Source of the DNA: Candidatus Uhrbacteria bacterium
GTDB lineage: Bacteria; Patescibacteriota; Patescibacteriia; 2-12-FULL-60-25
Assembly (NCBI GenBank): GCA_020854265.1
Contig: JADZFU010000003.1
Span: forward strand, 28,408-92,407
Reading direction: 5' to 3'
Length of the DNA: 64,000 nt
Position numbers and translations under genes: made by a program. The notes below the pieces were generated by a model. That model was not told where the DNA came from. It was given only the letters and a program-made list of their open reading frames with translations, and ran no database searches. How positions within the stretch are numbered: position 1 is the first letter of the stretch; each line of letters starts with the position of its first letter. Positions 1 to 64,000 of the stretch are shown in pieces.

Positions 1-486
1 CAAATCCGTCAAAAAATCGGCATTGTCTTCGGAAACCCGGAAACAACCACAGGCGGAAACGCTCTCAAGTTCTACTCATCCGTTCGCATCGAGGTTCGCC
101 GCTCGGCTCAAATCAAAATGGGAGAAAAAATCATCGGAAACCGCGTCAAAGTCAAAATCGTCAAAAACAAAGTTGCCGCACCGTTCCGCACAACCGAATT
201 CGACATCATGTATAACGAGGGTATCTCGCTCCCGGGTGATACGCTCGATACCGCCGTCGAGCTCGGCGTGGTTGCAAAGTCCGGCAATTCCTATGCGTAT
301 GGCGCAGAAAAGCTTGGAGTTGGCCGAGAAAACGCCAAGTTAGGGCTCAAAGAGCGCCCTGCCCTCATGAAAGAAATCCGAGAAAAATCCTTGGTGGCTT
401 GGCAGGAGCGCGAGTTGAGCGAATCCGGTTCCAAAACACCTTCCGACGATGCCGAAGAGGGGGACGAAGCATCGTCGGCCGAATAG
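1..486 (+). CDS. recA: RecA recombinase, C-terminal part (5' end lies outside the window)
   Basis: Frame 1 is open from base 1: [34 protein letters not shown], then [23 protein letters not shown]. This is the conserved RecA core and C-terminus. Stop TAG at 484-486. Confidence 0.9.
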
Positions 487-507
487 TGGTAACATAGGGC
501 CGTTACC

Positions 508-2778
508 ATGGGTCGCAAGAAACAGCCAAAATTCGATTTATCGCTGGACGCGGACACCCGCAAGGGAGTGGCCATCGTCTTTCTATTCTTTTTCTCGCTT
601 CTATTGCTCCTGTCGTACTTTGATTTGGCAGGAGCATTTGGGCGCGTTTTGAACGATGGTATTTCGTATGTATTTGGCTGGGATAAGCTCCTTCTGCCAT
701 TCCTGCTCATGGCATGGGCGTACCATATTTTAGCGCCGGACCGGCTAAACCTTCGTTTCATGAATACGGCAGGATTCATTCTGTTTTTCCTGACGCTGAA
801 TCCATTGGTCCACGCCCTGACATTTCCGATTGAAGAAGTCGTAGCCGACGCGGCTTTGATGCAGGCTGGAGGAAAGCTGGGAGAAGTCATTGCCCTGCCG
901 CTCATCCGCATGCTCGGCATGGCCGGATCCATTGTCCTGCTCGTTGCATTGCTCATCGTCTCCATTCTTTTAAGCTTCAATGCATCGCTTAAACAAATCC
1001 TGTTCTTGATCGACGGAGCCGCCAAGGCCGTCATTCTGTTTTTCCGCGGTCTGCTCATGCCCTTCCGTCTTTGGAAGGATAGCCGCGTGCGTGCACAAGG
1101 AGGCAGCATGCCATCTCAAGTAATGGAGGAAATGGAATCCGAAGAACAAGAAGCAGAAGAAGACGCACCTGAAGAGGAAGAGCCTTCAGAAGAGGACGAA
1201 GAAGAAGTCGAAGATGACGAAGAATCTCCTAAAGTAAAACCCAAGCCTCGCAAACGTTATCCGAAAGTGGAAATCCCGTTTGAATTGCTCGAGCGTCGCG
1301 ACCAGCGCCCCACGTCCGGCGATATCGTCCATAACCGCGAAGTAATCCGCCGAACGCTTGAAACGTTTGGGATTCCTGTCGAAATGGGCGAGGTGGCTGT
1401 CGGCCCGACCGTGACTCAATTCGCGCTTAAACCGGCCGACGGTATCAAGCTCACTCGCATTACCGGATTGCATAACGATCTTGCGCTTTCGCTTGCTGCA
1501 CATCCGATCCGTATCGAAGCCCCGATTCCTGGAAAATCCTTGGTAGGTATCGAGGTTCCGAATCAAAGCGTGGCAACGGTCGGGCTGCGAGAATTGCTCG
1601 AGGCCCGCGAATTCCGCGAGCGCAAAGGCGCACTCTCGTTCATTCTCGGGAAAGACGTATCAGGCAAGCCGTGGGTAGGCGATCTTTCAAAGATGCCGCA
1701 CTTGCTGGTTGCAGGTGCCACCGGTTCAGGTAAATCTGTTTGTCTCAATATCATCGTCATGTCCTACCTCTACGCGCTTGGACCCGATGATGTGAAATTC
1801 ATCATGGTTGATCCAAAGCGCGTCGAGCTTCAGGTGTATAACGGAATCCCGCATCTGCTTACTCCCGTTATCACCAAGGTTCCGGAAACGGTTAATGCGC
1901 TCAAGTGGGCATTGCGCGAAATGGACCGCCGCTACGATTTGCTTTCCAAAATCGGAGTACGTGATTTGGCGGGATACAATGCCAAGGTTCAAGAAAAGCT
2001 CCCGTTCATTGTTGTTCTTATCGATGAGCTTGCAGACTTGATGGCGACATCGGCCTCCGAGGTAGAAGGCCCTATCGTTCGCTTGGCACAAATGTCGCGC
2101 GCGGTCGGTATCCATTTGGTGCTTGCAACCCAGCGTCCGTCCGTGGATGTCATCACCGGCCTCATCAAGGCAAACATTCCGGGCCGCATTGCATTTGCCG
2201 TCGCATCAGCAACGGATTCGCGCACCATTCTTGACCAGCAGGGTGCAGAAAAACTCCTTGGCCGCGGAGACATGTTGTATTCAACAGCCGAACTTGCCAT
2301 GCCCAAGCGTATTCAGGGCGCATTCGTATCCGAAACAGAAATCGGTCGCGTAGTAGAATTCGTTAAATCAAAGTACGAACCAGCCGACTACGACTTCTCC
2401 GTTACCGAGCGCCCGTCGGCTGGCGGTACATCCTTTGGCGATGGCGGAATGGATGCCGAAGACGCCGATCCGATGATTCCTGCAGCCAAAGAAGAGATTC
2501 TCCGTGCCGGAAAAGCTTCCGCGTCTCTGCTCCAACGTCGTCTGAAAGTGGGATATGCCCGAGCTGCGCGCCTGCTCGACCTGCTTGAGCAAGAAGGATT
2601 TATCGGTCCGGGCGACGGAGCCAAGCCGCGCGAGATCCTGAAAGCGGATTTCAGCAAGCACATGGAACCCATCCCTTCTCCTCAAGGCGATGATGAAGAA
2701 TCCGAAGAAGAAGCAGATGATGAGGAAGTCGAAGAAGAAGTTGACGACGAAGAAGCCGAAGAGGAAGATCAAAAATAA
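508..2778 (+). CDS. ftsK: FtsK/SpoIIIE DNA translocase
   Basis: 756 aa. N-terminal TM segments, acidic linker, Walker A GATGSGKS, VVLIDELADLM, ATQRPSVDVITG, and a C-terminal winged-helix gamma domain (ASASLLQRRLKVGYARAARLLD). Confidence 0.9.
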   Translation: MGRKKQPKFDLSLDADTRKGVAIVFLFFFSLLLLLSYFDLAGAFGRVLNDGISYVFGWDKLLLPFLLMAWAYHILAPDRLNLRFMNTAGFILFFLTLNPLVHALTFPIEEVVADAALMQAGGKLGEVIALPLIRMLGMAGSIVLLVALLIVSILLSFNASLKQILFLIDGAAKAVILFFRGLLMPFRLWKDSRVRAQGGSMPSQVMEEMESEEQEAEEDAPEEEEPSEEDEEEVEDDEESPKVKPKPRKRYPKVEIPFELLERRDQRPTSGDIVHNREVIRRTLETFGIPVEMGEVAVGPTVTQFALKPADGIKLTRITGLHNDLALSLAAHPIRIEAPIPGKSLVGIEVPNQSVATVGLRELLEAREFRERKGALSFILGKDVSGKPWVGDLSKMPHLLVAGATGSGKSVCLNIIVMSYLYALGPDDVKFIMVDPKRVELQVYNGIPHLLTPVITKVPETVNALKWALREMDRRYDLLSKIGVRDLAGYNAKVQEKLPFIVVLIDELADLMATSASEVEGPIVRLAQMSRAVGIHLVLATQRPSVDVITGLIKANIPGRIAFAVASATDSRTILDQQGAEKLLGRGDMLYSTAELAMPKRIQGAFVSETEIGRVVEFVKSKYEPADYDFSVTERPSAGGTSFGDGGMDAEDADPMIPAAKEEILRAGKASASLLQRRLKVGYARAARLLDLLEQEGFIGPGDGAKPREILKADFSKHMEPIPSPQGDDEESEEEADDEEVEEEVDDEEAEEEDQK

Positions 2779-2780
2779 AT

Positions 2781-3482
2781 ATGGGCTTCGTCATGAAGCG
2801 TGTGAACGGTTCCGAAGCGCTCGGACCCGACTTGCGCGAGTTGCGCGAGCGCGGAGGCCTGACCATCGAAGCCGCGGCACGCGTGTCAAAACTTACTCCG
2901 GCCTTTATCCGTGCGCTCGAGGCCGAGCGCTGGGAGGATTTACCGGACCCTGCCTATGTCGAGCGTCTGCTCCGCAGTTATGTTGCACGGTTCGGGGTAA
3001 ATGAGTCCTACTATCTTCACAAGTACCGCGAAGGACTCAAACGCCGCGACATAGAAAAAAACCCGGCTGATTTTTTACCTCGTCCGATTAGGCTGAGTAT
3101 TGGATCCATGTTGGTCGCACCCCGTTTATTGGCAGCTGCTGGGTTTTTTATTTTTGCCGGTTTGCTTGGCGGATACGTGTACATGCAGGCGAGTGCAATG
3201 AGCACTCCGCCGGAAGTCGAGCTCCTCACTCCCGAGGACGGTTTAAAGCTTGATGGTCCTGTGCTCCGTGTTGCCGGGAAGACAGCTATCGGTGCGAGCG
3301 TTCGCGTAAACGGGGTTGAGGCGCCTGTCGATCCGGAAGGGAATTTTCGTCTCGATATCAATGTTCCGCGCGGGACCACCATGATCATTGTGACGTCCCA
3401 GCGCCGGCATAGCCGAGAGTCCACCGTAGTCCGCCGCGTTATCTACGACCGTGAGCTTCCTCAAATACCAAACAGCGAGTAG
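2781..3482 (+). CDS. Helix-turn-helix, RodZ-like membrane-anchored protein
   Basis: N-terminal HTH-like LRELRERGGLTIEAAARVSKLTPAFIRALE, one TM segment (LLAAAGFFIFAGLLGGYVYM) and a C-terminal extracytoplasmic domain. The start could instead be Met-5 at 2793. Confidence 0.55.
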   Translation: MGFVMKRVNGSEALGPDLRELRERGGLTIEAAARVSKLTPAFIRALEAERWEDLPDPAYVERLLRSYVARFGVNESYYLHKYREGLKRRDIEKNPADFLPRPIRLSIGSMLVAPRLLAAAGFFIFAGLLGGYVYMQASAMSTPPEVELLTPEDGLKLDGPVLRVAGKTAIGASVRVNGVEAPVDPEGNFRLDINVPRGTTMIIVTSQRRHSRESTVVRRVIYDRELPQIPNSE

Positions 3483-3503
3483 CGGAAATCGCTACTCGCT
3501 GTT
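3471..3503 (+). terminator. Hairpin terminator overlapping the stop of the RodZ-like gene
   Basis: aacagcgagtagcg-gaaat-cgctactcgctgtt, a 14-bp perfect stem, followed by tgtt. Confidence 0.6.
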
Positions 3504-3697
3504 TGTTCCTCGATCAAAGGCTGCAGCGGTCCGCCATGCGGAATGCCCTTCGGAACACGGCGCAGAGAGAGAATCCGCCAGCAGGAGTACCCGTTGATGG
3601 ATGGCCGCACACCGGCAGGCACGCATACGTTCCGCCGCAGTCTCCGATCGGAGAACGTTTCGAGCATAGTGCCGGATCCAAAGAAGCGTCAATAGAA

Positions 3698-3727
3698 AAC
3701 ACCCCCGACCGTCTGTCGGGGGTGTTT
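3698..3727 (-). terminator. Intrinsic terminator closing the island 1 minus-strand genes
   Basis: aacacccccgac-cgtct-gtcgggggtgtt. On the minus strand it is followed by ttttct. Confidence 0.65.
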
Positions 3728-3750
3728 AAGGGAGTCGAGCCGGAGCTCGT

Positions 3751-3903
3751 TCAGTTGTCCGCGGGGGTGTCCTTGGGAGCGGGCAGCTTCGGAACGGGAA
3801 TGTCCCGTTCGTATTCGGGCGGCGGAGGATTCTCCGAGCTCCGCACGACTTGGGCGTAGTCCGCCACGCTCACGATGACCGTCTTTTCGCTCTCTTCTTC
3901 CAT
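3751..3903 (-). CDS. Small proline-rich hypothetical protein (50 aa), missed by the ORF track
   Basis: Translated by hand: MEEESEKTVIVSVADYAQVVRSSENPPPPEYERDIPVPKLPAPKDTPADN*. GGAGG lies 5 nt upstream of the ATG at 3903. The terminator at 3698-3727 follows directly. Codon third positions are GC-rich, as in the rest of the island. Confidence 0.3.
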   Translation of the reverse strand: MEEESEKTVIVSVADYAQVVRSSENPPPPEYERDIPVPKLPAPKDTPADN

Positions 3904-4019
3904 TCAGCCTCCGGGAGAACGATTGTGCACAAGGAAGCAGATTCTGTCGAGTATCCACAGATGAAAACCCCCCGCGGCCGAGAACCGGCAGCGGGGGATT
4001 CGGGGTTCGGATCAGGTGA

Positions 4020-5144
4020 TCACGCCGAGTAGCGCGTGTTCTTGTCCTTCGCCTCCTTCAAGAAGTGGATCTTGCAGAGCTTGTCGTCGAACAGCTTCTG
4101 CATGTTCTCCTGCGCGAACTCGATGTTGGACTGGATCGCCGCCATCGACGGCGACGCCATGACCGCCACGAATCCGGCCGGGCAGACCCCGTGGGACTTG
4201 TGCGGCGCGATGACCGCGCAATCGTCACGGAACTCCGGGATGATGTGCGGGGTCAGCCCGAACGCCATGTTGAACGGAACCGACGACGAGGTCTTCTGGA
4301 CCTCGAGACGGTCCTCGCGGTCGACGAGCGCGGTGTAGAAGATGCGGTTGGCGTTCCGCTTCTCCGGCGGGAGCTCGCGCAGCTTGTGCGGCGGGACCCC
4401 GATGGTCCGGCCGAGCATGCGCTCGCACGGGTTCCACTTGGCCTCCAGCATGCGCTGGTAGGACAGCTGGAGCGTCCGCGGCCCGGGCCGCTGGTACTCC
4501 GACTGGAAGTAGCGGAAGCTCCTCCGCAGCTCCGCCGGCAAGCGGAGCAGGGAGTGGCGCAGGTAGTACGCCTTCATGCGCACCTCCTTGCCCTCCTTGT
4601 CCACCAGCGGGTAGAGCCGGTTGTTCTCGGGGTTGCGCACGCGCCCCTCGAGGTAGCCGCGCGTCCGCTCGTCGAACATGGGGCCGAAGTTGTGCAGGAG
4701 CTCGTCCGGATGGACCTCGTCCTGCTCCTCGATCACCACGTTGACGTCGACCACGAGCTGGCCGTGCTGGATCTGGGGGAACCAGACCAGCTCGAAGCGC
4801 GGGCTGTAGTAGGCGCCCAGGCTGTTGACCCGGTCGAGCGAGAGCATGGTGCGCACGGAGAAGTGCCGGTGGTGGTGCTGGTGCAGCTGCTTCGCCAGCC
4901 GCTTCTCCTCGCGCTCGAGGTCCGCCTCTTCTCCCTTGCCGGTCATCAGACCGAACAGGAAGACGGCTTCCTCGTCGTTGGCGATGTCGAAGCGCGTGTC
5001 GCGCTCGTTGGAGGTTCCGCCATCGGCGCCCGGCTGGGCGTCGTTCGGGATCTCCTCCTCGCCTGCGCGGGCGGCGGCGGACTCGTCCTCGTCGTCGAGG
5101 GCGCTCGTGTGCTCTTCGGATGCGGGTGCGGTGCTGATCGTCAT
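4020..5144 (-). CDS. Hypothetical protein (374 aa) with an acidic N-terminus
   Basis: Start chosen at Met-45 of the 4020..5276 ORF because GAAGGAGAG lies 4 nt upstream. Amino-acid composition is balanced (K, F, Y, N, W), unlike the R/L/V/D-rich overlapping frames. No domain recognised. Confidence 0.6.
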   Translation of the reverse strand: MTISTAPASEEHTSALDDEDESAAARAGEEEIPNDAQPGADGGTSNERDTRFDIANDEEAVFLFGLMTGKGEEADLEREEKRLAKQLHQHHHRHFSVRTMLSLDRVNSLGAYYSPRFELVWFPQIQHGQLVVDVNVVIEEQDEVHPDELLHNFGPMFDERTRGYLEGRVRNPENNRLYPLVDKEGKEVRMKAYYLRHSLLRLPAELRRSFRYFQSEYQRPGPRTLQLSYQRMLEAKWNPCERMLGRTIGVPPHKLRELPPEKRNANRIFYTALVDREDRLEVQKTSSSVPFNMAFGLTPHIIPEFRDDCAVIAPHKSHGVCPAGFVAVMASPSMAAIQSNIEFAQENMQKLFDDKLCKIHFLKEAKDKNTRYSA

Positions 5145-5457
5145 CGGTCTCTCCTTCGGCCAAATGGCCATTCGAACGTTTTTTTGAAAAAAACCTGTTC
5201 CGAAACGCGAGCCGCCAGTATCGGCGACTCGCATAGATGTAGATTGTGAACGTACGCGCCCGATATGATCGGACAAATAAATGGGGACCGCTTGCGCTAA
5301 TGTCCGAGGGTTACTGTCCTGCCGAAATTAATCGACAGGCGTTGAAGCTCCTCGCAGGAGGCAAACGACATTCGGGATTGAACGCCCCTCTGAAAATGTT
5401 TCTTGCGAAACATGCTCGGAGGGACGGATCTCGCTTGAGGAAGCGAGATCCGGAGAG

Positions 5458-6054
5458 TCAGCGCGGAATGCGCCAACGCGGGTGGATGCGCGGTACGAAC
5501 CGCGTCTTGCCCGTCTTTCGGTCCTTGATCGGGAAGGATCGCAGGCGCTCGTAGCGTGCTCGATCTCCGTGGAGATCGTCGAGACGCTGCAGGAGCACCT
5601 TTCGATGAGCCATGGTGCGCTCGATGTCGCGCAGCAGGAAGTACTCGTCGGCCGCTTCGCGAAACGGTGCCAGCCGTTCGCGGATCAGGGCCGCGAGACG
5701 GGGTCCGTCATGCATACGAGCCGGCGGATCGTAGGGCTTGGGACGGAGCTGTTGGAGCTTGGCCACGAGCATGTGCTCGTCCGCCAGCTCCAGCCGCTCG
5801 AAGGTTCCGCGAAGCTCGTCGAGCTGGGTTTCCTCGAGCATGCTCGGCAGCAAGAGGATGTCGATGCCCTTGAGCGCCGACGTCAGGACGAAGAACTTTC
5901 CGTCCCGAAGCTGGGTCTGGATATCCTCGACGTGGCGTTGCCGCTCGTCGGGATCGTCCGCAAGGAGGATGAACTCCTCGATCTCGCCTGCCGTCTTTTC
6001 GACGGCCGTGAGCCATGCGTCGCCATCTTCGGCGACATAGGTGCCGAAACTCAT
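5458..6054 (-). CDS. Hypothetical protein (198 aa)
   Basis: ATG at 6054 preceded by AAGGAGAA, about 11 nt upstream (long spacing). An alternative GTG at 6096 lies inside the upstream hairpin. No domain recognised. Confidence 0.5.
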   Translation of the reverse strand: MSFGTYVAEDGDAWLTAVEKTAGEIEEFILLADDPDERQRHVEDIQTQLRDGKFFVLTSALKGIDILLLPSMLEETQLDELRGTFERLELADEHMLVAKLQQLRPKPYDPPARMHDGPRLAALIRERLAPFREAADEYFLLRDIERTMAHRKVLLQRLDDLHGDRARYERLRSFPIKDRKTGKTRFVPRIHPRWRIPR

Positions 6055-6180
6055 GATAAAAGGTTCTCCTTCTTGGGATTCCGTTTGGTCTCCCACTTCT
6101 TTCCCGAAATTCGTTATTCGCGATTCGGGATAGAAGTGGGAGGCTGAGACGAGAGGACAAGCAATCGTCTCGCCTCAGCC
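6055..6180 (-). repeat. Leader cassette, island 1 variant
   Basis: Read on the minus strand: stem-loop ggctgaggcgagacg...cgtctcagcc, then a long hairpin ctcccacttct/agaagtgggag with inner stem tcccgaa/ttcggga. The hexamer AATTTC sits at the loop edge (cgAATTTCggga). AAGGAGAA and the ATG follow. Confidence 0.5.
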
Positions 6181-6194
6181 ACGGTGAGTAGGAG

Positions 6195-6713
6195 CTAGGC
6201 GCTCCCACCGCGCAGGTAGTCGGGAGGCGCGAGCCTCTTGGGGCGGTGTCGGTTGAACTGCCCCATGATTTCTCCGACTCTGATCATTCCGGCGGGCCCG
6301 AGGCCCTCGATCTGCCGCACAAGGGTGGCAATCGCGGGACCGAGCGATTCCGGTCTGAGTTTGCGGGCCCGAAGGGCCGCGCGCGAGCGCGCCGGAGTAT
6401 TCCGGCAGCGCTGTTCCTCGAGCCGGCGGACAAGCACGGCGGCGAGGAAGTCGATCTGGTGATGGAGGCACTCGCCCTTCACGGGCGCGGCCACCGTCAG
6501 ATCTTGATAGAGGAGCGGGGAAGGCTCGCTCTCCGACCCCTGTTTGAGGGGGCGTGCCATGAGGAGCGTTTCCGGGTTGAGCGTGTAGCCGGTCGTTTCC
6601 ACGACCTGCTGCCACTCGGCATTGGTCAGGTTGCTCGGATTGAGCTCCCTGAGCGGATCATCTCGTCGCCAGCGCTTCGCGTCAGCGACGATCCAATCGT
6701 CTCGTTCCATCAT
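6195..6713 (-). CDS. Hypothetical protein (172 aa)
   Basis: Start set at the MMERDDW methionines (6713/6710). The region upstream in the same frame is Arg-rich junk. The SD is weak. No domain recognised. Confidence 0.45.
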   Translation of the reverse strand: MMERDDWIVADAKRWRRDDPLRELNPSNLTNAEWQQVVETTGYTLNPETLLMARPLKQGSESEPSPLLYQDLTVAAPVKGECLHHQIDFLAAVLVRRLEEQRCRNTPARSRAALRARKLRPESLGPAIATLVRQIEGLGPAGMIRVGEIMGQFNRHRPKRLAPPDYLRGGSA

Positions 6714-6760
6714 TTTGTCTCGCTTTCTTCGGCGGTTCACCCGCCGGTTTCTGGAGGCCG
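6714..6760 (-). repeat. Degenerate leader cassette
   Basis: Read on the minus strand: ggCCTCCagaaacc, hairpin ggcgg-gtgaa-ccgcc, then GAAGaaagcgagacaaa-ATG. It shares the CCTCC...hairpin...CCGAAG order but lacks a good SD. Confidence 0.3.
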
Positions 6761-6896
6761 GCACCCTGATGCAGGAGCATCGGAGCGCCGGGGAGAGAAT
6801 AGGGAGGGCATTATGGTCCAGCGTCGGCCGGAGCGTAATGTCTCTCCTATCAAGAACCTCCAAAAATCGGCAGGCGAAACAGTCAAAGAACCGTGA

Positions 6897-6925
6897 ACCT
6901 TACACAAAATCTTGGATTTTGTCAA
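6897..6925 (-). promoter_or_regulatory. Sigma-70-like promoter inside island 1
   Basis: Minus strand: TTGACA (6925-6920), 17-nt spacer, TAAGGT (6902-6897). It follows two hairpins downstream of the 7036 gene. Confidence 0.45.
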
Positions 6926-7035
6926 GAATCACGGACAATCGTATCGGGTAAAAACCCCGACCGGAAGATCCGAATGAATCGGATATTCCGGGAGGGCCGG
7001 GTCCGTGAGTGATCACGGACCCTGGCCAGATGCCA

Positions 7036-7548
7036 TCAGGCATCAGGAGGAAGGTGCAAAGTTGCGCGGTCGGCTTCGTATCGGAGTCTGCCTCCGCGTA
7101 CGAACGGTCCGCGCGAGTCGAGAATGTGCATGGTGAACATGTTGTCCAAGTCCACCGTGACATTCGCGACCCAGTCGCGCATGAGCATGGCGCCGATCTG
7201 CTCTTGGATCACGATCTGGAACTGGCGCGTGCGGCGCGAGAACGGGATGCGCACTTCCCAGACACACACCGAATGGTGATAGTCCGTCGAGCACATCTGG
7301 AGTCCCGCACCGCGCGAGACGCCGAGATCGTCGGCATACGCGACGCCGCGCAGGTTCGGACGCGAACGGGAGCTGATGCCCCATCCGCCGTAGCGCTGAT
7401 CGACCGTGAAGGTGATCACCGCGCGGTAGGAGCCGAGCTCGCCGACGCGACCCGTTTCCGGATCACGGTACTCGCTGCGGCTGGTGGCCGCCATGAGCCC
7501 GAGTACGGCGAAGAACGCGAGAACGAGCATGTAGGCGACGTTCTTCAT
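7036..7548 (-). CDS. Secreted hypothetical protein (170 aa)
   Basis: Signal-peptide-like N-terminus MKNVAYMLVLAFFAVLGLMAATS. GAGGA lies 3 nt upstream of the ATG. The gene starts 6 nt after the stop of the upstream gene. Confidence 0.6.
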   Translation of the reverse strand: MKNVAYMLVLAFFAVLGLMAATSRSEYRDPETGRVGELGSYRAVITFTVDQRYGGWGISSRSRPNLRGVAYADDLGVSRGAGLQMCSTDYHHSVCVWEVRIPFSRRTRQFQIVIQEQIGAMLMRDWVANVTVDLDNMFTMHILDSRGPFVRGGRLRYEADRATLHLPPDA

Positions 7549-7554
7549 CGTTCC

Positions 7555-8013
7555 TCAGCTCGCCATCTGCTGGCGCTGGATGTCGAGCACCATGGCCTCG
7601 ATCTCCTCGTCGGAGAACGAGACCGGCGCCGTCTTGCCGACGAGCGAGTGAAGCCGCTTCTGGGCGGTGTCACGGCGCTGGGTCAGCTCGTAGCGCGGCT
7701 TGGTCGCGCTCTCGTAGAGCACGTGCGCGAGCGAGTTCGCGACCACGTAGAGGTCGGCCGCGCTGTGCTCACCGCGGTGGATGGTGCACAGCATCGCGAC
7801 TCCCTCGCGCGTGAACGGATCGAGCTCGCGCGGTCCCTTGGCCCCGAAGGCCCACAGGAACTCGCCCTGCGAGAACCGCAGGAAGCCCTCGAGCTCCTTC
7901 TTGGGGAGCTTGGGGGCCGTGGCGTTGCAGTCTTCGGACATGAGCTGGCCGAAGTAGGCCGACATGTCCTGGAGCTTGCGCACCATGGCGAGACGGCACT
8001 GGAAATCGTCCAT
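7555..8013 (-). CDS. Hypothetical protein (152 aa)
   Basis: Only the distal part of the 7555..8811 ORF is used (MDDFQCRLAMVRKLQ...). GGAGG lies 5 nt upstream of the ATG at 8013, within a leader cassette. Confidence 0.55.
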   Translation of the reverse strand: MDDFQCRLAMVRKLQDMSAYFGQLMSEDCNATAPKLPKKELEGFLRFSQGEFLWAFGAKGPRELDPFTREGVAMLCTIHRGEHSAADLYVVANSLAHVLYESATKPRYELTQRRDTAQKRLHSLVGKTAPVSFSDEEIEAMVLDIQRQQMAS

Positions 8014-8090
8014 CGGAACCTCCGGTTTGGAACCACCACGAAATTGTGATGGGTCCGAGTGGAGGTCCGAGCCGTAGGGATACGGCTCGG
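8014..8090 (-). repeat. Leader cassette (full architecture, minus strand)
   Basis: Read on the minus strand: SL1 ccgagccgta-tccc-tacggctcgg, aCCTCCactcgg, SL2 ccatcac-AATTTC-gtggtgg, aaaccGGAGGttccg-ATG(8013). Confidence 0.65.
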
Positions 8091-8120
8091 GACCTAAGTT
8101 GGGTAAGTTGGGGGAGAGTG

Positions 8121-9014
8121 CTACGCCGCGAGCGGCGAGCGGAGCGGGCTCGGATTGTGGGTCCGGTAGCCCGCGCGGCGCGGATCGAGCTCGCGCGCCC
8201 GCATCTCGACCTTCGGGCGGTAGCCCTTGATCTTGGCGAGCGCGGTCTCGAGCTCCTGCTTGGTCGCCTTGGAGGGCGACGGCAGCTCGATGTACTCGAG
8301 CTTGACCCGCTTGCTCGCCGCGAAGGCGAGCAAGTTCTTGACCTCCGTGCGGCAGGCCTCGTAGAGGCGCTGCAGCTCGGCGAGCTCGGCCGCACGCTTC
8401 TCGGCGGCTTCGCGCTCGAGTCGCTTGCGCGTCTCGAGGTCGGCGGTCCAGATCGTGACGGTGTGTGCGAGCCGCTCCCTCAGCTTCTCGAGCTCCTCGT
8501 TGTCGAGGGACTTGAAGCCGCGGGGCAGCATCGGGCACGCATCGCGCCGATCGAGCTCGCAGGCGAGACCCCAGCACATGGGCTGGAGCTTCTCGCACTG
8601 CTTGAGCAGGTCTCGGTGCATGGCCTCGTTGGCCAAGCGCTCGAGTCGCTCCATGTCGCTCTCCGACTCGGGCTCGTCGAACAGGTCGACGATCTCGGCC
8701 TTGGGAGCGGAGCTCGGCACGAGGTTGTGCTTCTCGCGCACGCGCTTCACGAGCACCCCAGCCTTCTCGGCGATCACGCCGTAGCTGTCGATGCCCTTGT
8801 AGATGCGGCACACCACGAGGATGGCCACGCGCGTCTTGCGCGGCAGGAACTTGGGGCTCGAGCGCTTGAAGGCGCCGCGCACCAGCTCCGTCTGGGTGAA
8901 GTACAACTCCGGCGGGAGCTCCTTCCTGCTCATCGAAGCCGGCATGAGGTTGGCGGGCTTCGCCGACACGAGGGCCTTGAGGGTCTCGAGCCGAGCCACG
9001 AGCTTCTCGATCAT
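8121..9014 (-). CDS. Hypothetical protein (297 aa), coiled-coil-rich
   Basis: AAAGGAGAAAG lies upstream of the ATG at 9014. Composition is charged and heptad-like (ELEKLRERL, RKRLEREAAEKRAAELAELQRLYE). No domain recognised. Confidence 0.6.
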   Translation of the reverse strand: MIEKLVARLETLKALVSAKPANLMPASMSRKELPPELYFTQTELVRGAFKRSSPKFLPRKTRVAILVVCRIYKGIDSYGVIAEKAGVLVKRVREKHNLVPSSAPKAEIVDLFDEPESESDMERLERLANEAMHRDLLKQCEKLQPMCWGLACELDRRDACPMLPRGFKSLDNEELEKLRERLAHTVTIWTADLETRKRLEREAAEKRAAELAELQRLYEACRTEVKNLLAFAASKRVKLEYIELPSPSKATKQELETALAKIKGYRPKVEMRARELDPRRAGYRTHNPSPLRSPLAA

Positions 9015-9424
9015 GATCTTTCTCCTTTTAAAGGACGGGGGACATTCCCCATTTTCGATTTCCGATCTTGCGATCAGACTTCGGAAACGGGGCGGGTGGT
9101 GAGAGAGATGAGTCTTGATCTAGGATCAGAGGACTTTTGTTCTTCACCACCCGCCTTACAGTCAGGAACTCTCGAAAGAGCAAACCGTTTTTCTTTTTTC
9201 GGGTCGTCTGGTTAACGCCCGTTCTTTATTTTTAACGATGTTCACCCGCCGATCATGACTTGTTTTTTTTGATCGATCGGCAGCGGTGGGTGCCTCGTCT
9301 CATGCGGATTGGTTTAGTGGCGCATGCTGCCGGCGTTATTTTTTGTCCTGCCGGCTTCGGACGTTTTTCCTTTCTTGATGTGCGTTGCGTGGAGTCCGGA
9401 TCCGCCGGACGCGGTGGGCGCGGA

Positions 9425-10120
9425 TCAGGCGGCCTTGGTGCCGCCGATGATGCGCGCCTTGAGCGCGCGCGACGCCTCGAGCGCCTGCTTGTTCGCCGTC
9501 GTCTGGAGCTCGTTTTTGATGCGGAGCAGCTCCTGCTTGTCGGTCTCGACGACGGACTTGCTGGTGAAGCGCTCGGGGTTGAGGTCGATGAGGGTGAGCT
9601 CCTCTTCCTTGAACCCGAGCTCCCGCTCGAGCGTGTTCACGAAGCGCAGGATCTCCGCGAGCTCGGTGAGCGAACGGGCCTTGCGGCTCTCCTTCAGCTT
9701 GCTGAGCTTGTCGTCGATCTCCGCGACCGTGAGGCCGCGGACGCGCTCCGGGTCGAGGTCGAGACGCTTGATCTCGGCCATCAGCTCGGCACGCTTGACG
9801 GTCAGCGCGCTGTAGCGGTTCTGGATGTAGTCCATGGCGCGGCCGATGTCGGCGTAGCTCATGCCGCCCTTGTGGGCGCGGCCGGCCAGATGGCAGGCCC
9901 ACCACAGCCGCTTGTTCTCCGGCGTGAGCTCGAGCATGCGCCCGAGCTTGTTGACGCTGATCTCCGTGAGCAGGCCCGCGGGGAGGATGCCCTCCTTCGG
10001 CGTGCCGTCGTCGTTCAGGACGAACTTGATCGCGAGATCGACGCACAGGAGGATCTCCTCCTTCGTCAGGCCGTTCTTCTTCTCGCTCTGCACCGCGGTG
10101 GCGGTCGTGTCGTTGTTCAT
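9425..10120 (-). CDS. Hypothetical protein (231 aa)
   Basis: Start at MNNDTTATAV (Met-40 of the 9425..10237 ORF) with GAGGTG 3 nt upstream. No domain recognised. Confidence 0.5.
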   Translation of the reverse strand: MNNDTTATAVQSEKKNGLTKEEILLCVDLAIKFVLNDDGTPKEGILPAGLLTEISVNKLGRMLELTPENKRLWWACHLAGRAHKGGMSYADIGRAMDYIQNRYSALTVKRAELMAEIKRLDLDPERVRGLTVAEIDDKLSKLKESRKARSLTELAEILRFVNTLERELGFKEEELTLIDLNPERFTSKSVVETDKQELLRIKNELQTTANKQALEASRALKARIIGGTKAA

Positions 10121-10211
10121 GGTCACCTCATCAGCGGGTCTGATTGGCGAAATTGCCTCCCGTCCCACTGCTCGGACCGCTATGCATTCGCGGCTCGAGA
10201 CGTGGGACGGG
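10121..10211 (-). repeat. Leader cassette, weak variant
   Basis: Read on the minus strand: long helix cccgtcccac/gtgggacggg, then aGGC-AATTTC-GCC (only a 3-bp stem), then gatGAGGTGacc-ATG(10120). Confidence 0.35.
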
Positions 10212-10591
10212 AATCCCACGAACATGTGAAAGGTCAATCCGTTCGAGTTTTCTCGACGGATCAGATCTGTGGAGATGGGATGGAGGGCCGCCGAGGCGGC
10301 CTCATCTTTAGTGGCGCGTTACTGCAGGTGTGGCAGCCGGAGCCGCCGAGCCTGTTTCTCTTGCCGCTCGCATAGAGGTCCGTGTTTGGTTCCATGCGAG
10401 GATCTCCTCAGGTCTGATTCGTTGAGAGTTCTGTTCCGGAAAACGTATTGGAGGCGGGTGGTCCACACAGGTCCGAAGACCGGTAGATCCAAGTGTCGTT
10501 GGCTGAGCAATCCCAGACGGATCCGGGTTTACACAGCTCGCGAGCACCTTTCCGCCTTGCGACGGGCTCCTCCTCCAAGACGTTTTCAAGA

Positions 10592-10618
10592 ACAAAAATC
10601 GAGACGTTTGGCGTCTCG
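10592..10618 (-). terminator. Intrinsic terminator (minus strand)
   Basis: cgagacg-tttgg-cgtctcg. On the minus strand it is followed by atttttgtt. Confidence 0.55.
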
Positions 10619-11006
10619 TTGGTTTGGGCGGTCGGTCACAAACACGTGCTTCGTGACACTTGGTATGTGTGACGTGCTACGCGTGGGTGACATCTCGCTC
10701 TCTCCTTCGAGACGTACTGTCTAAATTGTGAATTGGGTTACCCCAGTTCGGTCACCGAATGAATCGGTGAGCGGAGTAGGGAGCCGAGTGTATTACCACG
10801 TCGGCTTTCAGAAGGTGGTGAGGAAAGGATCGTTTAGGGACGGGAAGAAGTATGCGTTTCGCGTACTGGGTTGTTGTTGCAAGTGCTTGCGATATCTCTT
10901 CTTCGTCGTCCGGCCATCTTTCGTGCCATTTCTGCGCTGGGAGCACAGCGCTGAAGGCAGCGCGTCGGGTTCCGCCAACGGTTCGATTTCCATCATCGAA
11001 CGTATT

Positions 11007-11035
11007 ACTATAGCACAAAGCAAAGAATTTGTCAA
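11007..11035 (-). promoter_or_regulatory. Near-consensus sigma-70 promoter with no obvious gene
   Basis: Minus strand: TTGACA (11035-11030), 17-nt spacer, TATAGT (11012-11007). Confidence 0.55.
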
Positions 11036-11085
11036 GTAACATGAAACATTACAAAAACAAGTGTTTCTTTTATTTTTAGCCAAAA

Positions 11086-11207
11086 AATCTGTTTTACAAA
11101 AAAATATGTCAATTAAGGTCAACACTTTTTTGCTAATATTAGCCACCTTCTGTGGATAAACTATTGCTATAAGCCATGTATTTTATACATTTTGGCTGAT
11201 ATTAGCC
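11086..11207. repeat. Array of TTGGCTAA/TTAGCCAA-type palindromic boxes in an AT-rich spacer
   Basis: TTAGCCAA at 11086-11093. GCTAATATTAGC, a 12-bp perfect palindrome, at 11132-11143. TTGGCTGATATTAGCC at 11192-11207. The same motif family occurs at 33156-33242. Confidence 0.6.
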
Positions 11208-11241
11208 TTTTTTGACAAAAGTAATCATTTTTCCTTCCCCC

Positions 11242-11270
11242 TTGACTCATACGTACGCGCTTGATAGATT
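11242..11270 (+). promoter_or_regulatory. Sigma-70-like promoter upstream of rpoB
   Basis: TTGACT (11242-11247), 17-nt spacer, TAGATT (11265-11270). Confidence 0.5.
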
Positions 11271-11339
11271 TCGGCAGAATTCACGCACTTGACTTACTGC
11301 AGCAGTCATGAGCATCGCCAGCCACAATTAGTTGAAGCC

Positions 11340-11369
11340 CCTCCCGATATCCCCTTCGGGAGGTGTTTT
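11340..11369 (+). promoter_or_regulatory. Terminator-like hairpin (possible attenuator) in the rpoB leader
   Basis: cctcccga-tatcccct-tcgggagg followed by tgtttta. It lies inside a longer helix formed by tcacgcactt (11281-11290) and aagtgcgtga (11399-11408). Confidence 0.35.
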
Positions 11370-11501
11370 AATCTCTAGTCCGCCTTAGGCGGGGCTCAAA
11401 GTGCGTGATTTCCCATAATTTACAACGGCCCGTTTGATCTTCGCGGCTACCGTCTACTCCCGGCTGTCCTGTCTGCTTTTGACGGTCCCGTTCGGACAAG
11501 C

Positions 11502-14500
11502 GTGATCCCGTCTTTTTTCATCGCTCACATGCCTGCGATGCAGTTCCGCCGCCAAGCTCCGAAAGAATCGGAGCGGCGCTATTTCACGGCCGCGCGCGAC
11601 GCCATGGCCCTGCCTGATCTCATCGAGATCCAGAAAACGTCGTATCGCTGGTTCCTCGAAGAGGGAATCCGCGAATTGTTTAAAGAGATTTCTCCGATCA
11701 AAGACTTTATCGGTCGCGATCTTGAATTGTCATTCGTCGACTATTATTTCGACGAACCTAAATTCGACGAGAAAACGTCCAAGGCAAAAAACGTCAACTA
11801 TGAAGCTCCGCTCCGCGTGAAGCTCAAGTTGGTGAATGCTCGTCAGAATTCGGAAAAAGAATCCGAAGTCTATCTTGGTGATGTTCCGCTCATGACCGAC
11901 CGCGGTACCTTTATCGTGAACGGAATCGAGCGTGTCGTTGTTACCCAGCTTGTGCGTTCGGCCGGTGCATTTTTTGCCGCCGAGCTCATTCATGGTCGTC
12001 GCTACTACGGCGCCAAAGTGATCCCGAACCGCGGTGCATGGCTCGAATTCGAAACCGACGGCAACAATGTCATTTGGGTCAAAATCGACCGTAAGCGCAA
12101 AGTCGCCGCAACGGCTCTTCTGCGTGCTTTCGGAATTGGCAAGGATGAAGACATCATCAAATTGTTCGAAGATGTCGATGTCCACCCGCTCAACAAGTAC
12201 ATCGAAGCGACGCTCGCCAAGGACGTCTCCAAATCGGAAGAGGACGGCTACATCGAAGTCTATAAACGCATCCGCCCGGGCGACATGGCCACATCGGACA
12301 ATGCCAAGTCCCTCATCCACTCGATGTTCTTCAACTTCGACCGCTATGATCTTGGTCCGGTAGGCCGCTACAAGTTCAACAAGCGTTTCGATCTTTCCGT
12401 CGAGCATTCGGAATTGATGAAAGAAGAGAATCGTATTCTCACGAAAGAAGATCTCGTGATGATTTTGCGCGAGGTCATCCGTTTGAATGTCTCTCAAGAA
12501 GAACCGGATGATGTCGATCACCTCGGCAACCGCCGCGTGCGTGCGGTAGGAGAGCTCGTACAGAGCCGTTTCCGCATCGGTTTGGCCCGCATGGAACGCA
12601 TCGTCAAAGACCGTATGTCCACCATGGACATTACGCTCATCAATCCGGCCAAGCTCATCAATGCTCGTCCGGTCATTGGTGCCATCCGCGAATTCTTCAT
12701 GAGCTCGCAGCTGTCGCAATTCATGGATCAGACCAACCCGCTGTCTGAGCTCGAGCACAAGCGCCGCTTGTCAGCCATGGGTCCGGGTGGGTTGACGCGC
12801 GAGCGCGCCGGCTTTGATGTCCGCGACGTGCACCGCACCCACTATGGCCGCATTTGTCCGATCGCATCTCCGGAAGGTCCGAACATCGGTCTTGTGGGCC
12901 ACTTGGCTTGCTATGCCCGCATCAACGAGTACGGCTTCATCGAAGCTCCGTACCGCTTGGTAAAATCGTGGGCAAAAAATGACGGCAAAGATTTGGTCGG
13001 AGAAACGCTGCGCGTGGATGTCCGCGACGGAGAGGGGAAAATCGTCGCAGAAGCCAACACCGAAGTCGACAAAAAACTCGCCGAAAAAATTGCCAAAGTA
13101 TCCATCGATAAGGTGCCGGTTATCCCGACAGTCTCCAAGGAGATCGTCTACTTGAATGCCTTCACCGAAGAGCGCGGTACCACGGCTCCGGCCACCACTC
13201 CGATCGGCAAGGACGGCCGCTTCCTCGTGAAGCGCACGCCGGCCCGTAAGCTCGGTGAACCGACCGTTGTTGATGTCGAAGAAATCGACTACGTAGACGT
13301 TTCGTCCAAACACATTCTTTCCATCGGCACGTCGCTGATTCCGTTCGTCGAACACGACGACGGCCACCGCGCCCTCATGGGAACCAACATGCAACGCCAA
13401 GCCGTTCCATGTATCAAGCCGGATGCGCCGATTGTCGGAACCGGTGTCGAACGCCGCGTCGCTATCGACGCCGGCCATGCCATCATCGCACCAGACGACG
13501 GCGTGATCGTTTCGATGTCGGGCAAGCATGTCGAGTTTCAAGGAACCGACGGCACCATTCGCCGTTACGAGCTCACCAAGTTCCAGCGCTCGAACCACTC
13601 GACATGTATCAACTTCCGTCCGACCGTTTCAAAAGGACAAAAAGTCTATGCCGGAGAAGTGCTCGCTGATGGAACATCCGTCCAGCGCGGCGAACTCGCT
13701 CTCGGTCAAAATCTTTTGTGCGCCTTCTTGTCATGGGATGGATACAACTATGAAGACGCTATCATTTTGTCCGAGCGTCTTGTGCATCAGGACCGCTTCA
13801 CGTCCATCCATATTGAGCATCATGTGCTTGATGTCCGCGACACCAAGCTCGGTCCCGAAGCCGTAACCGCCGATATCCCGAATGTCTCGGAAGAAAAACT
13901 CCGCAATCTTGATGAGCACGGTGTCGTGCGTACCGGTGCCGAAGTAAAATCCGGCGACATTCTTGTCGGAAAGATCACGCCGAAGGGCGAAACGGATCTC
14001 TCCGCCGAAGAAAAACTTTTGCGTGCGATTTTCGGTGAAAAGGCCCGCGACGTCCGCGACTCCTCGCTCTATCTCGAACATGGCGAGAAGGGCAAGGTCG
14101 TCGACATCAAAGTGTTCTCGCGCGATAACGGCGACAAGCTCCAGCCGGGTGTCTTGAAGCAGATCGTTGTCTCGGTTGCCGACCTCCGCAAGATCCAGGT
14201 AGGTGACAAGCTCGCTGGCCGCCACGGAAACAAGGGCGTCATCTCCAAAATCGTTCCGGTTGCCGATATGCCGTTCACGGAGGACGGAACGCCGGTCGAC
14301 GTGATTCTTTCGCCGCTCGGCGTCGTGTCGCGTATGAACCTCGGACAGATTCTCGAAACGCATCTTGGTCTCGCCGCCAACTCGCTTGGCTACATGGTGG
14401 CAACGCCTGTATTTGACGGTGTTCCGGAAGAAACAATCCGCGAAGAACTCAAAAAGGCCGGCTATCCGGAAGACGGAAAGATCGTCCTCTTTGACGGCCG

Positions 14501-14990
14501 CACCGGCGTCAAATACGACCATGCTCCGACCATCGGCTTTATCTATATGTTGAAGCTGAACCACATGGTCGAAGACAAAATCCACCAACGCTCCATTGGT
14601 CCGTACTCGCTCATCACCCAGCAGCCGCTTGGTGGAAAGGCGCAGTTTGGTGGTCAGCGCTTCGGTGAAATGGAAGTCTGGGCTCTTGAAGCCTATGGCG
14701 CCGCACACACGCTCCAAGAAATTCTCACGATCAAATCCGACGACGTTCCGGGCCGCTCCAAGGCATACGAGGCCATTATCAAAGGAGAGCCGATCCGCAA
14801 GGTCAATGTCCCGGAATCGTTCAACGTGCTTGTTCGCGAATTGAAAGGTCTCGGTCTCGACGTCGAGCTGCTCAAGGACAATAAACGCATCGAGAGCGAG
14901 CAAGGCCCGCGTCCGGAACATCTCCGCAAACCGGCCGTTGCCGCAAGCCCCGACGAGAACGAATGGGGTCCGAATCCTGACCAGTTCTAA
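11502..14990 (+). CDS. rpoB: DNA-directed RNA polymerase subunit beta
   Basis: Conserved blocks [69 protein letters not shown]. The first codon is uncertain: GTG at 11502 or ATG at 11529. Confidence 0.95.
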
Positions 14991-15011
14991 ATCACCTCGA
15001 CTACATATCCT

Positions 15012-18000
15012 ATGGCGTTTTTCCAAACGGAGAACATCAAGTCCACGGACTTTGATTCCATCCGCCTCAAAGTAGCCTCTCCGGAGGTGATTCGCGGCTG
15101 GTCGTACGGCGAGGTGACCAAGCCGGAAACCATCAACTACCGAACCCAGAAACCGGAAAAGAGCGGTCTGTTTGCCGAAGAGATTTTCGGTCCGTCCAAA
15201 GACTGGGAATGCTACTGCGGAAAATATAAAAAGATCCGTTACAAGGGAATCATTTGTGACAAGTGTGGCGTAGAAGTTACGGGTTCGCTCGTGCGTCGCG
15301 AACGCATGGGACACATCGAGCTCGCCGCTCCTGTTACCCATATCTGGTTCCTGCGCTCGGTGCCGTCCAAAATCGGTACCGTGCTCGACATGTCCATCCA
15401 AGGACTCGAAAAAGTCATCTACTTCACGGCCTTCATTATCACGCATGTCGATGAAGATCTGCGAGTGCAGACCATCGAGCAGGTCCGTACCGAATACAAA
15501 GGCAAGCGCAAAGCGATCGAAAGCGAAAGCGAGCGCGAACGCGAACGCGTCCAAAAACAGGGCGAAGAAAAGAAATGGTCGGCCGACCAGCTCGCCAAGG
15601 AATTGGACAAGGCTGAAGCCAACAAGACGCGCCGTCTTGAAGAGCTTGATGCGGATTTCGAGCAGGCCGACAAAGAACTGAAAGACCTCAAGGTCATGAA
15701 GCTCTTGCCGGAAACCGAATACCACGACCTCTCGCTCAAATACGGCCATGTCTTCGAAGCCAAAATTGGTTCCGAGGCAGTAGAAGAATTGCTTCGCAAA
15801 ATCGATGTCGAGTCCACCATGAAGGTGCTCAACGCCGAACTGAAAGATGCATCCGAAGCGAAGCACGACCGTCTCACGCGCCGTTTGAAGCTTCTCAAAT
15901 CGCTTCACGCCAACAAGCTCGACCCGAGCTGGATGATCCTGAAGGTGCTCCCTGTGATCCCCCCGGATTTGCGTCCGATGGTTGCACTCGACGGTGGCCG
16001 CTTTGCGACCTCCGACTTGAACGACCTTTACCGCCGCGTCATCAACCGCAACAACCGTTTGAAGCGTTTGATGGAATTGAATGCGCCGGAAGTGATTGTG
16101 CGCAACGAAAAACGCATGTTGCAGGAAGCCGTCGATTCGCTTATCGACAATAGCGCCCGCGCCTCCAAGACTGTCATTGCCGCCACCGGCAAAAAGCGCC
16201 AGCTCAAATCGCTCGCCGATATTTTGAAAGGCAAGCAGGGCCGCTTCCGCCAAAACTTGCTTGGAAAACGTATCGACTACTCCGGTCGCTCCGTCATCGT
16301 TGTCGGTCCGACGCTCGAGTTGCACCAGTGTGGTCTGCCAAAGACCATGGCGCTCGAACTATTCAAGCCGTTCATCATTGCCGAGCTCATCAAACGTGAA
16401 CTCGTTCACAACATCCGTTCGGCTAACCGTTACATTGAAGCCGATCATCCGGAGGTTTGGGATATTCTTGAACGTATTGCCGAGGATGCCGTCGTTCTCT
16501 TGAACCGCGCTCCGACGCTCCACCGTCTTGGTATTCTTGGGTTCCAGCCAAAACTCATCGAAGGAAAGGCTATCCAGATCCATCCGATGGTATGTCCGGG
16601 ATTCAATGCCGACTTCGACGGCGACCAGATGGCCGTCCATATTCCGCTCACCGAAGAGGCCCGCTGGGAAGCCAAGAACTTGATGCTCGCCACCAAGAAC
16701 CTTCTCAAGCCTGCTACCGGTCAGCCGATTACCAATCCGGATAAGGACATTGCATGGGGCTGCTACTACATGACCTATATGATCGAGCCGGAAGACGGCA
16801 AGATCAAAACCTTCGGCTCTCCCTCGGAGGCGCTCTATCTGTTCAACTCGGGACGCTTAAGCATCCGCGAGAAGATCAAGGTGCGCATGGGAGCCGGCGA
16901 TATCATCGAAACCAATGTCGGCCGTATTATTCTAAACGACCTCTTCCCGAAGGAAATCGGTTTCCGTAATGAAGCGATCGGCAAGAAGCAGCTCGGCGAA
17001 ATCGTGCGCTCGACCATCGAGCTCCGCGGCTTCGAACGTACTGCTCGCTTCCTCGACGAAGTGAAGAACATGGGATTCCACTACATCACTATGTCGGGTT
17101 TCTCGTACGGCATGGGCGACCTCCCGAAACTTCCGAAGAAAGACGACACGATCGGCGACGGCGACAAGAAGACACTCGAAATCGAAGAGCAGTACAAGGA
17201 GGGTTTGCTCACCAAGAAAGAGCGCTACAACTCCATCATCCGTGTCTGGTCGGACGTGAAGGATCTTATCCAGAAGCAGTCCAAAGACGCGCTTCAAAAG
17301 GATGGAGCTGTCGCATCCATGATCGACTCCGGTGCCCGTGGTTCCATTACCCAGCTCACCAACGTCGTGGGTATGAAGGGCCTCGTGTCCAACCCGGCTG
17401 GTGAAATTATCGAACTTCCGATCAAATCCTCGTTTGGTCAGGGTCTCGACGTGCTCGAGTACTTCATCTCGTCCCACGGTACGCGTAAGGGGTTGACCGA
17501 TACCGCTCTGCGTACGGCCAACGCCGGATATCTCACACGTCGTCTCGTGGATGTGGCACAGGACGTCATCATCCAAAACGAAGACTGTGGCGATTCGAAC
17601 GGCGTAACGCTCACCAATGCAGAATGTGAAGAAATCGGCGAACCGATTCTTACCCGCTTGCTCGGCCGCGTGCTGATCAAAGATTTGAAGGACGCGGAAA
17701 CCAAGGAGGTGCTCATCAAAAAGAACACCCTCATCAACGAAGACCACATTCGTGCGATTGCAAAAAACAAGATCGACTCTGCTGTCGTGCGTTCGGTTCT
17801 GACCTGCCGTTTGAAACGTGGTCTGTGCCAGAAGTGCTACGGCTTTGATCTCGCGCACAATGACATGGTCAAACTCGGGACATCAGTCGGTATCATTGCC
17901 GCCCAATCCATCGGTGAACCGGGTACCCAGCTCACCATGCGTACCTTCCACTCGGGTGGTGTGGCTGCTGCCGATATTACGCAGGGTCTTCCGCGCGTCG

Positions 18001-18974
18001 AAGAACTCTTCGAGGCACGCATTCCAAAACGCAAGGCACTCTTCGCAGAAGCTTCGGGTATGGCCAAGATCGTGGAGGGCGAGCGCCGTATTCTCACGAC
18101 CGCCAAGGGCGAAAAGCTTGTCGATACGTCTTCCGGAAACAAGACCATCATGATCCATCACAGTGCCGTCCGCGAGGATGTGTACACCTTCACCAAGAAG
18201 GACGTGGTCAAGGTAGAAGATGGCCAGAAGGTCAAAGAAGGCCAAATGCTGATTCTCAAGGGAACGGGCGAGGAAATCATTGCTTCAAAACCCGGCACAA
18301 TCCGCATTGAAAAGAACAAGCTCGGTCACATCTACGAGGCGCCTGCCGTCATCGAGCAGGAGGTCCCAGCCGGATACTCCATCCTCATCAAGGATGGGCA
18401 GGAGGTCACGGCAGGTGATGTGCTCACCGAAGGCCAGTTCGACTTGCAGGAGCTGTTCCGTTTGAAGGGTGCTGATGCCGTCATGCGCTATCTCTTGAAA
18501 GAAGTACTCGCTATCTACGCTTCGCAGGGTCAAAAGCTCAATGCCAAGCACATCGAAGTCATCATCCGCCAGATGTTCTCGCGCGTGATGGTCAAAGATG
18601 CTGGCGAAACCGATCTTCTCCCGGGACAAATCGTAGACCGCTTCCGCGCCGAAGAAGAGATCGAAAAACTTCCAGCTCGCGGCAAAACCGAAAGTGCCAA
18701 CCTGATCCCGCTTTTCATGGGTATCACCAAGGTTGCGCTCTCGACCGAATCGTTCTTGTCCGCCGCCTCCTTTATGGAAACGGCCCGCGTGCTCATCAAT
18801 GCCGCGGTCACGGGTAAGGTGGACCGTCTCGAAGGCTTGAAGGAAAACGTCATTATCGGCCGTCTTACTCCGGCAGGTACCGGCTTCGGAATCAATCCCG
18901 CCGACCTCGTCGTCGAAGACGAACCGAAACGCGACTATCGCTCCAAAGATCAGGAAAAATCCGTCGAAGCATAA
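15012..18974 (+). CDS. rpoC: DNA-directed RNA polymerase subunit beta'
   Basis: Zinc-finger CYCGKYKKIRYKGIICDKCGVEV, catalytic NADFDGDQMAVH, RAPTLHRLG, and trigger-loop and bridge-helix regions. Confidence 0.95.
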   Translation: MAFFQTENIKSTDFDSIRLKVASPEVIRGWSYGEVTKPETINYRTQKPEKSGLFAEEIFGPSKDWECYCGKYKKIRYKGIICDKCGVEVTGSLVRRERMGHIELAAPVTHIWFLRSVPSKIGTVLDMSIQGLEKVIYFTAFIITHVDEDLRVQTIEQVRTEYKGKRKAIESESERERERVQKQGEEKKWSADQLAKELDKAEANKTRRLEELDADFEQADKELKDLKVMKLLPETEYHDLSLKYGHVFEAKIGSEAVEELLRKIDVESTMKVLNAELKDASEAKHDRLTRRLKLLKSLHANKLDPSWMILKVLPVIPPDLRPMVALDGGRFATSDLNDLYRRVINRNNRLKRLMELNAPEVIVRNEKRMLQEAVDSLIDNSARASKTVIAATGKKRQLKSLADILKGKQGRFRQNLLGKRIDYSGRSVIVVGPTLELHQCGLPKTMALELFKPFIIAELIKRELVHNIRSANRYIEADHPEVWDILERIAEDAVVLLNRAPTLHRLGILGFQPKLIEGKAIQIHPMVCPGFNADFDGDQMAVHIPLTEEARWEAKNLMLATKNLLKPATGQPITNPDKDIAWGCYYMTYMIEPEDGKIKTFGSPSEALYLFNSGRLSIREKIKVRMGAGDIIETNVGRIILNDLFPKEIGFRNEAIGKKQLGEIVRSTIELRGFERTARFLDEVKNMGFHYITMSGFSYGMGDLPKLPKKDDTIGDGDKKTLEIEEQYKEGLLTKKERYNSIIRVWSDVKDLIQKQSKDALQKDGAVASMIDSGARGSITQLTNVVGMKGLVSNPAGEIIELPIKSSFGQGLDVLEYFISSHGTRKGLTDTALRTANAGYLTRRLVDVAQDVIIQNEDCGDSNGVTLTNAECEEIGEPILTRLLGRVLIKDLKDAETKEVLIKKNTLINEDHIRAIAKNKIDSAVVRSVLTCRLKRGLCQKCYGFDLAHNDMVKLGTSVGIIAAQSIGEPGTQLTMRTFHSGGVAAADITQGLPRVEELFEARIPKRKALFAEASGMAKIVEGERRILTTAKGEKLVDTSSGNKTIMIHHSAVREDVYTFTKKDVVKVEDGQKVKEGQMLILKGTGEEIIASKPGTIRIEKNKLGHIYEAPAVIEQEVPAGYSILIKDGQEVTAGDVLTEGQFDLQELFRLKGADAVMRYLLKEVLAIYASQGQKLNAKHIEVIIRQMFSRVMVKDAGETDLLPGQIVDRFRAEEEIEKLPARGKTESANLIPLFMGITKVALSTESFLSAASFMETARVLINAAVTGKVDRLEGLKENVIIGRLTPAGTGFGINPADLVVEDEPKRDYRSKDQEKSVEA

Positions 18975-18994
18975 AAACTTCCGGAATCAAAAAG

Positions 18995-19024
18995 CCCTCT
19001 TGCAGTTTGCATAGAGGGTTTTTT
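18995..19024 (+). terminator. Intrinsic terminator after rpoC
   Basis: ccctct-tgcagtttgcat-agaggg followed by tttttt. Confidence 0.7.
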
Positions 19025-19087
19025 GTTTGCAGATGAATGAAAAAATATTTTTTCATTTCCGCATGATGATAGTGGAAGAAGGAAAGG

Positions 19088-19582
19088 TCAGGCGATGAGC
19101 AGGTGCAGCGGTGCGCTGAGCTCCGTGGAGTCGAACGCGTTGGCCATCAGGCGCTGTGCGTTGAGCTCGAGGATGGCCAGGCTGTTGAAGCGCGGGACGA
19201 GCTGCAACCAGGGCTTGTAGTGGGTGAACCACAAGTCGTGGCTGAGCGCGAAACCCAGCAAGAAGTAGGCGGGGATCGGGTCGGGGCGGCGGATGTGCTT
19301 GAAACGCGTGTACTTGTACGGGTTCACGCACGGGTGGCGGTTCGGGTTATCGGGCTTGGGCGAGTAGACGCCGAAGGTGACCGTGCTGCCGGCCGCCATC
19401 ATCCCGTCGGCCATGCTGAGCATGCAGGCGTGGCGCGGCATCCAGACGCCGGTCGCGAACTGGATCTCGAGCTGCGGGTCGACGGGCACCGACTTGCCGT
19501 CCGGGTAGAACACGTACGCCTTCCGCTCGCGTCGGAGGTCCGGGATCGCGTAGCGCTGGATCGTGATCTTCTTGTGGACCAT
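19088..19582 (-). CDS. Hypothetical protein (164 aa), a single GC-rich gene
   Basis: Start at MVHKKITIQRY with AGGAAGAGGAA upstream. The overlapping plus-frame ORF 19103..19729 is R/V/G-rich junk. No domain recognised. Confidence 0.5.
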   Translation of the reverse strand: MVHKKITIQRYAIPDLRRERKAYVFYPDGKSVPVDPQLEIQFATGVWMPRHACMLSMADGMMAAGSTVTFGVYSPKPDNPNRHPCVNPYKYTRFKHIRRPDPIPAYFLLGFALSHDLWFTHYKPWLQLVPRFNSLAILELNAQRLMANAFDSTELSAPLHLLIA

Positions 19583-19679
19583 TTCCTCTTCCTTTCTCAA
19601 AAGAACATCTGCAGCCCTATTGCCACAGACATATTAAAATACCTAAAAATCCGTATTTTGTCAATAAATAGTGTAGGAT

Positions 19680-20270
19680 ATGACCATGTATCAAATCTCG
19701 GACCAGCGGCTCGAAGTGCTATTTTCTAGGTTTCCGCTACTAGCCCTAACCTTAAATACGCTTAATGAAGCCGGTATTCCATTTGCCGTAGGAGGAAGCG
19801 GCTGTCTGTATCTTTTGGGTAATGAGCGTCTACCAGATGACGTAGATATATACTTGCCTGACGAAAAGCATGACTATGCTGACCAGCTATTCCACACCCA
19901 GTCCTACACCTACGAATCCGCAACCGAAAATGTACGTAACTCAAATCCAGAGGGCGATCATTCAATACAGCTCACTAGTCGCTTGCGTCTTAACATTCAG
20001 GGCATGGAATATGACCTTCGGCTAACAGAAGATGTTCTATCTCATAGATTTAGCGCCGAATATAAAGAAACCACGATTTCTTTACTTCCCCCTGAAGACG
20101 TTTTATTGATCAAGGCTCTCCTCCAGCGTGGGAAAGATGTCGGAAAGCATGATATTGAGGATATTCATCGGTTTTTAGAGGTATATCCGAGCATCAATCG
20201 AGAATACCTAAGACAGCGTATAGCTTCGTTGAATGCTGAAGCGCGTATCGGCGGCATTTTCGATCTATGA
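19680..20270 (+). CDS. Nucleotidyltransferase-fold (Pol-beta superfamily-like) protein
   Basis: The G-S/G ... D-x-D pattern AVGGSGCLYLLGNERLPDDVDIYL is typical of minimal nucleotidyltransferases. GC is lower than in the neighbours. The stop overlaps the ruvC start (ATGA). Confidence 0.45.
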   Translation: MTMYQISDQRLEVLFSRFPLLALTLNTLNEAGIPFAVGGSGCLYLLGNERLPDDVDIYLPDEKHDYADQLFHTQSYTYESATENVRNSNPEGDHSIQLTSRLRLNIQGMEYDLRLTEDVLSHRFSAEYKETTISLLPPEDVLLIKALLQRGKDVGKHDIEDIHRFLEVYPSINREYLRQRIASLNAEARIGGIFDL

Positions 20271-20749
20271 AAATATTAGGGATCGACCCTGGCTTTGACC
20301 GCACTGGTTGGGGAGTCATTTCGGATGACGGCGGTCGCTTAACCTATATTGCCTGCGGATGTTTGCAGACCGACAAAAACGATAATTTCAGTCTTCGCCT
20401 GCAAAGCGTGCGCGACGAACTAGCGCTCCTGATCCGCACGCATGCGCCCGATGCCGTCGCGGTCGAGCATCTCTTTTTTCAAACCAATGCCAAAACCGCT
20501 ATCAAGGTAGGCATGGCCCGTGGCGTTGTCTTATTAGCAATTGCCGACGCCGGGTTGCCGTTGGTGGAGCTGACTCCGAACCAAGTAAAACAGGGGACGA
20601 CCGGGCACGGAAAAGCCGATAAAAAACAGGTACAAGAAATGGTAGTCCGTTTGCTCAAATTGAAAGAAACACCCAAACCGGACGATGCGGCTGATGCTTT
20701 GGCAATCGCCATAGTCGGGGCAACAATTGCCCACAGCCGGAGGTCTTGA
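20267..20749 (+). CDS. ruvC: Holliday junction resolvase RuvC
   Basis: MKILGIDPGFDRTGWGVI, AVEHLFF, GHGKADKKQV, PDDAADALAIA. Confidence 0.9.
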   Translation: MKILGIDPGFDRTGWGVISDDGGRLTYIACGCLQTDKNDNFSLRLQSVRDELALLIRTHAPDAVAVEHLFFQTNAKTAIKVGMARGVVLLAIADAGLPLVELTPNQVKQGTTGHGKADKKQVQEMVVRLLKLKETPKPDDAADALAIAIVGATIAHSRRS

Positions 20750-20756
20750 TTTTCTC

Positions 20757-20785
20757 TTGTCTACCTAGCCTAAAACTGCTATTAT
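20757..20785 (+). promoter_or_regulatory. Sigma-70-like promoter
   Basis: TTGTCT (20757-20762), 17-nt spacer, TATTAT (20780-20785). Confidence 0.45.
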
Positions 20786-20821
20786 CTTGATTGTAGAATA
20801 CGTCTATTTTTTCGCTAATTT

Positions 20822-21463
20822 ATGCAAATTTTCTGGCATGGTTTCTCCTGCATCCGAATCGAGGCCTCGCATGGCGATAAAGACGCGGTTTTGGTAACCG
20901 ATCCATATTCAAATGAAAGCGGTCTGCGCTTCCCGCGCACCCTTGCTCCAGACATCGTCGCCTTGACCCATCAGGATGCCAAACGGTTTCCCTCCGACGT
21001 GTTTACAAATGAACCGTTCATCATCAACAACCCTGGCGAATACGAAGTAAACGGATTCTTTGTTTACGCCATGCCCGTCCGTACAGGCGACGATACGCAT
21101 CCGTATGAGCTTATGTACCGTTTCGAGGTTGAGGGCATGTCCGTCGGTTTTCTGGGAGGCATGAAACGTCCGCTCACCGACGAAGAAGCTGGTCAGCTTG
21201 GCAATATCGATATCCTGCTTATTCCGGTCGGCGGGGGAGACAAGCTCACCGCCAAACAAGCGGCAGAAACAATTTCAAAAATCGAACCGCGCATGGTTGT
21301 CCCGCTCTACTACCACACCGAAGGTGTCAAAGAAAAACTTGGTACCGCTGATGCGTTCTGCAAAGAGTTGGTTTGCAAACGTCAGGACTCCAATAAATTG
21401 AAAATCGCAAAGAAAGATTTGCCGGCCGAAGACCTCGTCGTTGCCGTCCTCGAGCGCGCATAA
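20822..21463 (+). CDS. Metallo-beta-lactamase-fold hydrolase (UPF0173-like)
   Basis: The N-terminus MQIFWHGFSCIRIE...AVLVTDPY and a length near 210 aa are typical of the small MBL-fold family. Confidence 0.65.
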   Translation: MQIFWHGFSCIRIEASHGDKDAVLVTDPYSNESGLRFPRTLAPDIVALTHQDAKRFPSDVFTNEPFIINNPGEYEVNGFFVYAMPVRTGDDTHPYELMYRFEVEGMSVGFLGGMKRPLTDEEAGQLGNIDILLIPVGGGDKLTAKQAAETISKIEPRMVVPLYYHTEGVKEKLGTADAFCKELVCKRQDSNKLKIAKKDLPAEDLVVAVLERA

Positions 21464-21474
21464 CAACGTACATT

Positions 21475-21846
21475 ATGAAACCCCGCCGTACTCCTCCCAA
21501 GCGAGCACATGCCGTAGCGCCGGAAACTATGCCGGCGCCGCGTGTCCTGTCTCACGAAGAAAAGTACGAGCTGATTCGCGCCCATGCAGAAGCACGCAAG
21601 GCGCGCCCAGGCCGTCTAGGTCTGGGATACTACATCGCGATCGCCGCTTCATGTCTCGTGGTCGCATCCGGCTGGCTCTATACGCTGGATCGCGGTCTCT
21701 GGATTCCTCCGCGCGAGCCTGACCCGGCTTTGCAAGAACTCCAGGACACGACCATCGAGCTCAAACGCCAATGGGAGGCTGCTCGTCGCGAAGCGCAAGA
21801 AGCGATCTCTACCATTTCTTCGACAAGTTCTCCGGCCGTCAAATGA
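21475..21846 (+). CDS. Hypothetical membrane-anchored protein
   Basis: Basic N-terminus and a single TM segment YYIAIAASCLVVASGWLY. No domain recognised. Confidence 0.45.
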   Translation: MKPRRTPPKRAHAVAPETMPAPRVLSHEEKYELIRAHAEARKARPGRLGLGYYIAIAASCLVVASGWLYTLDRGLWIPPREPDPALQELQDTTIELKRQWEAARREAQEAISTISSTSSPAVK

Positions 21847-21929
21847 CGCGCTGGACGAAGCGGGTGATCCGTTCGTTGGAATCGAGCGCGGAGTCACCCG
21901 TTTCGTCCAGGTCGCCATAAGCCCTGAAT

Positions 21930-24389
21930 ATGGAAAACCAACCTCTCATCCCCGTCGGCGTAAAGCCGGCCGCTCTAGTCGACGAAGTGCAGACAGCCTT
22001 CCTCGACTACGCCATGTCCGTCATTGTCGACCGCGCCCTTCCGGACGTTCGAGACGGACTCAAGCCCGTACACCGCCGCATTCTCTACTCGATGTGGCAG
22101 TCGGGTTTGCGTTCATCTGCGAAATTCAAGAAATGTGCCACCGTCGTCGGTGATGTGCTTGGTAAGTACCATCCGCACGGCGATGCCGCCGTCTACGACT
22201 CGCTCGTACGCATGGCGCAGGATTTTTCTTTACGCTACCCCCTCATCAAGGGTCAGGGAAACTTCGGTTCTATCGACGGAGACTCTGCCGCAGCCTATCG
22301 TTACACCGAGTCCAAATTGGCCGCGATTGCCGAGGAGATGTTGTTCGATATCGACAAAAATACCGTCGATTTTCGTCCCAACTACGACGGCTCGCACCCA
22401 GAACCAAAGGTCCTGCCTGCCAAGCTCCCGTATTTGGTATTGAACGGAACCCTTGGCATTGCAGTCGGCATGGCAACCAATATCCCGCCGCACAATCTCA
22501 CCGAAGTATGCGACGGAATTTCGGCCTTGATCGAGAATCCCGATATCGAAATGGAAGATCTGTGCAAAATTATTCCAGGTCCTGATTTTCCTACCGGCGG
22601 CATCATTTACGACAAAAAAGAAATAAAGCAGGCGTATATCACGGGAAAAGGCGGCATCGTCATGCGCGCGGCAACCGAAATCGTCGAAGAAAAATCCGGC
22701 AGCTTCCGCATTATCGTGACCGAGCTCCCGTACCAGGTAAACAAGGCACAGCTCATCGAAAAAATGGCCGAGCTCGTGAATGACAAAAAAATCGAAGGCA
22801 TTCGCGATTTGCGTGATGAGTCCAATAAAGACGGTATCCGTGTCGTTGTCGAACTCAAAAAAGACGCCTATCCGAAAAAAGTCTTGAACCAGTTATTCAA
22901 GATGACCCAACTGCAGGAGACCTTCCATGTCAACATGCTCTGTCTCGTGGACGGGATCCAGCCGCGCGTCCTTACGCTCAAGAATATTCTCGAAGAATAC
23001 CTCTCTCACCGCAAAGAGGTTGTGCGCCGTCGTACCCAGTACGATCTCGACCGCGCCAAAGAGCGTCTTCATATTTTGGAAGGCTTGCGCATCGCCTTGC
23101 TCAAAATCGACCAGATCATCGAGACCATTAAAAAATCCAAAGATAAAGACGAGGCAAGAACAAACTTGATGAGCAAGTTCAAGCTGTCCGAGATCCAATC
23201 GCAGGCGATTCTCGACATGCGCCTGCAGCAGCTTGCCAACCTCGAACGTCTCAAGGTTGAGCAGGAATGGGAAGAAAAGAAAAAGCTCATCGACGAACTC
23301 GAAAGCATTCTCGCTTCCGCCAAAAAGATTCTCGGAATCATCAAAAAAGAAGTCGAAGAGCTCAAAGAAAAATTTGGCGACGAACGCCGCACCAAAATCG
23401 TAGCCGGTCCGGTGGGGGAGTTCTCCATGGAAGATCTTGTCCCGCAAGAAGAGACCCTCGTCATGCTCACCGACGACGGCTATATCAAGCGCTTGCCGCC
23501 GGATACCTTCAAAACGCAAGGACGCGGCGGTAAAGGGATTATCGGTCTCGAAACCAAAGACGAAGACGCCGTGCGTACCATGTTCACGACCAATACGCAC
23601 ACCGAGCTCATGTTTTTCACGAGCCGCGGACGCGTCTTCCGTCTCAAGGCGTATGAGCTCCCGCAGGCATCGCGCACATCCAAAGGACAAGCCATCGTCA
23701 ATTTCCTCCAGCTCGCACCTGGAGAGCGCGTCACCGTCACCTTGCCCATGGATAATCTCGAAGGAGAAAAGTTCCTCGTCATGGTAACGAGTCAGGGCAC
23801 AATCAAAAAATCGTCGCTGGACGAATTCTCCAATGTCCGCCGCTCCGGACTTATCGCTATCGGCCTGCACGAGAATGACGAACTCGTCTGGGTTAAGCCG
23901 TCTACCGGAAAAGACGATATCTCGCTCGTCACCAAGGAGGGCCAGAGCATCCGCTTCTCCGAGGAGGACGTGCGCCCCATGGGCCGAAATGCCGCCGGCG
24001 TCCGCGGAATAAAACTGAAAAAGAAAAACGACGAAGTCGTCGGCATGGATGTCATCGATCCTAAGCTCGCCGACAAAGGCATGCTCGATCTCTTCGTTGT
24101 CACCGAAAACGGCCTCGGCAAACGCACCAGCCTCACCGAGTACAAACAGCAGGGCCGCGGCGGATCCGGAATCCGAACCATGAAAGTCACGCCAAAAACC
24201 GGAGGAGTCGTCGCCGCCTTCATTTCTGGCAAAGACGACGAGCAGGACCTCGTCATGATCTCCAAAAAAGGCATCGTGGTCCGCACGCCCTTCAAGTCCG
24301 TGCCGTCACTCGGCCGAGACACGCAAGGCGTCCGCCTCATGCGCTTCAAAGAAGACAACGATATTCTCTCAAGCGTCACATTCGTATAA
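21930..24389 (+). CDS. gyrA: DNA gyrase subunit A
   Basis: [31 protein letters not shown], the active-site region [10 protein letters not shown], and C-terminal beta-pinwheel repeats. Confidence 0.95.
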
Positions 24390-24392
24390 AAA

Positions 24393-24418
24393 AACGGCCC
24401 CGATGACTCGGGGCCGTT
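24393..24418. terminator. Bidirectional hairpin between gyrA and the convergent gene
   Basis: aacggcccc-(8 nt loop)-ggggccgtt, flanked by an A-run and a T-run. Confidence 0.65.
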
Positions 24419-24423
24419 TCAGT

Positions 24424-25164
24424 TCAGCGATACAGACGGACCGCAGCTTCGAGATAGCCGAGCGTCTTGTGGAGATTGAGAATGTCGTCCGGATCCCGCA
24501 GCTGCCCTTCGGCATCGATGCTCGGACGAAGTCCAGCGTCGAACAAGGGCTGTACCAGATCGATCGAGACTGCGGACAGTCCGCCTGCGACACCGATGCC
24601 GAGGTCGGGGAAGCTCTCGACGAGTGAGCGGGTGAGCGGCAGGAGCTCGGCAGCATTCATCGAAATGCCCTTGCCGCCGCTCCCGTCGATCAGAACATCG
24701 GTGATGTATCCGCGGTAGCGTCGAAGACGTTCCGCGATGTTCGCCGGGTTATGCGCACACAGCTTCAGCGCATTCGATCCCAGCTGGAGCACGACCCGCA
24801 TGCCCTTGATCGGAGCGAGCAGCTCCGGTTCTGGCCAGCAGACATTGATCTGGAATCCGTGGAGATTCGCGCCTCCGAGCTGGATCATCCGCTCGAGCTG
24901 CGTGGGCAAGGTGCCCAGATCGTCGGTGGCATAGTGGATGAGATTGATGGCACCCGGGTCTGCCGTGAAGATCTCGGCGATACGTGATACCGGCGGGTAG
25001 CGATGCGCATAGCGGTTGGTGCCGCCATTGATGGTCTTGGAGCTGGCCAGCACGCCAACCATGAGCAGCACCCGCGAGTTGACGTCCGCCCGTTTCAGAC
25101 ACTCGAGCGAGAGGCGGACCTCGTTCGAGCTGACATAACCCGTCACGCCAATGTAAGGATCCAC
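24424..25164 (-). CDS. TIM-barrel protein resembling phosphoribosylanthranilate isomerase (TrpF-like)
   Basis: VLIDGSGGKG, GVAGGL and SIDAEGQLRD resemble the LLDSGSGGTG / LAGGL / GVDVSSGVE blocks of TrpF. A GTG start at 25164 (or 25170) has AAGGAAGG upstream. No other trp genes are in the window. Confidence 0.4.
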   Translation of the reverse strand: MDPYIGVTGYVSSNEVRLSLECLKRADVNSRVLLMVGVLASSKTINGGTNRYAHRYPPVSRIAEIFTADPGAINLIHYATDDLGTLPTQLERMIQLGGANLHGFQINVCWPEPELLAPIKGMRVVLQLGSNALKLCAHNPANIAERLRRYRGYITDVLIDGSGGKGISMNAAELLPLTRSLVESFPDLGIGVAGGLSAVSIDLVQPLFDAGLRPSIDAEGQLRDPDDILNLHKTLGYLEAAVRLYR

Positions 25165-25166
25165 GT

Positions 25167-25751
25167 TCACCTTCCTTTGTACCCCAATGCTCGGAGCATG
25201 CTCTTCACGATCGGAATCGGAAGCCCGATCACGCTCGTGCGGTCGCCCTTGATCTCGGCCACGTACGGCTTGAGATCGGGATCTTCCAGATCGAAGGCGC
25301 CGCAGCACTGCATGATGGTTCCGCGTGCGATGGCGCGCTCGACGGCCTTCTTGGCGATCGGACGGAAGCGCACCTCCGCGCGGTCGATCTCCACGATCTG
25401 CGACTTGGTGCGCGTATTCGTGACCAGCACGGCCGTCACCGTTGTCGGCGGATGGAGCGGATACTCCTCGAGCCGCTTACGCGCCTCTTTGGCTGATGCC
25501 GGTTTCTCGCGGATCTTGCCGCGGCTCACCACCACCTGATCGCTCGTGATCAGGTAACAGGGAGGCAAATCAAGCTTGAGCAAGGCATCGGTCTTGGCAT
25601 GTGCCAAGAGCACGGTCAGCTTGTCGGGGTTGTCTTCCCCGCGGCCGATCCGTTTCTCGTCGATGTCCGGAAACATCGCCGTGTGTTTGATACCCGCCTC
25701 CGAGAGCAGCCTCTGTCGAAAGGGCGAGGATGAACCGAGAATGATTTCCAT
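25167..25751 (-). CDS. maf: Maf-like nucleoside triphosphate pyrophosphatase
   Basis: MEIILGSSSPFRQRLL..., the SDQVV block and a length near 194 aa. Start taken at Met-16 of the ORF. Confidence 0.8.
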   Translation of the reverse strand: MEIILGSSSPFRQRLLSEAGIKHTAMFPDIDEKRIGRGEDNPDKLTVLLAHAKTDALLKLDLPPCYLITSDQVVVSRGKIREKPASAKEARKRLEEYPLHPPTTVTAVLVTNTRTKSQIVEIDRAEVRFRPIAKKAVERAIARGTIMQCCGAFDLEDPDLKPYVAEIKGDRTSVIGLPIPIVKSMLRALGYKGR

Positions 25752-25827
25752 GCGTCCTCCGCCTGTCTTTCTAGTGAAAACTTGGCTTTTTGTCAATCCT
25801 TGCTAAGGTCCTGGCGGAGGAGGTTTG

Positions 25828-26310
25828 ATGGAGAATCTTCAGGTTATCTATACGCTTGATCCATTGGTCGGAACCGCATTGCCCTCGCTCTTTCTCGCGG
25901 GTCCGACGCCTCGTCACCCTCATGTCAGGTCTTGGCGTCCGCAGGCTCTGCGCACGATCCGTTCGTATCGGGAGAAGCTAGCCATCTATTACCCCGAGCC
26001 TCGGGGATCGGATTCGTGGAATCCGGATGGTGTGCAGCACATCCGCTGGGAGCGCGAGGCGCTCAAGCGCGCTGATGCCATCCTGTTCTGGATGCCGCGT
26101 CAGCTTACAAACATGCCCGGCTTCCGGAGCAATACCGAATGGGGGTTCTGGACGGCTCGCAACCCCGACAAGCTCGTGCTCGGGTATCCGAAGGACGCTC
26201 CCGGCATGCGGGGTATGTCCGACGATGCTCAGTACTACGGGATTCCGATCGCACATTCGCTTTCCGCTACGGTCAAACTCTCGCTCGAGAAGCTCTTCTC
26301 GGTTCGCTGA
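25828..26310 (+). CDS. Nucleoside 2-deoxyribosyltransferase-like protein
   Basis: SLFLAGPTPR...W E..AL..ADAILFWMPR...G..SNTEWGFW matches the pattern I associate with the Nuc_deoxyri_tr2-like family. GGAGGAGG lies upstream of the ATG at 25828. Confidence 0.5.
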   Translation: MENLQVIYTLDPLVGTALPSLFLAGPTPRHPHVRSWRPQALRTIRSYREKLAIYYPEPRGSDSWNPDGVQHIRWEREALKRADAILFWMPRQLTNMPGFRSNTEWGFWTARNPDKLVLGYPKDAPGMRGMSDDAQYYGIPIAHSLSATVKLSLEKLFSVR

Positions 26311-26315
26311 TCGGC

Positions 26316-26346
26316 AAACCCCCGTACCTGTCTGGTACGGGGGTTT
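26316..26346. terminator. Bidirectional terminator
   Basis: aacccccgtacc-tgtct-ggtacgggggtt, a 12-bp stem. Confidence 0.7.
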
Positions 26347-26351
26347 CAGGT

Positions 26352-26924
26352 TTAGGGCTTGCCGGGAACGTCATGATGCGTTTCGCAGCGTGCCTCGTAT
26401 GACTCCGATCCGCCGATCTGGATGAGCGGTGAGTCGTAAGGTGCGGGTCGCTTGTCTTTCCCGATCAAGCGCTGGGTTCGCGTCGCATTCCGCTGCTTGC
26501 ACACGGCGCAGTACGTGGTGAGCGCCTCGATCTTGGTGGCGCGTTTTGCGAATTCAGGCATGAGACCGAACGGTTCTCCACGAAAATCAAGATCAAGTCC
26601 GGAGATGATGAGCTCGATGCCCTCCGCAAGTATCTCGTCAAAGAGCGGCAGGAGCTTCGGCGAGACGAACTGCGCTTCATCGATGGCGATGCATCGGGCA
26701 TCACGTACGAGATGGCGGAAGCGCGGTACATGCTCGTCAAAGTCATGTGCTTCGACGCGCGGTCCGAGCCGGGAAGCAATCGCGCGCGCATCCCGCGTAT
26801 CAACCTTGGGCTTGAGAACCGTCACCGGGATGCCGGCTCGCCTGCGCATGTCGATCTCGCGGATGACAAGCAGGCTTTTTCCGGATGCCATTGGACCGAT
26901 GAACAGCGTGAGTGAAGACACCAT
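26352..26924 (-). CDS. tdk: Thymidine kinase
   Basis: P-loop GPMASGKS, IAIDEAQF, and C-terminal zinc ligands CAVC...CETHH. Confidence 0.9.
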   Translation of the reverse strand: MVSSLTLFIGPMASGKSLLVIREIDMRRRAGIPVTVLKPKVDTRDARAIASRLGPRVEAHDFDEHVPRFRHLVRDARCIAIDEAQFVSPKLLPLFDEILAEGIELIISGLDLDFRGEPFGLMPEFAKRATKIEALTTYCAVCKQRNATRTQRLIGKDKRPAPYDSPLIQIGGSESYEARCETHHDVPGKP

Positions 26925-26992
26925 GCCTCCATGGAAAGAACCGTACGAAGCCTAGCACGCAGCCGTTCTATCGGTTATCCTCATGTCAACGT

Positions 26993-27544
26993 ATGATCGT
27001 CTCTCTTCGCGGCCGTATTCTCGAAAAAGCCGTAAATTGGGTCTTGCTCGAAGTAGGCGGCATCGGCTATAAAATTGGTGTTTCTCCTGCAGTTTTGGGG
27101 CAATTACGGCAGGAAGGCGAAACCTTCTTGTACGTGCATCACCATGTACGCGAAGATGCCGAAGACCTCTTTGGATTCGTGGCATTAGCCGATCTGGAGC
27201 TTTTCCATAAGCTCCTTTCGATTTCCGGAGTCGGACCAAAGTCGGCCATGACCATCATGTCGGTCGGTCCAGCCGACCAGGTCCGTAAAGCAATCATGTC
27301 AGGCGATCTCGCCATGCTTACCTCGGTTCCGGGAGTCGGAAAAAAGACCGCGCAAAAAATTATTTTAGAGTTGAAAGGACAAATCGTCGAACCTGATGAC
27401 AAGGCAAATGCCGATATGGATGTCATTGATGCCTTGGTCGGTCTCGGCTACACCGCACAGCAGGCCAAAGACGTGCTCAAACATGTAAAAGCCGAAGAGC
27501 CGTCAGACCGCATCCGCGAGGCATTAAAATATCTCGCCAAATAA
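26993..27544 (+). CDS. ruvA: Holliday junction helicase subunit RuvA
   Basis: MIVSLRGRILEK..LLEVGGIGYKI, and HhH motifs ISGVGPKSAM and VPGVGKKTAQKI. Start taken at Met-28 of the ORF. Confidence 0.9.
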   Translation: MIVSLRGRILEKAVNWVLLEVGGIGYKIGVSPAVLGQLRQEGETFLYVHHHVREDAEDLFGFVALADLELFHKLLSISGVGPKSAMTIMSVGPADQVRKAIMSGDLAMLTSVPGVGKKTAQKIILELKGQIVEPDDKANADMDVIDALVGLGYTAQQAKDVLKHVKAEEPSDRIREALKYLAK

Positions 27545-27546
27545 TC

Positions 27547-28542
27547 ATGAAACTCGTTGAAATAACTTCGCGTGAAACGTGGGACGCCTTTGTCTCGGGT
27601 TTGCCGTATGCGCAGTTCACGCAATCATGGGCATGGGGAGAGTTTCAGCAATCGCTCGGCAAAAAGATCATGCGTCTTTTTATTGCCGAAGGGAAAAATA
27701 CATTCGGCGCTGTTCAATTCATGTTTCAGCCCAAGCGTATTTTCGGGGGGTATTGGCTATGCCCGCGCGGACCGGTCTTCGCTCTGGATTTGCCTGAAGA
27801 AAAAAAGCGCAAGGTCATGGACGTTATTTCCGAAAACCTCGATTTGCCAGGCGGATTCTTTATCCGCCTTGAACCGATGCTCTACTCGGACGAGCGCCAG
27901 CTTTTGTCAGGCAAATTCCATCGGCGTAAATCATACAACCCCTCTTCGACCGTGCTGATCGACTTGTACAAATCCGAAGAAGACCTCCTAGCAGCCATGC
28001 ATCACAAGACGCGATACAATATCCGCGTTGCCGAACGTCATGGCGTGACTGTGCGCGAAGGTGGAGTGGATGATATTGAAACCTTCATCCGTTTGGCCGA
28101 GGAAACGGCGACTCGCGACAAGTTTCTTCAGCATGATGCCGGGTATCTACGGAAGACATTTTTAGAACTTGCTAAAACCGGATCTGCCATTCTCCGGCTT
28201 GCCGAATGGAACGGAAACGTATTGGCCGCAAACATGGAAATCCATTACGGCGACACCGTAACCTATCTGCATGGAGCATCCGCTTCACTCGATAGACAAG
28301 TCATGGCGCCATTCATCCTCCACTGGATGGCGATCCGGTCTGCAAAGGAAAAAGGCCTTAAATACTACGATTTATGGGGTTGCAATCCCGAGAGTCCGTC
28401 CAATCCCGATTATAAAAAATCATGGGAAGGAATCTCACGCTTCAAGCTCAATTGGGGAGGGCGCCGCATTGAACTGGTCGGCAGTCACGACATCACCGCC
28501 CACGCATTTCTCTACAAGCTTTATACTTCATTCGTGAAATAA
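27547..28542 (+). CDS. FemAB-family peptidoglycan peptidyltransferase
   Basis: The N-terminus ...WDAFVSGLPYAQFTQSWAWGEFQ, KTRYNIRVAERHGV, and a length of 331 aa. Confidence 0.8.
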   Translation: MKLVEITSRETWDAFVSGLPYAQFTQSWAWGEFQQSLGKKIMRLFIAEGKNTFGAVQFMFQPKRIFGGYWLCPRGPVFALDLPEEKKRKVMDVISENLDLPGGFFIRLEPMLYSDERQLLSGKFHRRKSYNPSSTVLIDLYKSEEDLLAAMHHKTRYNIRVAERHGVTVREGGVDDIETFIRLAEETATRDKFLQHDAGYLRKTFLELAKTGSAILRLAEWNGNVLAANMEIHYGDTVTYLHGASASLDRQVMAPFILHWMAIRSAKEKGLKYYDLWGCNPESPSNPDYKKSWEGISRFKLNWGGRRIELVGSHDITAHAFLYKLYTSFVK

Positions 28543-28545
28543 AAA

Positions 28546-28566
28546 ATCCTCCGGCGAGCGGAGGAT
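28546..28566. terminator. Bidirectional terminator
   Basis: atcctccg-gcgag-cggaggat, flanked by aaaaa and ttttt. Confidence 0.7.
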
Positions 28567-28573
28567 TTTTGAT

Positions 28574-29035
28574 TTATTTCTTGCCGCCCTCCATGTCGTG
28601 CTTGTCTTTCATCATCATGCCGGCCACCGAGTAGCATCCCGGACCAGTCATTGCGATAGCGAGCGCGATCGAGAGTAATGCTAAGTCGGCATCACCGGCA
28701 GGGAGCGCGAACTTTTTTGCCATACCCCATGCAACCAGCATCACAATTGAGAGCAGGACACCGGCCGGGCGGGAAAAGATACCCAAGATCAACGCAATTC
28801 CGCCGAGGAATTCCGTCAGGGCAACCACCCAGGCAAAAAACAAAGGGAAGAGCGGCCAGCCGATCTTGGTCAGCATGTCCGCAAAACCGGCGATTTCAAT
28901 TCCGCCAGGAGTGAGCTTGTCCCAACCATGCATGACAAAGATGAGACCGGCTGCCAAACGCAAAACGAGCAACGCTTTGGATTTGTAGGCCATCATGCCG
29001 TGGCCGCAGTCGGTTTTGCACAAAATATTTTGCAT
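28574..29035 (-). CDS. DoxX-family membrane protein
   Basis: LLVLRLAAGLIFVMHGWDKL and four hydrophobic segments. The start is uncertain (29035 or 28996). Confidence 0.65.
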   Translation of the reverse strand: MQNILCKTDCGHGMMAYKSKALLVLRLAAGLIFVMHGWDKLTPGGIEIAGFADMLTKIGWPLFPLFFAWVVALTEFLGGIALILGIFSRPAGVLLSIVMLVAWGMAKKFALPAGDADLALLSIALAIAMTGPGCYSVAGMMMKDKHDMEGGKK

Positions 29036-29064
29036 AGTACATCCAGTATACCCAAAAGCGTCGT

Positions 29065-29541
29065 TTAGCGCCTGCCGACGGTCAAGCCTCGCAAGAACTC
29101 TTCTTGGACTTTGTCCAAATGCGCTTCATTGCGCGAAGTTTTAATGATATTCCAGGCTTGGTCAAAGGAAAAACCTCGTTTTAGTATCAAGAAAGCGCAA
29201 TAAAAAGTTGGCGCTCGACCATGGCCATTTTTGCAGTGGATGTAAACCTTCCTTCCTTGAGCAAGCATTTGATCCAATGCCGCGCATCCAACTTGGACAT
29301 TGTGGAGCGACGGAGCTGTATGGTCTTGTGTCGGCAGCCAAACGAAGCAATCGACCCCGTACGGCTGATCCAGGCTTTCTCCCTCTAAGGAGATGTCGCA
29401 GGTGACACCCTTGTCGAGCAAGGCGATTTTAAAGTGGTCGACACAGCAGGCATTGGTACCAATAATGACCTGCGCATCGATCTGGGAAAATTCCATGACG
29501 GGTATTTCCGGATGCATATCGTTTCGCATGCATTGTATCAT
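29065..29541 (-). CDS. Dual-specificity / tyrosine phosphatase-like protein
   Basis: CX5R active site IHCKNGHGRAP. The listed ORF extends to 29667, which would overlap the tRNA on the other strand. It is trimmed here to Met-43; 29529, 29517 and 29496 are also possible starts. Confidence 0.6.
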   Translation of the reverse strand: MIQCMRNDMHPEIPVMEFSQIDAQVIIGTNACCVDHFKIALLDKGVTCDISLEGESLDQPYGVDCFVWLPTQDHTAPSLHNVQVGCAALDQMLAQGRKVYIHCKNGHGRAPTFYCAFLILKRGFSFDQAWNIIKTSRNEAHLDKVQEEFLRGLTVGRR

Positions 29542-29600
29542 GCCCCTTGATTCGGGAGCGGGAATCTGGCATGATGCCCGCGCAACAAAAAGGAAGACGA

Positions 29601-29676
29601 GGGCCGTTAGCTTAGTTGGTAGAGCGCCGCCTTTGCAAGGCGGAGGTCGTCGGTTCGAATCCGACACGGTCCACCA
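29601..29676 (+). tRNA. tRNA-Ala (anticodon UGC), CCA encoded
   Basis: Acceptor stem GGGCCGT/ACGGTCC with the G3:U70 alanine identity pair. Anticodon stem ccgcc/ggcgg with loop ttTGCaa. T-arm gtcgg-TTCGAAT-ccgac. 3' ACCA. Confidence 0.95.
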
Positions 29677-29682
29677 TGAAAA

Positions 29683-29706
29683 AGCCCCCGCGTGACGGGG
29701 GCTTTT
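29683..29706 (+). terminator. Intrinsic terminator after the tRNA
   Basis: agcccccg-cgtga-cgggggct followed by tttt. Confidence 0.7.
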
Positions 29707-29721
29707 CTATTTGTATGAAAT

Positions 29722-30171
29722 ATGTTTGACTCGATTTTACGAGGTGTTCTTTTGCCCAAAAAGTACTGGAATTACCCGTCCTTCAACCCCGATCGGCTCA
29801 AGTCATATACCGTCCGGCAAGTCAGCATCCTGCGCTGGACCGACCGCGACTATGCGGACATCTGCATCAATGTGACGGACTCGCTTCGTCATGAGACTCG
29901 TCCGAATGGGTACTTCCTCTCGAAGCGGCTGAATGTCAGTTTCGAGCAGTCGCCCGAGCGCCGTTTCTTTCTGAAGCGCATGCACGTCGTCGAGTCGACC
30001 ATAGTCATCTCCATCTCGTTCTTTGAGCATCTCCGTCGTCGATTCGTGGCGCACGAGCCGCTCCTGCTGGCTTCTACGAAGGTGCCGGAGTCCCGTCTCG
30101 TCATTGCGGAGTACGCATTCGACGAGATGGCGATTGGTCCCTCCAAGCCCGATCCGGATCTCCCGTTCTGA
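29722..30171 (+). CDS. Hypothetical protein (149 aa)
   Basis: An ORF bracketed by two terminators. No clear SD and no domain recognised. Confidence 0.35.
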   Translation: MFDSILRGVLLPKKYWNYPSFNPDRLKSYTVRQVSILRWTDRDYADICINVTDSLRHETRPNGYFLSKRLNVSFEQSPERRFFLKRMHVVESTIVISISFFEHLRRRFVAHEPLLLASTKVPESRLVIAEYAFDEMAIGPSKPDPDLPF

Positions 30172-30172
30172 A

Positions 30173-30196
30173 AACCCCCTCCAACTGGAGGGGGTT
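30173..30196. terminator. Bidirectional terminator
   Basis: aaccccctcc-aact-ggagggggtt. Confidence 0.7.
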
Positions 30197-30199
30197 CTG

Positions 30200-31204
30200 T
30201 TATTTCGCAGGAGTGAGTGGTTCGCGTCCTTCGAGCACGGCGATGATATTTTCTGCCGCTATGCGCGACATGGCCTGCCTCGCCTCGATGGTTGCGCTGG
30301 CGGTATGCGGCGTCAAAATCACATTTGGAAACTGCTTCAGTTCAAGCTTGTCGGTCAGGTCGCAATCGATTGCCGGCTCGCACTCGAACACGTCCAGCGC
30401 CGCACCCGCAATCCGTTTTGTGCGCAAGGCAATCAGCAAAGCTTTTTCATCCACCACCGGACCTCGCGCGGTATTGACGAGGAAAGCGGATTTTTTCATC
30501 AAGCTGAATGCATCCGTTGAAATCAAATGCTTGGTCGATGGCAAAAGCGGGACATGCAGAGTAACAAAATCCGCTGTCTTCAAAAGCTTGTCCATCGGCA
30601 AATACGTGGCGCCAAACTCGCGTTCAAAATCGCCATTGCGTTTAGGATCGCTGTACACGCATTTCATTTTGAAACCTTTTACGGCCCGCTCTGCCACGGC
30701 AAAACCGATGCGTCCGAGTCCGATAATGCCAAGCGTTTTTCCATACACATCGGTTCCGATCAGATTATTCGGCGACCAGCCTTTATAACGGCCGGCTTTT
30801 GCATAAACATCAGACTCCGCGATGCGATGGGCAAGTGCCAGCATCAAGCTGAACGCATGTTCGGCAACCGTTTCCGAAACTTCTGGAGCCGGGGTATTTG
30901 TGACGGGGATCTTGCGTTTCTTTGCTTCGACAAGATCGATATTATCAAAACCCACGGCATAATTTGCGACAATTTTAAGCGATGGTCCGGCCGCCTCCAG
31001 TACGCCAGCATCGATCTTGTCCGTCAAAAGCGAGAGCAAAGCATCCGCGCCCTTCACGCGTCTCAAGAGCTCTTCGCGAGAAATGACTTCGTCACGCTCA
31101 AATACCTCCATGTCATAGCCTTTTTCGCGCAGCATGATGATGCCTTCATCCGCAAATGGCCGTGTCACAAACACGCGCTTCTTGGATGTTTTGAAAGGGT
31201 TCAT
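30200..31204 (-). CDS. D-isomer-specific 2-hydroxyacid dehydrogenase (glyoxylate/hydroxypyruvate reductase-like)
   Basis: NAD-binding GIIGLGRIGFAVAERA, the catalytic-region pattern LVNTARGPVVDE and TPHTASAT. Confidence 0.85.
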   Translation of the reverse strand: MNPFKTSKKRVFVTRPFADEGIIMLREKGYDMEVFERDEVISREELLRRVKGADALLSLLTDKIDAGVLEAAGPSLKIVANYAVGFDNIDLVEAKKRKIPVTNTPAPEVSETVAEHAFSLMLALAHRIAESDVYAKAGRYKGWSPNNLIGTDVYGKTLGIIGLGRIGFAVAERAVKGFKMKCVYSDPKRNGDFEREFGATYLPMDKLLKTADFVTLHVPLLPSTKHLISTDAFSLMKKSAFLVNTARGPVVDEKALLIALRTKRIAGAALDVFECEPAIDCDLTDKLELKQFPNVILTPHTASATIEARQAMSRIAAENIIAVLEGREPLTPAK

Positions 31205-31217
31205 ACGGTATAGTCTA

Positions 31218-32150
31218 TCACTTTTTCTTTAAGACGTACGCCGCCGATACTTTTACAAACGGAAGCAGGGCATTCACAACAAGCAGGAGAAGGATTTGGA
31301 TCGGCACAACTCCCAAATGCGCAAAAAACTTTGAACCGATAAACAGCGCGAGCGTATTGTTCATGTAGAGCATGCACAGCGCGATAGTCATGCGGTCCGC
31401 ATCCGGTCTCCAGGGAGCGAGATAGAATCCTGCCCACGTAAGCGCTCCGAGCAATGCCATGGAAAAGAGCATCATGAAAACATCAAAGCCGGTAATGGAC
31501 ACATTCCCGCCGCTCGAGCTCGCTGCCACGATTCCCGTAATCAAAACTCCGAATGCAGCCACCGAGAGATTGCGCCACCAGGCATCGTATTTTGCTACTT
31601 GTTTCGGTGTCGCGCGTTTCACAAGCATCGCCAAGGCGAAGGGAGCGACTATGGTCAGGAACAATGACCAAAACATGCGCAGCGTATCAATCTCCACCGC
31701 CTGTCCGACCGTTATCTGCGTGACAATCGGAATGGTAAACGGTGCCAAAAGCGAGGTAACCGTCGTGATCACCAAAGCGAGCGATGTCTTACCTCCAAAA
31801 AACTCGGCCATGAGGGCAATAGTCATGCCCGTCGGCATCGCCGCCACAATCATCAGTGCCACGGCCCAAGGATATGAAAGGAGGGATGCCGGGATAAACA
31901 CGGCAAAGGGCATGATTACGAGCATGTAGGTCGCGGCAAAAAACAGCATGCGCCAGTCCTTCGCATAGTTTGTCACTTCATCCAATGAAAGACGTAAACT
32001 CGAAAAGAAAAAAACCAGAATAAGGAGCTGGGTTGAAAACGCATTGAGGTATTTGAGCGTTTGCGGAAAGACGAGGCCCAAAATAATACCAACCAAGATC
32101 ACTATGGTCTGGTTTTCTGTCGCCAAACGTTTGAGATTAGAAATCAGCAT
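31218..32150 (-). CDS. Bile acid:sodium symporter (BASS/SBF-like) family transporter
   Basis: 310 aa with about 9-10 hydrophobic segments. Layout and length fit the SBF-like family. The call rests on recognition of the overall pattern only. Confidence 0.45.
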   Translation of the reverse strand: MLISNLKRLATENQTIVILVGIILGLVFPQTLKYLNAFSTQLLILVFFFSSLRLSLDEVTNYAKDWRMLFFAATYMLVIMPFAVFIPASLLSYPWAVALMIVAAMPTGMTIALMAEFFGGKTSLALVITTVTSLLAPFTIPIVTQITVGQAVEIDTLRMFWSLFLTIVAPFALAMLVKRATPKQVAKYDAWWRNLSVAAFGVLITGIVAASSSGGNVSITGFDVFMMLFSMALLGALTWAGFYLAPWRPDADRMTIALCMLYMNNTLALFIGSKFFAHLGVVPIQILLLLVVNALLPFVKVSAAYVLKKK

Positions 32151-33138
32151 GAGAAATGTGTATGGACTTCACGTCTTTATCCGTCGGTATTTTTTTTAGG
32201 ATGCCCGCCTTGGCGCCCATATGCGTGACAACGCCGAATGAATTGAGCATGCCCCACGCCAGTGCCGTTTTTACGTTTTTATTTTGTGCAATTGCCGACA
32301 CAAATGCACTGCCAAATGCATCGCCGGCACCCGTTGTGTTTTTTCGTTCACCTTGGAGAGACGGGGCATATAGGGTTTCTCCATTTGCATGTACGTATGC
32401 CCCGTTCGCCCCATCTGTTACGACAAGAATCAAATCCCGTTTCGATACTCGATACTCGATATTCGAAATAATTTCTGAAAGATGTCTTGGCGGAAGCTGG
32501 GCCAGCTCGGCGGCTTCTTCGCGATTCAAGAGCAGGATGTCGGTTTGCCGGAGAAGGGGAGCAAGTTTTTCCATGCCAAGTTCCAGCTCCTTCGCTCCCG
32601 GATTCCATGCCACGCGCGCGCCAAGCTCGATGGCCTGTGCAAACACCTCGCGGTTATTTTGCAGGTCTCCCGCGAGCGAGGTGATGTAAATCCAAGAAGT
32701 GTTTGTCCAAGGAAAAGATTTTGCATCCAGATGTCCTGCCGCGCCTCGATGGGTGAGAATGCCGCGCTCTCCGGTACCGGCGACGAGAATGACCGAATAC
32801 GCTGTCTTCTCTCCGGACTTGATCATGATCCCTCCGGTATCAATTCCTTCGTCGCGCAATTGATTGATCACGGTCCGACCGGTTTCATCATCTCCAACCA
32901 CGGAAAAACAGGCTGTAGTAAGTCCAAAACGTGCAAAGGTGACCGCTGCATTCGTAGCACCGCCTCCGGTGGCAATGGTCAGCTCATCTATGGGGAGTTT
33001 TGAACCCATCGGGATACAGGCATTGAAGCCATCCGGGGCACTTGGGTCTTTTTGCTCATCCCAGCCACGGCTACGGATAAACACGTCCTGTGTAGCAGAA
33101 CCAATGGTGATCACGTCAAAAGAGCCGGCCATAATCAA
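32137..33138 (-). CDS. PfkB-family carbohydrate kinase (ribokinase-like)
   Basis: VITIGSATQDVF, GGGATNAAV, and the C-terminal signature NTTGAGDAFGSAF. Confidence 0.8.
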   Translation of the reverse strand: MIMAGSFDVITIGSATQDVFIRSRGWDEQKDPSAPDGFNACIPMGSKLPIDELTIATGGGATNAAVTFARFGLTTACFSVVGDDETGRTVINQLRDEGIDTGGIMIKSGEKTAYSVILVAGTGERGILTHRGAAGHLDAKSFPWTNTSWIYITSLAGDLQNNREVFAQAIELGARVAWNPGAKELELGMEKLAPLLRQTDILLLNREEAAELAQLPPRHLSEIISNIEYRVSKRDLILVVTDGANGAYVHANGETLYAPSLQGERKNTTGAGDAFGSAFVSAIAQNKNVKTALAWGMLNSFGVVTHMGAKAGILKKIPTDKDVKSIHISHADF

Positions 33139-33155
33139 GGCTTATCTTAGCACAT

Positions 33156-33242
33156 TTGGCTAAAAATAGAAGAATTAATACACAAGGAAATTTGTCACAT
33201 ATTGCTTATATTAGCCAAAAAAATTTGGCTAATTTTAGCCAA
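33156..33242. repeat. Array of TTGGCTAA/TTAGCCAA palindromic boxes at the left edge of island 2
   Basis: TTGGCTAA at 33156-33163. TGCTTATATTAGCCAA at 33203-33218. TTGGCTAA-TT-TTAGCCAA (8-2-8 inverted repeat) at 33225-33242. The array ends 18 nt upstream of the -35 box. Confidence 0.6.
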
Positions 33243-33260
33243 TATTGATGTTCAATTTAC

Positions 33261-33289
33261 TTGACAAAATGATCATTCTGTGCTATATT
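33261..33289 (+). promoter_or_regulatory. Near-consensus sigma-70 promoter at the head of island 2
   Basis: TTGACA (33261-33266), 17-nt spacer, TATATT (33284-33289). Confidence 0.6.
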
Positions 33290-33380
33290 ATTATGTCAGG
33301 ATTGAAATGGATGTTGGCCGCCATTTCGACAAAAAAAGACCCAAAACAGTGAAGAATGCATCTTCGCTGTTTTTGGCCGA

Positions 33381-33426
33381 CCCATGACAATTTCGTCGTG
33401 GGTAGAAGAAAAGAAAGAGAAACCAC
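33381..33426 (+). repeat. Partial leader cassette (stem-loop 2 only)
   Basis: cccatgac-AATTTC-gtcgtggg, then the purine-rich agaagaaaagaaagagaaacc before the ATG at 33427. It lacks the CCTCC/GGAGG pair. Confidence 0.45.
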
Positions 33427-33744
33427 ATGACCACCATCCGCACCTTCGCCGCGTTCGTCATCTTCGCCCTCACCATCATCGCCATCCCGGCGAGCGCGAC
33501 CACGCGCCCCTCGATCGAGGTCACGGTCAACCACGCGCTCATCGAGCGCGAGCTCGGCACGTGCGACGCAGGCCGTGAGGTCTGGGTCCATGTGGGCAGC
33601 CACAGCCAGCGCGTCGTGGAGCACGCTTCGATCCCGATGTCGTACCGTTCGGAGGACTCGCTGAGCATCTCCGTCGAGATGAACTGCGGTGGCCGCGACG
33701 AGCGCCTGCCCGACGGCAGCGTCGACATCGCGTTCAGCAACTAA
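33427..33744 (+). CDS. Small secreted hypothetical protein (105 aa)
   Basis: Signal peptide MTTIRTFAAFVIFALTIIAIPASA. It shares the RTFAAF N-terminal motif with the next gene. Confidence 0.55.
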   Translation: MTTIRTFAAFVIFALTIIAIPASATTRPSIEVTVNHALIERELGTCDAGREVWVHVGSHSQRVVEHASIPMSYRSEDSLSISVEMNCGGRDERLPDGSVDIAFSN

Positions 33745-33765
33745 CCGCTCCTTCCCTGATAGGTC

Positions 33766-33841
33766 CCGACGCGCATACTTCGCGTCGGACCTCCCCTCGG
33801 ACCGCCGACAATTTCGTCGGAAGTCTGATCCGGAGGTTCTC
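33766..33841 (+). repeat. Leader cassette B
   Basis: SL1 ccgacgcg/cgcgtcgg, aCCTCCcctcgg, SL2 ccgac-AATTTC-gtcgg, tccGGAGG (33832-33836), ATG 33842. Confidence 0.7.
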
Positions 33842-34192
33842 ATGAACATCACCCGCACCTTCGCAGCGTTCGCGCTCGTCATGATCCTGCTCTTCGGCCT
33901 TCGTACGTCCGAGAGCTTCGTGAGCGACGGCACGCCCATCGATCTCGGCACGATCTCGATCGTGCACGCCGAGAGCCCGGTCCAGGAGATGTACGAGCTC
34001 CGTACGCTCGACTTCACCATGGACCGCTGCGAGGAGCTCTCGAGCTTCACGCTCCGCGTCGACGAAGTCGACATTCCCGATGCTCGCTACCAAGTGGTCT
34101 GCGAAGAGGGGATGGCCATCGTCGTCTTCACCGAGCCGCTCGAGCTCGTCCGCGAGCCCGAAACCACTTCGCTCTACGGCTTCGCCAGCTAA
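33842..34192 (+). CDS. Small secreted or membrane-anchored hypothetical protein (116 aa)
   Basis: MNITRTFAAFALVMILLFGL. The N-terminus is paralogous to the 33427 gene. GGAGG lies 5 nt upstream. Confidence 0.55.
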   Translation: MNITRTFAAFALVMILLFGLRTSESFVSDGTPIDLGTISIVHAESPVQEMYELRTLDFTMDRCEELSSFTLRVDEVDIPDARYQVVCEEGMAIVVFTEPLELVREPETTSLYGFAS

Positions 34193-34209
34193 CCGCTCCT
34201 TCACGGGTC

Positions 34210-34294
34210 GCACATCCCCCTGATGTGCCTCTTCTTAGACTTCTGACCAAATCGCAATTTCGCGACGGTCGGAGGTCAAAGACGGAGGCAGGTA
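34210..34294 (+). repeat. Leader cassette C
   Basis: SL1 gcacat/atgtgc, CU-rich ctcttctt, SL2 ctgacc..tcgc-AATTTC-gcga..ggtcgg, GGAGG at 34271 and 34284, ATG 34295. Confidence 0.65.
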
Positions 34295-34606
34295 ATGCTA
34301 CTCAACTTCGTGACATTCGTCGTGTTCGTGGTCACCCCGATCCTCGGTTTCATGGTGGACCGCAAGGCTGGTCACCAGACCAAGCTTAGCCGGGAAGAGT
34401 ACCGGCATCAGTGTCGGGCGCACTTCCACCGTCGGTTCTACTGGGTACTCGGATACATGTCCGTGTCTCTCATCCCGCTCATCATACTGGGAGCGACGGA
34501 ACAGATTCCGGCAGAGTGGAGTACGCTCTGCAGCTTCAGCGGCCTCATCGTCGTCTGGCTCTGGTACCGCTTCTTTCGTTTCGAGCACTGGTACTACGGG
34601 TACTAG
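34295..34606 (+). CDS. Small integral membrane protein (103 aa)
   Basis: Three hydrophobic segments: LLNFVTFVVFVVTPILGF, WVLGYMSVSLIPLIILG and LCSFSGLIVVWLW. Confidence 0.55.
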   Translation: MLLNFVTFVVFVVTPILGFMVDRKAGHQTKLSREEYRHQCRAHFHRRFYWVLGYMSVSLIPLIILGATEQIPAEWSTLCSFSGLIVVWLWYRFFRFEHWYYGY

Positions 34607-34636
34607 ATGTTCGTCGCTAGCCCCTTCTCTCTGGAC

Positions 34637-34708
34637 CTCGTCGGTGAAATGACGAGACTCCTCTCGGACTCATCACAATTTCGTGGTGATTCCAAGGTGG
34701 AGGTTTGA
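34637..34708 (+). repeat. Leader cassette D
   Basis: SL1 ctcgtc/gacgag, aCTCCtctcgg, SL2 tcatcac-AATTTC-gtggtga, gtGGAGG (34699-34703), ATG 34709. Confidence 0.7.
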
Positions 34709-35971
34709 ATGGACATTCGACACATCGTGTTCTTGTTCACGCTCGTGTTCGTCGGATGCTCGAGCACCGGCCCCGTCCACATGACGGAGGTCGAGTGCCG
34801 GCTCAACTCCGACTGTTCCGTCGGCGAGTACTGCGACACCTTCGCCAGCCTCTGTGGCTGGGACTGCCGCAGCGACGACGAGTGCGCGCCCGGCATGTAC
34901 TGCGACGCGACCAACGGCCGCTGCCTCCGCGAGGAGACGCCGCCCCCGCCGCCAGACGAGAGCCCCGTGCTCGAGATCGTGGCCGGCGACCAGTCGGACC
35001 TCGTACTCGTGGGTGGCGCGAATGCCGCCGAGCTCTACCGTTTCACGCTTCGCAACAACGGCGATCGTCCGATCGAGGTCTCGAACGTCCACATCGGCGC
35101 GACGACGACCTCGGCCTACACGCTCCGCGTGCTCGGCCTCGCGATCATCCGTGACGAGCGGAGCATCGACACGGTCGCCGGACCGATCGACCTGACACCG
35201 GACGACGAGGTGTACGCATTCGGACAGCGATTCGAGTACGCCTTCATCGTTCCGCCGCATGGCGAGCTACCGTTGGCCGTTCGGTCCGATCTACTGGACG
35301 GTGAGCGCGCGGAGTTCGATCTCTTCGTCGGCTTCGCTGATGATCTGCTCGACGTCCTGCGCTACGCCGATACAGGCGAGGAAGTCGCGGATGAGGACGT
35401 CGTGGGAAACCACTACATCGTCCGTCACGTCATCGTTCGCCCCGACCACCCAGGCGCGCTCTCCATCGTCATGGAGGAAAGCGGTGGGAGGCAGCTGATC
35501 GATGCCGGCACGGAGTCGGCGATCTCGCTCTTCCGCATCCTCGTCGAGAACGACACGGACGAGACGGTCTACCTGAGCGACCTGCGCATCCGCGTGACGG
35601 CCGACGACGGCCGACCGTGGATGACCGACGGTGTTGTGGCGCTCGGCTCGATCGACGTCCACAGCAGCTACGATCGTTCGTGGCTCACGGCTCCTCCCGG
35701 AGCCAGCGGCTGCGGAGGTCTCGGTTGCACCTTCGTCTTCGACGGTACGGCCCTCCCTCCCGGCGAGTCGACGGTGCTCGAGGTCTACGTGCGCATCAAC
35801 ACGCCGGGCCGCACCCTCTTCATGGCGGTGGGCGAGAGCTTCACCATGTTCCCGGGATCCACTGATGCCGGCTCGATCTTCCACAGGATCGCAACCGCTT
35901 CCGGTGACCTTCTCCCAGCGGACCAGGTCGTCGGAAACCAGGCAGGCTTCTTCTACGTCGCCTCGCGCTGA
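34709..35971 (+). CDS. Lipoprotein, hypothetical (420 aa)
   Basis: Lipobox LVFVGC. A Cys-rich N-terminal stretch (ECRLNSDCSVGEYCDTFASLCGWDCRSDDECAPGMYCD) followed by beta-rich domains. Confidence 0.65.
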   Translation: MDIRHIVFLFTLVFVGCSSTGPVHMTEVECRLNSDCSVGEYCDTFASLCGWDCRSDDECAPGMYCDATNGRCLREETPPPPPDESPVLEIVAGDQSDLVLVGGANAAELYRFTLRNNGDRPIEVSNVHIGATTTSAYTLRVLGLAIIRDERSIDTVAGPIDLTPDDEVYAFGQRFEYAFIVPPHGELPLAVRSDLLDGERAEFDLFVGFADDLLDVLRYADTGEEVADEDVVGNHYIVRHVIVRPDHPGALSIVMEESGGRQLIDAGTESAISLFRILVENDTDETVYLSDLRIRVTADDGRPWMTDGVVALGSIDVHSSYDRSWLTAPPGASGCGGLGCTFVFDGTALPPGESTVLEVYVRINTPGRTLFMAVGESFTMFPGSTDAGSIFHRIATASGDLLPADQVVGNQAGFFYVASR

Positions 35972-36003
35972 ACGCACCTTCGCCCTCACGGGCATCTCTG
36001 GAA

Positions 36004-36085
36004 CCCCACGCAATGATTCGCTCTTGCGTGGGGACTCCTCTCCGCCTGCCGACAATTTCGTCGGCGGCCGAAGATGGAGGATAAG
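36004..36085 (+). repeat. Leader cassette E
   Basis: SL1 ccccacgcaa/ttgcgtgggg, aCTCCTCTCCGCC, SL2 gccgac-AATTTC-gtcggc, GGCCGAAGATGGAGG, ATG 36086. Confidence 0.75.
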
Positions 36086-36964
36086 ATGAACCTTTCCAAG
36101 ATCCTGTTCGTGCTGTTCGCGGCCTGCATTGGCGCGGCTGTGGCTCTCATCCAGGGCTGCGGCATGTCGCACCTCTCGGCACCCGATACTGGCACCCCGT
36201 CCTTCACGGACGATGCCGGCATCACCGCCGTTCCCGACGCGCCCATCGCCGCTCCCGACGCCGGCCCCTCGATCTACGAGTGGCCCGACAGCGGTCCCGC
36301 TCCGACTCCGGTCGACGCGGGTACGGACGCCTTCGTCGAGCCGGATGCATACGTTGCTCCGCTCGGGCGTTACGCCTTCTGCGATCCATGGACCGCGGAC
36401 ATCGATCATCGCGGCGGCTTTCGCGGCTGCTGCGCAACCGAGGGCGTCTTCCCGACGGCCGACAGCGTCTCGCCCGGCATGCTTGTGAAGGGGAGCGGTT
36501 CGCCGGTCTACTACATCTCCGAAGACGGAACACGCCACATCTTTGCGACATCGCAGTTCCTCACGAGCTGGTATCTCGACCCATCCCGCGACGTGCGGTT
36601 CGGTCAGGATGCATACGCCTGTAGTCTCGTGACGCAGATTCCGGACGAGCTCCTCGCCTCGATTCGTATCGGCGGAAACGTGCCGATGCGTCCCGGTGTC
36701 GTCACGGCCGGCATCCTCACGGATCCTCGGCGCTACGTCATCGATCACGGCAACGTGCTTCGACGAATCGGCGATCCGACCGTGACCTTCAATCTCGCTG
36801 AGCCGTGGCTGCGTGGCCGCGACATCCTGATCAGTGACGCATTTTTCGTCACGTTCTGTATCGGCACCGAGATCTGGAACTCCGACGAGTACGACGGCGA
36901 GAGTCTCTACCGAGAGGCCACCATCCAGTACGAGATCGACCATTACTGCGGTCGAGATCTATAG
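36086..36964 (+). CDS. Lipoprotein, hypothetical (292 aa)
   Basis: Start at MNLSKILF, 5 nt after GGAGG. The ATG at 36074 lies inside the SD. Lipobox LIQGC. DAG-rich linker containing IYEWPDSGP. Confidence 0.65.
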   Translation: MNLSKILFVLFAACIGAAVALIQGCGMSHLSAPDTGTPSFTDDAGITAVPDAPIAAPDAGPSIYEWPDSGPAPTPVDAGTDAFVEPDAYVAPLGRYAFCDPWTADIDHRGGFRGCCATEGVFPTADSVSPGMLVKGSGSPVYYISEDGTRHIFATSQFLTSWYLDPSRDVRFGQDAYACSLVTQIPDELLASIRIGGNVPMRPGVVTAGILTDPRRYVIDHGNVLRRIGDPTVTFNLAEPWLRGRDILISDAFFVTFCIGTEIWNSDEYDGESLYREATIQYEIDHYCGRDL

Positions 36965-36980
36965 TTCCTTCTTCCGAGGT

Positions 36981-37055
36981 CCTGTCCGCGTACTGCGCGA
37001 CAGGCCTCCTCTCCGCCTCCCGACATTTCGTCGGGGGCCGAAGCTGGAGGATTCC
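36981..37055 (+). repeat. Leader cassette F
   Basis: SL1 cctgtccgcg/gcgcgacagg, CCTCCTCTCCGCC, SL2 cccgac-ATTTC-gtcggg, GGCCGAAGCTGGAGG, ATG 37056. Confidence 0.75.
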
Positions 37056-37847
37056 ATGAACGAGTTCGTCGCCGCCGACCTGTTCCTCATCATCAACAAC
37101 GGCATCACGCAGTCCGATCTCGCCGCCATCCGCGACCACGTCCGCAAGGCCGTGCCGCGCATCCGCGAGCTGGGCAACTGGCCCGCGCACATCGACGCCG
37201 AGCGCTCGCTCGTCTCGCGCGTGCCGACCATGCTCGATCAGGCGCCCGGCTTCGACGCCGGCATCGCCTGCGCGCTGGATCTGATCCCGCGCGACAAGCA
37301 GAAGCTCGCCGCCACGCTCCACGCCGTCTACACCGAGGCGGCCGTCGAGCAGGTGCGCCGCGAGGTGGTCGAGATGGAGCCCGACTCCGAGACCTGCTGG
37401 TGGCTCGCTGCCTCTAGCGTCTGCCTCGAGGGCGCGGTTTACGCCGACGTCTTCGAGCGTCAGCTCAAGGCCTTCGACCACCTCATCAAGTCGCCGGTCT
37501 TGCGCCTCACCACCGCCATCAAGACCTTCGCCGAGATGGGTAAGAACTTCCGTCTCGTCGACGGCATCCCGTTCGTCATCAAGGACGGCGGCCTCCAGGG
37601 TGCGTACGTCTCCGGTCACGACTGGGGCGTCCAGTACGTCGAGGACTACGGCCTGTTCTTCATCGGCACCTTCCGCCCTTCCCTCGGTCTCGAGAGCTTC
37701 CCGTTCTCGGACCGCAAGGACGAGCAGAGCCGTCCGATGAGCGGTCCCGTCCACGGCTCCAAGCAGTTCGTGAAGGTCTCGAGCTTCAAGGAGCTCGAGG
37801 CCGCGACCCGCTTCGTCCGCGCCCACTTGGGTTCGCCCAAGAAGTAG
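37056..37847 (+). CDS. Hypothetical protein (263 aa), no signal peptide
   Basis: ATG 5 nt after GGAGG. Balanced composition. No domain recognised. Confidence 0.6.
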   Translation: MNEFVAADLFLIINNGITQSDLAAIRDHVRKAVPRIRELGNWPAHIDAERSLVSRVPTMLDQAPGFDAGIACALDLIPRDKQKLAATLHAVYTEAAVEQVRREVVEMEPDSETCWWLAASSVCLEGAVYADVFERQLKAFDHLIKSPVLRLTTAIKTFAEMGKNFRLVDGIPFVIKDGGLQGAYVSGHDWGVQYVEDYGLFFIGTFRPSLGLESFPFSDRKDEQSRPMSGPVHGSKQFVKVSSFKELEAATRFVRAHLGSPKK

Positions 37848-37862
37848 CCCTTTCTTCGGAGT

Positions 37863-37948
37863 CCGACGTTGTTCACTCAACGTCGGCTCTCCTCTCGGAC
37901 TCCTGACTCGGCAATTTCGCCGCGTCCGGAGTCTGATCTGGAGGATGA
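37863..37948 (+). repeat. Leader cassette G
   Basis: SL1 ccgacgttg/caacgtcgg, ctCTCCTCTCgg, SL2 cggc-AATTTC-gccg nested in ggactc/gagtc, ctGGAGG (37940-37944), ATG 37949. Confidence 0.7.
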
Positions 37949-38311
37949 ATGCAAGAGAAGAAGAATCTTCGTTGGGAGGACGGCAAGTCCGCTGCTTTCG
38001 ACGATGCCTTCGACTGCTTCCTGCTTGCCTGCGTCGCGCTCACCGTGACCGTCGGCATCTGCTTCGGATCCTATGTTGCCAACATGGCAACGGCGGGTCT
38101 CGAGCTCGAGCTCGCCGTGGGCATGACCGGTTCCGCCGGCCTCATCGTCAGCGGCTGGTTCGCCAAGCAGAGCTACAAGTCTTGGCGCCGCTACGCCGCC
38201 TGGGACGACCGCATCGAGATGCGCAAGCGTCTCGCGGCCACGGGCATCACCCGCGCCGACGACTCGCCCAAACTCGAACACAGCACAACCCTGATCCGCA
38301 AGAAGCTCTAA
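37949..38311 (+). CDS. Small membrane protein (120 aa)
   Basis: Two hydrophobic segments: FDCFLLACVALTVTVGICFG and AVGMTGSAGLIVSGWF. Confidence 0.55.
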   Translation: MQEKKNLRWEDGKSAAFDDAFDCFLLACVALTVTVGICFGSYVANMATAGLELELAVGMTGSAGLIVSGWFAKQSYKSWRRYAAWDDRIEMRKRLAATGITRADDSPKLEHSTTLIRKKL

Positions 38312-38322
38312 CCAGGAGAACC

Positions 38323-38793
38323 ATGGACCTCAAAACCCATTCCTACCTCCTCGCCATCTGCTTCGCGTTCAGCCTGCTGCCGGCTCCCGCCCTCGCCCAG
38401 TACGACGAGTACATCAGCCAGGCATCCGAGCTCTACGACATCCCCGAAGCCTTCATCCGTGCGGTCATCCGCGTGGAGAGCAACTTCAACCCGCGCTGCC
38501 GTTCGAGCGTCGGGGCCATGGGGCTCATGCAGCTGATGCCGGAAACGGCTCGTAGCATGGGAGTCACGCATCCCTTCGATCCGTACCAGAACATCATGGG
38601 CGGGACCCAGTTTCTGCGGATCCTCGCCAACCGCTACAGCGGCAACGAGTTTCTCGTGCTCGCGGCCTACAACGCAGGTGCAGGACGCGTCGATCTCTAC
38701 TTGAGCGGACGCCGTTCGCTCCCCGAGATCACGGTCACGCGCTACATCCCGCGGGTGCTGAGCCGCTTCCGCGAGTACTCGGCCCGCACCTAG
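38323..38793 (+). CDS. Lytic transglycosylase (SLT domain), secreted
   Basis: Signal peptide ...LLPAPALA. Catalytic IRVESNFNP, GAMGLMQLMPETA and AAYNAGAGRV. The gene starts 11 nt after the previous gene with its own AGGAGA. This is the only junction in the island without a cassette. Confidence 0.85.
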   Translation: MDLKTHSYLLAICFAFSLLPAPALAQYDEYISQASELYDIPEAFIRAVIRVESNFNPRCRSSVGAMGLMQLMPETARSMGVTHPFDPYQNIMGGTQFLRILANRYSGNEFLVLAAYNAGAGRVDLYLSGRRSLPEITVTRYIPRVLSRFREYSART

Positions 38794-38809
38794 TCCTTTC
38801 TTCTGAGGT

Positions 38810-38885
38810 CCTGACATGCACACTTCGTGTCAGGCCTCCACACCGAATGCTGACAATCCCGTCGGCAGTCGGTTCCGGAGGATCC
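38810..38885 (+). repeat. Leader cassette H
   Basis: SL1 cctgaca/tgtcagg, CCTCCacaccg, SL2 gctgac-AATCCC-gtcggc, tccGGAGG (38877-38881), ATG 38886. Confidence 0.7.
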
Positions 38886-39353
38886 ATGAAGAACCTGTCC
38901 CTGCTCCTTCTCACCGCCGTCGCGGCCATCGGCTGCGCCGGCCCCGTCGAGCCCGCCTCCGTCGAGGAGGCGCTCGTCACCTACACCGTGACCTTCGACG
39001 TCGGCGACATCGAGACCAACACCGTCCGCATCATGCTCTGCGACACCGCGACCGGCATGTGCGAGATCGGCGAGCCCGAGGGCTGCCGCTTCATCGACGA
39101 CGCGCCCGTCTCCGGCCACGCCTGCGACATCTCGGTCCCGGACGGCGACATGCTGGCCTTCAACATCCAGCTCGACAACGGCTTCGTCTGCGAGCTCGAC
39201 GACGACGAGTGCGCGCGCCTCGGATCCGTGCACGTCTTCCGCGACGGCGCTCCGGTCCCGCTCGAGCGCGACATCCACGGGGAGTTCTGCAACTTCCTGG
39301 TGATGCCCGACGCGATCGCCATCCCGCACGCCGCCGCGCCCGAAGGCATCTAG
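38886..39353 (+). CDS. Lipoprotein, hypothetical (155 aa)
   Basis: MKNLSLLLLTAVAAIGC lipobox. Cys-containing small domain. Confidence 0.6.
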   Translation: MKNLSLLLLTAVAAIGCAGPVEPASVEEALVTYTVTFDVGDIETNTVRIMLCDTATGMCEIGEPEGCRFIDDAPVSGHACDISVPDGDMLAFNIQLDNGFVCELDDDECARLGSVHVFRDGAPVPLERDIHGEFCNFLVMPDAIAIPHAAAPEGI

Positions 39354-39377
39354 CTCTTCCTCGTTCCTTCCCAGAGA

Positions 39378-39457
39378 CCTGACATGGTTCACTCTGTGTC
39401 AGGCCTCCTCTCCGCCTTGTCATCAATTTCGATGGCAGGCCGAAGCTGGAGGTTTAC
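39378..39457 (+). repeat. Leader cassette I
   Basis: SL1 cctgaca/tgtcagg, CCTCCTCTCCGCC, SL2 ttgtcatc-AATTTC-gatggcag, GGCCGAAGCTGGAGG, ATG 39458. Confidence 0.75.
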
Positions 39458-41797
39458 ATGTTCCTTCGACACTTCAGTTTGATGGTTCTGTTCGTCAGCG
39501 TGATCGGCTGCGGCACGTCGCACCTCGCGACCATGTCCGACTCCGGCACCCCGCCCGTCATGGGCGATGCCGGTCCGCCGGTCACCGGCCGCGACAGCGG
39601 CTTCTACGAGTGGCCCGACAGCGGCCCGGTCATCCCCGGCAGCGATGCCGGTACGGATGCGGGTACCGATGCCGGACCCATCGTCGAGACGGCGCTCCGC
39701 ATCGTCTTCGACGGTCCGGCCGACTCGACCTACCTCCGCGGTTCGCAGGATGTGGTCATGTACCACTTCACACTCACCGCCTACGAGGATCTCGAGATCC
39801 GCCGCATCCCGTTCACGCTCGAAGGCCTCACCGCCGCCGACCGCATCGTCGGTTCGGCAGGTACCGAGTACTTCCGTGATCTCAAGATCAAGGATGCCGA
39901 CACCGGCATGACCGTCATGGGGCCAATCAGCCTCGGCGACGGTTCATTCCCCGGCATCTTCGCCGATTCCTTCGTCATCCACGCAGGCGAGACCCGTCAC
40001 TTCATCGTGACCATGGATCTCGCCAACACGGAAGACGCAGCCAACGAGTTCTACGGCGACGGTAACAACCGCTACCGTGTGACCATCGGCCAAGACGGCC
40101 GCTTCTTCCAAGCGAGCGGCGTCCGCCGTATCGCCACGGGGGAGTTCATCACCCCCGAGGAGATCGAGAACAACGTGGTCATTCCCGGCAACGAGATGAC
40201 CATCGTCGACGCCGAGCTCGCGGTCGCCATGGCGGCGATCCCGTCGCTTACCATGGCGGTCAGCAACGAGCCGCTCATCCCGAGCGTCGGTCTCGTGTTC
40301 ACCGCCTCCGAGTTCTCCGATGTCCTGGTCCGCTCCGTGCGGCTCTCGGGTGTCGGGAATCTCGACGGCACCGACTCGGCTTCGGAGCTGAACGATGTCA
40401 TCACCGCGTGCGCCCTCTTCAATGGGGACGTGCAGGTGGGGCTGGCACAGACACCCGACGCCGTGACCGGCTCGATGCTCATCACGAACGTGAATGTGAC
40501 CGTCCCATCCGGTGCTTCCGTGACGCTCGTCGCCCGCTGTACCGCGGATTCCGTGGTCGCTGGCGAGTACGACATCTACACCATCGGCATCGCCGATGAC
40601 TCGCATGTCGTGGCCGAGCGCACCGACGGATCGTCCGTCTTCCCAGCTGTGGGCACGAGCCTTCTGAACAACGCGCTCATCTCGACCGGCAACTTCGTCA
40701 TCGTACACGATCATGGATTGGTCACGGTGCAGACCAACAGTCTCCGTCAGTCCACCATCCTCGTCGCCGGACCCGACGTCTGGCAGAACATGGCGCAGTT
40801 CCGCATCACGGCCCAGTACGAGCCCATCGAGCTCGAGATCGTACGCATCACCTCGCGCGGCGAGGCTGCCTCGTTCACCGAGGTAGCGGTTGCTGTCGAC
40901 GGTGCCATTCGTGGCAGCTGTATCCTGCCGGCAGGCACGGATCGTTCCTGCGACGCGCATCTCGATGACGTCTTCCGCGTCTCGCGTGACAGCGGTCGCG
41001 TCATGCAGCTCTGGGCACGCGTCTCGCATGTCGTCTCGTCGGCTTCGGTCGGCGGGGCAACCTCGGGCGTCGCTCGTTCCGGCAACCGCATCCGGCTCGG
41101 CATCGCAGCCGATGTCGAAAGCGGGGAGTGGGATCCGAGTTATGTCGGTATGCTCAACATGCGCTTCACTGGTGTCATGTCTGGCGACCGGCTCTTGGCC
41201 GACGGCCCCGAGCTCATCGGCAACGAGTTCGTCGTGCGGCGCACCAAGCCCACGGTCACGCGCCTGCCGCTCTCGACCGCCACCATCGCCAATGGCGTCG
41301 ATCAGGACCTGTACCGGTTCCAGATCTCCGCCAACAGCGCCGGCTCGGTCGGCCTCATGGGCTTCACCTTCATGGTGGATCGTCCGGCCGGTACGAGTAT
41401 CGGCCTCAGGATCCGTCGAGGAGCCACGGACATCCCCACCGTGAGTACCGGATATCCTGACGGAATGGTGACTCTCCAATTCCTCAGCGAAGAGGTGATC
41501 ACCGGTTCCGGCAACGTCTACACCGTGCACGGTGTCCTCGATGGTTTTGCCATCGGTGACGCGATCAGTATCACGCCGTATCGTGACTTCGCCTCCGCAA
41601 ATGCGGTGACCGGTTACGTCGCGAGCGACCGCCTGCTGCTCGAGACCGCCACGGGCTCCTTGTTCACCGGGCTTCTCTGGTCCGACATGTCGGAGATCCC
41701 GCACTCGTCCGCGACGCGGATGATGGGCGGCTCCTTCGACTGGACCGGCGACACCTTCGTCGAAGACCTGACACAGACCCAGGTCCTCACGCGCTAG
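39458..41797 (+). CDS. Large lipoprotein / surface protein (779 aa)
   Basis: Lipobox VSVIGC. Linker DAGPPV...FYEWPDSGP...DAGTDAGTDAGP. Repeated beta-rich modules. C-terminal motif LLWSDMSEIPHS...FDWTGD, shared with the 48190 gene. Confidence 0.7.
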   Translation: MFLRHFSLMVLFVSVIGCGTSHLATMSDSGTPPVMGDAGPPVTGRDSGFYEWPDSGPVIPGSDAGTDAGTDAGPIVETALRIVFDGPADSTYLRGSQDVVMYHFTLTAYEDLEIRRIPFTLEGLTAADRIVGSAGTEYFRDLKIKDADTGMTVMGPISLGDGSFPGIFADSFVIHAGETRHFIVTMDLANTEDAANEFYGDGNNRYRVTIGQDGRFFQASGVRRIATGEFITPEEIENNVVIPGNEMTIVDAELAVAMAAIPSLTMAVSNEPLIPSVGLVFTASEFSDVLVRSVRLSGVGNLDGTDSASELNDVITACALFNGDVQVGLAQTPDAVTGSMLITNVNVTVPSGASVTLVARCTADSVVAGEYDIYTIGIADDSHVVAERTDGSSVFPAVGTSLLNNALISTGNFVIVHDHGLVTVQTNSLRQSTILVAGPDVWQNMAQFRITAQYEPIELEIVRITSRGEAASFTEVAVAVDGAIRGSCILPAGTDRSCDAHLDDVFRVSRDSGRVMQLWARVSHVVSSASVGGATSGVARSGNRIRLGIAADVESGEWDPSYVGMLNMRFTGVMSGDRLLADGPELIGNEFVVRRTKPTVTRLPLSTATIANGVDQDLYRFQISANSAGSVGLMGFTFMVDRPAGTSIGLRIRRGATDIPTVSTGYPDGMVTLQFLSEEVITGSGNVYTVHGVLDGFAIGDAISITPYRDFASANAVTGYVASDRLLLETATGSLFTGLLWSDMSEIPHSSATRMMGGSFDWTGDTFVEDLTQTQVLTR

Positions 41798-41811
41798 TTC
41801 CTTCCCTGAGT

Positions 41812-41886
41812 CCTGACACGCACACTTTGTGTCAGGCCTCCTCTCCGCCTGCTGACATTTCGTCGGCGGCCGAAGCTGGAGGTTCC
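41812..41886 (+). repeat. Leader cassette J (archetype)
   Basis: SL1 cctgacac-gcacacttt-gtgtcagg, CCTCCTCTCCGCC, SL2 tgctgac-ATTTC-gtcggcg, GGCCGAAGCTGGAGG (SD 41878-41882), ATG 41887. Confidence 0.8.
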
Positions 41887-42333
41887 ATGTTCCTTCGATA
41901 CACGGTCTTCACGGTCCTGTCGCTCTTCCTTCTGGGCCTGTCCCAGACCGCACGAGCCCAGACGACCGAAGCCTGCTACACGGGTCCGCCCGGCACCGCA
42001 GGAGTCGGCGTCTGTCGTTCCGGCTCCCGATCTCTGGTCGACGGTCCTTGCGACGGCGAGGTGCTGCCCTGGATAGATGTCCCGGACAACGGGATCGACG
42101 AAGACTGCAGTGGTGCGGACCTCACGTTGCTGGCCTGCGGCGCTCCCTTCGAGGAAGAAGCGTCCTTCTCCCTCGCCAATCATCGGCCGGTGATCACGGG
42201 AGTGATCATACTGTCACTGGCTACGCTCACCGCTCTCATCGTTCTCATCTTGCGGAGACGGAAAACCATCCGTCAGCGCGATATCGTGACGGAGCGGATA
42301 CCGCGTTACACTCGTAACAAAGATGAAGTCTAA
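41887..42333 (+). CDS. Secreted Cys-rich protein with a C-terminal TM anchor (148 aa)
   Basis: Signal peptide MFLRYTVFTVLSLFLLGLSQTARA. Cys-rich GVGVCRSGSRSLVDGPCDGEVLPWIDVPDNGIDEDCSG. TM segment VITGVIILSLATLTALIVLIL, then RRRK. Confidence 0.6.
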   Translation: MFLRYTVFTVLSLFLLGLSQTARAQTTEACYTGPPGTAGVGVCRSGSRSLVDGPCDGEVLPWIDVPDNGIDEDCSGADLTLLACGAPFEEEASFSLANHRPVITGVIILSLATLTALIVLILRRRKTIRQRDIVTERIPRYTRNKDEV

Positions 42334-42340
42334 CCGAGCT

Positions 42341-42418
42341 CCGACGTTGTTCACTCAACGTCGGACCTCCTCTCCGCCTTGTCATCAATTTTGATGGCAG
42401 GCCGAAGCTGGAGGGTCG
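42341..42418 (+). repeat. Leader cassette K
   Basis: SL1 ccgacgttg/caacgtcgg, aCCTCCTCTCCGCC, SL2 ttgtcatc-AATTTT-gatggcag, GGCCGAAGCTGGAGG, ATG 42419. Confidence 0.75.
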
Positions 42419-43123
42419 ATGAACGACCGTACTTTGGAAAAGACGCGCATCATGGGTGCCAATGAGGTGCCCGTTCGTATCGAAGCGCCGCCGGAACATG
42501 ACAATTCTCCCCCTGCCTGGAGCCCCGTTCAGGCCGCCCTGCTTGGAGCGGCGGCAAGCATGGCTGTGGTGATTATTTGCGCAGTCGGTCCCATCATTGG
42601 TTTCCTCGCGCGTGAACACGTGCAGGACACCGGAGTCGCGAGCGTATCGGAGGATGTCGCCTCTACATCCGAGCGAACCGTCGCCGTGCTCGGCATCGAG
42701 TCGATTGATTTCGATGATCGGCTTGCCCGCGAGCTGACGCAGGAGCTTCGTCACGCAGTCGGCACGCATCGAGGTTGGCGCACGCATCCAACGCGGGCAA
42801 CAATCCTCGGACTTACAATCGCTTTCGAATGTGATCCACGTACCATGAGATGTCTTGAACGGATGGCGACCGAGCTAGGGACAGATCGATTGGTATTCGG
42901 GTACATGCACCGGGTAAATCCGTTGGATGGACGCGAACAAAACACATTCCGTTACGAGCTCTTCAGCTACGACGTGGAGGCAGGTGACATTGTCGCCATT
43001 ACCGAGGGGAATTTAGCGATAAGCGAATATTCCTTCGAAGAGCTTGCACAAGTTGCAGACGATTCAAGTGTGGTTCTTCTTGATGAAGTCGACGGCGAGG
43101 AAGCGCATGCATCCGACCCTTGA
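42419..43123 (+). CDS. Membrane-anchored hypothetical protein (234 aa)
   Basis: One TM segment (AALLGAAASMAVVIICAVGPIIGFL). The extracytoplasmic domain resembles the N-terminal domain of the 47110 gene (VAVLGIESIDFDD... versus YLGLDALEFDD...). Confidence 0.55.
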   Translation: MNDRTLEKTRIMGANEVPVRIEAPPEHDNSPPAWSPVQAALLGAAASMAVVIICAVGPIIGFLAREHVQDTGVASVSEDVASTSERTVAVLGIESIDFDDRLARELTQELRHAVGTHRGWRTHPTRATILGLTIAFECDPRTMRCLERMATELGTDRLVFGYMHRVNPLDGREQNTFRYELFSYDVEAGDIVAITEGNLAISEYSFEELAQVADDSSVVLLDEVDGEEAHASDP

Positions 43124-43226
43124 GCGCGTGCTCCGTATGGTCATCATCCTGATCATCGCGATCGTACTCCTCATCGATGTCCTGATCGCGCTCCATTCAA
43201 TCTTCAACTCGCTCCTTTCCCGATAA
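43107..43226 (+). CDS. Tiny hydrophobic peptide (39 aa), candidate
   Basis: MHPTLERVLRMVIILIIAIVLLIDVLIALHSIFNSLLSR*. GAGGAA lies 4 nt upstream. It overlaps the end of the 42419 gene in another frame. Cassette L begins right after its TAA, as cassettes do after real stop codons. Confidence 0.3.
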   Translation: MHPTLERVLRMVIILIIAIVLLIDVLIALHSIFNSLLSR

Positions 43227-43229
43227 GGT

Positions 43230-43304
43230 CCGACCTTGTTCACTCAACGTCGGACCTCCTCTCCGCCTGCTGACATTTCGTCGGCGGCCGAAGCTGGAGG
43301 TTCC
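43230..43304 (+). repeat. Leader cassette L
   Basis: SL1 ccgaccttg/caacgtcgg (1 mismatch), aCCTCCTCTCCGCC, SL2 tgctgac-ATTTC-gtcggcg, GGCCGAAGCTGGAGG, ATG 43305. 57 nt are identical to cassette J. Confidence 0.8.
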
Positions 43305-43823
43305 ATGTTCCATCCCGACCCCAACATTCGTTCCATCGAAGAGCGCAACATGAGCTGGGCGGCCAACGCCTGCTCGTTCATGCGCGAGCTCGATCAGGAG
43401 CTCCTCAAGTACGATCGTCTCGGCAAGTTCGCCTTCATGCACGATTCTCTCGACGATCTGCTTGCCCTGCGCGAGATCGATCTGCTCGTCGTGTGCGCCA
43501 TGACGGCAATCGTCGTCCGCGCCGAGGACGCGCTCTGCAAGTCATCCGAGCCGTACAAGGCCTCGGTCCGCTTCGGCGGATACGGCGCCCGTCCGCGCCT
43601 ATTGTTCGTGGATGTGGTAGGCATGTTCCTGCCGCTGGCCGAAGAGCCGGTCTTGGTCGGCGACATCAGCCGCCGTACGCACCTCACGAGCACGCAGTCG
43701 CTTCTGCTCCTGCGGGCCATGGCCTGCTACTTCGATCGCGAGCCGCCCGAGAGCTGGGGCCGTCTGGTCTTCGAACGGATCGAGAACGGCGCCATCAACG
43801 CCAAGCTCGCACCAATCGATTGA
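43305..43823 (+). CDS. Hypothetical protein (172 aa), no signal peptide
   Basis: ATG 4 nt after GGAGG. No domain recognised. Confidence 0.55.
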   Translation: MFHPDPNIRSIEERNMSWAANACSFMRELDQELLKYDRLGKFAFMHDSLDDLLALREIDLLVVCAMTAIVVRAEDALCKSSEPYKASVRFGGYGARPRLLFVDVVGMFLPLAEEPVLVGDISRRTHLTSTQSLLLLRAMACYFDREPPESWGRLVFERIENGAINAKLAPID

Positions 43824-43849
43824 GCCTGCTACGTTCATTCAGTCTGAGG

Positions 43850-43933
43850 CCGTCCGCAATCCTGCGCGACGGACCTCCTCTCCGCTCTCCGAACAGCATA
43901 GGGCTGCTCGGGGGCCGGATCTGGAGGGTTCGC
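43850..43933 (+). repeat. Leader cassette M (divergent stem-loop 2)
   Basis: SL1 ccgtccgc/gcgcgacgg, aCCTCCTCTCCGCtctcc, SL2 cgaacagc-ATAGGG-gctgctcg, gggGGCCGGATCTGGAGG, ATG 43934. Confidence 0.6.
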
Positions 43934-44974
43934 ATGTACCTTCGTCAATTCGTTCTCGGTCTATTGGTTCTACTCATCGTCACGGGCTGTGGCCCGTCGG
44001 ATCCACCGGATGAGATTCCGGATCTCACCGTCTCGCTTTCGGTGGGCACACCGAGCGGAAGCACGGTCCCGGCGAACGCCTCGAGCGTACGCATGGCCCT
44101 CTTCGTCTTCGAGGCGGGTAGGCGGTCCATCCAGCTCGAAGGGCTGCAGCTGCGTCACATCGGCGTCGGCTCCTTCGCGGATCTGCAGAACGTCTACCTC
44201 TACGACTTCTACACCGGCCTGCGGCTCACACCCGGCCGCGCGGTCGATGCGTCTACCGGCAATGTCCAGTTCTATCTGCCCATGGAAGCAGACCGAACCA
44301 TTCCGGCCGAGAGCAGTCGGACGTTCATGATCGTCGCCGACTTCGATGCCGCTTCGCTTGGAGGACAGCATGGGTTCGAGCTGGTAGCCGCCACGGCCAT
44401 CCACTCATCCGATGCGCCTGCCATCGAAGGCGAGTTCCCGCTCACCGCCAGTCTCTTCACGGTCGGTATGCCGGGGCCTCGCATCGATGTCCGCAGCGGA
44501 GCGGCGCCTGCCGACCCGTCCATCGGTTCAACCGATGTCGAGATCTCGAGCTTCACGCTCACCGCCTCAGATCGAGCGGTCGATCTCGCACACATCACGG
44601 TTTCCGAGACCGGTTCGATTGCAGCTGAAGACCTCACCGATCTTCGGCTCTATGTCGGCACCGAGCTCGTGTCTTCCGATATGGATGTAGACCCGCTCTA
44701 CAACCACATCGCATTCGGCTTCCCTGTGCCCTTCCGCCTCGAAGCCGATGCACCCATCGAATTCTCGGTACGCGCCACGGTCGGCGGTCCTCCGGGTCGC
44801 ATCATCCGTACGTGCATCGAGTATCCGGTCGATGTCTATGCAGTCGATGCCGAAACCGGTGGGGAAGCGGCCGTCTGCATCTCGCCACTCGCGGATGGGG
44901 GATGTTCGGCGCCCGGCCAAGGCTCCTTCAACGGAACCGTGCCGGGAACCTATATCTCGGTCACCACCCGTTAG
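43934..44974 (+). CDS. Lipoprotein, hypothetical (346 aa)
   Basis: MYLRQFVLGLLVLLIVTGC lipobox. Beta-rich modules similar in style to the 39458, 34709 and 48190 genes. Confidence 0.65.
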   Translation: MYLRQFVLGLLVLLIVTGCGPSDPPDEIPDLTVSLSVGTPSGSTVPANASSVRMALFVFEAGRRSIQLEGLQLRHIGVGSFADLQNVYLYDFYTGLRLTPGRAVDASTGNVQFYLPMEADRTIPAESSRTFMIVADFDAASLGGQHGFELVAATAIHSSDAPAIEGEFPLTASLFTVGMPGPRIDVRSGAAPADPSIGSTDVEISSFTLTASDRAVDLAHITVSETGSIAAEDLTDLRLYVGTELVSSDMDVDPLYNHIAFGFPVPFRLEADAPIEFSVRATVGGPPGRIIRTCIEYPVDVYAVDAETGGEAAVCISPLADGGCSAPGQGSFNGTVPGTYISVTTR

Positions 44975-44989
44975 TTCTTTCTCCCGAGT

Positions 44990-45066
44990 CCTGACACGCA
45001 CACTCCGTGTCAGGCCTCCTCTCCGCCTGCCCATCATGTCGATGGGCGGCCGAAGATGGAGGGAAC
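44990..45066 (+). repeat. Leader cassette N
   Basis: SL1 cctgacac-gcacactcc-gtgtcagg, CCTCCTCTCCGCC, SL2 tgcccatc-ATGTC-gatgggcg, GGCCGAAGATGGAGG, ATG 45067. Confidence 0.75.
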
Positions 45067-45936
45067 ATGTTCATTCGACTGTTCAAGAAGTTCTTCCTGC
45101 CGATCATGCTCGATCGCCGATACTTCATCGGCGGCGAGTTCATCGAGAACGCGGGCATGATCAACGCCGAACGCTTCCGCGATTTCTATCGCAGCATGCG
45201 GACGGGTCGCAACTTCACGTTGACGATCTTCCCGTATCTCGCGCTCGCCTTGCTCGTGTCGCTCGTGACTTGGTCGCTCCCGGTCGCTGCCGCCTGTTTC
45301 GGCGCCTTCACGGCCTTCCTGGTCGTCGACGGGGTGCATCTGCACGACCGTTGGGTGAACGCCAGAACCTGCGTGTCGAACGGGACCTACCGGGAACACG
45401 CCTCGACCCCGGGCAAGTTCTTTCTCTTGCCCGGAGCATGGCTCGTACCGCTAGTCGCCTGCGTGGCGCTCTTCCGCGCCGCCTACGTGTTCACCCCGGT
45501 CGCGCACGACGTCATCACGACCCAGGTGCCCGAGCCTCGCCCGAGCTCGCACTTCATCTCCTTCATCGCGACGGATCTCGACATCGAGCAAGAGCTCGCC
45601 GCCGAGATGATGAGCCTCGAGTTCAACGACGAGATGTGGGACCGGGGAAGGGGAGGCGACCACGCAAACAACCAGGCGATCGTCATCGCCATGGGGTGCC
45701 GCTACTTCGACCAAGCCTGCATCCGGAACGTCTCCGAGTACACGCAAGCCGATCACACCTACTTCGGCTTCGTGAACCGCATGTACACCTTCGAAGGCGA
45801 AGTCTTCGCGGTCGACATCTACCGCTTCGACCGCCGTTCCGGGGAGACCATCCACGAGAGCTACGACTGCGGAGGCAACATTCGCTCAGGTCAGTACTGC
45901 ATGGACCTCGCCGCCGAGTACTTCTCGCACCTTTGA
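45067..45936 (+). CDS. Integral membrane hypothetical protein (289 aa)
   Basis: MFIRLFKKFF... with hydrophobic segments (TIFPYLALALLVSLVTWSLPVAAACFGAFTAFLVV and FFLLPGAWLVPLVACVALF), then a soluble C-terminal domain. Confidence 0.55.
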   Translation: MFIRLFKKFFLPIMLDRRYFIGGEFIENAGMINAERFRDFYRSMRTGRNFTLTIFPYLALALLVSLVTWSLPVAAACFGAFTAFLVVDGVHLHDRWVNARTCVSNGTYREHASTPGKFFLLPGAWLVPLVACVALFRAAYVFTPVAHDVITTQVPEPRPSSHFISFIATDLDIEQELAAEMMSLEFNDEMWDRGRGGDHANNQAIVIAMGCRYFDQACIRNVSEYTQADHTYFGFVNRMYTFEGEVFAVDIYRFDRRSGETIHESYDCGGNIRSGQYCMDLAAEYFSHL

Positions 45937-45970
45937 TGTCATTCCCGCGAAAGCGGGAATCCACTCTAGA

Positions 45971-46048
45971 GCCGACGTTGTTCGCTCAACGTCGGCTCTC
46001 CTCTCCGCCTCGCGATCACGGTGATCGCGGGCCGAAGATGGAGGGCTA
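45971..46048 (+). repeat. Leader cassette O
   Basis: Preceded by an extra hairpin attcccgc-GAAA-gcgggaat (45941-45960). SL1 gccgacgttg/caacgtcggc, tCTCCTCTCCGCC, SL2 cgcgat-cacggtg-atcgcg, GGCCGAAGATGGAGG, ATG 46049. Confidence 0.75.
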
Positions 46049-47008
46049 ATGAAGCGCGGTAACAAGCACGTTCCCAAAAAGTCCGCCCCGACTCGATCTA
46101 CGTCATCTTGGTTCAACAAGGTGTTGGTGATTGTCGTCGGAGCACTCGCGATCATGTTCGCCTACGGCCATTTCCATGGACGTGGCGGCACGACTCGCTC
46201 TCGGCGTGCTCACGCCTCACCTCCCTCGCACCGTAGCCTGCCCGAGACTCCGAACGTGAACGAGATCCGCCGTGCGCAGTATGCGCTGCTTCGCTCAATC
46301 GTGGACGAGGACGCGGAAGGTCGTGAACTTCTCGAGTTCTTTGGCAGCTACGCACGCTACGGCATCCTGCTGGGAGACGGAATGATGACGGATATCCCAA
46401 CCGTCCCGGAGGGAATGCCCTCAGCGGAGGGTGACCCGATGAACTTCACGGTCGTCGTGTCCACCCAACGCCAGCGGATGGAGAACGGCATCAACTCTAT
46501 TTCTCCATGGGAGTTTCTTCACGAGCATGCTCTGCTCTTCGTTCCACCGAATTGGTCGGATCAGTCCGATCAAGTCGCTGGCGCCGTCTTTGCTCACGAG
46601 CTCAGACATGCCTTCGATCACGCACGCGGTATCCAGCCCGTACGCGCGACGCCGCGTGAAGTGATCGAGGGAGAGCTACGAGCCTATTCGCTCGAGATCA
46701 GACTTCTCAATCTCGCCAACGCGGGTCGAGTCGACTCGGTCCTCGGGTCAATCATCGCTTCTCGAACCGAGTGGACGGAAGATCCGGAAGCATGCGTCTT
46801 GATGGGCGACCTACGCGATGAAGAGAAGCAGGACTTCATCGATGCCTTCCACGGCATCCGCTCCGAAGACCTGTCGCCGCTCATCGTGCTTCTGCCAATC
46901 GGACTCAACCAAAGGTTGGCAGAATCCCACTCTTCCGATCTCGCGACAAGAGCAGAATGCTTGGAGCGATATCTGGAAGACCAGGCTCGTCGAGCTCGTA
47001 TGCTCTGA
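46049..47008 (+). CDS. Membrane-anchored protein with an HExxH motif (possible zinc metallopeptidase)
   Basis: N-terminal TM segment VLVIVVGALAIMFAY. FAHELRHAFDH contains HExxH. No further family assignment is possible by eye. Confidence 0.5.
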   Translation: MKRGNKHVPKKSAPTRSTSSWFNKVLVIVVGALAIMFAYGHFHGRGGTTRSRRAHASPPSHRSLPETPNVNEIRRAQYALLRSIVDEDAEGRELLEFFGSYARYGILLGDGMMTDIPTVPEGMPSAEGDPMNFTVVVSTQRQRMENGINSISPWEFLHEHALLFVPPNWSDQSDQVAGAVFAHELRHAFDHARGIQPVRATPREVIEGELRAYSLEIRLLNLANAGRVDSVLGSIIASRTEWTEDPEACVLMGDLRDEEKQDFIDAFHGIRSEDLSPLIVLLPIGLNQRLAESHSSDLATRAECLERYLEDQARRARML

Positions 47009-47026
47009 AGTGCCATTATCCGAAGT

Positions 47027-47109
47027 CCGATCCCGCGTTCACTCGCGGTCGATCGGACCTCCTCTCCGCCTCGCGATCACGGTGATCGCGGGCCGAAGAT
47101 GGAGGTATC
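47027..47109 (+). repeat. Leader cassette P
   Basis: SL1 ccgatc.ccgcg-ttcact-cgcgg..gatcgg, aCCTCCTCTCCGCC, SL2 cgcgat-cacggtg-atcgcg, GGCCGAAGATGGAGG, ATG 47110. 47 nt are identical to cassette O. Confidence 0.75.
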
Positions 47110-48099
47110 ATGTTCATTCGCAACTTCACGTTTCTGATCCTCGTTCTGCTCGTCGCGGCTCCGGCCACGGCCAGCGCCCAGGTCAGCATGACCTATCTCG
47201 GACTCGACGCTCTCGAGTTCGATGACGCATTCGGCGTCCGGTTCAACGCCTCGTTCCGCAGACAGGCTGCAAGCGTGCCCGCCTGGAGATTGCGCGAAGG
47301 CGATACGGGCACCTCGTCGATCGAGTTGGCTTGCGACTGCAGCCTCTCGATGGCAGATTGCCGTCGAACGGTGCTCGCATTCCTCGGTACCGGATCCATG
47401 ATCTACGGACAAGCCGTCCGTGCGATCTCTTCCGACGGAAACGACTTCGACTACCTCGTGCGGCTCTTCCGCTACGATGCGCTCGAAGCGCGTGTCATCT
47501 CCGCCGATCAGGTGGCGATTCCGCGCTACATCAGCGATGAGGATCTCGATGCGATCGTCGCACGCCTGATCCGCTCGTTCTCCTCGGGTGATCCGGTCCC
47601 CGTGGCCGCTCCCCTCGACGAGGACGAAGCTCCTTCGACCGAGCTCGCATCCACGGATTTCTCCGAGCTCGACCAGCCCGTGGCGCCTGCGTCTCGGTCG
47701 TCGGAATTCGATCTCGAGTACATCGGCTGGCCGCTCGTCGGTTTGGCTGTCGCCTCGTTCGCCGGTGCGCTCGGTACCATGGCGGCCATCGAAGGCCTCG
47801 GAAACGATCCGAGCTACGTGGCATACCGAAACACGGTTCCGTCTGGTATGGGCGATGCCTGCGCCAATGCGGGCAGCAGCATGCTCTACGAGCCGACCTC
47901 GGCTGAAGCCGTGGCCCGTCTCGACCGCGCACGCAGTGTCTGCTCCGAGGGCTCGTCGCTCGAAGTGGCACAGATCGTGCTCTACGTCGTCTCCGGCCTT
48001 TCGGCCGCGGCAGGGGGTATCCTCATCGGATACGATCTCTCGCTCCGGCCCTCGGTCGGTGCCGACCACGCCTTCCTCGACGTCTCCCTGACGTTCTAG
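47110..48099 (+). CDS. Secreted hypothetical protein with C-terminal TM segments (329 aa)
   Basis: Signal peptide MFIRNFTFLILVLLVAAPATASA. Hydrophobic C-terminal segments (WPLVGLAVASFAGALG and IVLYVVSGLSAAAGGILIG). Confidence 0.6.
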   Translation: MFIRNFTFLILVLLVAAPATASAQVSMTYLGLDALEFDDAFGVRFNASFRRQAASVPAWRLREGDTGTSSIELACDCSLSMADCRRTVLAFLGTGSMIYGQAVRAISSDGNDFDYLVRLFRYDALEARVISADQVAIPRYISDEDLDAIVARLIRSFSSGDPVPVAAPLDEDEAPSTELASTDFSELDQPVAPASRSSEFDLEYIGWPLVGLAVASFAGALGTMAAIEGLGNDPSYVAYRNTVPSGMGDACANAGSSMLYEPTSAEAVARLDRARSVCSEGSSLEVAQIVLYVVSGLSAAAGGILIGYDLSLRPSVGADHAFLDVSLTF

Positions 48100-48106
48100 G
48101 AAGTGG

Positions 48107-48136
48107 ACCCCGTTTCGTGTTCCTGCGAAACGGGGT
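48107..48136 (+). terminator. Intrinsic terminator ending the cassette-linked gene array
   Basis: accccgtttcg-tgttcctg-cgaaacggggt followed by cttctctt. Confidence 0.65.
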
Positions 48137-48189
48137 CTTCTCTTGCCTAAATGCTAAAAAAGTAGTAAAAAAATATTGGAGGATATCGC

Positions 48190-49941
48190 ATGGTTCGCCC
48201 GTACATTCCCAACCTGTTCGTCTTCATTCTGCTCACGGCCTGCGCCTCGGATCCGGTCGGCCTCTCGACCGGAAATCTGGAGGTGGACCACATGCCCCCT
48301 CCGGAAGCCGACAGCGTCGTGAACCAGCTCGACACCGTCGCCATCCTGCCCATCGAGGCAGATCTGATGGTAGACGAGATTCTGACCGACCTGACCCTCA
48401 CCGGTCAGGCCGACATCGGATCCGGCTGGACGACAGCCGACTTCGACCGCGTGGTCGTCAACTGCGGTCTGTTCGAAGACGCGGTACAGTTCGGTGCCTT
48501 CGTGGCACCAGACGATACCGGCCGCATGGTCTTCACCGGTCTCGACATCGCCGTCGCGGCCGGCACCATCCGTCCCATCTCCGTCGAATGCGAGATGGAC
48601 GGCACCGTCGAACAGCCCACCGGCGACCGCATCACGGTCGGCGTGGCTAGCGACACCGATGTCGCCGCACGTTCCGAAGCCGGTACGTCGCCGGTAACCG
48701 TCGGTATGAGTGCTTTGCGCGAAGCCGGCGCTCTTCCGGGCGAAGATCCGATGGCTGCGACCACCGTCCTGCCCTTCGGAACCTTCAATGCCGCACTCGC
48801 AGACGACTCTCCGGCTGGCGCCGTACGCGCCTCCGGTGAAACCGTTCTCTCGCGCTTTGCGCTCGATGTGGGTGCCGAAGGCGCTCTCATCGACCGCATG
48901 GACATTCCGGTCGGCGGATACGGCGGGAGCTACGCTTCCGTCATCGTCCGCTTGAACGGCGTCGAAGTCGCACGCGAAGCCGTGCCTCCCGGAACCGGGA
49001 ATACGCTCGCGCTCGACTTTTCCGGCGCTCCGCTCAGCGCTCCGCGCGACACCGTCTCGATCATCGAGCTCGCATCCGAGCTTGCGGTTCCATCCGAACG
49101 CGGCGCAGGCCCTGTCGACGAAGAGCTGCCGTTCTACGGCGATCCCGTCAGCCTCGGCCTCAACTTCCACGCGACCGGCGAGGATTCGCTGGCTGAGCTC
49201 TTCTCCGGCAGCGATCGTCCGCTCGACGGCGGCGCGCACAATGTGCGCAACGCCACTCTCGAGATGGTCTTCATCGACCAGCCCACGAGCTATGTGCCGG
49301 ACGGAGAGAACGTCCTGCTCGCATGGACATGGCGTTGTCCGAGCGGCACCGCCTCGGTCAAGCGTATGCTCGTCGTCGCCGACGAGATGGTCGTGATGGC
49401 CGGGGGAGCCTACCTGCTCTTTGGCGGTGTCCGTCTCGAAGCCAACGGCGTGCCGCTCGACGGCATCCAGTTCCGCGATCCCGCCGGATACGACATCGTC
49501 ACCGACGGTCTCGGAACCTACGACCGCATGACGTACCGCATGAACATCGTCTTCACGGACGAGTACATGGTCGGCAGCTCGGAAGTCACCTTCCGGCTCA
49601 TCTCAACCCTCGGCGGCGTAGATCCGGGCGAGACTGCCCGTTTCCGCTTCGATCCGACGGGAACGGGAGACACCGGCTTCCTCACGCCGGACAATGCCCT
49701 CGATGCTGCCGGCGCCTTCATGCAGGAGGCCCGCGGTCCGTACGTGGATCTCGGTACCGAAGTCGACCCGCTCATTCCCTCTTGGGGGACGGGCACCGAG
49801 CGTCTCAATCTCGGTTCCATCGTCTGGTCCGACTTCCTGTCCGGTTCGCATCGGGCAGTTGCCGGTATCGACGGCGGTTCCCGTGACTGGATCGACGGTC
49901 TCGGTGGCGCCCTCGCCTACGAACGCCTGATCACCAACTGA
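48190..49941 (+). CDS. Large lipoprotein / surface protein (583 aa)
   Basis: Lipobox ILLTAC. GGAGG lies upstream but there is no leader cassette. C-terminal IVWSDFLSGSHRAV...SRDWIDG is paralogous to the C-terminus of the 39458 gene. Confidence 0.65.
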   Translation: MVRPYIPNLFVFILLTACASDPVGLSTGNLEVDHMPPPEADSVVNQLDTVAILPIEADLMVDEILTDLTLTGQADIGSGWTTADFDRVVVNCGLFEDAVQFGAFVAPDDTGRMVFTGLDIAVAAGTIRPISVECEMDGTVEQPTGDRITVGVASDTDVAARSEAGTSPVTVGMSALREAGALPGEDPMAATTVLPFGTFNAALADDSPAGAVRASGETVLSRFALDVGAEGALIDRMDIPVGGYGGSYASVIVRLNGVEVAREAVPPGTGNTLALDFSGAPLSAPRDTVSIIELASELAVPSERGAGPVDEELPFYGDPVSLGLNFHATGEDSLAELFSGSDRPLDGGAHNVRNATLEMVFIDQPTSYVPDGENVLLAWTWRCPSGTASVKRMLVVADEMVVMAGGAYLLFGGVRLEANGVPLDGIQFRDPAGYDIVTDGLGTYDRMTYRMNIVFTDEYMVGSSEVTFRLISTLGGVDPGETARFRFDPTGTGDTGFLTPDNALDAAGAFMQEARGPYVDLGTEVDPLIPSWGTGTERLNLGSIVWSDFLSGSHRAVAGIDGGSRDWIDGLGGALAYERLITN

Positions 49942-49948
49942 TCGCCCT

Positions 49949-49986
49949 GACTCCCTCCGTCACTCGACGGGGGGAGTCTTCTTTTC
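49949..49986 (+). terminator. Intrinsic terminator
   Basis: gactccctccgt-cactcg-acggggggagtc (12 bp including one G:U pair), followed by ttcttttc. Confidence 0.65.
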
Positions 49987-49998
49987 TATGCTGGTTCC

Positions 49999-51696
49999 AT
50001 GAAACGCCTACTCTACCTGTTTGTCTTTACGCTCTGCGCTTTCCACTTGGCGCCATCGGCTCTGGCAGCAGAAGCTATCAATGCTTTTAACGTCTCTGCA
50101 AAGCTCGGATCTGACCGTTCCCTCGTTATCACCGAAACCATCGAATACGACTTTGGAAATAGTTCGCGACGTGGAATTTTCCGTCTCATTCCCGAACGCT
50201 ATCAACGGAGCGGCGGAGCCTACCGTCTCAATCTCCAATTTCTTGGCGCTACCATGGATGGCGGATCGGTCGAAAGCAGTCTTTCGCATGAAGACGGCAA
50301 TCTTCGCATCCGTCTTGGCAGTGAAGACGTCTACATAACCGGCAAGCATGTCTACACCATCAGCTACCGCACCGACCGCGCCATAAATGATTTTCCCGAA
50401 GAAGGAGTTCGGGAGCTGTACTGGAACGTAACCGGTAATGGCTGGGAGGTTCCTATCAAATCGGCTTCGTTTGATTTGGAAGGCCCGGGCGAGCCGTCGG
50501 ACCTTGTCTGCTTCACCGGCTATTTCGGAAATCCTGAGCAGGCTTGCGAAATCGTCGCTGCAGGATCATCCATACAAGCTGCCGCTCTGCGCGCGCTTTC
50601 GTCCGGCGAGGGTCTCACGGTTGCTATCCGCTTTCCCGAGTCCGTCATATCGCCGCTCTCGACATCCGACCGAGTCTGGCAATTCATCCAGGATAATCTA
50701 TGGCTATTCATTCCTGTATTGGTATTTGCCATCATGTATGCCATTTGGTGGACGCACGGGCGCGATCCGCGCGGCCGCGGAACCGTTATTCCGCATTATG
50801 AAGAGCCCTCCGCTCTCTCTCCTATGGAAATGTCGGCCCTGCTCGATCAAAGCATTTCATCCAAGGCCGTGACTGCCGCTATCTTGGATATTGCACGCCG
50901 TGGGTATGCCGTACTCGTATTTGAAGGCGACCAAACCGGCGGCTGGTTTAAAAAGAAAGGCAAAATGATTTTGAAAAAAGTAAAAGACGCGGACAATGGT
51001 TTGAAAAAATTCGAACGCACTCTTTACAATGGATTATTTGAAGATGGGGACGAGGTCGATATTTCAGAACGAAACGAAGGATTCTATGCAGAGCTCCAAC
51101 GAGCTCGCGAGCAGGTCTTTGAAGGGCTCAAAGAGAAAAAACTATTCTTGCGTTTGCCCGCTTCTATTCGGACAATTTGGATGGTCGTGGCTATTATTGT
51201 TGCTGCATTTCTCTTTATCTTCACCATAGATCTTGGCGAGCTCAATATGATCTCTTCCGTTCTTTCCGGACTGATCATCGGCGGTTTTGGCTGGTTCATG
51301 CCCAAGCTCACTCAAGCGGGCGCCGTGCTGCGTGAAGAGATCGAAGGGTTCAAACGCTTTTTGTCGGTCACCGAAACCCAGCGGCTTGCCTTCACGGACG
51401 CTCCAGAAAAAAAACCGGAGCAATTTGCAAGGTTCTTGCCGGCGGCTGTCGCTTTTGGCGTCGAGAATCAATGGGCCGGCCAATTTGCAAACATGATGCT
51501 GCCCGCGCCGTCCTATATGACGGGTTCGGTAAACGGATGGAATGCTGCCAACTTTGCTAATGCGGCAGACAGCTTCCATTCTACGACCTCATCCAGTATG
51601 TACGCCGCGCCTTCATCTGGGGGTTCTGGCGGATCGGGTTTTTCGGGAGGCGGTTCTGGCGGAGGATTTGGCGGAGGCGGGGGAGGAAGCTGGTAA
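49999..51696 (+). CDS. DUF2207-family membrane protein
   Basis: Signal peptide, an N-terminal domain (INAFNVSAKL..SLVITETIEYDF....RGIFRLIP), several TM segments, and the characteristic Gly-rich tail GGSGGSGFSGGGSGGGFGGGGGGSW. Confidence 0.7.
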   Translation: MKRLLYLFVFTLCAFHLAPSALAAEAINAFNVSAKLGSDRSLVITETIEYDFGNSSRRGIFRLIPERYQRSGGAYRLNLQFLGATMDGGSVESSLSHEDGNLRIRLGSEDVYITGKHVYTISYRTDRAINDFPEEGVRELYWNVTGNGWEVPIKSASFDLEGPGEPSDLVCFTGYFGNPEQACEIVAAGSSIQAAALRALSSGEGLTVAIRFPESVISPLSTSDRVWQFIQDNLWLFIPVLVFAIMYAIWWTHGRDPRGRGTVIPHYEEPSALSPMEMSALLDQSISSKAVTAAILDIARRGYAVLVFEGDQTGGWFKKKGKMILKKVKDADNGLKKFERTLYNGLFEDGDEVDISERNEGFYAELQRAREQVFEGLKEKKLFLRLPASIRTIWMVVAIIVAAFLFIFTIDLGELNMISSVLSGLIIGGFGWFMPKLTQAGAVLREEIEGFKRFLSVTETQRLAFTDAPEKKPEQFARFLPAAVAFGVENQWAGQFANMMLPAPSYMTGSVNGWNAANFANAADSFHSTTSSSMYAAPSSGGSGGSGFSGGGSGGGFGGGGGGSW

Positions 51697-51708
51697 AAAA
51701 AAAGAAAA

Positions 51709-51739
51709 GAACCCCGGTCCGCGTATCGGACTGGGGTTC
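51709..51739. terminator. Bidirectional terminator
   Basis: gaaccccggtccg-cgtat-cggactggggttc. The stem sequence is almost the same as in the hairpin at 53022-53049. Confidence 0.65.
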
Positions 51740-51744
51740 TTCAG

Positions 51745-52044
51745 TTAGGGCTTCCTGAACTTCTTGTAGAAGGCTTCTTCCTCGTCTTCCTCGTCTTCCT
51801 CGATCGGCGCCTTTGGCGCCGGCGGAAGGAGCGAGGGGAGTCGTACGGCATCGAACCAGCTGTCGACGTCGCTTTCGAGCTCGGCCGTCTCGACTTCGTC
51901 ACGCGCTTCCGGTGGAAGCGAGCGCGTTTCGATCAACGGCTCGTCATCATCGAGCATCTCGATGTCGTTTGGATCGATCTGCTCGGGCGGATCCGTGTCC
52001 CGCTCGTCCCGTTCTTCTGGTTCAAGTCGTCGCGGGGGTTCCAT
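51745..52044 (-). CDS. Small, very acidic hypothetical protein (99 aa)
   Basis: D/E-rich, with LPSLLPPAPKAP and a basic end KKFRKP. Its start overlaps the end of the upstream gene by 23 nt. Confidence 0.4.
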   Translation of the reverse strand: MEPPRRLEPEERDERDTDPPEQIDPNDIEMLDDDEPLIETRSLPPEARDEVETAELESDVDSWFDAVRLPSLLPPAPKAPIEEDEEDEEEAFYKKFRKP

Positions 52045-52942
52045 CCTCTTCTTCGTCGATGTCGAGCGTGAGCTCTTCGCCGCTGCCTTCGACCGCCGTG
52101 GTCGTGACCTCCGGCTCGTCGTCCGAGTTGGAGGAGTTGCGCTTCTTGGGCTTCTTCTTCTGCCCGGGGAGCGGCGGGGGCGTGCTCTCCGCGGATGCGG
52201 CGGGCGGGGGCGGCAAGTCCGAAGGCGTGACCACCCCCTCGGGCAGGCCGGGCTTGGGCTCGATCCAGCCGTTCAGCTTCGCCACGGCTTCGACCGCGGT
52301 GAAGAGGTCGGCGAGATCGACGTACTCGACGAGCGATCTCGGCGTGTAGATCCCGAGCACATCGTCGTCGGTGAAGACGGTGCCGGCGCGGTTCTTCTCG
52401 AGCATGGCCATCTGGCAGAGCGCGAGCAGCACCGGCGGCGTCTGTTCGTTGATGATCTTGTCGTCGCCGATCGTCCGCATGTAGCTGGACGCCGTCTTGT
52501 CGCCGAGCAGGTGCTCGCCGAGGAGGATCTTGTGGACATGCGTCATGAGCTGCCTGGTCATGCGCTCGCGCTTGCCGAAGATCAGGCGGTAGAGACCGTT
52601 GGAGGGGAGCACCTCGACCATGTGATCGGTCGAGATCTCCTTGCAGATGTCCTCGGGCATCACCAGCTTGTCCTCGAGCATCGAGGCGACCGTGCTCGCG
52701 ACGATGTCCGCGTTCATCTTCGATGCGCGCTCGCTATCGCCGCCGCCGTTGCAGGTGACGAGCACCTTGCCGCGCACCTTGGGGCTGAGCTTCTTGATCA
52801 CCTCGATGATGCCGAAGTGCTCGATGAAGTCGGCGCTCGAGATGTTCTTGCCCGTGAAGGCGTGGTGGAGCCAGCCGCTCATCGCACGCTGGATCGGGGT
52901 TTCGAGTGTCGAGACGAATGCGTGGTTCGTTTGTTCCTCCAT
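52022..52942 (-). CDS. Hypothetical protein (306 aa) with a proline-rich, basic and acidic tail
   Basis: Start at MEEQTNHAF (Met-141 of the listed ORF) with GAGGAG 4 nt upstream. Tail PSDLPPPPAASAESTPPPLPGQKKKPKKR...EEEDG. Confidence 0.55.
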   Translation of the reverse strand: MEEQTNHAFVSTLETPIQRAMSGWLHHAFTGKNISSADFIEHFGIIEVIKKLSPKVRGKVLVTCNGGGDSERASKMNADIVASTVASMLEDKLVMPEDICKEISTDHMVEVLPSNGLYRLIFGKRERMTRQLMTHVHKILLGEHLLGDKTASSYMRTIGDDKIINEQTPPVLLALCQMAMLEKNRAGTVFTDDDVLGIYTPRSLVEYVDLADLFTAVEAVAKLNGWIEPKPGLPEGVVTPSDLPPPPAASAESTPPPLPGQKKKPKKRNSSNSDDEPEVTTTAVEGSGEELTLDIDEEEDGTPATT

Positions 52943-53021
52943 GTCGCTCCTCGCTGTGAAAGGCCAGACTAAACCGTGGCAGAATAATCTTAAAATGTCA
53001 AGGGATTTATGCAAAAGAAAA

Positions 53022-53049
53022 ACCCCGGTCCGACATGTCGGACCGGGGT
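53022..53049 (-). terminator. Intrinsic terminator (minus strand)
   Basis: The perfect palindrome ccccggtccgac-at-gtcggaccgggg. On the minus strand it is followed by tttttctttt. Confidence 0.7.
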
Positions 53050-53064
53050 CAGTGGTGCGGCGGG

Positions 53065-54039
53065 CTAGGTGCTCGTCGGCTTCGGAGGGGCGGGGAGCGG
53101 CGGGGGCGGAGGGACGCCCGGCGGCCTGGGAACCATGAAGCCGGCAGTGCGCGGATCGGGTATGGCCGGCGGCATCATCGACTCCTTGTCGGCCGTGGTC
53201 TCGAGCACTCCGCAGCGGCTGACGTACACCGCGAACGGATTGCCCAGCTTGTCGAGCGGGATCTTCGACTTGAGCGCGAGCTCGTGGAACGGCACGCCGC
53301 CGAGCTGCTCCTCGAACATGTACTGTTCGATGTACTGGCTCGACTGCGGGTACTTGCGGCACCCGGCCTTGATCGCATTCGCCATGCGGATGCGCAGGGG
53401 AGCAGGCACCACGTCATCGAACATCAGATCGAAGCCGATGGCCTTCACGATCGCGCGCAAGGTCGGGATGTAGCTCTCGACCACTTGGTCCGGCACGTTG
53501 ATGTTCTGGTCGTCGCCGAAGGCGCGGTGCTTCACGAGGATGTCGCACCCTTGGGCCGCGAATCCTCGATGGCTCGGGGTGTCCTTGAACATCCACCCAT
53601 TGGCCATCACGCGCTCGTAGATCTCGCGCGGGTCCATCTTCTCCTGGAAGAAGTCGACGCCGCCGATGGCCTCGAAGAACTTCTTGCTGCGCTCCGGGTT
53701 GTCTTCGATGTAGGCGTGGATGTCTTCGCCGTACCGGACCGGATTGAAGCGCTTCAGGACGAGCTCGAGATCGGTGCCGATCATCTGGTGGACGATCTGT
53801 GCCGCTCGTTCCCGGCCCTGCTCCGTTGCTCCCGCAATGAGCTCGAGGATGCGCATGGGCGGGAAGTCGTGCAGATCGCTGAACTGCATGACGTCGAAAC
53901 CGAATGCCGCCGAGAACCACTCCCGAAAGATCTCGGGCTTGAGCTCGAGCGGTATCAGGCCAGCCTGGCTGGCACCTGAACCGGATCCCGACGAGCTCAA
54001 GCGCGTCGGAGAAGCGTGCGAGGAAGATCCGTCGTTCAC
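53065..54039 (-). CDS. Hypothetical protein (324 aa) with a polyproline C-terminus
   Basis: GTG at 54039 with GGAGG 5 nt upstream. The listed TTG start at 54084 overlaps the putative -10 box. C-terminus PRPPGVPPPPPLPAPPKPTST. Confidence 0.55.
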   Translation of the reverse strand: MNDGSSSHASPTRLSSSGSGSGASQAGLIPLELKPEIFREWFSAAFGFDVMQFSDLHDFPPMRILELIAGATEQGRERAAQIVHQMIGTDLELVLKRFNPVRYGEDIHAYIEDNPERSKKFFEAIGGVDFFQEKMDPREIYERVMANGWMFKDTPSHRGFAAQGCDILVKHRAFGDDQNINVPDQVVESYIPTLRAIVKAIGFDLMFDDVVPAPLRIRMANAIKAGCRKYPQSSQYIEQYMFEEQLGGVPFHELALKSKIPLDKLGNPFAVYVSRCGVLETTADKESMMPPAIPDPRTAGFMVPRPPGVPPPPPLPAPPKPTST

Positions 54040-54082
54040 TTGAGCCTCCGTATTAGTGTTGATAGAAAGATCGACTTTGCCC

Positions 54083-54111
54083 AATCAACCGTAAAGTAGG
54101 CCATTTGTCAA
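54083..54111 (-). promoter_or_regulatory. Sigma-70-like promoter, divergent from the rnpB promoter
   Basis: Minus strand: TTGACA (54111-54106), 17-nt spacer, TTGATT (54088-54083). Confidence 0.4.
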
Positions 54112-54120
54112 GCTATATCC

Positions 54121-54149
54121 TTGACTTTTTCGCTTATTTCTGCTATTAT
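54121..54149 (+). promoter_or_regulatory. Sigma-70 promoter of RNase P RNA
   Basis: TTGACT (54121-54126), 17-nt spacer, TATTAT (54144-54149). The RNA 5' end is expected near 54155. Confidence 0.6.
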
Positions 54150-54154
54150 TTTTT

Positions 54155-54567
54155 GGCTTAGGTCAGACAGATGACCGAGCCGACGCAATGTCGGTTAGGA
54201 AAGTCCGAGCTCCGATTCCGTCGTAAGGCGGAGGAAAGCGGAAGCGGCTAACGACCGCCCGGAACAAGGAAACGGAAGGAACACGTGTCATTCCGTTTCA
54301 CCAAACCGAGGGAAAGTGCCACAGAGACAATACTAGTTCCGTAGCAATACGGGATGAAAGGTGAAAAGTGTTCCGTCGAACGGAACTCGCTCCGTAGTAA
54401 TACGGAATTGCGGCAAACCCTTCCTGGTGCAAGAGCAAGCTCTCTATCGTAAGATAGGGAATGGTCGCTCGCTAGAGGTCGTCAGTAATGGCGATCCCAG
54501 AGAGATGGTCATCCATGTTCGCCTTTGGCGGACATGACAAAACTCGGCTTACCGTTTGGCCTGGGCA
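54155..54567 (+). ncRNA. rnpB: RNase P RNA, bacterial type A
   Basis: P4 strands GGAAAGTCCGAGCTCC and ACAAAACTCGGCTTAC. GGGAAAGTGCCACAGAGAC. P1 pairs gcttaggtcagac (54156-54168) with gtttggcctgggc (54554-54566). End coordinates are accurate to about 5 nt. Confidence 0.85.
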
Positions 54568-54574
54568 TAAAAAC

Positions 54575-54601
54575 GCCTCGATACAAGTCGGGGCTTTTTT
54601 G
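54575..54601 (+). terminator. Intrinsic terminator after rnpB
   Basis: gcctcga-tacaag-tcggggc followed by tttttt. Confidence 0.6.
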
Positions 54602-54620
54602 TTACACTCGGCAAAGTTAT

Positions 54621-54893
54621 ATGAAGAAATGGTTGCCCTTGGTAATCGTATTCCTGATTTTGCTCGGGGGGATCTGGTTTTGGTCTCTTGGAGCTTTACC
54701 AGACGAAAACCGTGCGCTCGCAACCGTCTCCGAAGTCTCCGGAACCGCTTCAGTAAAAACGGGGGATACGGTGGAGTCAGGTACGGTCATCACGACCGGT
54801 CCGGATTCTTCCGTTGTTCTATCATGGTTTGGATCGGGCGAGACGCGACTCGGTCCCGACTCGGAACTTCTTATTGAGACCGCATATTACTGA
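54621..54893 (+). CDS. FecR-domain protein, N-terminal fragment (TM anchor plus first half of the FecR domain)
   Basis: MKKWLPLVIVFLILLGGIWFW, then VSGTASVKTGD..ESGTVITTGPDSSVVLSWFGSGETRLGPDSELLIE. It ends at the TGA at 54891-54893, in the same frame as the next ORF. Confidence 0.6.
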   Translation: MKKWLPLVIVFLILLGGIWFWSLGALPDENRALATVSEVSGTASVKTGDTVESGTVITTGPDSSVVLSWFGSGETRLGPDSELLIETAYY

Positions 54894-54905
54894 GCAGAGG
54901 GGAGA

Positions 54906-56303
54906 ATGGTTATCAAGCTCAAACTTGAAACCGGACGCGTCTGGTCGCGCATTCTTCGCTTATTGGATGTCGAAGGTGACATGACCATCGAGACCAACGA
55001 TGTCGTTGCAACTGTTCGCGGAACAGCCTTTGATCTCGAAGTGGCACAAGGCCAGCCGACCACGCTCTGGGTTTCCGATTCCGTTGTACAAGCATCGGCA
55101 AAGCGGGCAGCAGGGAATCCGCTTTTTGTGGCCGAAGGTTCCATGGCCAAATTCACATCCGGCAAGCGCGCCACCTCGACCGAGCCGATTACCGCTTCAG
55201 GGAAAGCATCGGATTGGTTCAAGAACAATCAAGAGCGCGATGAAAAATTTATTGAACAGGCAAGGCGGCAGCTGCGTGAAAAAATCGGATTGGACCGCGT
55301 CCCTTCTACAGGATGGCTTCGCGATGCTATCCGCGCCTCTGAACGCCTCCGGGCACCTAATGCGCGGTACCTTGTCCGCCGCATCGCACAGATCCGCCGC
55401 GTAATTGAAGAGGGGAAAAGCGGGCTCGCATTCCAAGAATTCTCCCGGCTGGAAACCGAGTGGCGCAGCCGCATGTCGGATGGGGCAGATCCTTCCGAGC
55501 TGCGTGTAGCTCGACAGGCATTGATCGCTTCCGAGCGTCTATACGAGGACGTGGCGCCTGACCATCCGGCTTATCGCATTAAACAATCGCTCGAAGATTG
55601 GCGGGTAACTATTGCCGTCGGACCGGCAGAAAAATTATTCGCCCGTCTGCTGGCTATCGACGCGCGTCTCGACGAGGCTCGGTATTTTTTGATGAAAGGG
55701 AATGCTCCGTCATCTATTATTTCTGTCGAACTCGCCGACAAAGCGCTTGAAAATATCAACCGTGAGTATCAGCAGTCGCTCAAAGAGCTCGATGCAGCCA
55801 GGGCAGAAAAACTGAAATTCAAACTGGATGCGCTCGCAGCACGCTCAAAAGCATTACGCGCAGAGACAATTGCAAAAGAAAGCGATTTGATCGGGACCGA
55901 CAATCTTGAATCGCTCGATCCTCCTGATGCGATCACGGTTTCAAGTACCTCGGCCACGGCCACCATCCCCGTTATCGAAACGCCTACAGCCACGCCCCCG
56001 GTCCCGCCCCCGCAAGACGAAGCGCTCGTTCCCGTTTCTTTGCGCATAGAACCGTCTCAATCGAATCTTGGGTTCAACCAATCGATCGTCTACCGCGCAA
56101 TCGTGGTGTATAAAAATGGTCTTACCAAGGACATAACCAAATCCGTACGTTTTACGGCGAGTCCGACAGGTTATGGTGCATTAAACGGGAACACCTTCCG
56201 GGCCATGGAGCTTCGAGGAAATATCACGATCAATGCCGTGTATTCAGAAGGCGGAACCGAGGTAAACTCCCAAGCCTTCATCAGCATCGTTGACAACCCA
56301 TAG
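54906..56303 (+). CDS. FecR-domain protein, C-terminal fragment plus a long extracytoplasmic region
   Basis: LKLETGRVWSRI...MTIETNDVVATVRGTAFDLEV is the second half of a FecR domain. It lies in frame with the 54621 ORF, 12 nt downstream of its TGA. Confidence 0.6.
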   Translation: MVIKLKLETGRVWSRILRLLDVEGDMTIETNDVVATVRGTAFDLEVAQGQPTTLWVSDSVVQASAKRAAGNPLFVAEGSMAKFTSGKRATSTEPITASGKASDWFKNNQERDEKFIEQARRQLREKIGLDRVPSTGWLRDAIRASERLRAPNARYLVRRIAQIRRVIEEGKSGLAFQEFSRLETEWRSRMSDGADPSELRVARQALIASERLYEDVAPDHPAYRIKQSLEDWRVTIAVGPAEKLFARLLAIDARLDEARYFLMKGNAPSSIISVELADKALENINREYQQSLKELDAARAEKLKFKLDALAARSKALRAETIAKESDLIGTDNLESLDPPDAITVSSTSATATIPVIETPTATPPVPPPQDEALVPVSLRIEPSQSNLGFNQSIVYRAIVVYKNGLTKDITKSVRFTASPTGYGALNGNTFRAMELRGNITINAVYSEGGTEVNSQAFISIVDNP

Positions 56304-56325
56304 GCAGAACAGGGAACATAGCCTG

Positions 56326-58302
56326 ATGAAACGCTTTTTACCGCTTATTATTGGCGGTGTTATTGGTCTTGTAGGGTCTTTGGGTCTTGTATTCGGGATC
56401 TTTGATACCTGGGGAAGCCGCGTGACGGACCGCTTTTTCTTGGCAAGAAGCGCCGACCCGTCGGCTATCATTGTGGCGATTGATGATGCCTCTTTGGGAC
56501 GCGTAGGACGCTGGCCATGGCCGCGTTCCATTCACGCCGAGCTCATTCGCAAACTGGAAACCATGGGAGCCGAGGCGATCGCGCTCGACGTGAACTTCCC
56601 TGAACCGTCAAATGCAGCGGACGATCAGGATCTGGCAGCGGCCTTGCGCGAGAGCGGCTCGACCGTTCTCCCGATCGAGCTCGATTTCGTCGTACGGAAC
56701 GGACGCGTAGTCTTTGATTCCAAAAATAGCGTTCAGCCTATCGCTCTCATCCAGTCTGCAGCCAAGGCAGGAGGCTTTTCAAATACGCCGCTGGATGCCG
56801 ACGGGATTGTGCGCCGCGTACCGGTTGTCGGTCGCGGACTCGATGGTTCGGAGATTCTTCCATTCTCGTTCGAGGTAGCTCGTCTTGTAGGGCGCGCTCC
56901 GGAAACGGCATCTATCCCGGTTGATAGACAAGGAAACATGCTCGTAAATTTTCCGGGCGGTCCTCGTCAGGCCTTTCCGATTATCTCGGCTGCCGATGTG
57001 CTTCAAGACCGCGTGGATGCCTCGCGTATTAAAGGAAAAGTTGTCTTTATCGGCGCGACCGCCCGTGATCTGCACGACCAGCAAAATGTCGCTACGTCTT
57101 TTGGCGATCCGATGAGCGGAGTAGAGATACATGCTTCGATTTACGACACGTTCGTCACCCGCAAGTGGCTCATGCCCGTATCCATGTGGTTGCAGGCGCT
57201 CGCGCTTGTACTCCTCGGGCTCTTGCTCGCGGTACTCGTGCCGCGGGTGAAAGCTACGCTAAGCGCGGTATCGGCACTCGTACTCTGGATTGCATATATC
57301 GTGCTCGCTTTTGTGCTATTCGATCGCGGCAGCGTGCTCGATATTGTCTGGCCGACCCTCGTCATCTTTTTTGCCTACGGCGGACTCTTGCTTGAGCGCT
57401 GGCTCGAAACCGATACCCAGCGAAAACAGATCCGCTCCGCTTTTACACGTTACGTTTCTCCATCCGTAGTAGAGCACTTGATCCAAGATCCGAAAAAACT
57501 CAAGCTCGGAGGCGATCGCCGAACCATGTCGGTACTCTTCTCTGACCTGCGAGGATTTACCACCTTGTCCGAAGGGCTTTCTCCGGAGGATTTGGTCGAT
57601 GTGCTTAATACCTATCTGAATGAAATGACCAATATCGTCTTCGAGGAAGGCGGTGTGCTCGACAAATATATCGGCGATGCCGTTATGGCCTTTTGGAATG
57701 CCCCGCTCGACCAGCCGGACCACGCGGCCCGCTCGGTCCGCACGGCCATCCGCATGCGCGACAAGCTCGATGAAATGAACAAAGAAGGCGTATTCCCCAA
57801 AGGAATTGAGCTCAAGGTAGGCGTAGGAATCAATTCGGGCGATATGGTTGTCGGCAATATCGGTGCCGATGTCCGTTACGACTACACCGTCATCGGCGAC
57901 AGCGTAAACCTCGCCTCGCGTACCGAAAGTCTGTGCAAAGAGTACGGCGTCCTCATTATCATCACCAAAAATACGCTCGATAGACTCGGGGAGGGATTCG
58001 TCACGCGCGAGCTTGATTCGGTTGCGGTTAAAGGAAAAAAAGAACCGGTAAAAATTTACGAAGTCCTTGGCGTAGAAGGTGCAGTTTCGGACAGCCTGAT
58101 CAAATTTGCGCGCCGCTTTGAATCCGCGCTTGCTGATTATTACGCACGAAATTTTGCCAAAGCCGCTAAAGAGTGCGAGGACCTGCTATTGATCAATGCA
58201 GAAGACCTCACGACCAAAAATCTGCTTGAACGTTGCCGCATCTACTCGGAAACGCCGCCTCCGGATGATTGGAATGGTGCATGGATCATGAAGAAAAAAT
58301 AA
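56326..58302 (+). CDS. CHASE2-domain class III adenylate/guanylate cyclase
   Basis: CHASE2-like IVAIDDASLGRVGRWPWPRSIHAELI, TM segments, and the cyclase core MSVLFSDLRGFTTLSE, KYIGDAVMAFWNAP, VIGDSVNLASRTES. Confidence 0.85.
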   Translation: MKRFLPLIIGGVIGLVGSLGLVFGIFDTWGSRVTDRFFLARSADPSAIIVAIDDASLGRVGRWPWPRSIHAELIRKLETMGAEAIALDVNFPEPSNAADDQDLAAALRESGSTVLPIELDFVVRNGRVVFDSKNSVQPIALIQSAAKAGGFSNTPLDADGIVRRVPVVGRGLDGSEILPFSFEVARLVGRAPETASIPVDRQGNMLVNFPGGPRQAFPIISAADVLQDRVDASRIKGKVVFIGATARDLHDQQNVATSFGDPMSGVEIHASIYDTFVTRKWLMPVSMWLQALALVLLGLLLAVLVPRVKATLSAVSALVLWIAYIVLAFVLFDRGSVLDIVWPTLVIFFAYGGLLLERWLETDTQRKQIRSAFTRYVSPSVVEHLIQDPKKLKLGGDRRTMSVLFSDLRGFTTLSEGLSPEDLVDVLNTYLNEMTNIVFEEGGVLDKYIGDAVMAFWNAPLDQPDHAARSVRTAIRMRDKLDEMNKEGVFPKGIELKVGVGINSGDMVVGNIGADVRYDYTVIGDSVNLASRTESLCKEYGVLIIITKNTLDRLGEGFVTRELDSVAVKGKKEPVKIYEVLGVEGAVSDSLIKFARRFESALADYYARNFAKAAKECEDLLLINAEDLTTKNLLERCRIYSETPPPDDWNGAWIMKKK

Positions 58303-58305
58303 TGA

Positions 58306-58334
58306 AAACGCCCTCGGTACATCCGGGGGCGTTT
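58306..58334. terminator. Bidirectional terminator
   Basis: cgccctcgg-tacat-ccgggggcg, flanked by aaaa and ttt. Confidence 0.6.
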
Positions 58335-58343
58335 CAGTCAGTA

Positions 58344-58802
58344 CTAGATCTGCTCGAGGAACGGGTGTTCGAGCGCATTGTCGATCACATGCCGGCCGAG
58401 TCCGCGGTCCATCGACCGGATATCGACCGCGATATACGGCGCATGGCACATCATCCAGCCTTCGGGATACCAACCCACCTTGCACCAGAAATCCTCGGCG
58501 AGGAGACGGAGCAGCAGCTTGGAATCTTCCAGCCGGAATCCGTCAGAACTCCGGGCATAGTTGATCATGCGGTTGATGGGCTTCGACTTGTGCCGGTACG
58601 GAAGCTCTCTGGCCGTCACGACCCGCCCATGCGGAATATCCCAGATCTCTTCACCGCGCTTCCACAAGAACGTGTACTTGATGTGGTTGTTCCACAGCGG
58701 ATTGGGTACCCGTAGAAAGAACTGCGTTCCTTCTTTGACGCGACAGCGATCTGTCAGAATACGCTTGGCAGCGATTTCGGTCTCCAAAAATTCCGGGGGC
58801 AC
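58344..58802 (-). CDS. Hypothetical protein (152 aa)
   Basis: GTG start with AGGAGG 5-6 nt upstream, immediately downstream of trpS (9-nt gap). No domain recognised. Confidence 0.5.
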   Translation of the reverse strand: MPPEFLETEIAAKRILTDRCRVKEGTQFFLRVPNPLWNNHIKYTFLWKRGEEIWDIPHGRVVTARELPYRHKSKPINRMINYARSSDGFRLEDSKLLLRLLAEDFWCKVGWYPEGWMMCHAPYIAVDIRSMDRGLGRHVIDNALEHPFLEQI

Positions 58803-58811
58803 GCCGACCTC

Positions 58812-59804
58812 CTACCTTCCGAGTCCAACGCGCTGGCGCACCAGCTTCATTTTCTCGGTTGCCAGAGCTTGGGCCGTTTCGCGGCCAGCGTCAAGCAGTT
58901 TGTGTAGGGCATTCGGATTGTCGCGGTACTCGTGGTAGCTCTTGGTGACAGGAGCCATATGCTCGATCAGGGCTTCCGCTAAAGCCTTTTTGAAATCGCC
59001 ATAGCCTTTACCTTCAAATTCTCCCTCGATATCCTTCATGGTTTTGCCTGTGGCATGATGAAAAATGGTCATCAAATTTGCGATTGCCGGTTTACGGTCC
59101 GGATCGTACGAGACGCCGCCTTCGGTATCCGTAACCGCGCGCATAATTTTTTTGCGGATGGTGTCGGCATCGTCGGACAGCAAGATTTTTGAGAGCTCCG
59201 ACGGATCGCTCTTGCTCATTTTTTTGCTTGGATCTTGGAGACTCATGATGCGCGCCCCATGCTTTTGGATCAGCGCCGCCGGTACTTGGAATGTATTGCC
59301 GAATCGCTCATTGAAACGCCGGGCAATCACGCGTGTCAATTCCAAATGCTGCATCTGGTCTTCGCCGACTGGTACGGCGCTCGTGTCGTACAGCAAAATA
59401 TCGGCCGCCATCAAAGCCGGATACGTAAAAAGTCCGGCACTTGCCCGCTCGGCTCCGCCTTTTCCGCTCTTGTCCTTGAACTGGGTCATGCGCTCGAGTT
59501 CGCCCATCTTGGTAACGGTTCCCAAAATCCAGCCAAGCTCGGCATGTTCCGGCACTTCGCTCTGCACGAATATGGTGGATCGTTTCGGATCGATTCCAGC
59601 CGCAAGGTAGGCCGCTGCCGCATCCAGGATGTTTTCACGCAATTCTTTTGGTTCCTGCGGAACCGTAATCGCATGCAGATCCACGATACAAAACAGACAG
59701 CGGTGGTTGTTTTGGATAGCGGTCCATTGCTTGAGGGCGCCAATATAGTTGCCGAGATGGATATCCGATGTCGGCTGCACTCCGGAGAAAACCAAGTCTT
59801 TCAT
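58812..59804 (-). CDS. trpS: Tryptophan--tRNA ligase
   Basis: HIGH-type motif SDIHLGNYIGAL, KMSKS, and the size (330 aa) and overall pattern of a class I TrpRS. Confidence 0.95.
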   Translation of the reverse strand: MKDLVFSGVQPTSDIHLGNYIGALKQWTAIQNNHRCLFCIVDLHAITVPQEPKELRENILDAAAAYLAAGIDPKRSTIFVQSEVPEHAELGWILGTVTKMGELERMTQFKDKSGKGGAERASAGLFTYPALMAADILLYDTSAVPVGEDQMQHLELTRVIARRFNERFGNTFQVPAALIQKHGARIMSLQDPSKKMSKSDPSELSKILLSDDADTIRKKIMRAVTDTEGGVSYDPDRKPAIANLMTIFHHATGKTMKDIEGEFEGKGYGDFKKALAEALIEHMAPVTKSYHEYRDNPNALHKLLDAGRETAQALATEKMKLVRQRVGLGR

Positions 59805-59906
59805 ATCTGCCAGTATCGTAGCCTAATGGTCCGAAACTGGCCAAGGCTTGATTCATACGGGATTTCAGGCAAAGTCATTGCGGTTCCTTTGACACGAGGA
59901 GTTCGT

Positions 59907-60860
59907 ATGCGTCCCGTGATCCTGTTTAGCGTGCCCGCCTTCGAGAAGCAGGCCGAAACCATCGTCGGTAAGAGCTATGAAGTCCGTAGCATCCGGCGGG
60001 GGAGGGTGTCTTGGGGGAGATTTCCCGACAAGTTTCCCGATCTCTTGATCGAGGGCATGGAATCCATGTCCCAGTGCCATGCCGCCTTGCTTCTTTCGAT
60101 CACTACGCCCGAGGTCGTATTCGAGCAGATCAGCGTATTCTACGCCTTGGCTGCACGACGGCCGGCATCGCTGCGGCTTCTTCTGCCGTACTTTCCCACG
60201 GGCACCATGGAGCGCATCGATTACGAAGGACAGGTCGCGACTGCGCACACGCTCGCGCAAATGCTCTCGGCAGCCGCTCCCTCGGGTCCGGGTCCCATCC
60301 CGCTCTACATCTGGGATGCGCATGCGCTCTCCATCCGTCACTACTTCGGGCCAAACATTGCGCCGCGTTTCAAGAGCGGCGTGAAGCGTCTGACCGAGGA
60401 GAACCGTCTGGACAAGGACGATGTCATCGTCTTTCCCGACGAGGGTGCTTGGAAGCGCTTCAAGATCATGTTCTCCGACAGTCAGCGCGAGATGCGCCAT
60501 CCGTTCTCCGTCTGCCGGAAAGTCCGTCTGCACGGCAAGCGCATGATCTCCCTGCAGGTCGAGGATGTGGCCGGCAAGCACGCCGTCATCGTCGATGATC
60601 TCATCCACTCCGGCGGCACCATTCTCGAGTGCAAGAAGGCGCTCGATCAGGCCGGCGCAACCAAGGTCAGCGTCTTCATCACCCATGCGGTCATGGAGAA
60701 TGAGGCCTGGAAGAAATTCCTCGATGCCGGATTCGAGAAGATCTGGATCACGGACTCTATCCCGGAAACCGCCTCCGCCATCCACGGGCAAAAGCCCTTC
60801 GAGGTGGTGAGCCTCGTGGACTCCATGCGACGAGCCATCCTCGATGGTCTCGATCCCTGA
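59907..60860 (+). CDS. prs: Ribose-phosphate pyrophosphokinase-like (PRPP synthetase family)
   Basis: PRPP-binding loop AVIVDDLIHSGGTILE, and IWDAHALSIRHYFG in place of the D.H..Q.QGFF block. GAGGA lies 6 nt upstream of the ATG at 59907. Confidence 0.7.
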   Translation: MRPVILFSVPAFEKQAETIVGKSYEVRSIRRGRVSWGRFPDKFPDLLIEGMESMSQCHAALLLSITTPEVVFEQISVFYALAARRPASLRLLLPYFPTGTMERIDYEGQVATAHTLAQMLSAAAPSGPGPIPLYIWDAHALSIRHYFGPNIAPRFKSGVKRLTEENRLDKDDVIVFPDEGAWKRFKIMFSDSQREMRHPFSVCRKVRLHGKRMISLQVEDVAGKHAVIVDDLIHSGGTILECKKALDQAGATKVSVFITHAVMENEAWKKFLDAGFEKIWITDSIPETASAIHGQKPFEVVSLVDSMRRAILDGLDP

Positions 60861-60865
60861 ACGAA

Positions 60866-60893
60866 AACACCCCCGCTTTCTCGCGGGGGTGTT
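60866..60893. terminator. Bidirectional terminator
   Basis: aacacccccgc-tttctc-gcgggggtgtt followed by tttcttttt. Confidence 0.7.
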
Positions 60894-60903
60894 TTTCTTT
60901 TTC

Positions 60904-62865
60904 TTAGACCTCGATAATGACCGGAATCACCATCGGACGAAGCTGGGTCTTGATGAACAGGAATTCTCCCATTTCATCGCGGATCTTGTCCTTCAGATAG
61001 CTGATATCCGGCGTAACCTTCGGATCATAGTTCTTGAAGATGCTTGCCGCCTTGTGGCGAGCGAGTCCGACAAGTTCCTGATGTTCCTTCATGTAGACGA
61101 AGCCGCGCGAGATAATATCCGGAACAGCCTGCGGCTTGCCAGTGCGTCCGTCTACTACTGCAACCACGATCACCACGCCGTCGCCGGCCAATTGCTGGCG
61201 GTCGCGCAAGACGATTTGGTTGGTATTGCCGACCCCGAGACCGTCGACGAATACATAATTCGTGTCGATCTTTTTATTGGTCAGCATGCCGTTTCCAAGA
61301 TTGTCGAACTCCATGATCTGTCCATTGTCGGCAATGAAGATGTTCTTTGGATTGAATCCTGCGGCCACGGCTGCTTTTGCATGGTCGCACAAGAACGAGT
61401 AATGGCCTTCAATCGGGATCAGGTATTTCGGTTTGATCATCTGGTGCATTTCCACCAAATCCTCCTGCTGGGCATGTCCGCCGGCGTGCACGTCCATCAT
61501 CTTGTAGTGGATCACGTCAGCTCCTTCGCGGTACAGCGTATCTTTCACGCGCTGGACCGAACGTTCATTACCCGGAATGACCGAGCTCGAGAACACCACG
61601 GAATCGCCCGGCTCTATGCTCAGGATCGGATGTTCATGGTTTGCAATGCGCATGAGCACGGCACGTTCCTCGCCCTGGGCGCCGGTACAAATGACGGCCG
61701 TTTTTTCGCGGGGATATTTATGGATGTCCTTGGTATCGATGAGCGTACCTTTTTGGATATCCATGTAACCGAGCTGCTGGGCAATCATCACGTTCGATTT
61801 CATCGAGAAGCCTTCGACTGCAACTTTTCGTCCATTGCGTTCGCAGGCTTTGATGATCTGCTGGACACGCGCAATCATCGAAGCAAATGTACCGATGATA
61901 ATGCGGCCTTTGGCATTTTTGATGATCTCGTCGATATTGGTCTGAATGACATGTTCTGCGATTTGTTTGCCTGGCTTTGAGGCATTCGTCGAGTCACACA
62001 TGAGCGCGAGAACATTGCGTTCGCCGAGGGCTTTAATCTTCTCGGTTTCTTGTACGGACTGTGCGCCCGGTTCGGAATCGAGCTTGAAGTCGCCCGTGTG
62101 GACGATAATGCCGGCCGGAGTATTCACGATCACGCCGAGCGAGCTCGGAACGGAGTGTGCAACGCCGAAAAATTCGACTTTGAACACGCCGAGCTGGAGG
62201 ACATCGTTCGAATTGACCGAGAACAAGTTGAGCCGCGGTTTGTCGCGGTGGTCTTCTTGGCGCTTGGCGATAATGCCGCAGGTCAAATCCGTCGCAAACA
62301 GCGGGGGATTGCCGAGAACCGGCATGAGATGCGGGATGCCGCCGATATGGTCATAGTGCCCGTGGGTGATAATCACGCCGCGGACATTTTTTTCTTTGCC
62401 CTTGAGATAGCTCAAGTTGGGGATGATGTAGTCAACGCCCGGCATGTCTTCGTCCGGAAACTGTAGACCAAGATCGATAATGATAATGTCATTCCCATAT
62501 TCCATGATGGTGCAGTTTCGTCCGACTTCTTCATTGCCGCCTACCACCATGACTTTCAAACGAGCACCCTCTTTTTCGAGGACGTCGGTATCAGTACCGG
62601 TTTTATGATGCGGCGCATTCTTGAAGGTCGACATGCGCGGAGCGCTCTGGAAGGCGCCGCCCATGGGGCCGCGCTTACGCTTTCCTACTTCATGCTTGTC
62701 TGAGGGGCCGGATTTCTTACCTTCTTCTTTGGCAAATCCCTGCTGCAGACTGGTTCCGGAGGTCCGGAAATTGGCTCCGCCGCGCTTAAAATCGCGCTTG
62801 GGGCGGGGGCCGAACGGCTTGGGACCCGGATTGGTTCCGGTTCCGCCGCTTGTAGTGTTTTCCAT
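60904..62865 (-). CDS. rnj: Ribonuclease J (beta-CASP metallo-beta-lactamase) with a basic, low-complexity N-terminal extension
   Basis: VIITHGHYDHIGG, beta-CASP blocks, and a C-terminal domain. The first roughly 100 aa are G/K/P-rich (GPKPFGPRPKRDFKRGGANF...). Confidence 0.9.
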   Translation of the reverse strand: MENTTSGGTGTNPGPKPFGPRPKRDFKRGGANFRTSGTSLQQGFAKEEGKKSGPSDKHEVGKRKRGPMGGAFQSAPRMSTFKNAPHHKTGTDTDVLEKEGARLKVMVVGGNEEVGRNCTIMEYGNDIIIIDLGLQFPDEDMPGVDYIIPNLSYLKGKEKNVRGVIITHGHYDHIGGIPHLMPVLGNPPLFATDLTCGIIAKRQEDHRDKPRLNLFSVNSNDVLQLGVFKVEFFGVAHSVPSSLGVIVNTPAGIIVHTGDFKLDSEPGAQSVQETEKIKALGERNVLALMCDSTNASKPGKQIAEHVIQTNIDEIIKNAKGRIIIGTFASMIARVQQIIKACERNGRKVAVEGFSMKSNVMIAQQLGYMDIQKGTLIDTKDIHKYPREKTAVICTGAQGEERAVLMRIANHEHPILSIEPGDSVVFSSSVIPGNERSVQRVKDTLYREGADVIHYKMMDVHAGGHAQQEDLVEMHQMIKPKYLIPIEGHYSFLCDHAKAAVAAGFNPKNIFIADNGQIMEFDNLGNGMLTNKKIDTNYVFVDGLGVGNTNQIVLRDRQQLAGDGVVIVVAVVDGRTGKPQAVPDIISRGFVYMKEHQELVGLARHKAASIFKNYDPKVTPDISYLKDKIRDEMGEFLFIKTQLRPMVIPVIIEV

Positions 62866-62989
62866 TTCTATAAACTTACGAATAAAGCAAAATGTAATTT
62901 TTGCAGGTGCGGAACTCTTGAATTGAGTGTCACGACTTTCGAGGATATCCCACGCCGGGTCGGATACGATCGAAAAACGTTACCCTTAT

Positions 62990-63018
62990 AGAATACGCGA
63001 AAACGGCCTTATCGTCAA
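62990..63018 (-). promoter_or_regulatory. Sigma-70-like promoter upstream of rnj
   Basis: Minus strand: TTGACG (63018-63013), 17-nt spacer, TATTCT (62995-62990). Confidence 0.45.
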
Positions 63019-63058
63019 GCAGAATATGTGGAAAAGTCGCTAGGTTGAGCGAAAACTA

Positions 63059-63087
63059 TTGACAAAATGGGCAAAAAATGGTAATCA
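63059..63087 (+). promoter_or_regulatory. Sigma-70-like promoter
   Basis: TTGACA (63059-63064), 17-nt spacer, TAATCA (63082-63087). Confidence 0.4.
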
Positions 63088-63116
63088 CCATCTATCGTCC
63101 TTTCAAAGGAGTTCCC

Positions 63117-63554
63117 ATGGGAGCCTTGGAGCGCATCGATTCCATCGTGAGCCGAGTCATTCCCGGCCTGCGCCGCGACCCGAACACGGTCATCGGCACC
63201 TGCATGTACTGCGACCAAGCGGTCGTCCACGCCGCCGGCGATCACGATGCCGAGGGGCGCGCCCGTCACGACGCCTGCGACAGGCGCGCACGCAGCCGAG
63301 CGCTAGCCGCCATCGAACACGACGAGCTCTTCTTCGGAGCCGTGACCACCATGAGCCACTTCCCGGACCTCAAGTCCGCGGTCGAGGATCTCATCCGTGC
63401 CATGCCGGACCGCTTCGATGGCCGTGACTCCCTCGGCTTCGTCACGCGATGCGAAGGGCTTGTCCGCAAGGCGTCTGTCCCCGAGCTTCAGCGCGCAGCC
63501 GCGCTCAGCTCCCTCCGCACGATCCGCCGCTCCTTCTTCGCCCTCGCCCGCTAA
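63117..63554 (+). CDS. Hypothetical protein (145 aa), GC-rich
   Basis: AAGGAG lies 5 nt upstream of the ATG at 63117. No domain recognised. Confidence 0.45.
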   Translation: MGALERIDSIVSRVIPGLRRDPNTVIGTCMYCDQAVVHAAGDHDAEGRARHDACDRRARSRALAAIEHDELFFGAVTTMSHFPDLKSAVEDLIRAMPDRFDGRDSLGFVTRCEGLVRKASVPELQRAAALSSLRTIRRSFFALAR

Positions 63555-63565
63555 GGGCGGCACGA

Positions 63566-63594
63566 AACACCCCTGACTTCTCGTCAGGGGTGTT
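63566..63594. terminator. Bidirectional terminator
   Basis: aacacccctgac-ttctc-gtcaggggtgtt. Confidence 0.7.
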
Positions 63595-63597
63595 TGC

Positions 63598-63990
63598 TTA
63601 TGCGGCGGCGCGCATGTCTTGTCCTTCGATGCGTTTTGCCATGCCGATATTGAGCTTGATATCGGAGAGCTGTTGGCGGATCCCGCGCAAGTCGCGGTAG
63701 AGGCTATTGGCGCGGGAGGTAAGCATTTTTCGGCGCTCTTCATCCAGCTGTATGGCGGTTTCTGTCAGGGCATTTTGCAGAGGGGTGACGCGGTTGAGTT
63801 CGTCGATTATGACATCGAGCTCTTCTTCGATTTCCGTTTCGCGGACGAGGAGCTGGGTCTCTTGCATGCGCATTTCTTTGCTGGACGGAACTTCCACGAG
63901 ATCCTCAGGATCAAGCGTTTGGATAGCCGGATCTTCCATGAGCAAATCAAAATTGGACGGCTTCTCGACCAAAAGCTCTTCTTTGTTCAA
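63598..63990 (-). CDS. Hypothetical acidic coiled-coil protein; the N-terminus possibly lies beyond the window
   Basis: The frame stays open to base 64000, and the listed start is a TTG. The sequence is E/L/Q-rich and heptad-like. Confidence 0.4.
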   Translation of the reverse strand: MNKEELLVEKPSNFDLLMEDPAIQTLDPEDLVEVPSSKEMRMQETQLLVRETEIEEELDVIIDELNRVTPLQNALTETAIQLDEERRKMLTSRANSLYRDLRGIRQQLSDIKLNIGMAKRIEGQDMRAAA

Positions 63991-64000
63991 AAAAGCAATA

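Follow-up and report, generated by a model that had tools for sequence, protein, structure and literature searches.

A two-hairpin cassette with a Shine–Dalgarno sequence predicted to be paired in the intergenic spacers of a Candidatus Uhrbacteria gene array

The gene array and its cassettes

The locus belongs to a Candidatus Uhrbacteria (CPR) MAG, the host being uncultivated, and was analyzed in a window of 64,000 nucleotides, which is the whole stretch of DNA under study. Reading of the sequence revealed a 15-kb operon in which nearly every intergenic gap is occupied by one two-hairpin RNA module. The cassette-bearing spacers are bounded by the genes at 33427-33744 and 47110-48099, and the parts of each cassette follow one order: a stop codon, a CU-rich tract, hairpin 1, CCUCC, hairpin 2 and GGAGG, with the start codon 4-7 nt further on. 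This anatomy is directly established for 15 full array copies, which fill spacers of 78-114 nt between 33745 and 47109; the 11-nt junction at 38312-38322 is the only array spacer without the described order. An earlier sequence-only reading had recognized the same composite element in all array spacers but one, and direct reading of 33745-47109 agrees. Its spacer length of 85-115 nt gives way to the measured range, a few of its gene starts are one base off, and its tally of hairpin 2 loops holds only when the leader copy described below is counted among the AATTTC copies. Array genes often begin with the codons MF(L/I)R.

A scan identified a sole strong sigma-70-like promoter ahead of the array, the region of which (TTGACAAAA...TGTGCTATATTA) is kept in the related loci L080 and L083 and, with more divergence, in L081. 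The leader behind it, whose layout is common to L080, L081 and L083, is composed of a terminator-like hairpin with an A-tract and a U-tract (33341-33376) and a hairpin-2-like stem-loop, CCCATGAC-AATTTC-GTCGTGGG (33381-33402). The latter is the partial copy of the sequence-only reading; it is matched by a covariance model at 33378-33409 (E ~2e-3) and is without the CCUCC:GGAGG helix. The first gene of the array has neither a cassette nor a clear Shine–Dalgarno (SD) sequence. At the other end, a terminator-like hairpin closes the cassette-bearing transcription unit and is followed by an AT-rich stretch and the plain GGAGG SD of a 583-aa gene, which has no cassette. As there is one promoter, and the scan found no internal promoter-like or strong terminator-like signals within the array, the sequence suggests that the array is a single long transcript. 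The features are as follows.

33261..33289, + strand: sigma-70-like promoter (TTGACA, 17 nt, TATATT; TG before the second hexamer), 11/12 matches in the scan
33341..33402, + strand: structured leader (sequence reading and partial model match)
33745..33841, + strand: cassette 1, with CU tract, hairpin 1, CCUCC, hairpin 2 (AAUUUC loop) and GGAGG; model match 33787-33844, 65.3 bits
34193..34294, + strand: cassette 2, long hairpin 2 variant with CUCUUCUUAGAC; model match 34225-34297, 48.3 bits
34607..34708, + strand: cassette 3, hairpin 1 loop GUGAAA; model match 34654-34711, 65.4 bits
35972..36085, + strand: cassette 4; model match 36031-36088, 74.9 bits
36965..37055, + strand: cassette 5, 5' of a conserved 263-aa gene; model match 37002-37058, 75.5 bits
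37848..37948, + strand: cassette 6; model match 37885-37951, 56.2 bits
38794..38885, + strand: cassette 7, variant CCUCCACACCGAA ... GGUUCCGGAGG; model match 38832-38888, 58.5 bits
39354..39457, + strand: cassette 8; model match 39401-39460, 73 bits
41798..41886, + strand: cassette 9, the exemplar, with CU tract (41798-41810), hairpin 1 (41812-41836), CCTCCTCTCCGCC (41837-41849), hairpin 2 (41851-41867), GGCCGAAGCTGGAGG (41868-41882) and ATG at 41887; model match 41834-41889, 73.6 bits
42334..42418, + strand: cassette 10, short CU tract; model match 42363-42421, 69.6 bits
43227..43304, + strand: cassette 11; model match 43252-43307, 74 bits
43824..43933, + strand: cassette 12, divergent hairpin 2; model match 43871-43936, 53.3 bits
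44975..45066, + strand: cassette 13; model match 45012-45069, 70.5 bits
45937..46048, + strand: cassette 14, CU tract replaced by an extra REP-like palindrome ATTCCCGCGAAAGCGGGAAT (45941-45960); model match 45994-46051, 61.3 bits
47009..47109, + strand: cassette 15, the last of the array; model match 47055-47112, 65.4 bits
48105..48145, + strand: terminator-like hairpin with a UCUUCUCUU tail (sequence reading and scan)
8014..8120, - strand: full cassette in a second high-GC gene block (3.7-11 kb); model match 8011-8068(-), 67 bits

The covariance model was built from the window copies and run against the window with filters off, giving 15 strong + strand matches in the array (48-75 bits) and none in the 53% GC backbone of the window. 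The full - strand cassette lies between a 297-aa gene (9014-8121) and a 152-aa gene (8013-7555), and a weak extra copy was matched at 10731-10785(-); the earlier count of 15 full copies and one partial copy stands for the + strand but had missed both. Within the window, the cassette is confined to two arrays. Its core motifs are similarly concentrated: CCTCCTCTCCGCC occurs exactly seven times, always on the + strand and inside spacers, and 66 times at up to 3 mismatches (31±5.7 in shuffles), while GGCCGAAGMTGGAGG has nine exact occurrences and 17 at up to 3 mismatches (5.6±2.1 expected).

Conservation, covariation and strand

Conservation of the cassette is directly evident, as seven related Uhrbacteria loci carry it and covariance-model searches retrieved 79 matches at E<1e-4 over the window and these loci, all on the gene strand. 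A model search of the rest of the genome and of related bins had been proposed in the sequence-only reading; within the window it yielded the second-block copy, and over the eight loci the 79 matches. The gene pfkB is upstream in five loci (L080, L081, L083, L089 and L090), and a DUF2207 gene is visible downstream in L080, L081, L083 and L090. The AAUUUC loop is typical of the clade of this genome only, other genomes having other loops or a nested extra hairpin, and the module type of cassette 2 also occurs in the five loci with pfkB. The nearest module of cassette 6 (0.96) is the cassette that precedes the same gene family in L087; cassette 7, compared with L087 upstream of the same gene family, has a near-identical SD-proximal module, here called module B (0.95), and a replaced hairpin 1. 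No named RNA family had been recognized in the sequence-only reading, and Rfam gave no match at gathering scores nor at E<=1. Neither a phage or plasmid relative nor a published description of the cassette was found.

For the window copies, RNAalifold on a plain MAFFT alignment gave a CCUCC:GGAGG outer helix with a covarying inner stem, and the same helix was recovered from a structure-blind alignment of the 79 copies from eight loci, in which 95.4% of 948 cells are paired; both results agree with the earlier claim that the SD sits in a bulged helix capped by stem-loop 2. In the model-based alignment, 95.1% of cells are paired (81.3±0.7 in shuffles, and 33-53% with the partner slid), and both partners have changed in 124 cells (39±5.5 in shuffles), in keeping with the earlier view that compensatory stem changes are under structural selection. 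Covariation is present in the inner stem of the window copies and of the 79 copies alike; the outer helix itself is not able to show it because it is invariant. The excess of G·U cells (140) over A·C cells (10) indicates that folding takes place on the sense strand, in the mRNA. In addition, the sense fold of module B is more stable than its antisense fold in 59 of 79 copies (p=8e-4; mean z of -4.2 against shuffles), and over whole spacers no strand difference in MFE is seen (p=0.29). The length of module B is 16-30 bp (median 19 bp), with a lower helix of 5-7 bp and a conserved internal loop that separates the inner helix from the SD helix, and the helix amounts to about -27 kcal/mol. These observations support a CCUCC:GGAGG helix with a covarying inner stem in the sense-strand RNA.

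Position relative to the genes and a proposed function

An SD motif precedes 95 of 109 array genes and 15 of 61 flanking genes, so that the SD, and hence SD masking, is peculiar to the arrays. Both ends of the cassette are held at set distances: the distance from GGAGG to the start codon is 4-7 nt in 75 of 78 copies, hairpin 1 begins at least 12 nt past the stop codon in 73 of 78 (mode 14-16 nt) and ends no more than 3 nt from CUCC in 77 of 78, and the gap between hairpin 1 and module B is 0-1 nt in most copies. The stop codon of a tiny ORF (43107-43226) lies 1-3 nt before hairpin 1 of cassette 11, unlike almost all other copies; if this ORF is not real, the spacer is 43124-43304 (181 nt). Pairing of the SD with the CUCC anti-SD is predicted at p>0.5 in 51 of 78 copies, and the predicted cost of freeing the SD falls in a narrow range (5.9±1.5 kcal/mol). 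The SD is paired at 0.89 in real and at 0.80 in shuffled upstream spacers, which means that masking is partly an effect of composition. In 39 of 78 copies, the bases 5' of hairpin 1 are able to form an uninterrupted run of 3 or more bp with CUC(C), compared with 7.8% in controls.

We propose, with a probability of roughly 0.55, that the cassette is a cis-acting modular intercistronic mRNA element combining an insulating 3' unit with the SD-masking module B. The CU-rich tract and hairpin 1 would form the 3' unit of the upstream cistron; hairpin 1 starts just past the footprint of a ribosome on the stop codon, and probably insulates cistrons and protects 3' ends. Module B would be the 5' unit of the downstream cistron, in which the invariant CUCC, a mimic of the 16S anti-SD, would pair with GGAG of the strong SD at the foot of an irregular hairpin of 16-30 bp. 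We infer that through such masking all cistrons share one reduced level of initiation, which is probably controllable. The anti-SD of about half the copies may pair instead with GAG(G) just 5' of hairpin 1, and the element could thus toggle between masked and open states. Counting against this model, a terminating ribosome would cover GAG(G), and there is no obvious positive coupling; moreover, the apical loops differ from genome to genome, as would not be expected if a single universal partner bound them.

Alternative explanations and known systems

RNase III-type processing is a serious, if unlikely, rival to the SD-masking reading. On this view, each cassette would be a site of endonucleolytic processing comparable to those that RNase III recognizes in phage T7 between genes. 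Cleavage in the irregular, ~19-bp helix with its conserved internal loop would divide the 15-kb transcript into monocistronic mRNAs, leaving hairpin 1, and perhaps also hairpin 2, to stabilize the 3' end of the upstream message, and would free the SD of the next cistron, which is compatible with masking and could be its missing trigger. Precedents are the T7 sites and the RNase III-dependent SD release of lambda N and E. coli adhE. In these systems (R0.3, R1.1 and others in T7), as would hold for the cassette, irregular hairpins containing an internal loop lie between many cistrons of one transcript, the hairpin can remain on the upstream 3' end, and structure near the SD governs downstream translation. 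The abutment of hairpin 1 on module B, with coaxial stacking possible, also fits, and in some comparisons module B tracks the gene that follows and hairpin 1 the gene that precedes, a behavior expected of independent 5'UTR and 3'UTR units. However, the lower helix is short and one of its strands is an explicit anti-SD mimic; unlike these systems, the cassette has a second hairpin and a CU tract as fixed parts and is located in a chromosomal CPR operon without a phage match. RNase III has few sequence determinants testable in silico, and a nuclease gene was not recognized among the array genes, whose proteins have almost no Pfam matches; protein B shows weak DHH/DHHA1-like fold matches (E at least 0.09). 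A quite improbable view places the main action at the DNA level, where the cassettes would be portable homology junctions shuffling envelope-protein genes, with genes shuffled, gained and lost through homologous recombination or gene conversion to an integron-like effect, and the RNA fold would be secondary. In its favor, array gene content and order differ among close relatives with unchanged flanks, for 67 of 79 module B copies the nearest relative precedes an unrelated gene (in 32 of these within the same genome), one identical module B stretch is shared by the window, L081, L083 and L087, preceding different genes in the first three, and the array GC of ~62%, against 52-57% in the flanks (L080), would fit GC-biased gene conversion. 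Integron attC arrays likewise hold co-directional, mostly unrelated, apparently promoterless genes with variable content, separated by imperfect palindromes of 60-140 nt whose structure is kept while sequence varies. Such junctions leave unexplained the fixed stop and start distances, the invariant CUCC/GGAG, the compensatory changes and the 14:1 ratio of G·U over A·C. In contrast to attC, the cassette has its fold, which includes many G·U pairs, on the mRNA sense strand, carries an SD and is codon-positioned; no R''/R' (attC) core sites (RYYYAAC/GTTRRRY) were seen on reading the spacers, and no recombinase or integrase family matched among the proteins scanned in the array and other high-GC blocks.

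There is a small chance that hairpin 1 and its pyrimidine tail (CCUCCUCUCC or CUCUUCUU) act as a leaky intrinsic terminator or pause site, which would create a transcript gradient along the array, hairpin 2 being the site of an antitermination factor. Terminator-like hairpins at the ends of gene arrays in the window have U/C-mixed tails (e.g., UCUUCUCUU), the scan flags 34210-34228 plus CTCTTCTTAG as terminator-like, and the leader couples a terminator-like hairpin to a hairpin-2-like element. The cassette tails, however, are mostly C-rich (3-4 U per 10 nt) and would terminate poorly, 15 terminators in series would silence distal genes, hairpin 2 loops vary between genomes, and the invariant SD pairing is left unexplained. 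Least probable, and very much so, are selfish REP/BIME- or MITE-type repeats spread into intergenic DNA with no operon function. The many similar copies in one genome would suit them, as would the classical REP-like palindromes in some of the same spacers (window 45941-45960; L090 and L085, where CCCCTAC follows), and REP/BIME, ERIC, BOX and Correia elements are also multi-copy, transcribed, stem-loop-forming repeats within operons that can stabilize upstream mRNA or affect translation near stop codons. REPs, however, are scattered over the genome in either orientation, carry a conserved head tetranucleotide, are partnered by a RAYT and supply no SD, whereas all 79 strong copies of the cassette are in gene orientation, are absent from the window's backbone, have ends anchored to stop and start codons and each supply an SD. 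No terminal inverted repeats or target duplications were seen on reading the spacers, and the architecture persists across related loci while sequences diverge with compensatory changes.

As an element that would mask the SD, the cassette resembles the SD-sequestering hairpins of ROSE and fourU thermometers, ribosomal-protein leaders and riboswitch expression platforms, in which the SD is paired to a run of pyrimidines upstream of it and 30S binding would need the helix to open. Those are single-copy per operon, with usually weaker helices and defined sensors, whereas the cassette is repeated 15 times in one operon with no conserved sensor domain. The Mycoplasma vsp, vlp and vsa clusters encode surface lipoproteins that share a conserved 5'UTR and first signal-peptide codons and are unrelated as mature proteins, and the recurrent first codons of the array are a likeness to them. 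Their conserved region serves promoters or site-specific inversion in phase variation, unlike the array, which has one promoter, co-directional genes, no recombinase match among the scanned proteins, and selection on an RNA fold. Synthetic TIGRs and plastid intercistronic expression elements similarly combine two hairpins at a cistron junction with RBS sequestration, and tune relative expression and processing within an operon; they are engineered or PPR-dependent, whereas the cassette is natural, bacterial and has its own conserved sequence.

Cassette copies in the window and in related loci

The sequence-only reading had described a cassette repeated in the gene spacers between 33745 and 47109 on the plus strand, and sequence reading together with spacer extraction bore this out: 15 spacers of 78-114 nt carry the same parts in identical order, that is, a stop codon, a CU-rich tract, hairpin 1, CCUCC (anti-SD), hairpin 2, GGAGG (the Shine-Dalgarno sequence, SD) and a start codon, and one junction of 11 nt lacks the cassette, as had been claimed. 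The cassette motifs are far more frequent than chance. The window backbone has a GC content of about 53% and holds a tRNA-Ala gene and two large ORFs, presumed rpoB and rpoC; three blocks, each about 63% GC, break into it.

High-GC blocks and the RNase P RNA gene of the window
About 3.7-11.0 kb, genes on the minus strand: block A, about 63% GC
33.4-50 kb, genes on the plus strand: block B, about 63% GC, the cassette array
About 51.7-54.1 kb: block C, about 63% GC
54159-54567: RNase P RNA in the backbone, Rfam match

A covariance model of module B, the anti-SD/hairpin 2/SD part of the cassette, was built from 14 window copies, and a search of the window with filters off recovered 15 copies at 48-75 bits plus a partial copy in the leader, in agreement with the count made from the sequence. 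The same search revealed one further full copy on the minus strand of block A (8011-8068) and a weak copy in the block A leader, and found no copy in the window backbone. The window copies are restricted to the two high-GC arrays, and the minus-strand matches overlying true copies score 11-21 bits, as weak shadows. The element had not been recognised as a named family, and indeed it matches no Rfam family, either at the gathering score over the whole window or at E≤1 on both strands of 33200-48300; with Rfam 15 at the gathering score, RNase P and one tRNA alone match in the window.

Relatives were collected as contigs encoding homologues of the 263-aa protein of the array (37056-37847, family B). 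The spacer architecture is common to seven related Uhrbacteria loci (L080, a genome of 1.08 Mb, L081, L083, L087, L088, L089 and L090), and the window together with these loci gave 79 covariance-model matches at E<1e-4, all 79 on the gene strand. In the loci with visible flanks (L080, L081, L083, L089 and L090), pfkB lies upstream of the array, followed by an AT-rich TTGACAAAA...TGTGCTATATTA-type promoter (seen on reading L080, L081 and L083) and then a structured leader, and a DUF2207 gene lies downstream in L080, L081, L083 and L090; the short contigs L087 and L088 lack flanks. Because block B sits between pfkB and DUF2207 in several related loci, it is not an obvious recent island, and biased gene conversion and an old foreign origin are both candidate causes of its raised GC.

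More distant homologues are found in short arrays with other repeated two-hairpin spacers (L085, L099) or as a single gene (L100). In L099, two consecutive spacers (7864-8000 and 8721-8840) share about 80 nt that are very alike by eye, with a two-hairpin sequence unlike the cassette. Repeated structured spacers may therefore be a general trait of family B gene arrays. Matches to a looser pattern, CCTCCTCTCCGCC-N12-32-GGCCGAAG, in IMG/VR (1) and GTDB species representatives (78, all single) were rejected as chance, 0 of 79 having the full GGCCGAAGNTGGAGG. A stricter exact CCGCC-type pattern is rare in JGI metagenomes (8 contigs), and all 8 contigs also match the covariance model, several of them with more than one copy. 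The phage records searched gave no match to the element, and the plasmid records searched gave two short matches only, apparently incidental. As far as seen, the cassette family is restricted to one Uhrbacteria clade.

RNA structure and spacer geometry

From a plain MAFFT alignment of the window copies, RNAalifold predicted the CCUCC:GGAGG helix closing a covarying stem, as had been proposed from the sequence. On the 79-copy model alignment, 95.1% of cells were paired, as against 81.3±0.7 in shuffled alignments and 33-53% with the partner slid, and changes on both sides of a pair were observed in 124 cells versus 39±5.5 in the shuffles. Structure-blind MAFFT plus RNAalifold recovered this helix again: of 948 cells, 95.4% were paired, and the make-up of individual pairs was, for example, UA 32 / CG 24 / GC 16. 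In this alignment there were 140 G·U cells versus 10 A·C cells, which indicates that the folded strand is the mRNA sense strand, neither its complement nor a DNA cruciform. CUCC:GGAG is paired in all 79 copies, C-to-U changes being retained as U·G in 18 of them, and the adjoining stem covaries. Module B contains 16-30 bp (median 19), with a conserved internal loop, a lower helix of 5-7 bp and a median MFE of -26.7 kcal/mol; its sense fold is more stable than the antisense fold in 59/79 copies.

Hairpin 1, a separate upstream stem-loop, was identified in 77 of 78 spacers, with 0-3 nt between its end and CUCC. The stems vary, whereas a few loops are used repeatedly: UUCACU (about 21 copies), GUGAAA (about 11) and CACACUU (about 11). 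The invariant parts of the cassette are the CUCC/GGAG helix and a few basal positions only; the hairpin 2 apex and the hairpin 1 loop vary in both sequence and length, from copy to copy and from genome to genome. Two early ideas were dropped on reading the sequences, namely a T-loop in hairpin 1, which the loop does not fit, and an RNase P-type substrate (hairpin plus RCCA-like tail), the tail not being universal. We also observed that the recurrent loops are complements of one another (UUCAC and GUGAA; GAAAU and AUUUC) and that both types are present in each genome; judged from sequence, kissing between loops or hairpins in opposite orientations might explain this.

Examples of recurrent loops
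34637-34650, plus strand: hairpin 1 with a GUGAAA loop
37863-37886, plus strand: hairpin 1 with a UUCACU loop
Hairpin 2: AAUUUC loop

The cassette is anchored to the codons on both sides. GGAGG lies 4-7 nt upstream of the start codon in 75/78 copies, and the distance from the stop codon to hairpin 1 is at least 12 nt in 73/78, with a pile-up at 14-16 nt, a position just outside the stretch of mRNA that a ribosome covers while its A site holds the stop codon. Immediately after the stop codon comes a CYCCUUYC-type tract. Ensemble predictions give the CUCC anti-SD as the main partner of the SD in 51/78 spacers (p>0.5) and the CU tract in 9/78, while the anti-SD is mainly paired with upstream bases in 16/78. 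In addition, a GAG(G) directly 5' of hairpin 1 can pair with CUC(C) in 39/78 copies versus 7.8% of controls, which would make two alternative states possible. The predicted cost of releasing the SD is 5.9±1.5 kcal/mol. The SD is mostly paired in shuffled spacers too (0.80 versus 0.89 in real ones), and whole-spacer MFE gave no strand bias between sense and antisense; both measures are weak discriminators and were replaced by module-B-only and partner-specific ones.

Some spacers carry further palindromes. A REP-like palindrome, ATTCCCGCGAA(A/G)GCGGGAAT, is inserted at 45941-45960 and in some spacers of L080, L081 and L088, and a different one, GGGCGCAT...ATGCGCCCCTAC, occurs in spacers of L090 and L085.

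SD use, gene shuffling and rival explanations

GGAG or GAGG was found in the 17 nt from -20 to -4 of 95 out of 109 array genes versus 15 out of 61 flanking genes, the latter comprising window backbone starts (e.g., 508, 2781, 15012, 20822, 27547, 30200 and 49999) and the flanks of L080, L081, L083, L089 and L090. The SD, and with it the masking, thus characterises the high-GC arrays of a genome that is otherwise poor in SD motifs, which suggests two translation-initiation regimes within one small genome. A simple scan found one strong promoter (33261-33289) and, inside the array, no convincing promoter or terminator before a hairpin at about 48105-48145, so that one transcript of about 14.8 kb would be the simplest arrangement; promoters in each spacer were dropped on reading the sequences, there being no room and no -10 element.

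The array gene families have been gained, lost and reordered between genomes, whereas the flanks are fixed. Gene order differs even among close relatives: the 263-aa gene precedes the 120-aa/SLT/155-aa trio in the window and follows it in L087. In some comparisons, module B keeps with the downstream gene and hairpin 1 with the upstream gene. The nearest relative of a module B precedes an unrelated gene in 67/79 cases, 32 of these within the same genome, which implies exchange or homogenisation of the modules. When the window is compared with its nearest relatives, the conservation of module B is close to that of coding DNA, which points to a structure that is kept while its sequence drifts.

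The best-supported reading of these results is that the cassette is a modular intercistronic mRNA element, in which hairpin 1, lying outside the terminating ribosome, would act as an insulator or 3'-stabiliser, and module B would mask the SD and so set or gate initiation at the next cistron. The strongest rival is RNase III-type processing in the T7 style. T7-type signals are irregular hairpins located between cistrons that contain an internal loop and span about two helical turns; module B has a median of 19 bp and a conserved internal loop, but a lower helix of 5-7 bp only. Such processing may, instead of being an alternative to masking, be the trigger that releases the SD. The repeats may plausibly serve as homology junctions for shuffling, a function that fails to explain the codon-anchored geometry, the compensatory changes and the G·U excess. 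Leaky termination fits poorly, and so do selfish repeats.

Comparison with known elements separates the cassette from most of them. REP/BIME elements are dispersed extragenic repeats in both orientations, often in inverted pairs, with a conserved GTAG-type head tetranucleotide, whereas the strong cassette matches are all on the gene strand and neither hairpin has a conserved GTAG head; no RAYT/transposase family was matched among the proteins scanned in the array and the other high-GC blocks. Integron attC sites are defined by R''(RYYYAAC)...R'(GTTRRRY) core sites, none of which was seen by eye in the 15 spacers, and they fold as bottom-strand ssDNA with extrahelical bases for strand choice, whereas cassette pairing favours the mRNA sense strand. 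Integrons further possess attI, Pc and, next to the array, an intI tyrosine recombinase; no recombinase family was matched among the array proteins, and the genes called upstream in related loci are pfkB, SBF and 2-hydroxyacid dehydrogenase. In ROSE and fourU thermometers, UUUU or U(U/C)GCU pairs with the SD to form a short, weak, mismatched hairpin that melts at physiological temperatures, unlike the CCUCC anti-SD, the stable module B fold and the lack of an Rfam match found here. Riboswitches have a conserved aptamer core in which unpaired nucleotides are invariant from species to species, whereas the hairpin 1 loop and hairpin 2 apex are variable. The mycobacterial MIRU contains a small ORF whose start and stop overlap those of the flanking genes, coupling their translation; the cassette has no bridging ORF, its spacer begins after the stop codon, and the only ATG inside the spacers lies in GATGGAGG, is polymorphic (A/C) and varies in frame. 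Judged from its sequence, the cassette does fit the structural definition of a generic SD-sequestering cis-regulatory hairpin, in which an upstream complement pairs with the SD and is maintained in evolution. A literature search did not find the element described, and we consider it a new operon-wide composite family of SD-masking intercistronic elements that falls within a known kind; the masking may alter translation of the downstream gene.

A broader proposal joins three parts: an operon-wide translational switch composed of the anti-anti-SD GAG(G), the anti-SD CCUCC and the SD GGAGG; a separate SD-dependent regime for fast-evolving envelope-protein arrays; and 3'UTR/5'UTR units as gene-shuffling junctions. 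The GAG(G) would lie at the footprint edge of the ribosome terminating the upstream cistron, so that initiation at any cistron would be conditional on how the preceding one had been translated; the SD-dependent regime would be set apart from the ordinary genes of this CPR genome, which largely lack an SD; and the portable units would be junctions for shuffling between and within genomes. As a whole this proposal is unlikely, with roughly one chance in five of being correct.

Should the masking prove functional, a single RNA module, used over and over, would connect an entire operon of 15 genes at the post-transcriptional level, as a naturally occurring equivalent of engineered tunable intergenic regions; to our knowledge, there has been little work on gene regulation in CPR bacteria. 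The module also provides a handle for spotting, in metagenomes, fast-evolving arrays of mostly Pfam-negative and probably surface-exposed proteins, which may mediate episymbiont-host contact, and the way it is shuffled is relevant to how these loci can diversify when no dedicated recombinase is involved.

Array proteins, leaders and gene starts

Apart from weak sub-threshold matches, 17 of the 18 block B proteins scanned had no Pfam match, the SLT lytic transglycosylase (38323-38793) being the sole one above threshold, and the scan of proteins in blocks A and C gave no match. Most other block B products begin with a signal peptide, lipobox or membrane helix, as read by eye. Family B (P0001-P0120) is the one cytoplasmic-looking protein found in every array fetched. 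Its window member, encoded downstream of cassette 5, is identical to 'hypothetical protein IT407_01225 [Candidatus Uhrbacteria bacterium]', and none of the 293 homologues has a Pfam domain. The AlphaFold model is confident (pLDDT 95.7); a PDB fold search with it returned nothing significant (best E 0.09, weak DHH/DHHA1-like matches only) and a PDB sequence-profile search nothing useful, and the modelled protein may represent a new fold.

Both high-GC arrays have similar promoters, TTGACAAA...TGTGCTATA, which are preceded by operator-like palindromes, TTAGCCAAA...TTTGGCTAA or GGCTAATATTAGCC, and the two arrays may share a regulator. A leader hairpin at 33341-33376, in which a 3' U-tract pairs with a 5' A-tract, is terminator- or attenuator-like and has a counterpart at the equivalent place in L080, L081 and L083.

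Operator-like palindromes (recurring upstream of the array promoter in L080, L081 and L083)
33211-33242, plus strand
About 11120-11225, minus strand

A 39-aa hydrophobic ORF (43107-43226) overlaps the end of the gene at 42419-43123, reads across the CU tract and has its stop 1-3 nt short of hairpin 1; it may be a real gene or a remnant. The similarity of 13 window copies extends about 12 nt into the coding region (ATGTTCMTTCGN, MF(L/I)R), for example at 39458, 41887, 45067 and 47110, and these shared first codons could reflect a constraint on the signal-peptide n-region or be part of the exchanged module. Public gene calls often start at the ATG within GAAGATGGAGG, that is, inside the SD and a few bases upstream of the true start, so the N-termini of these array protein families are probably mis-annotated.

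Misplaced start calls
L083: 5384, 9565 and 10001
L081: 10928
L090: 9713
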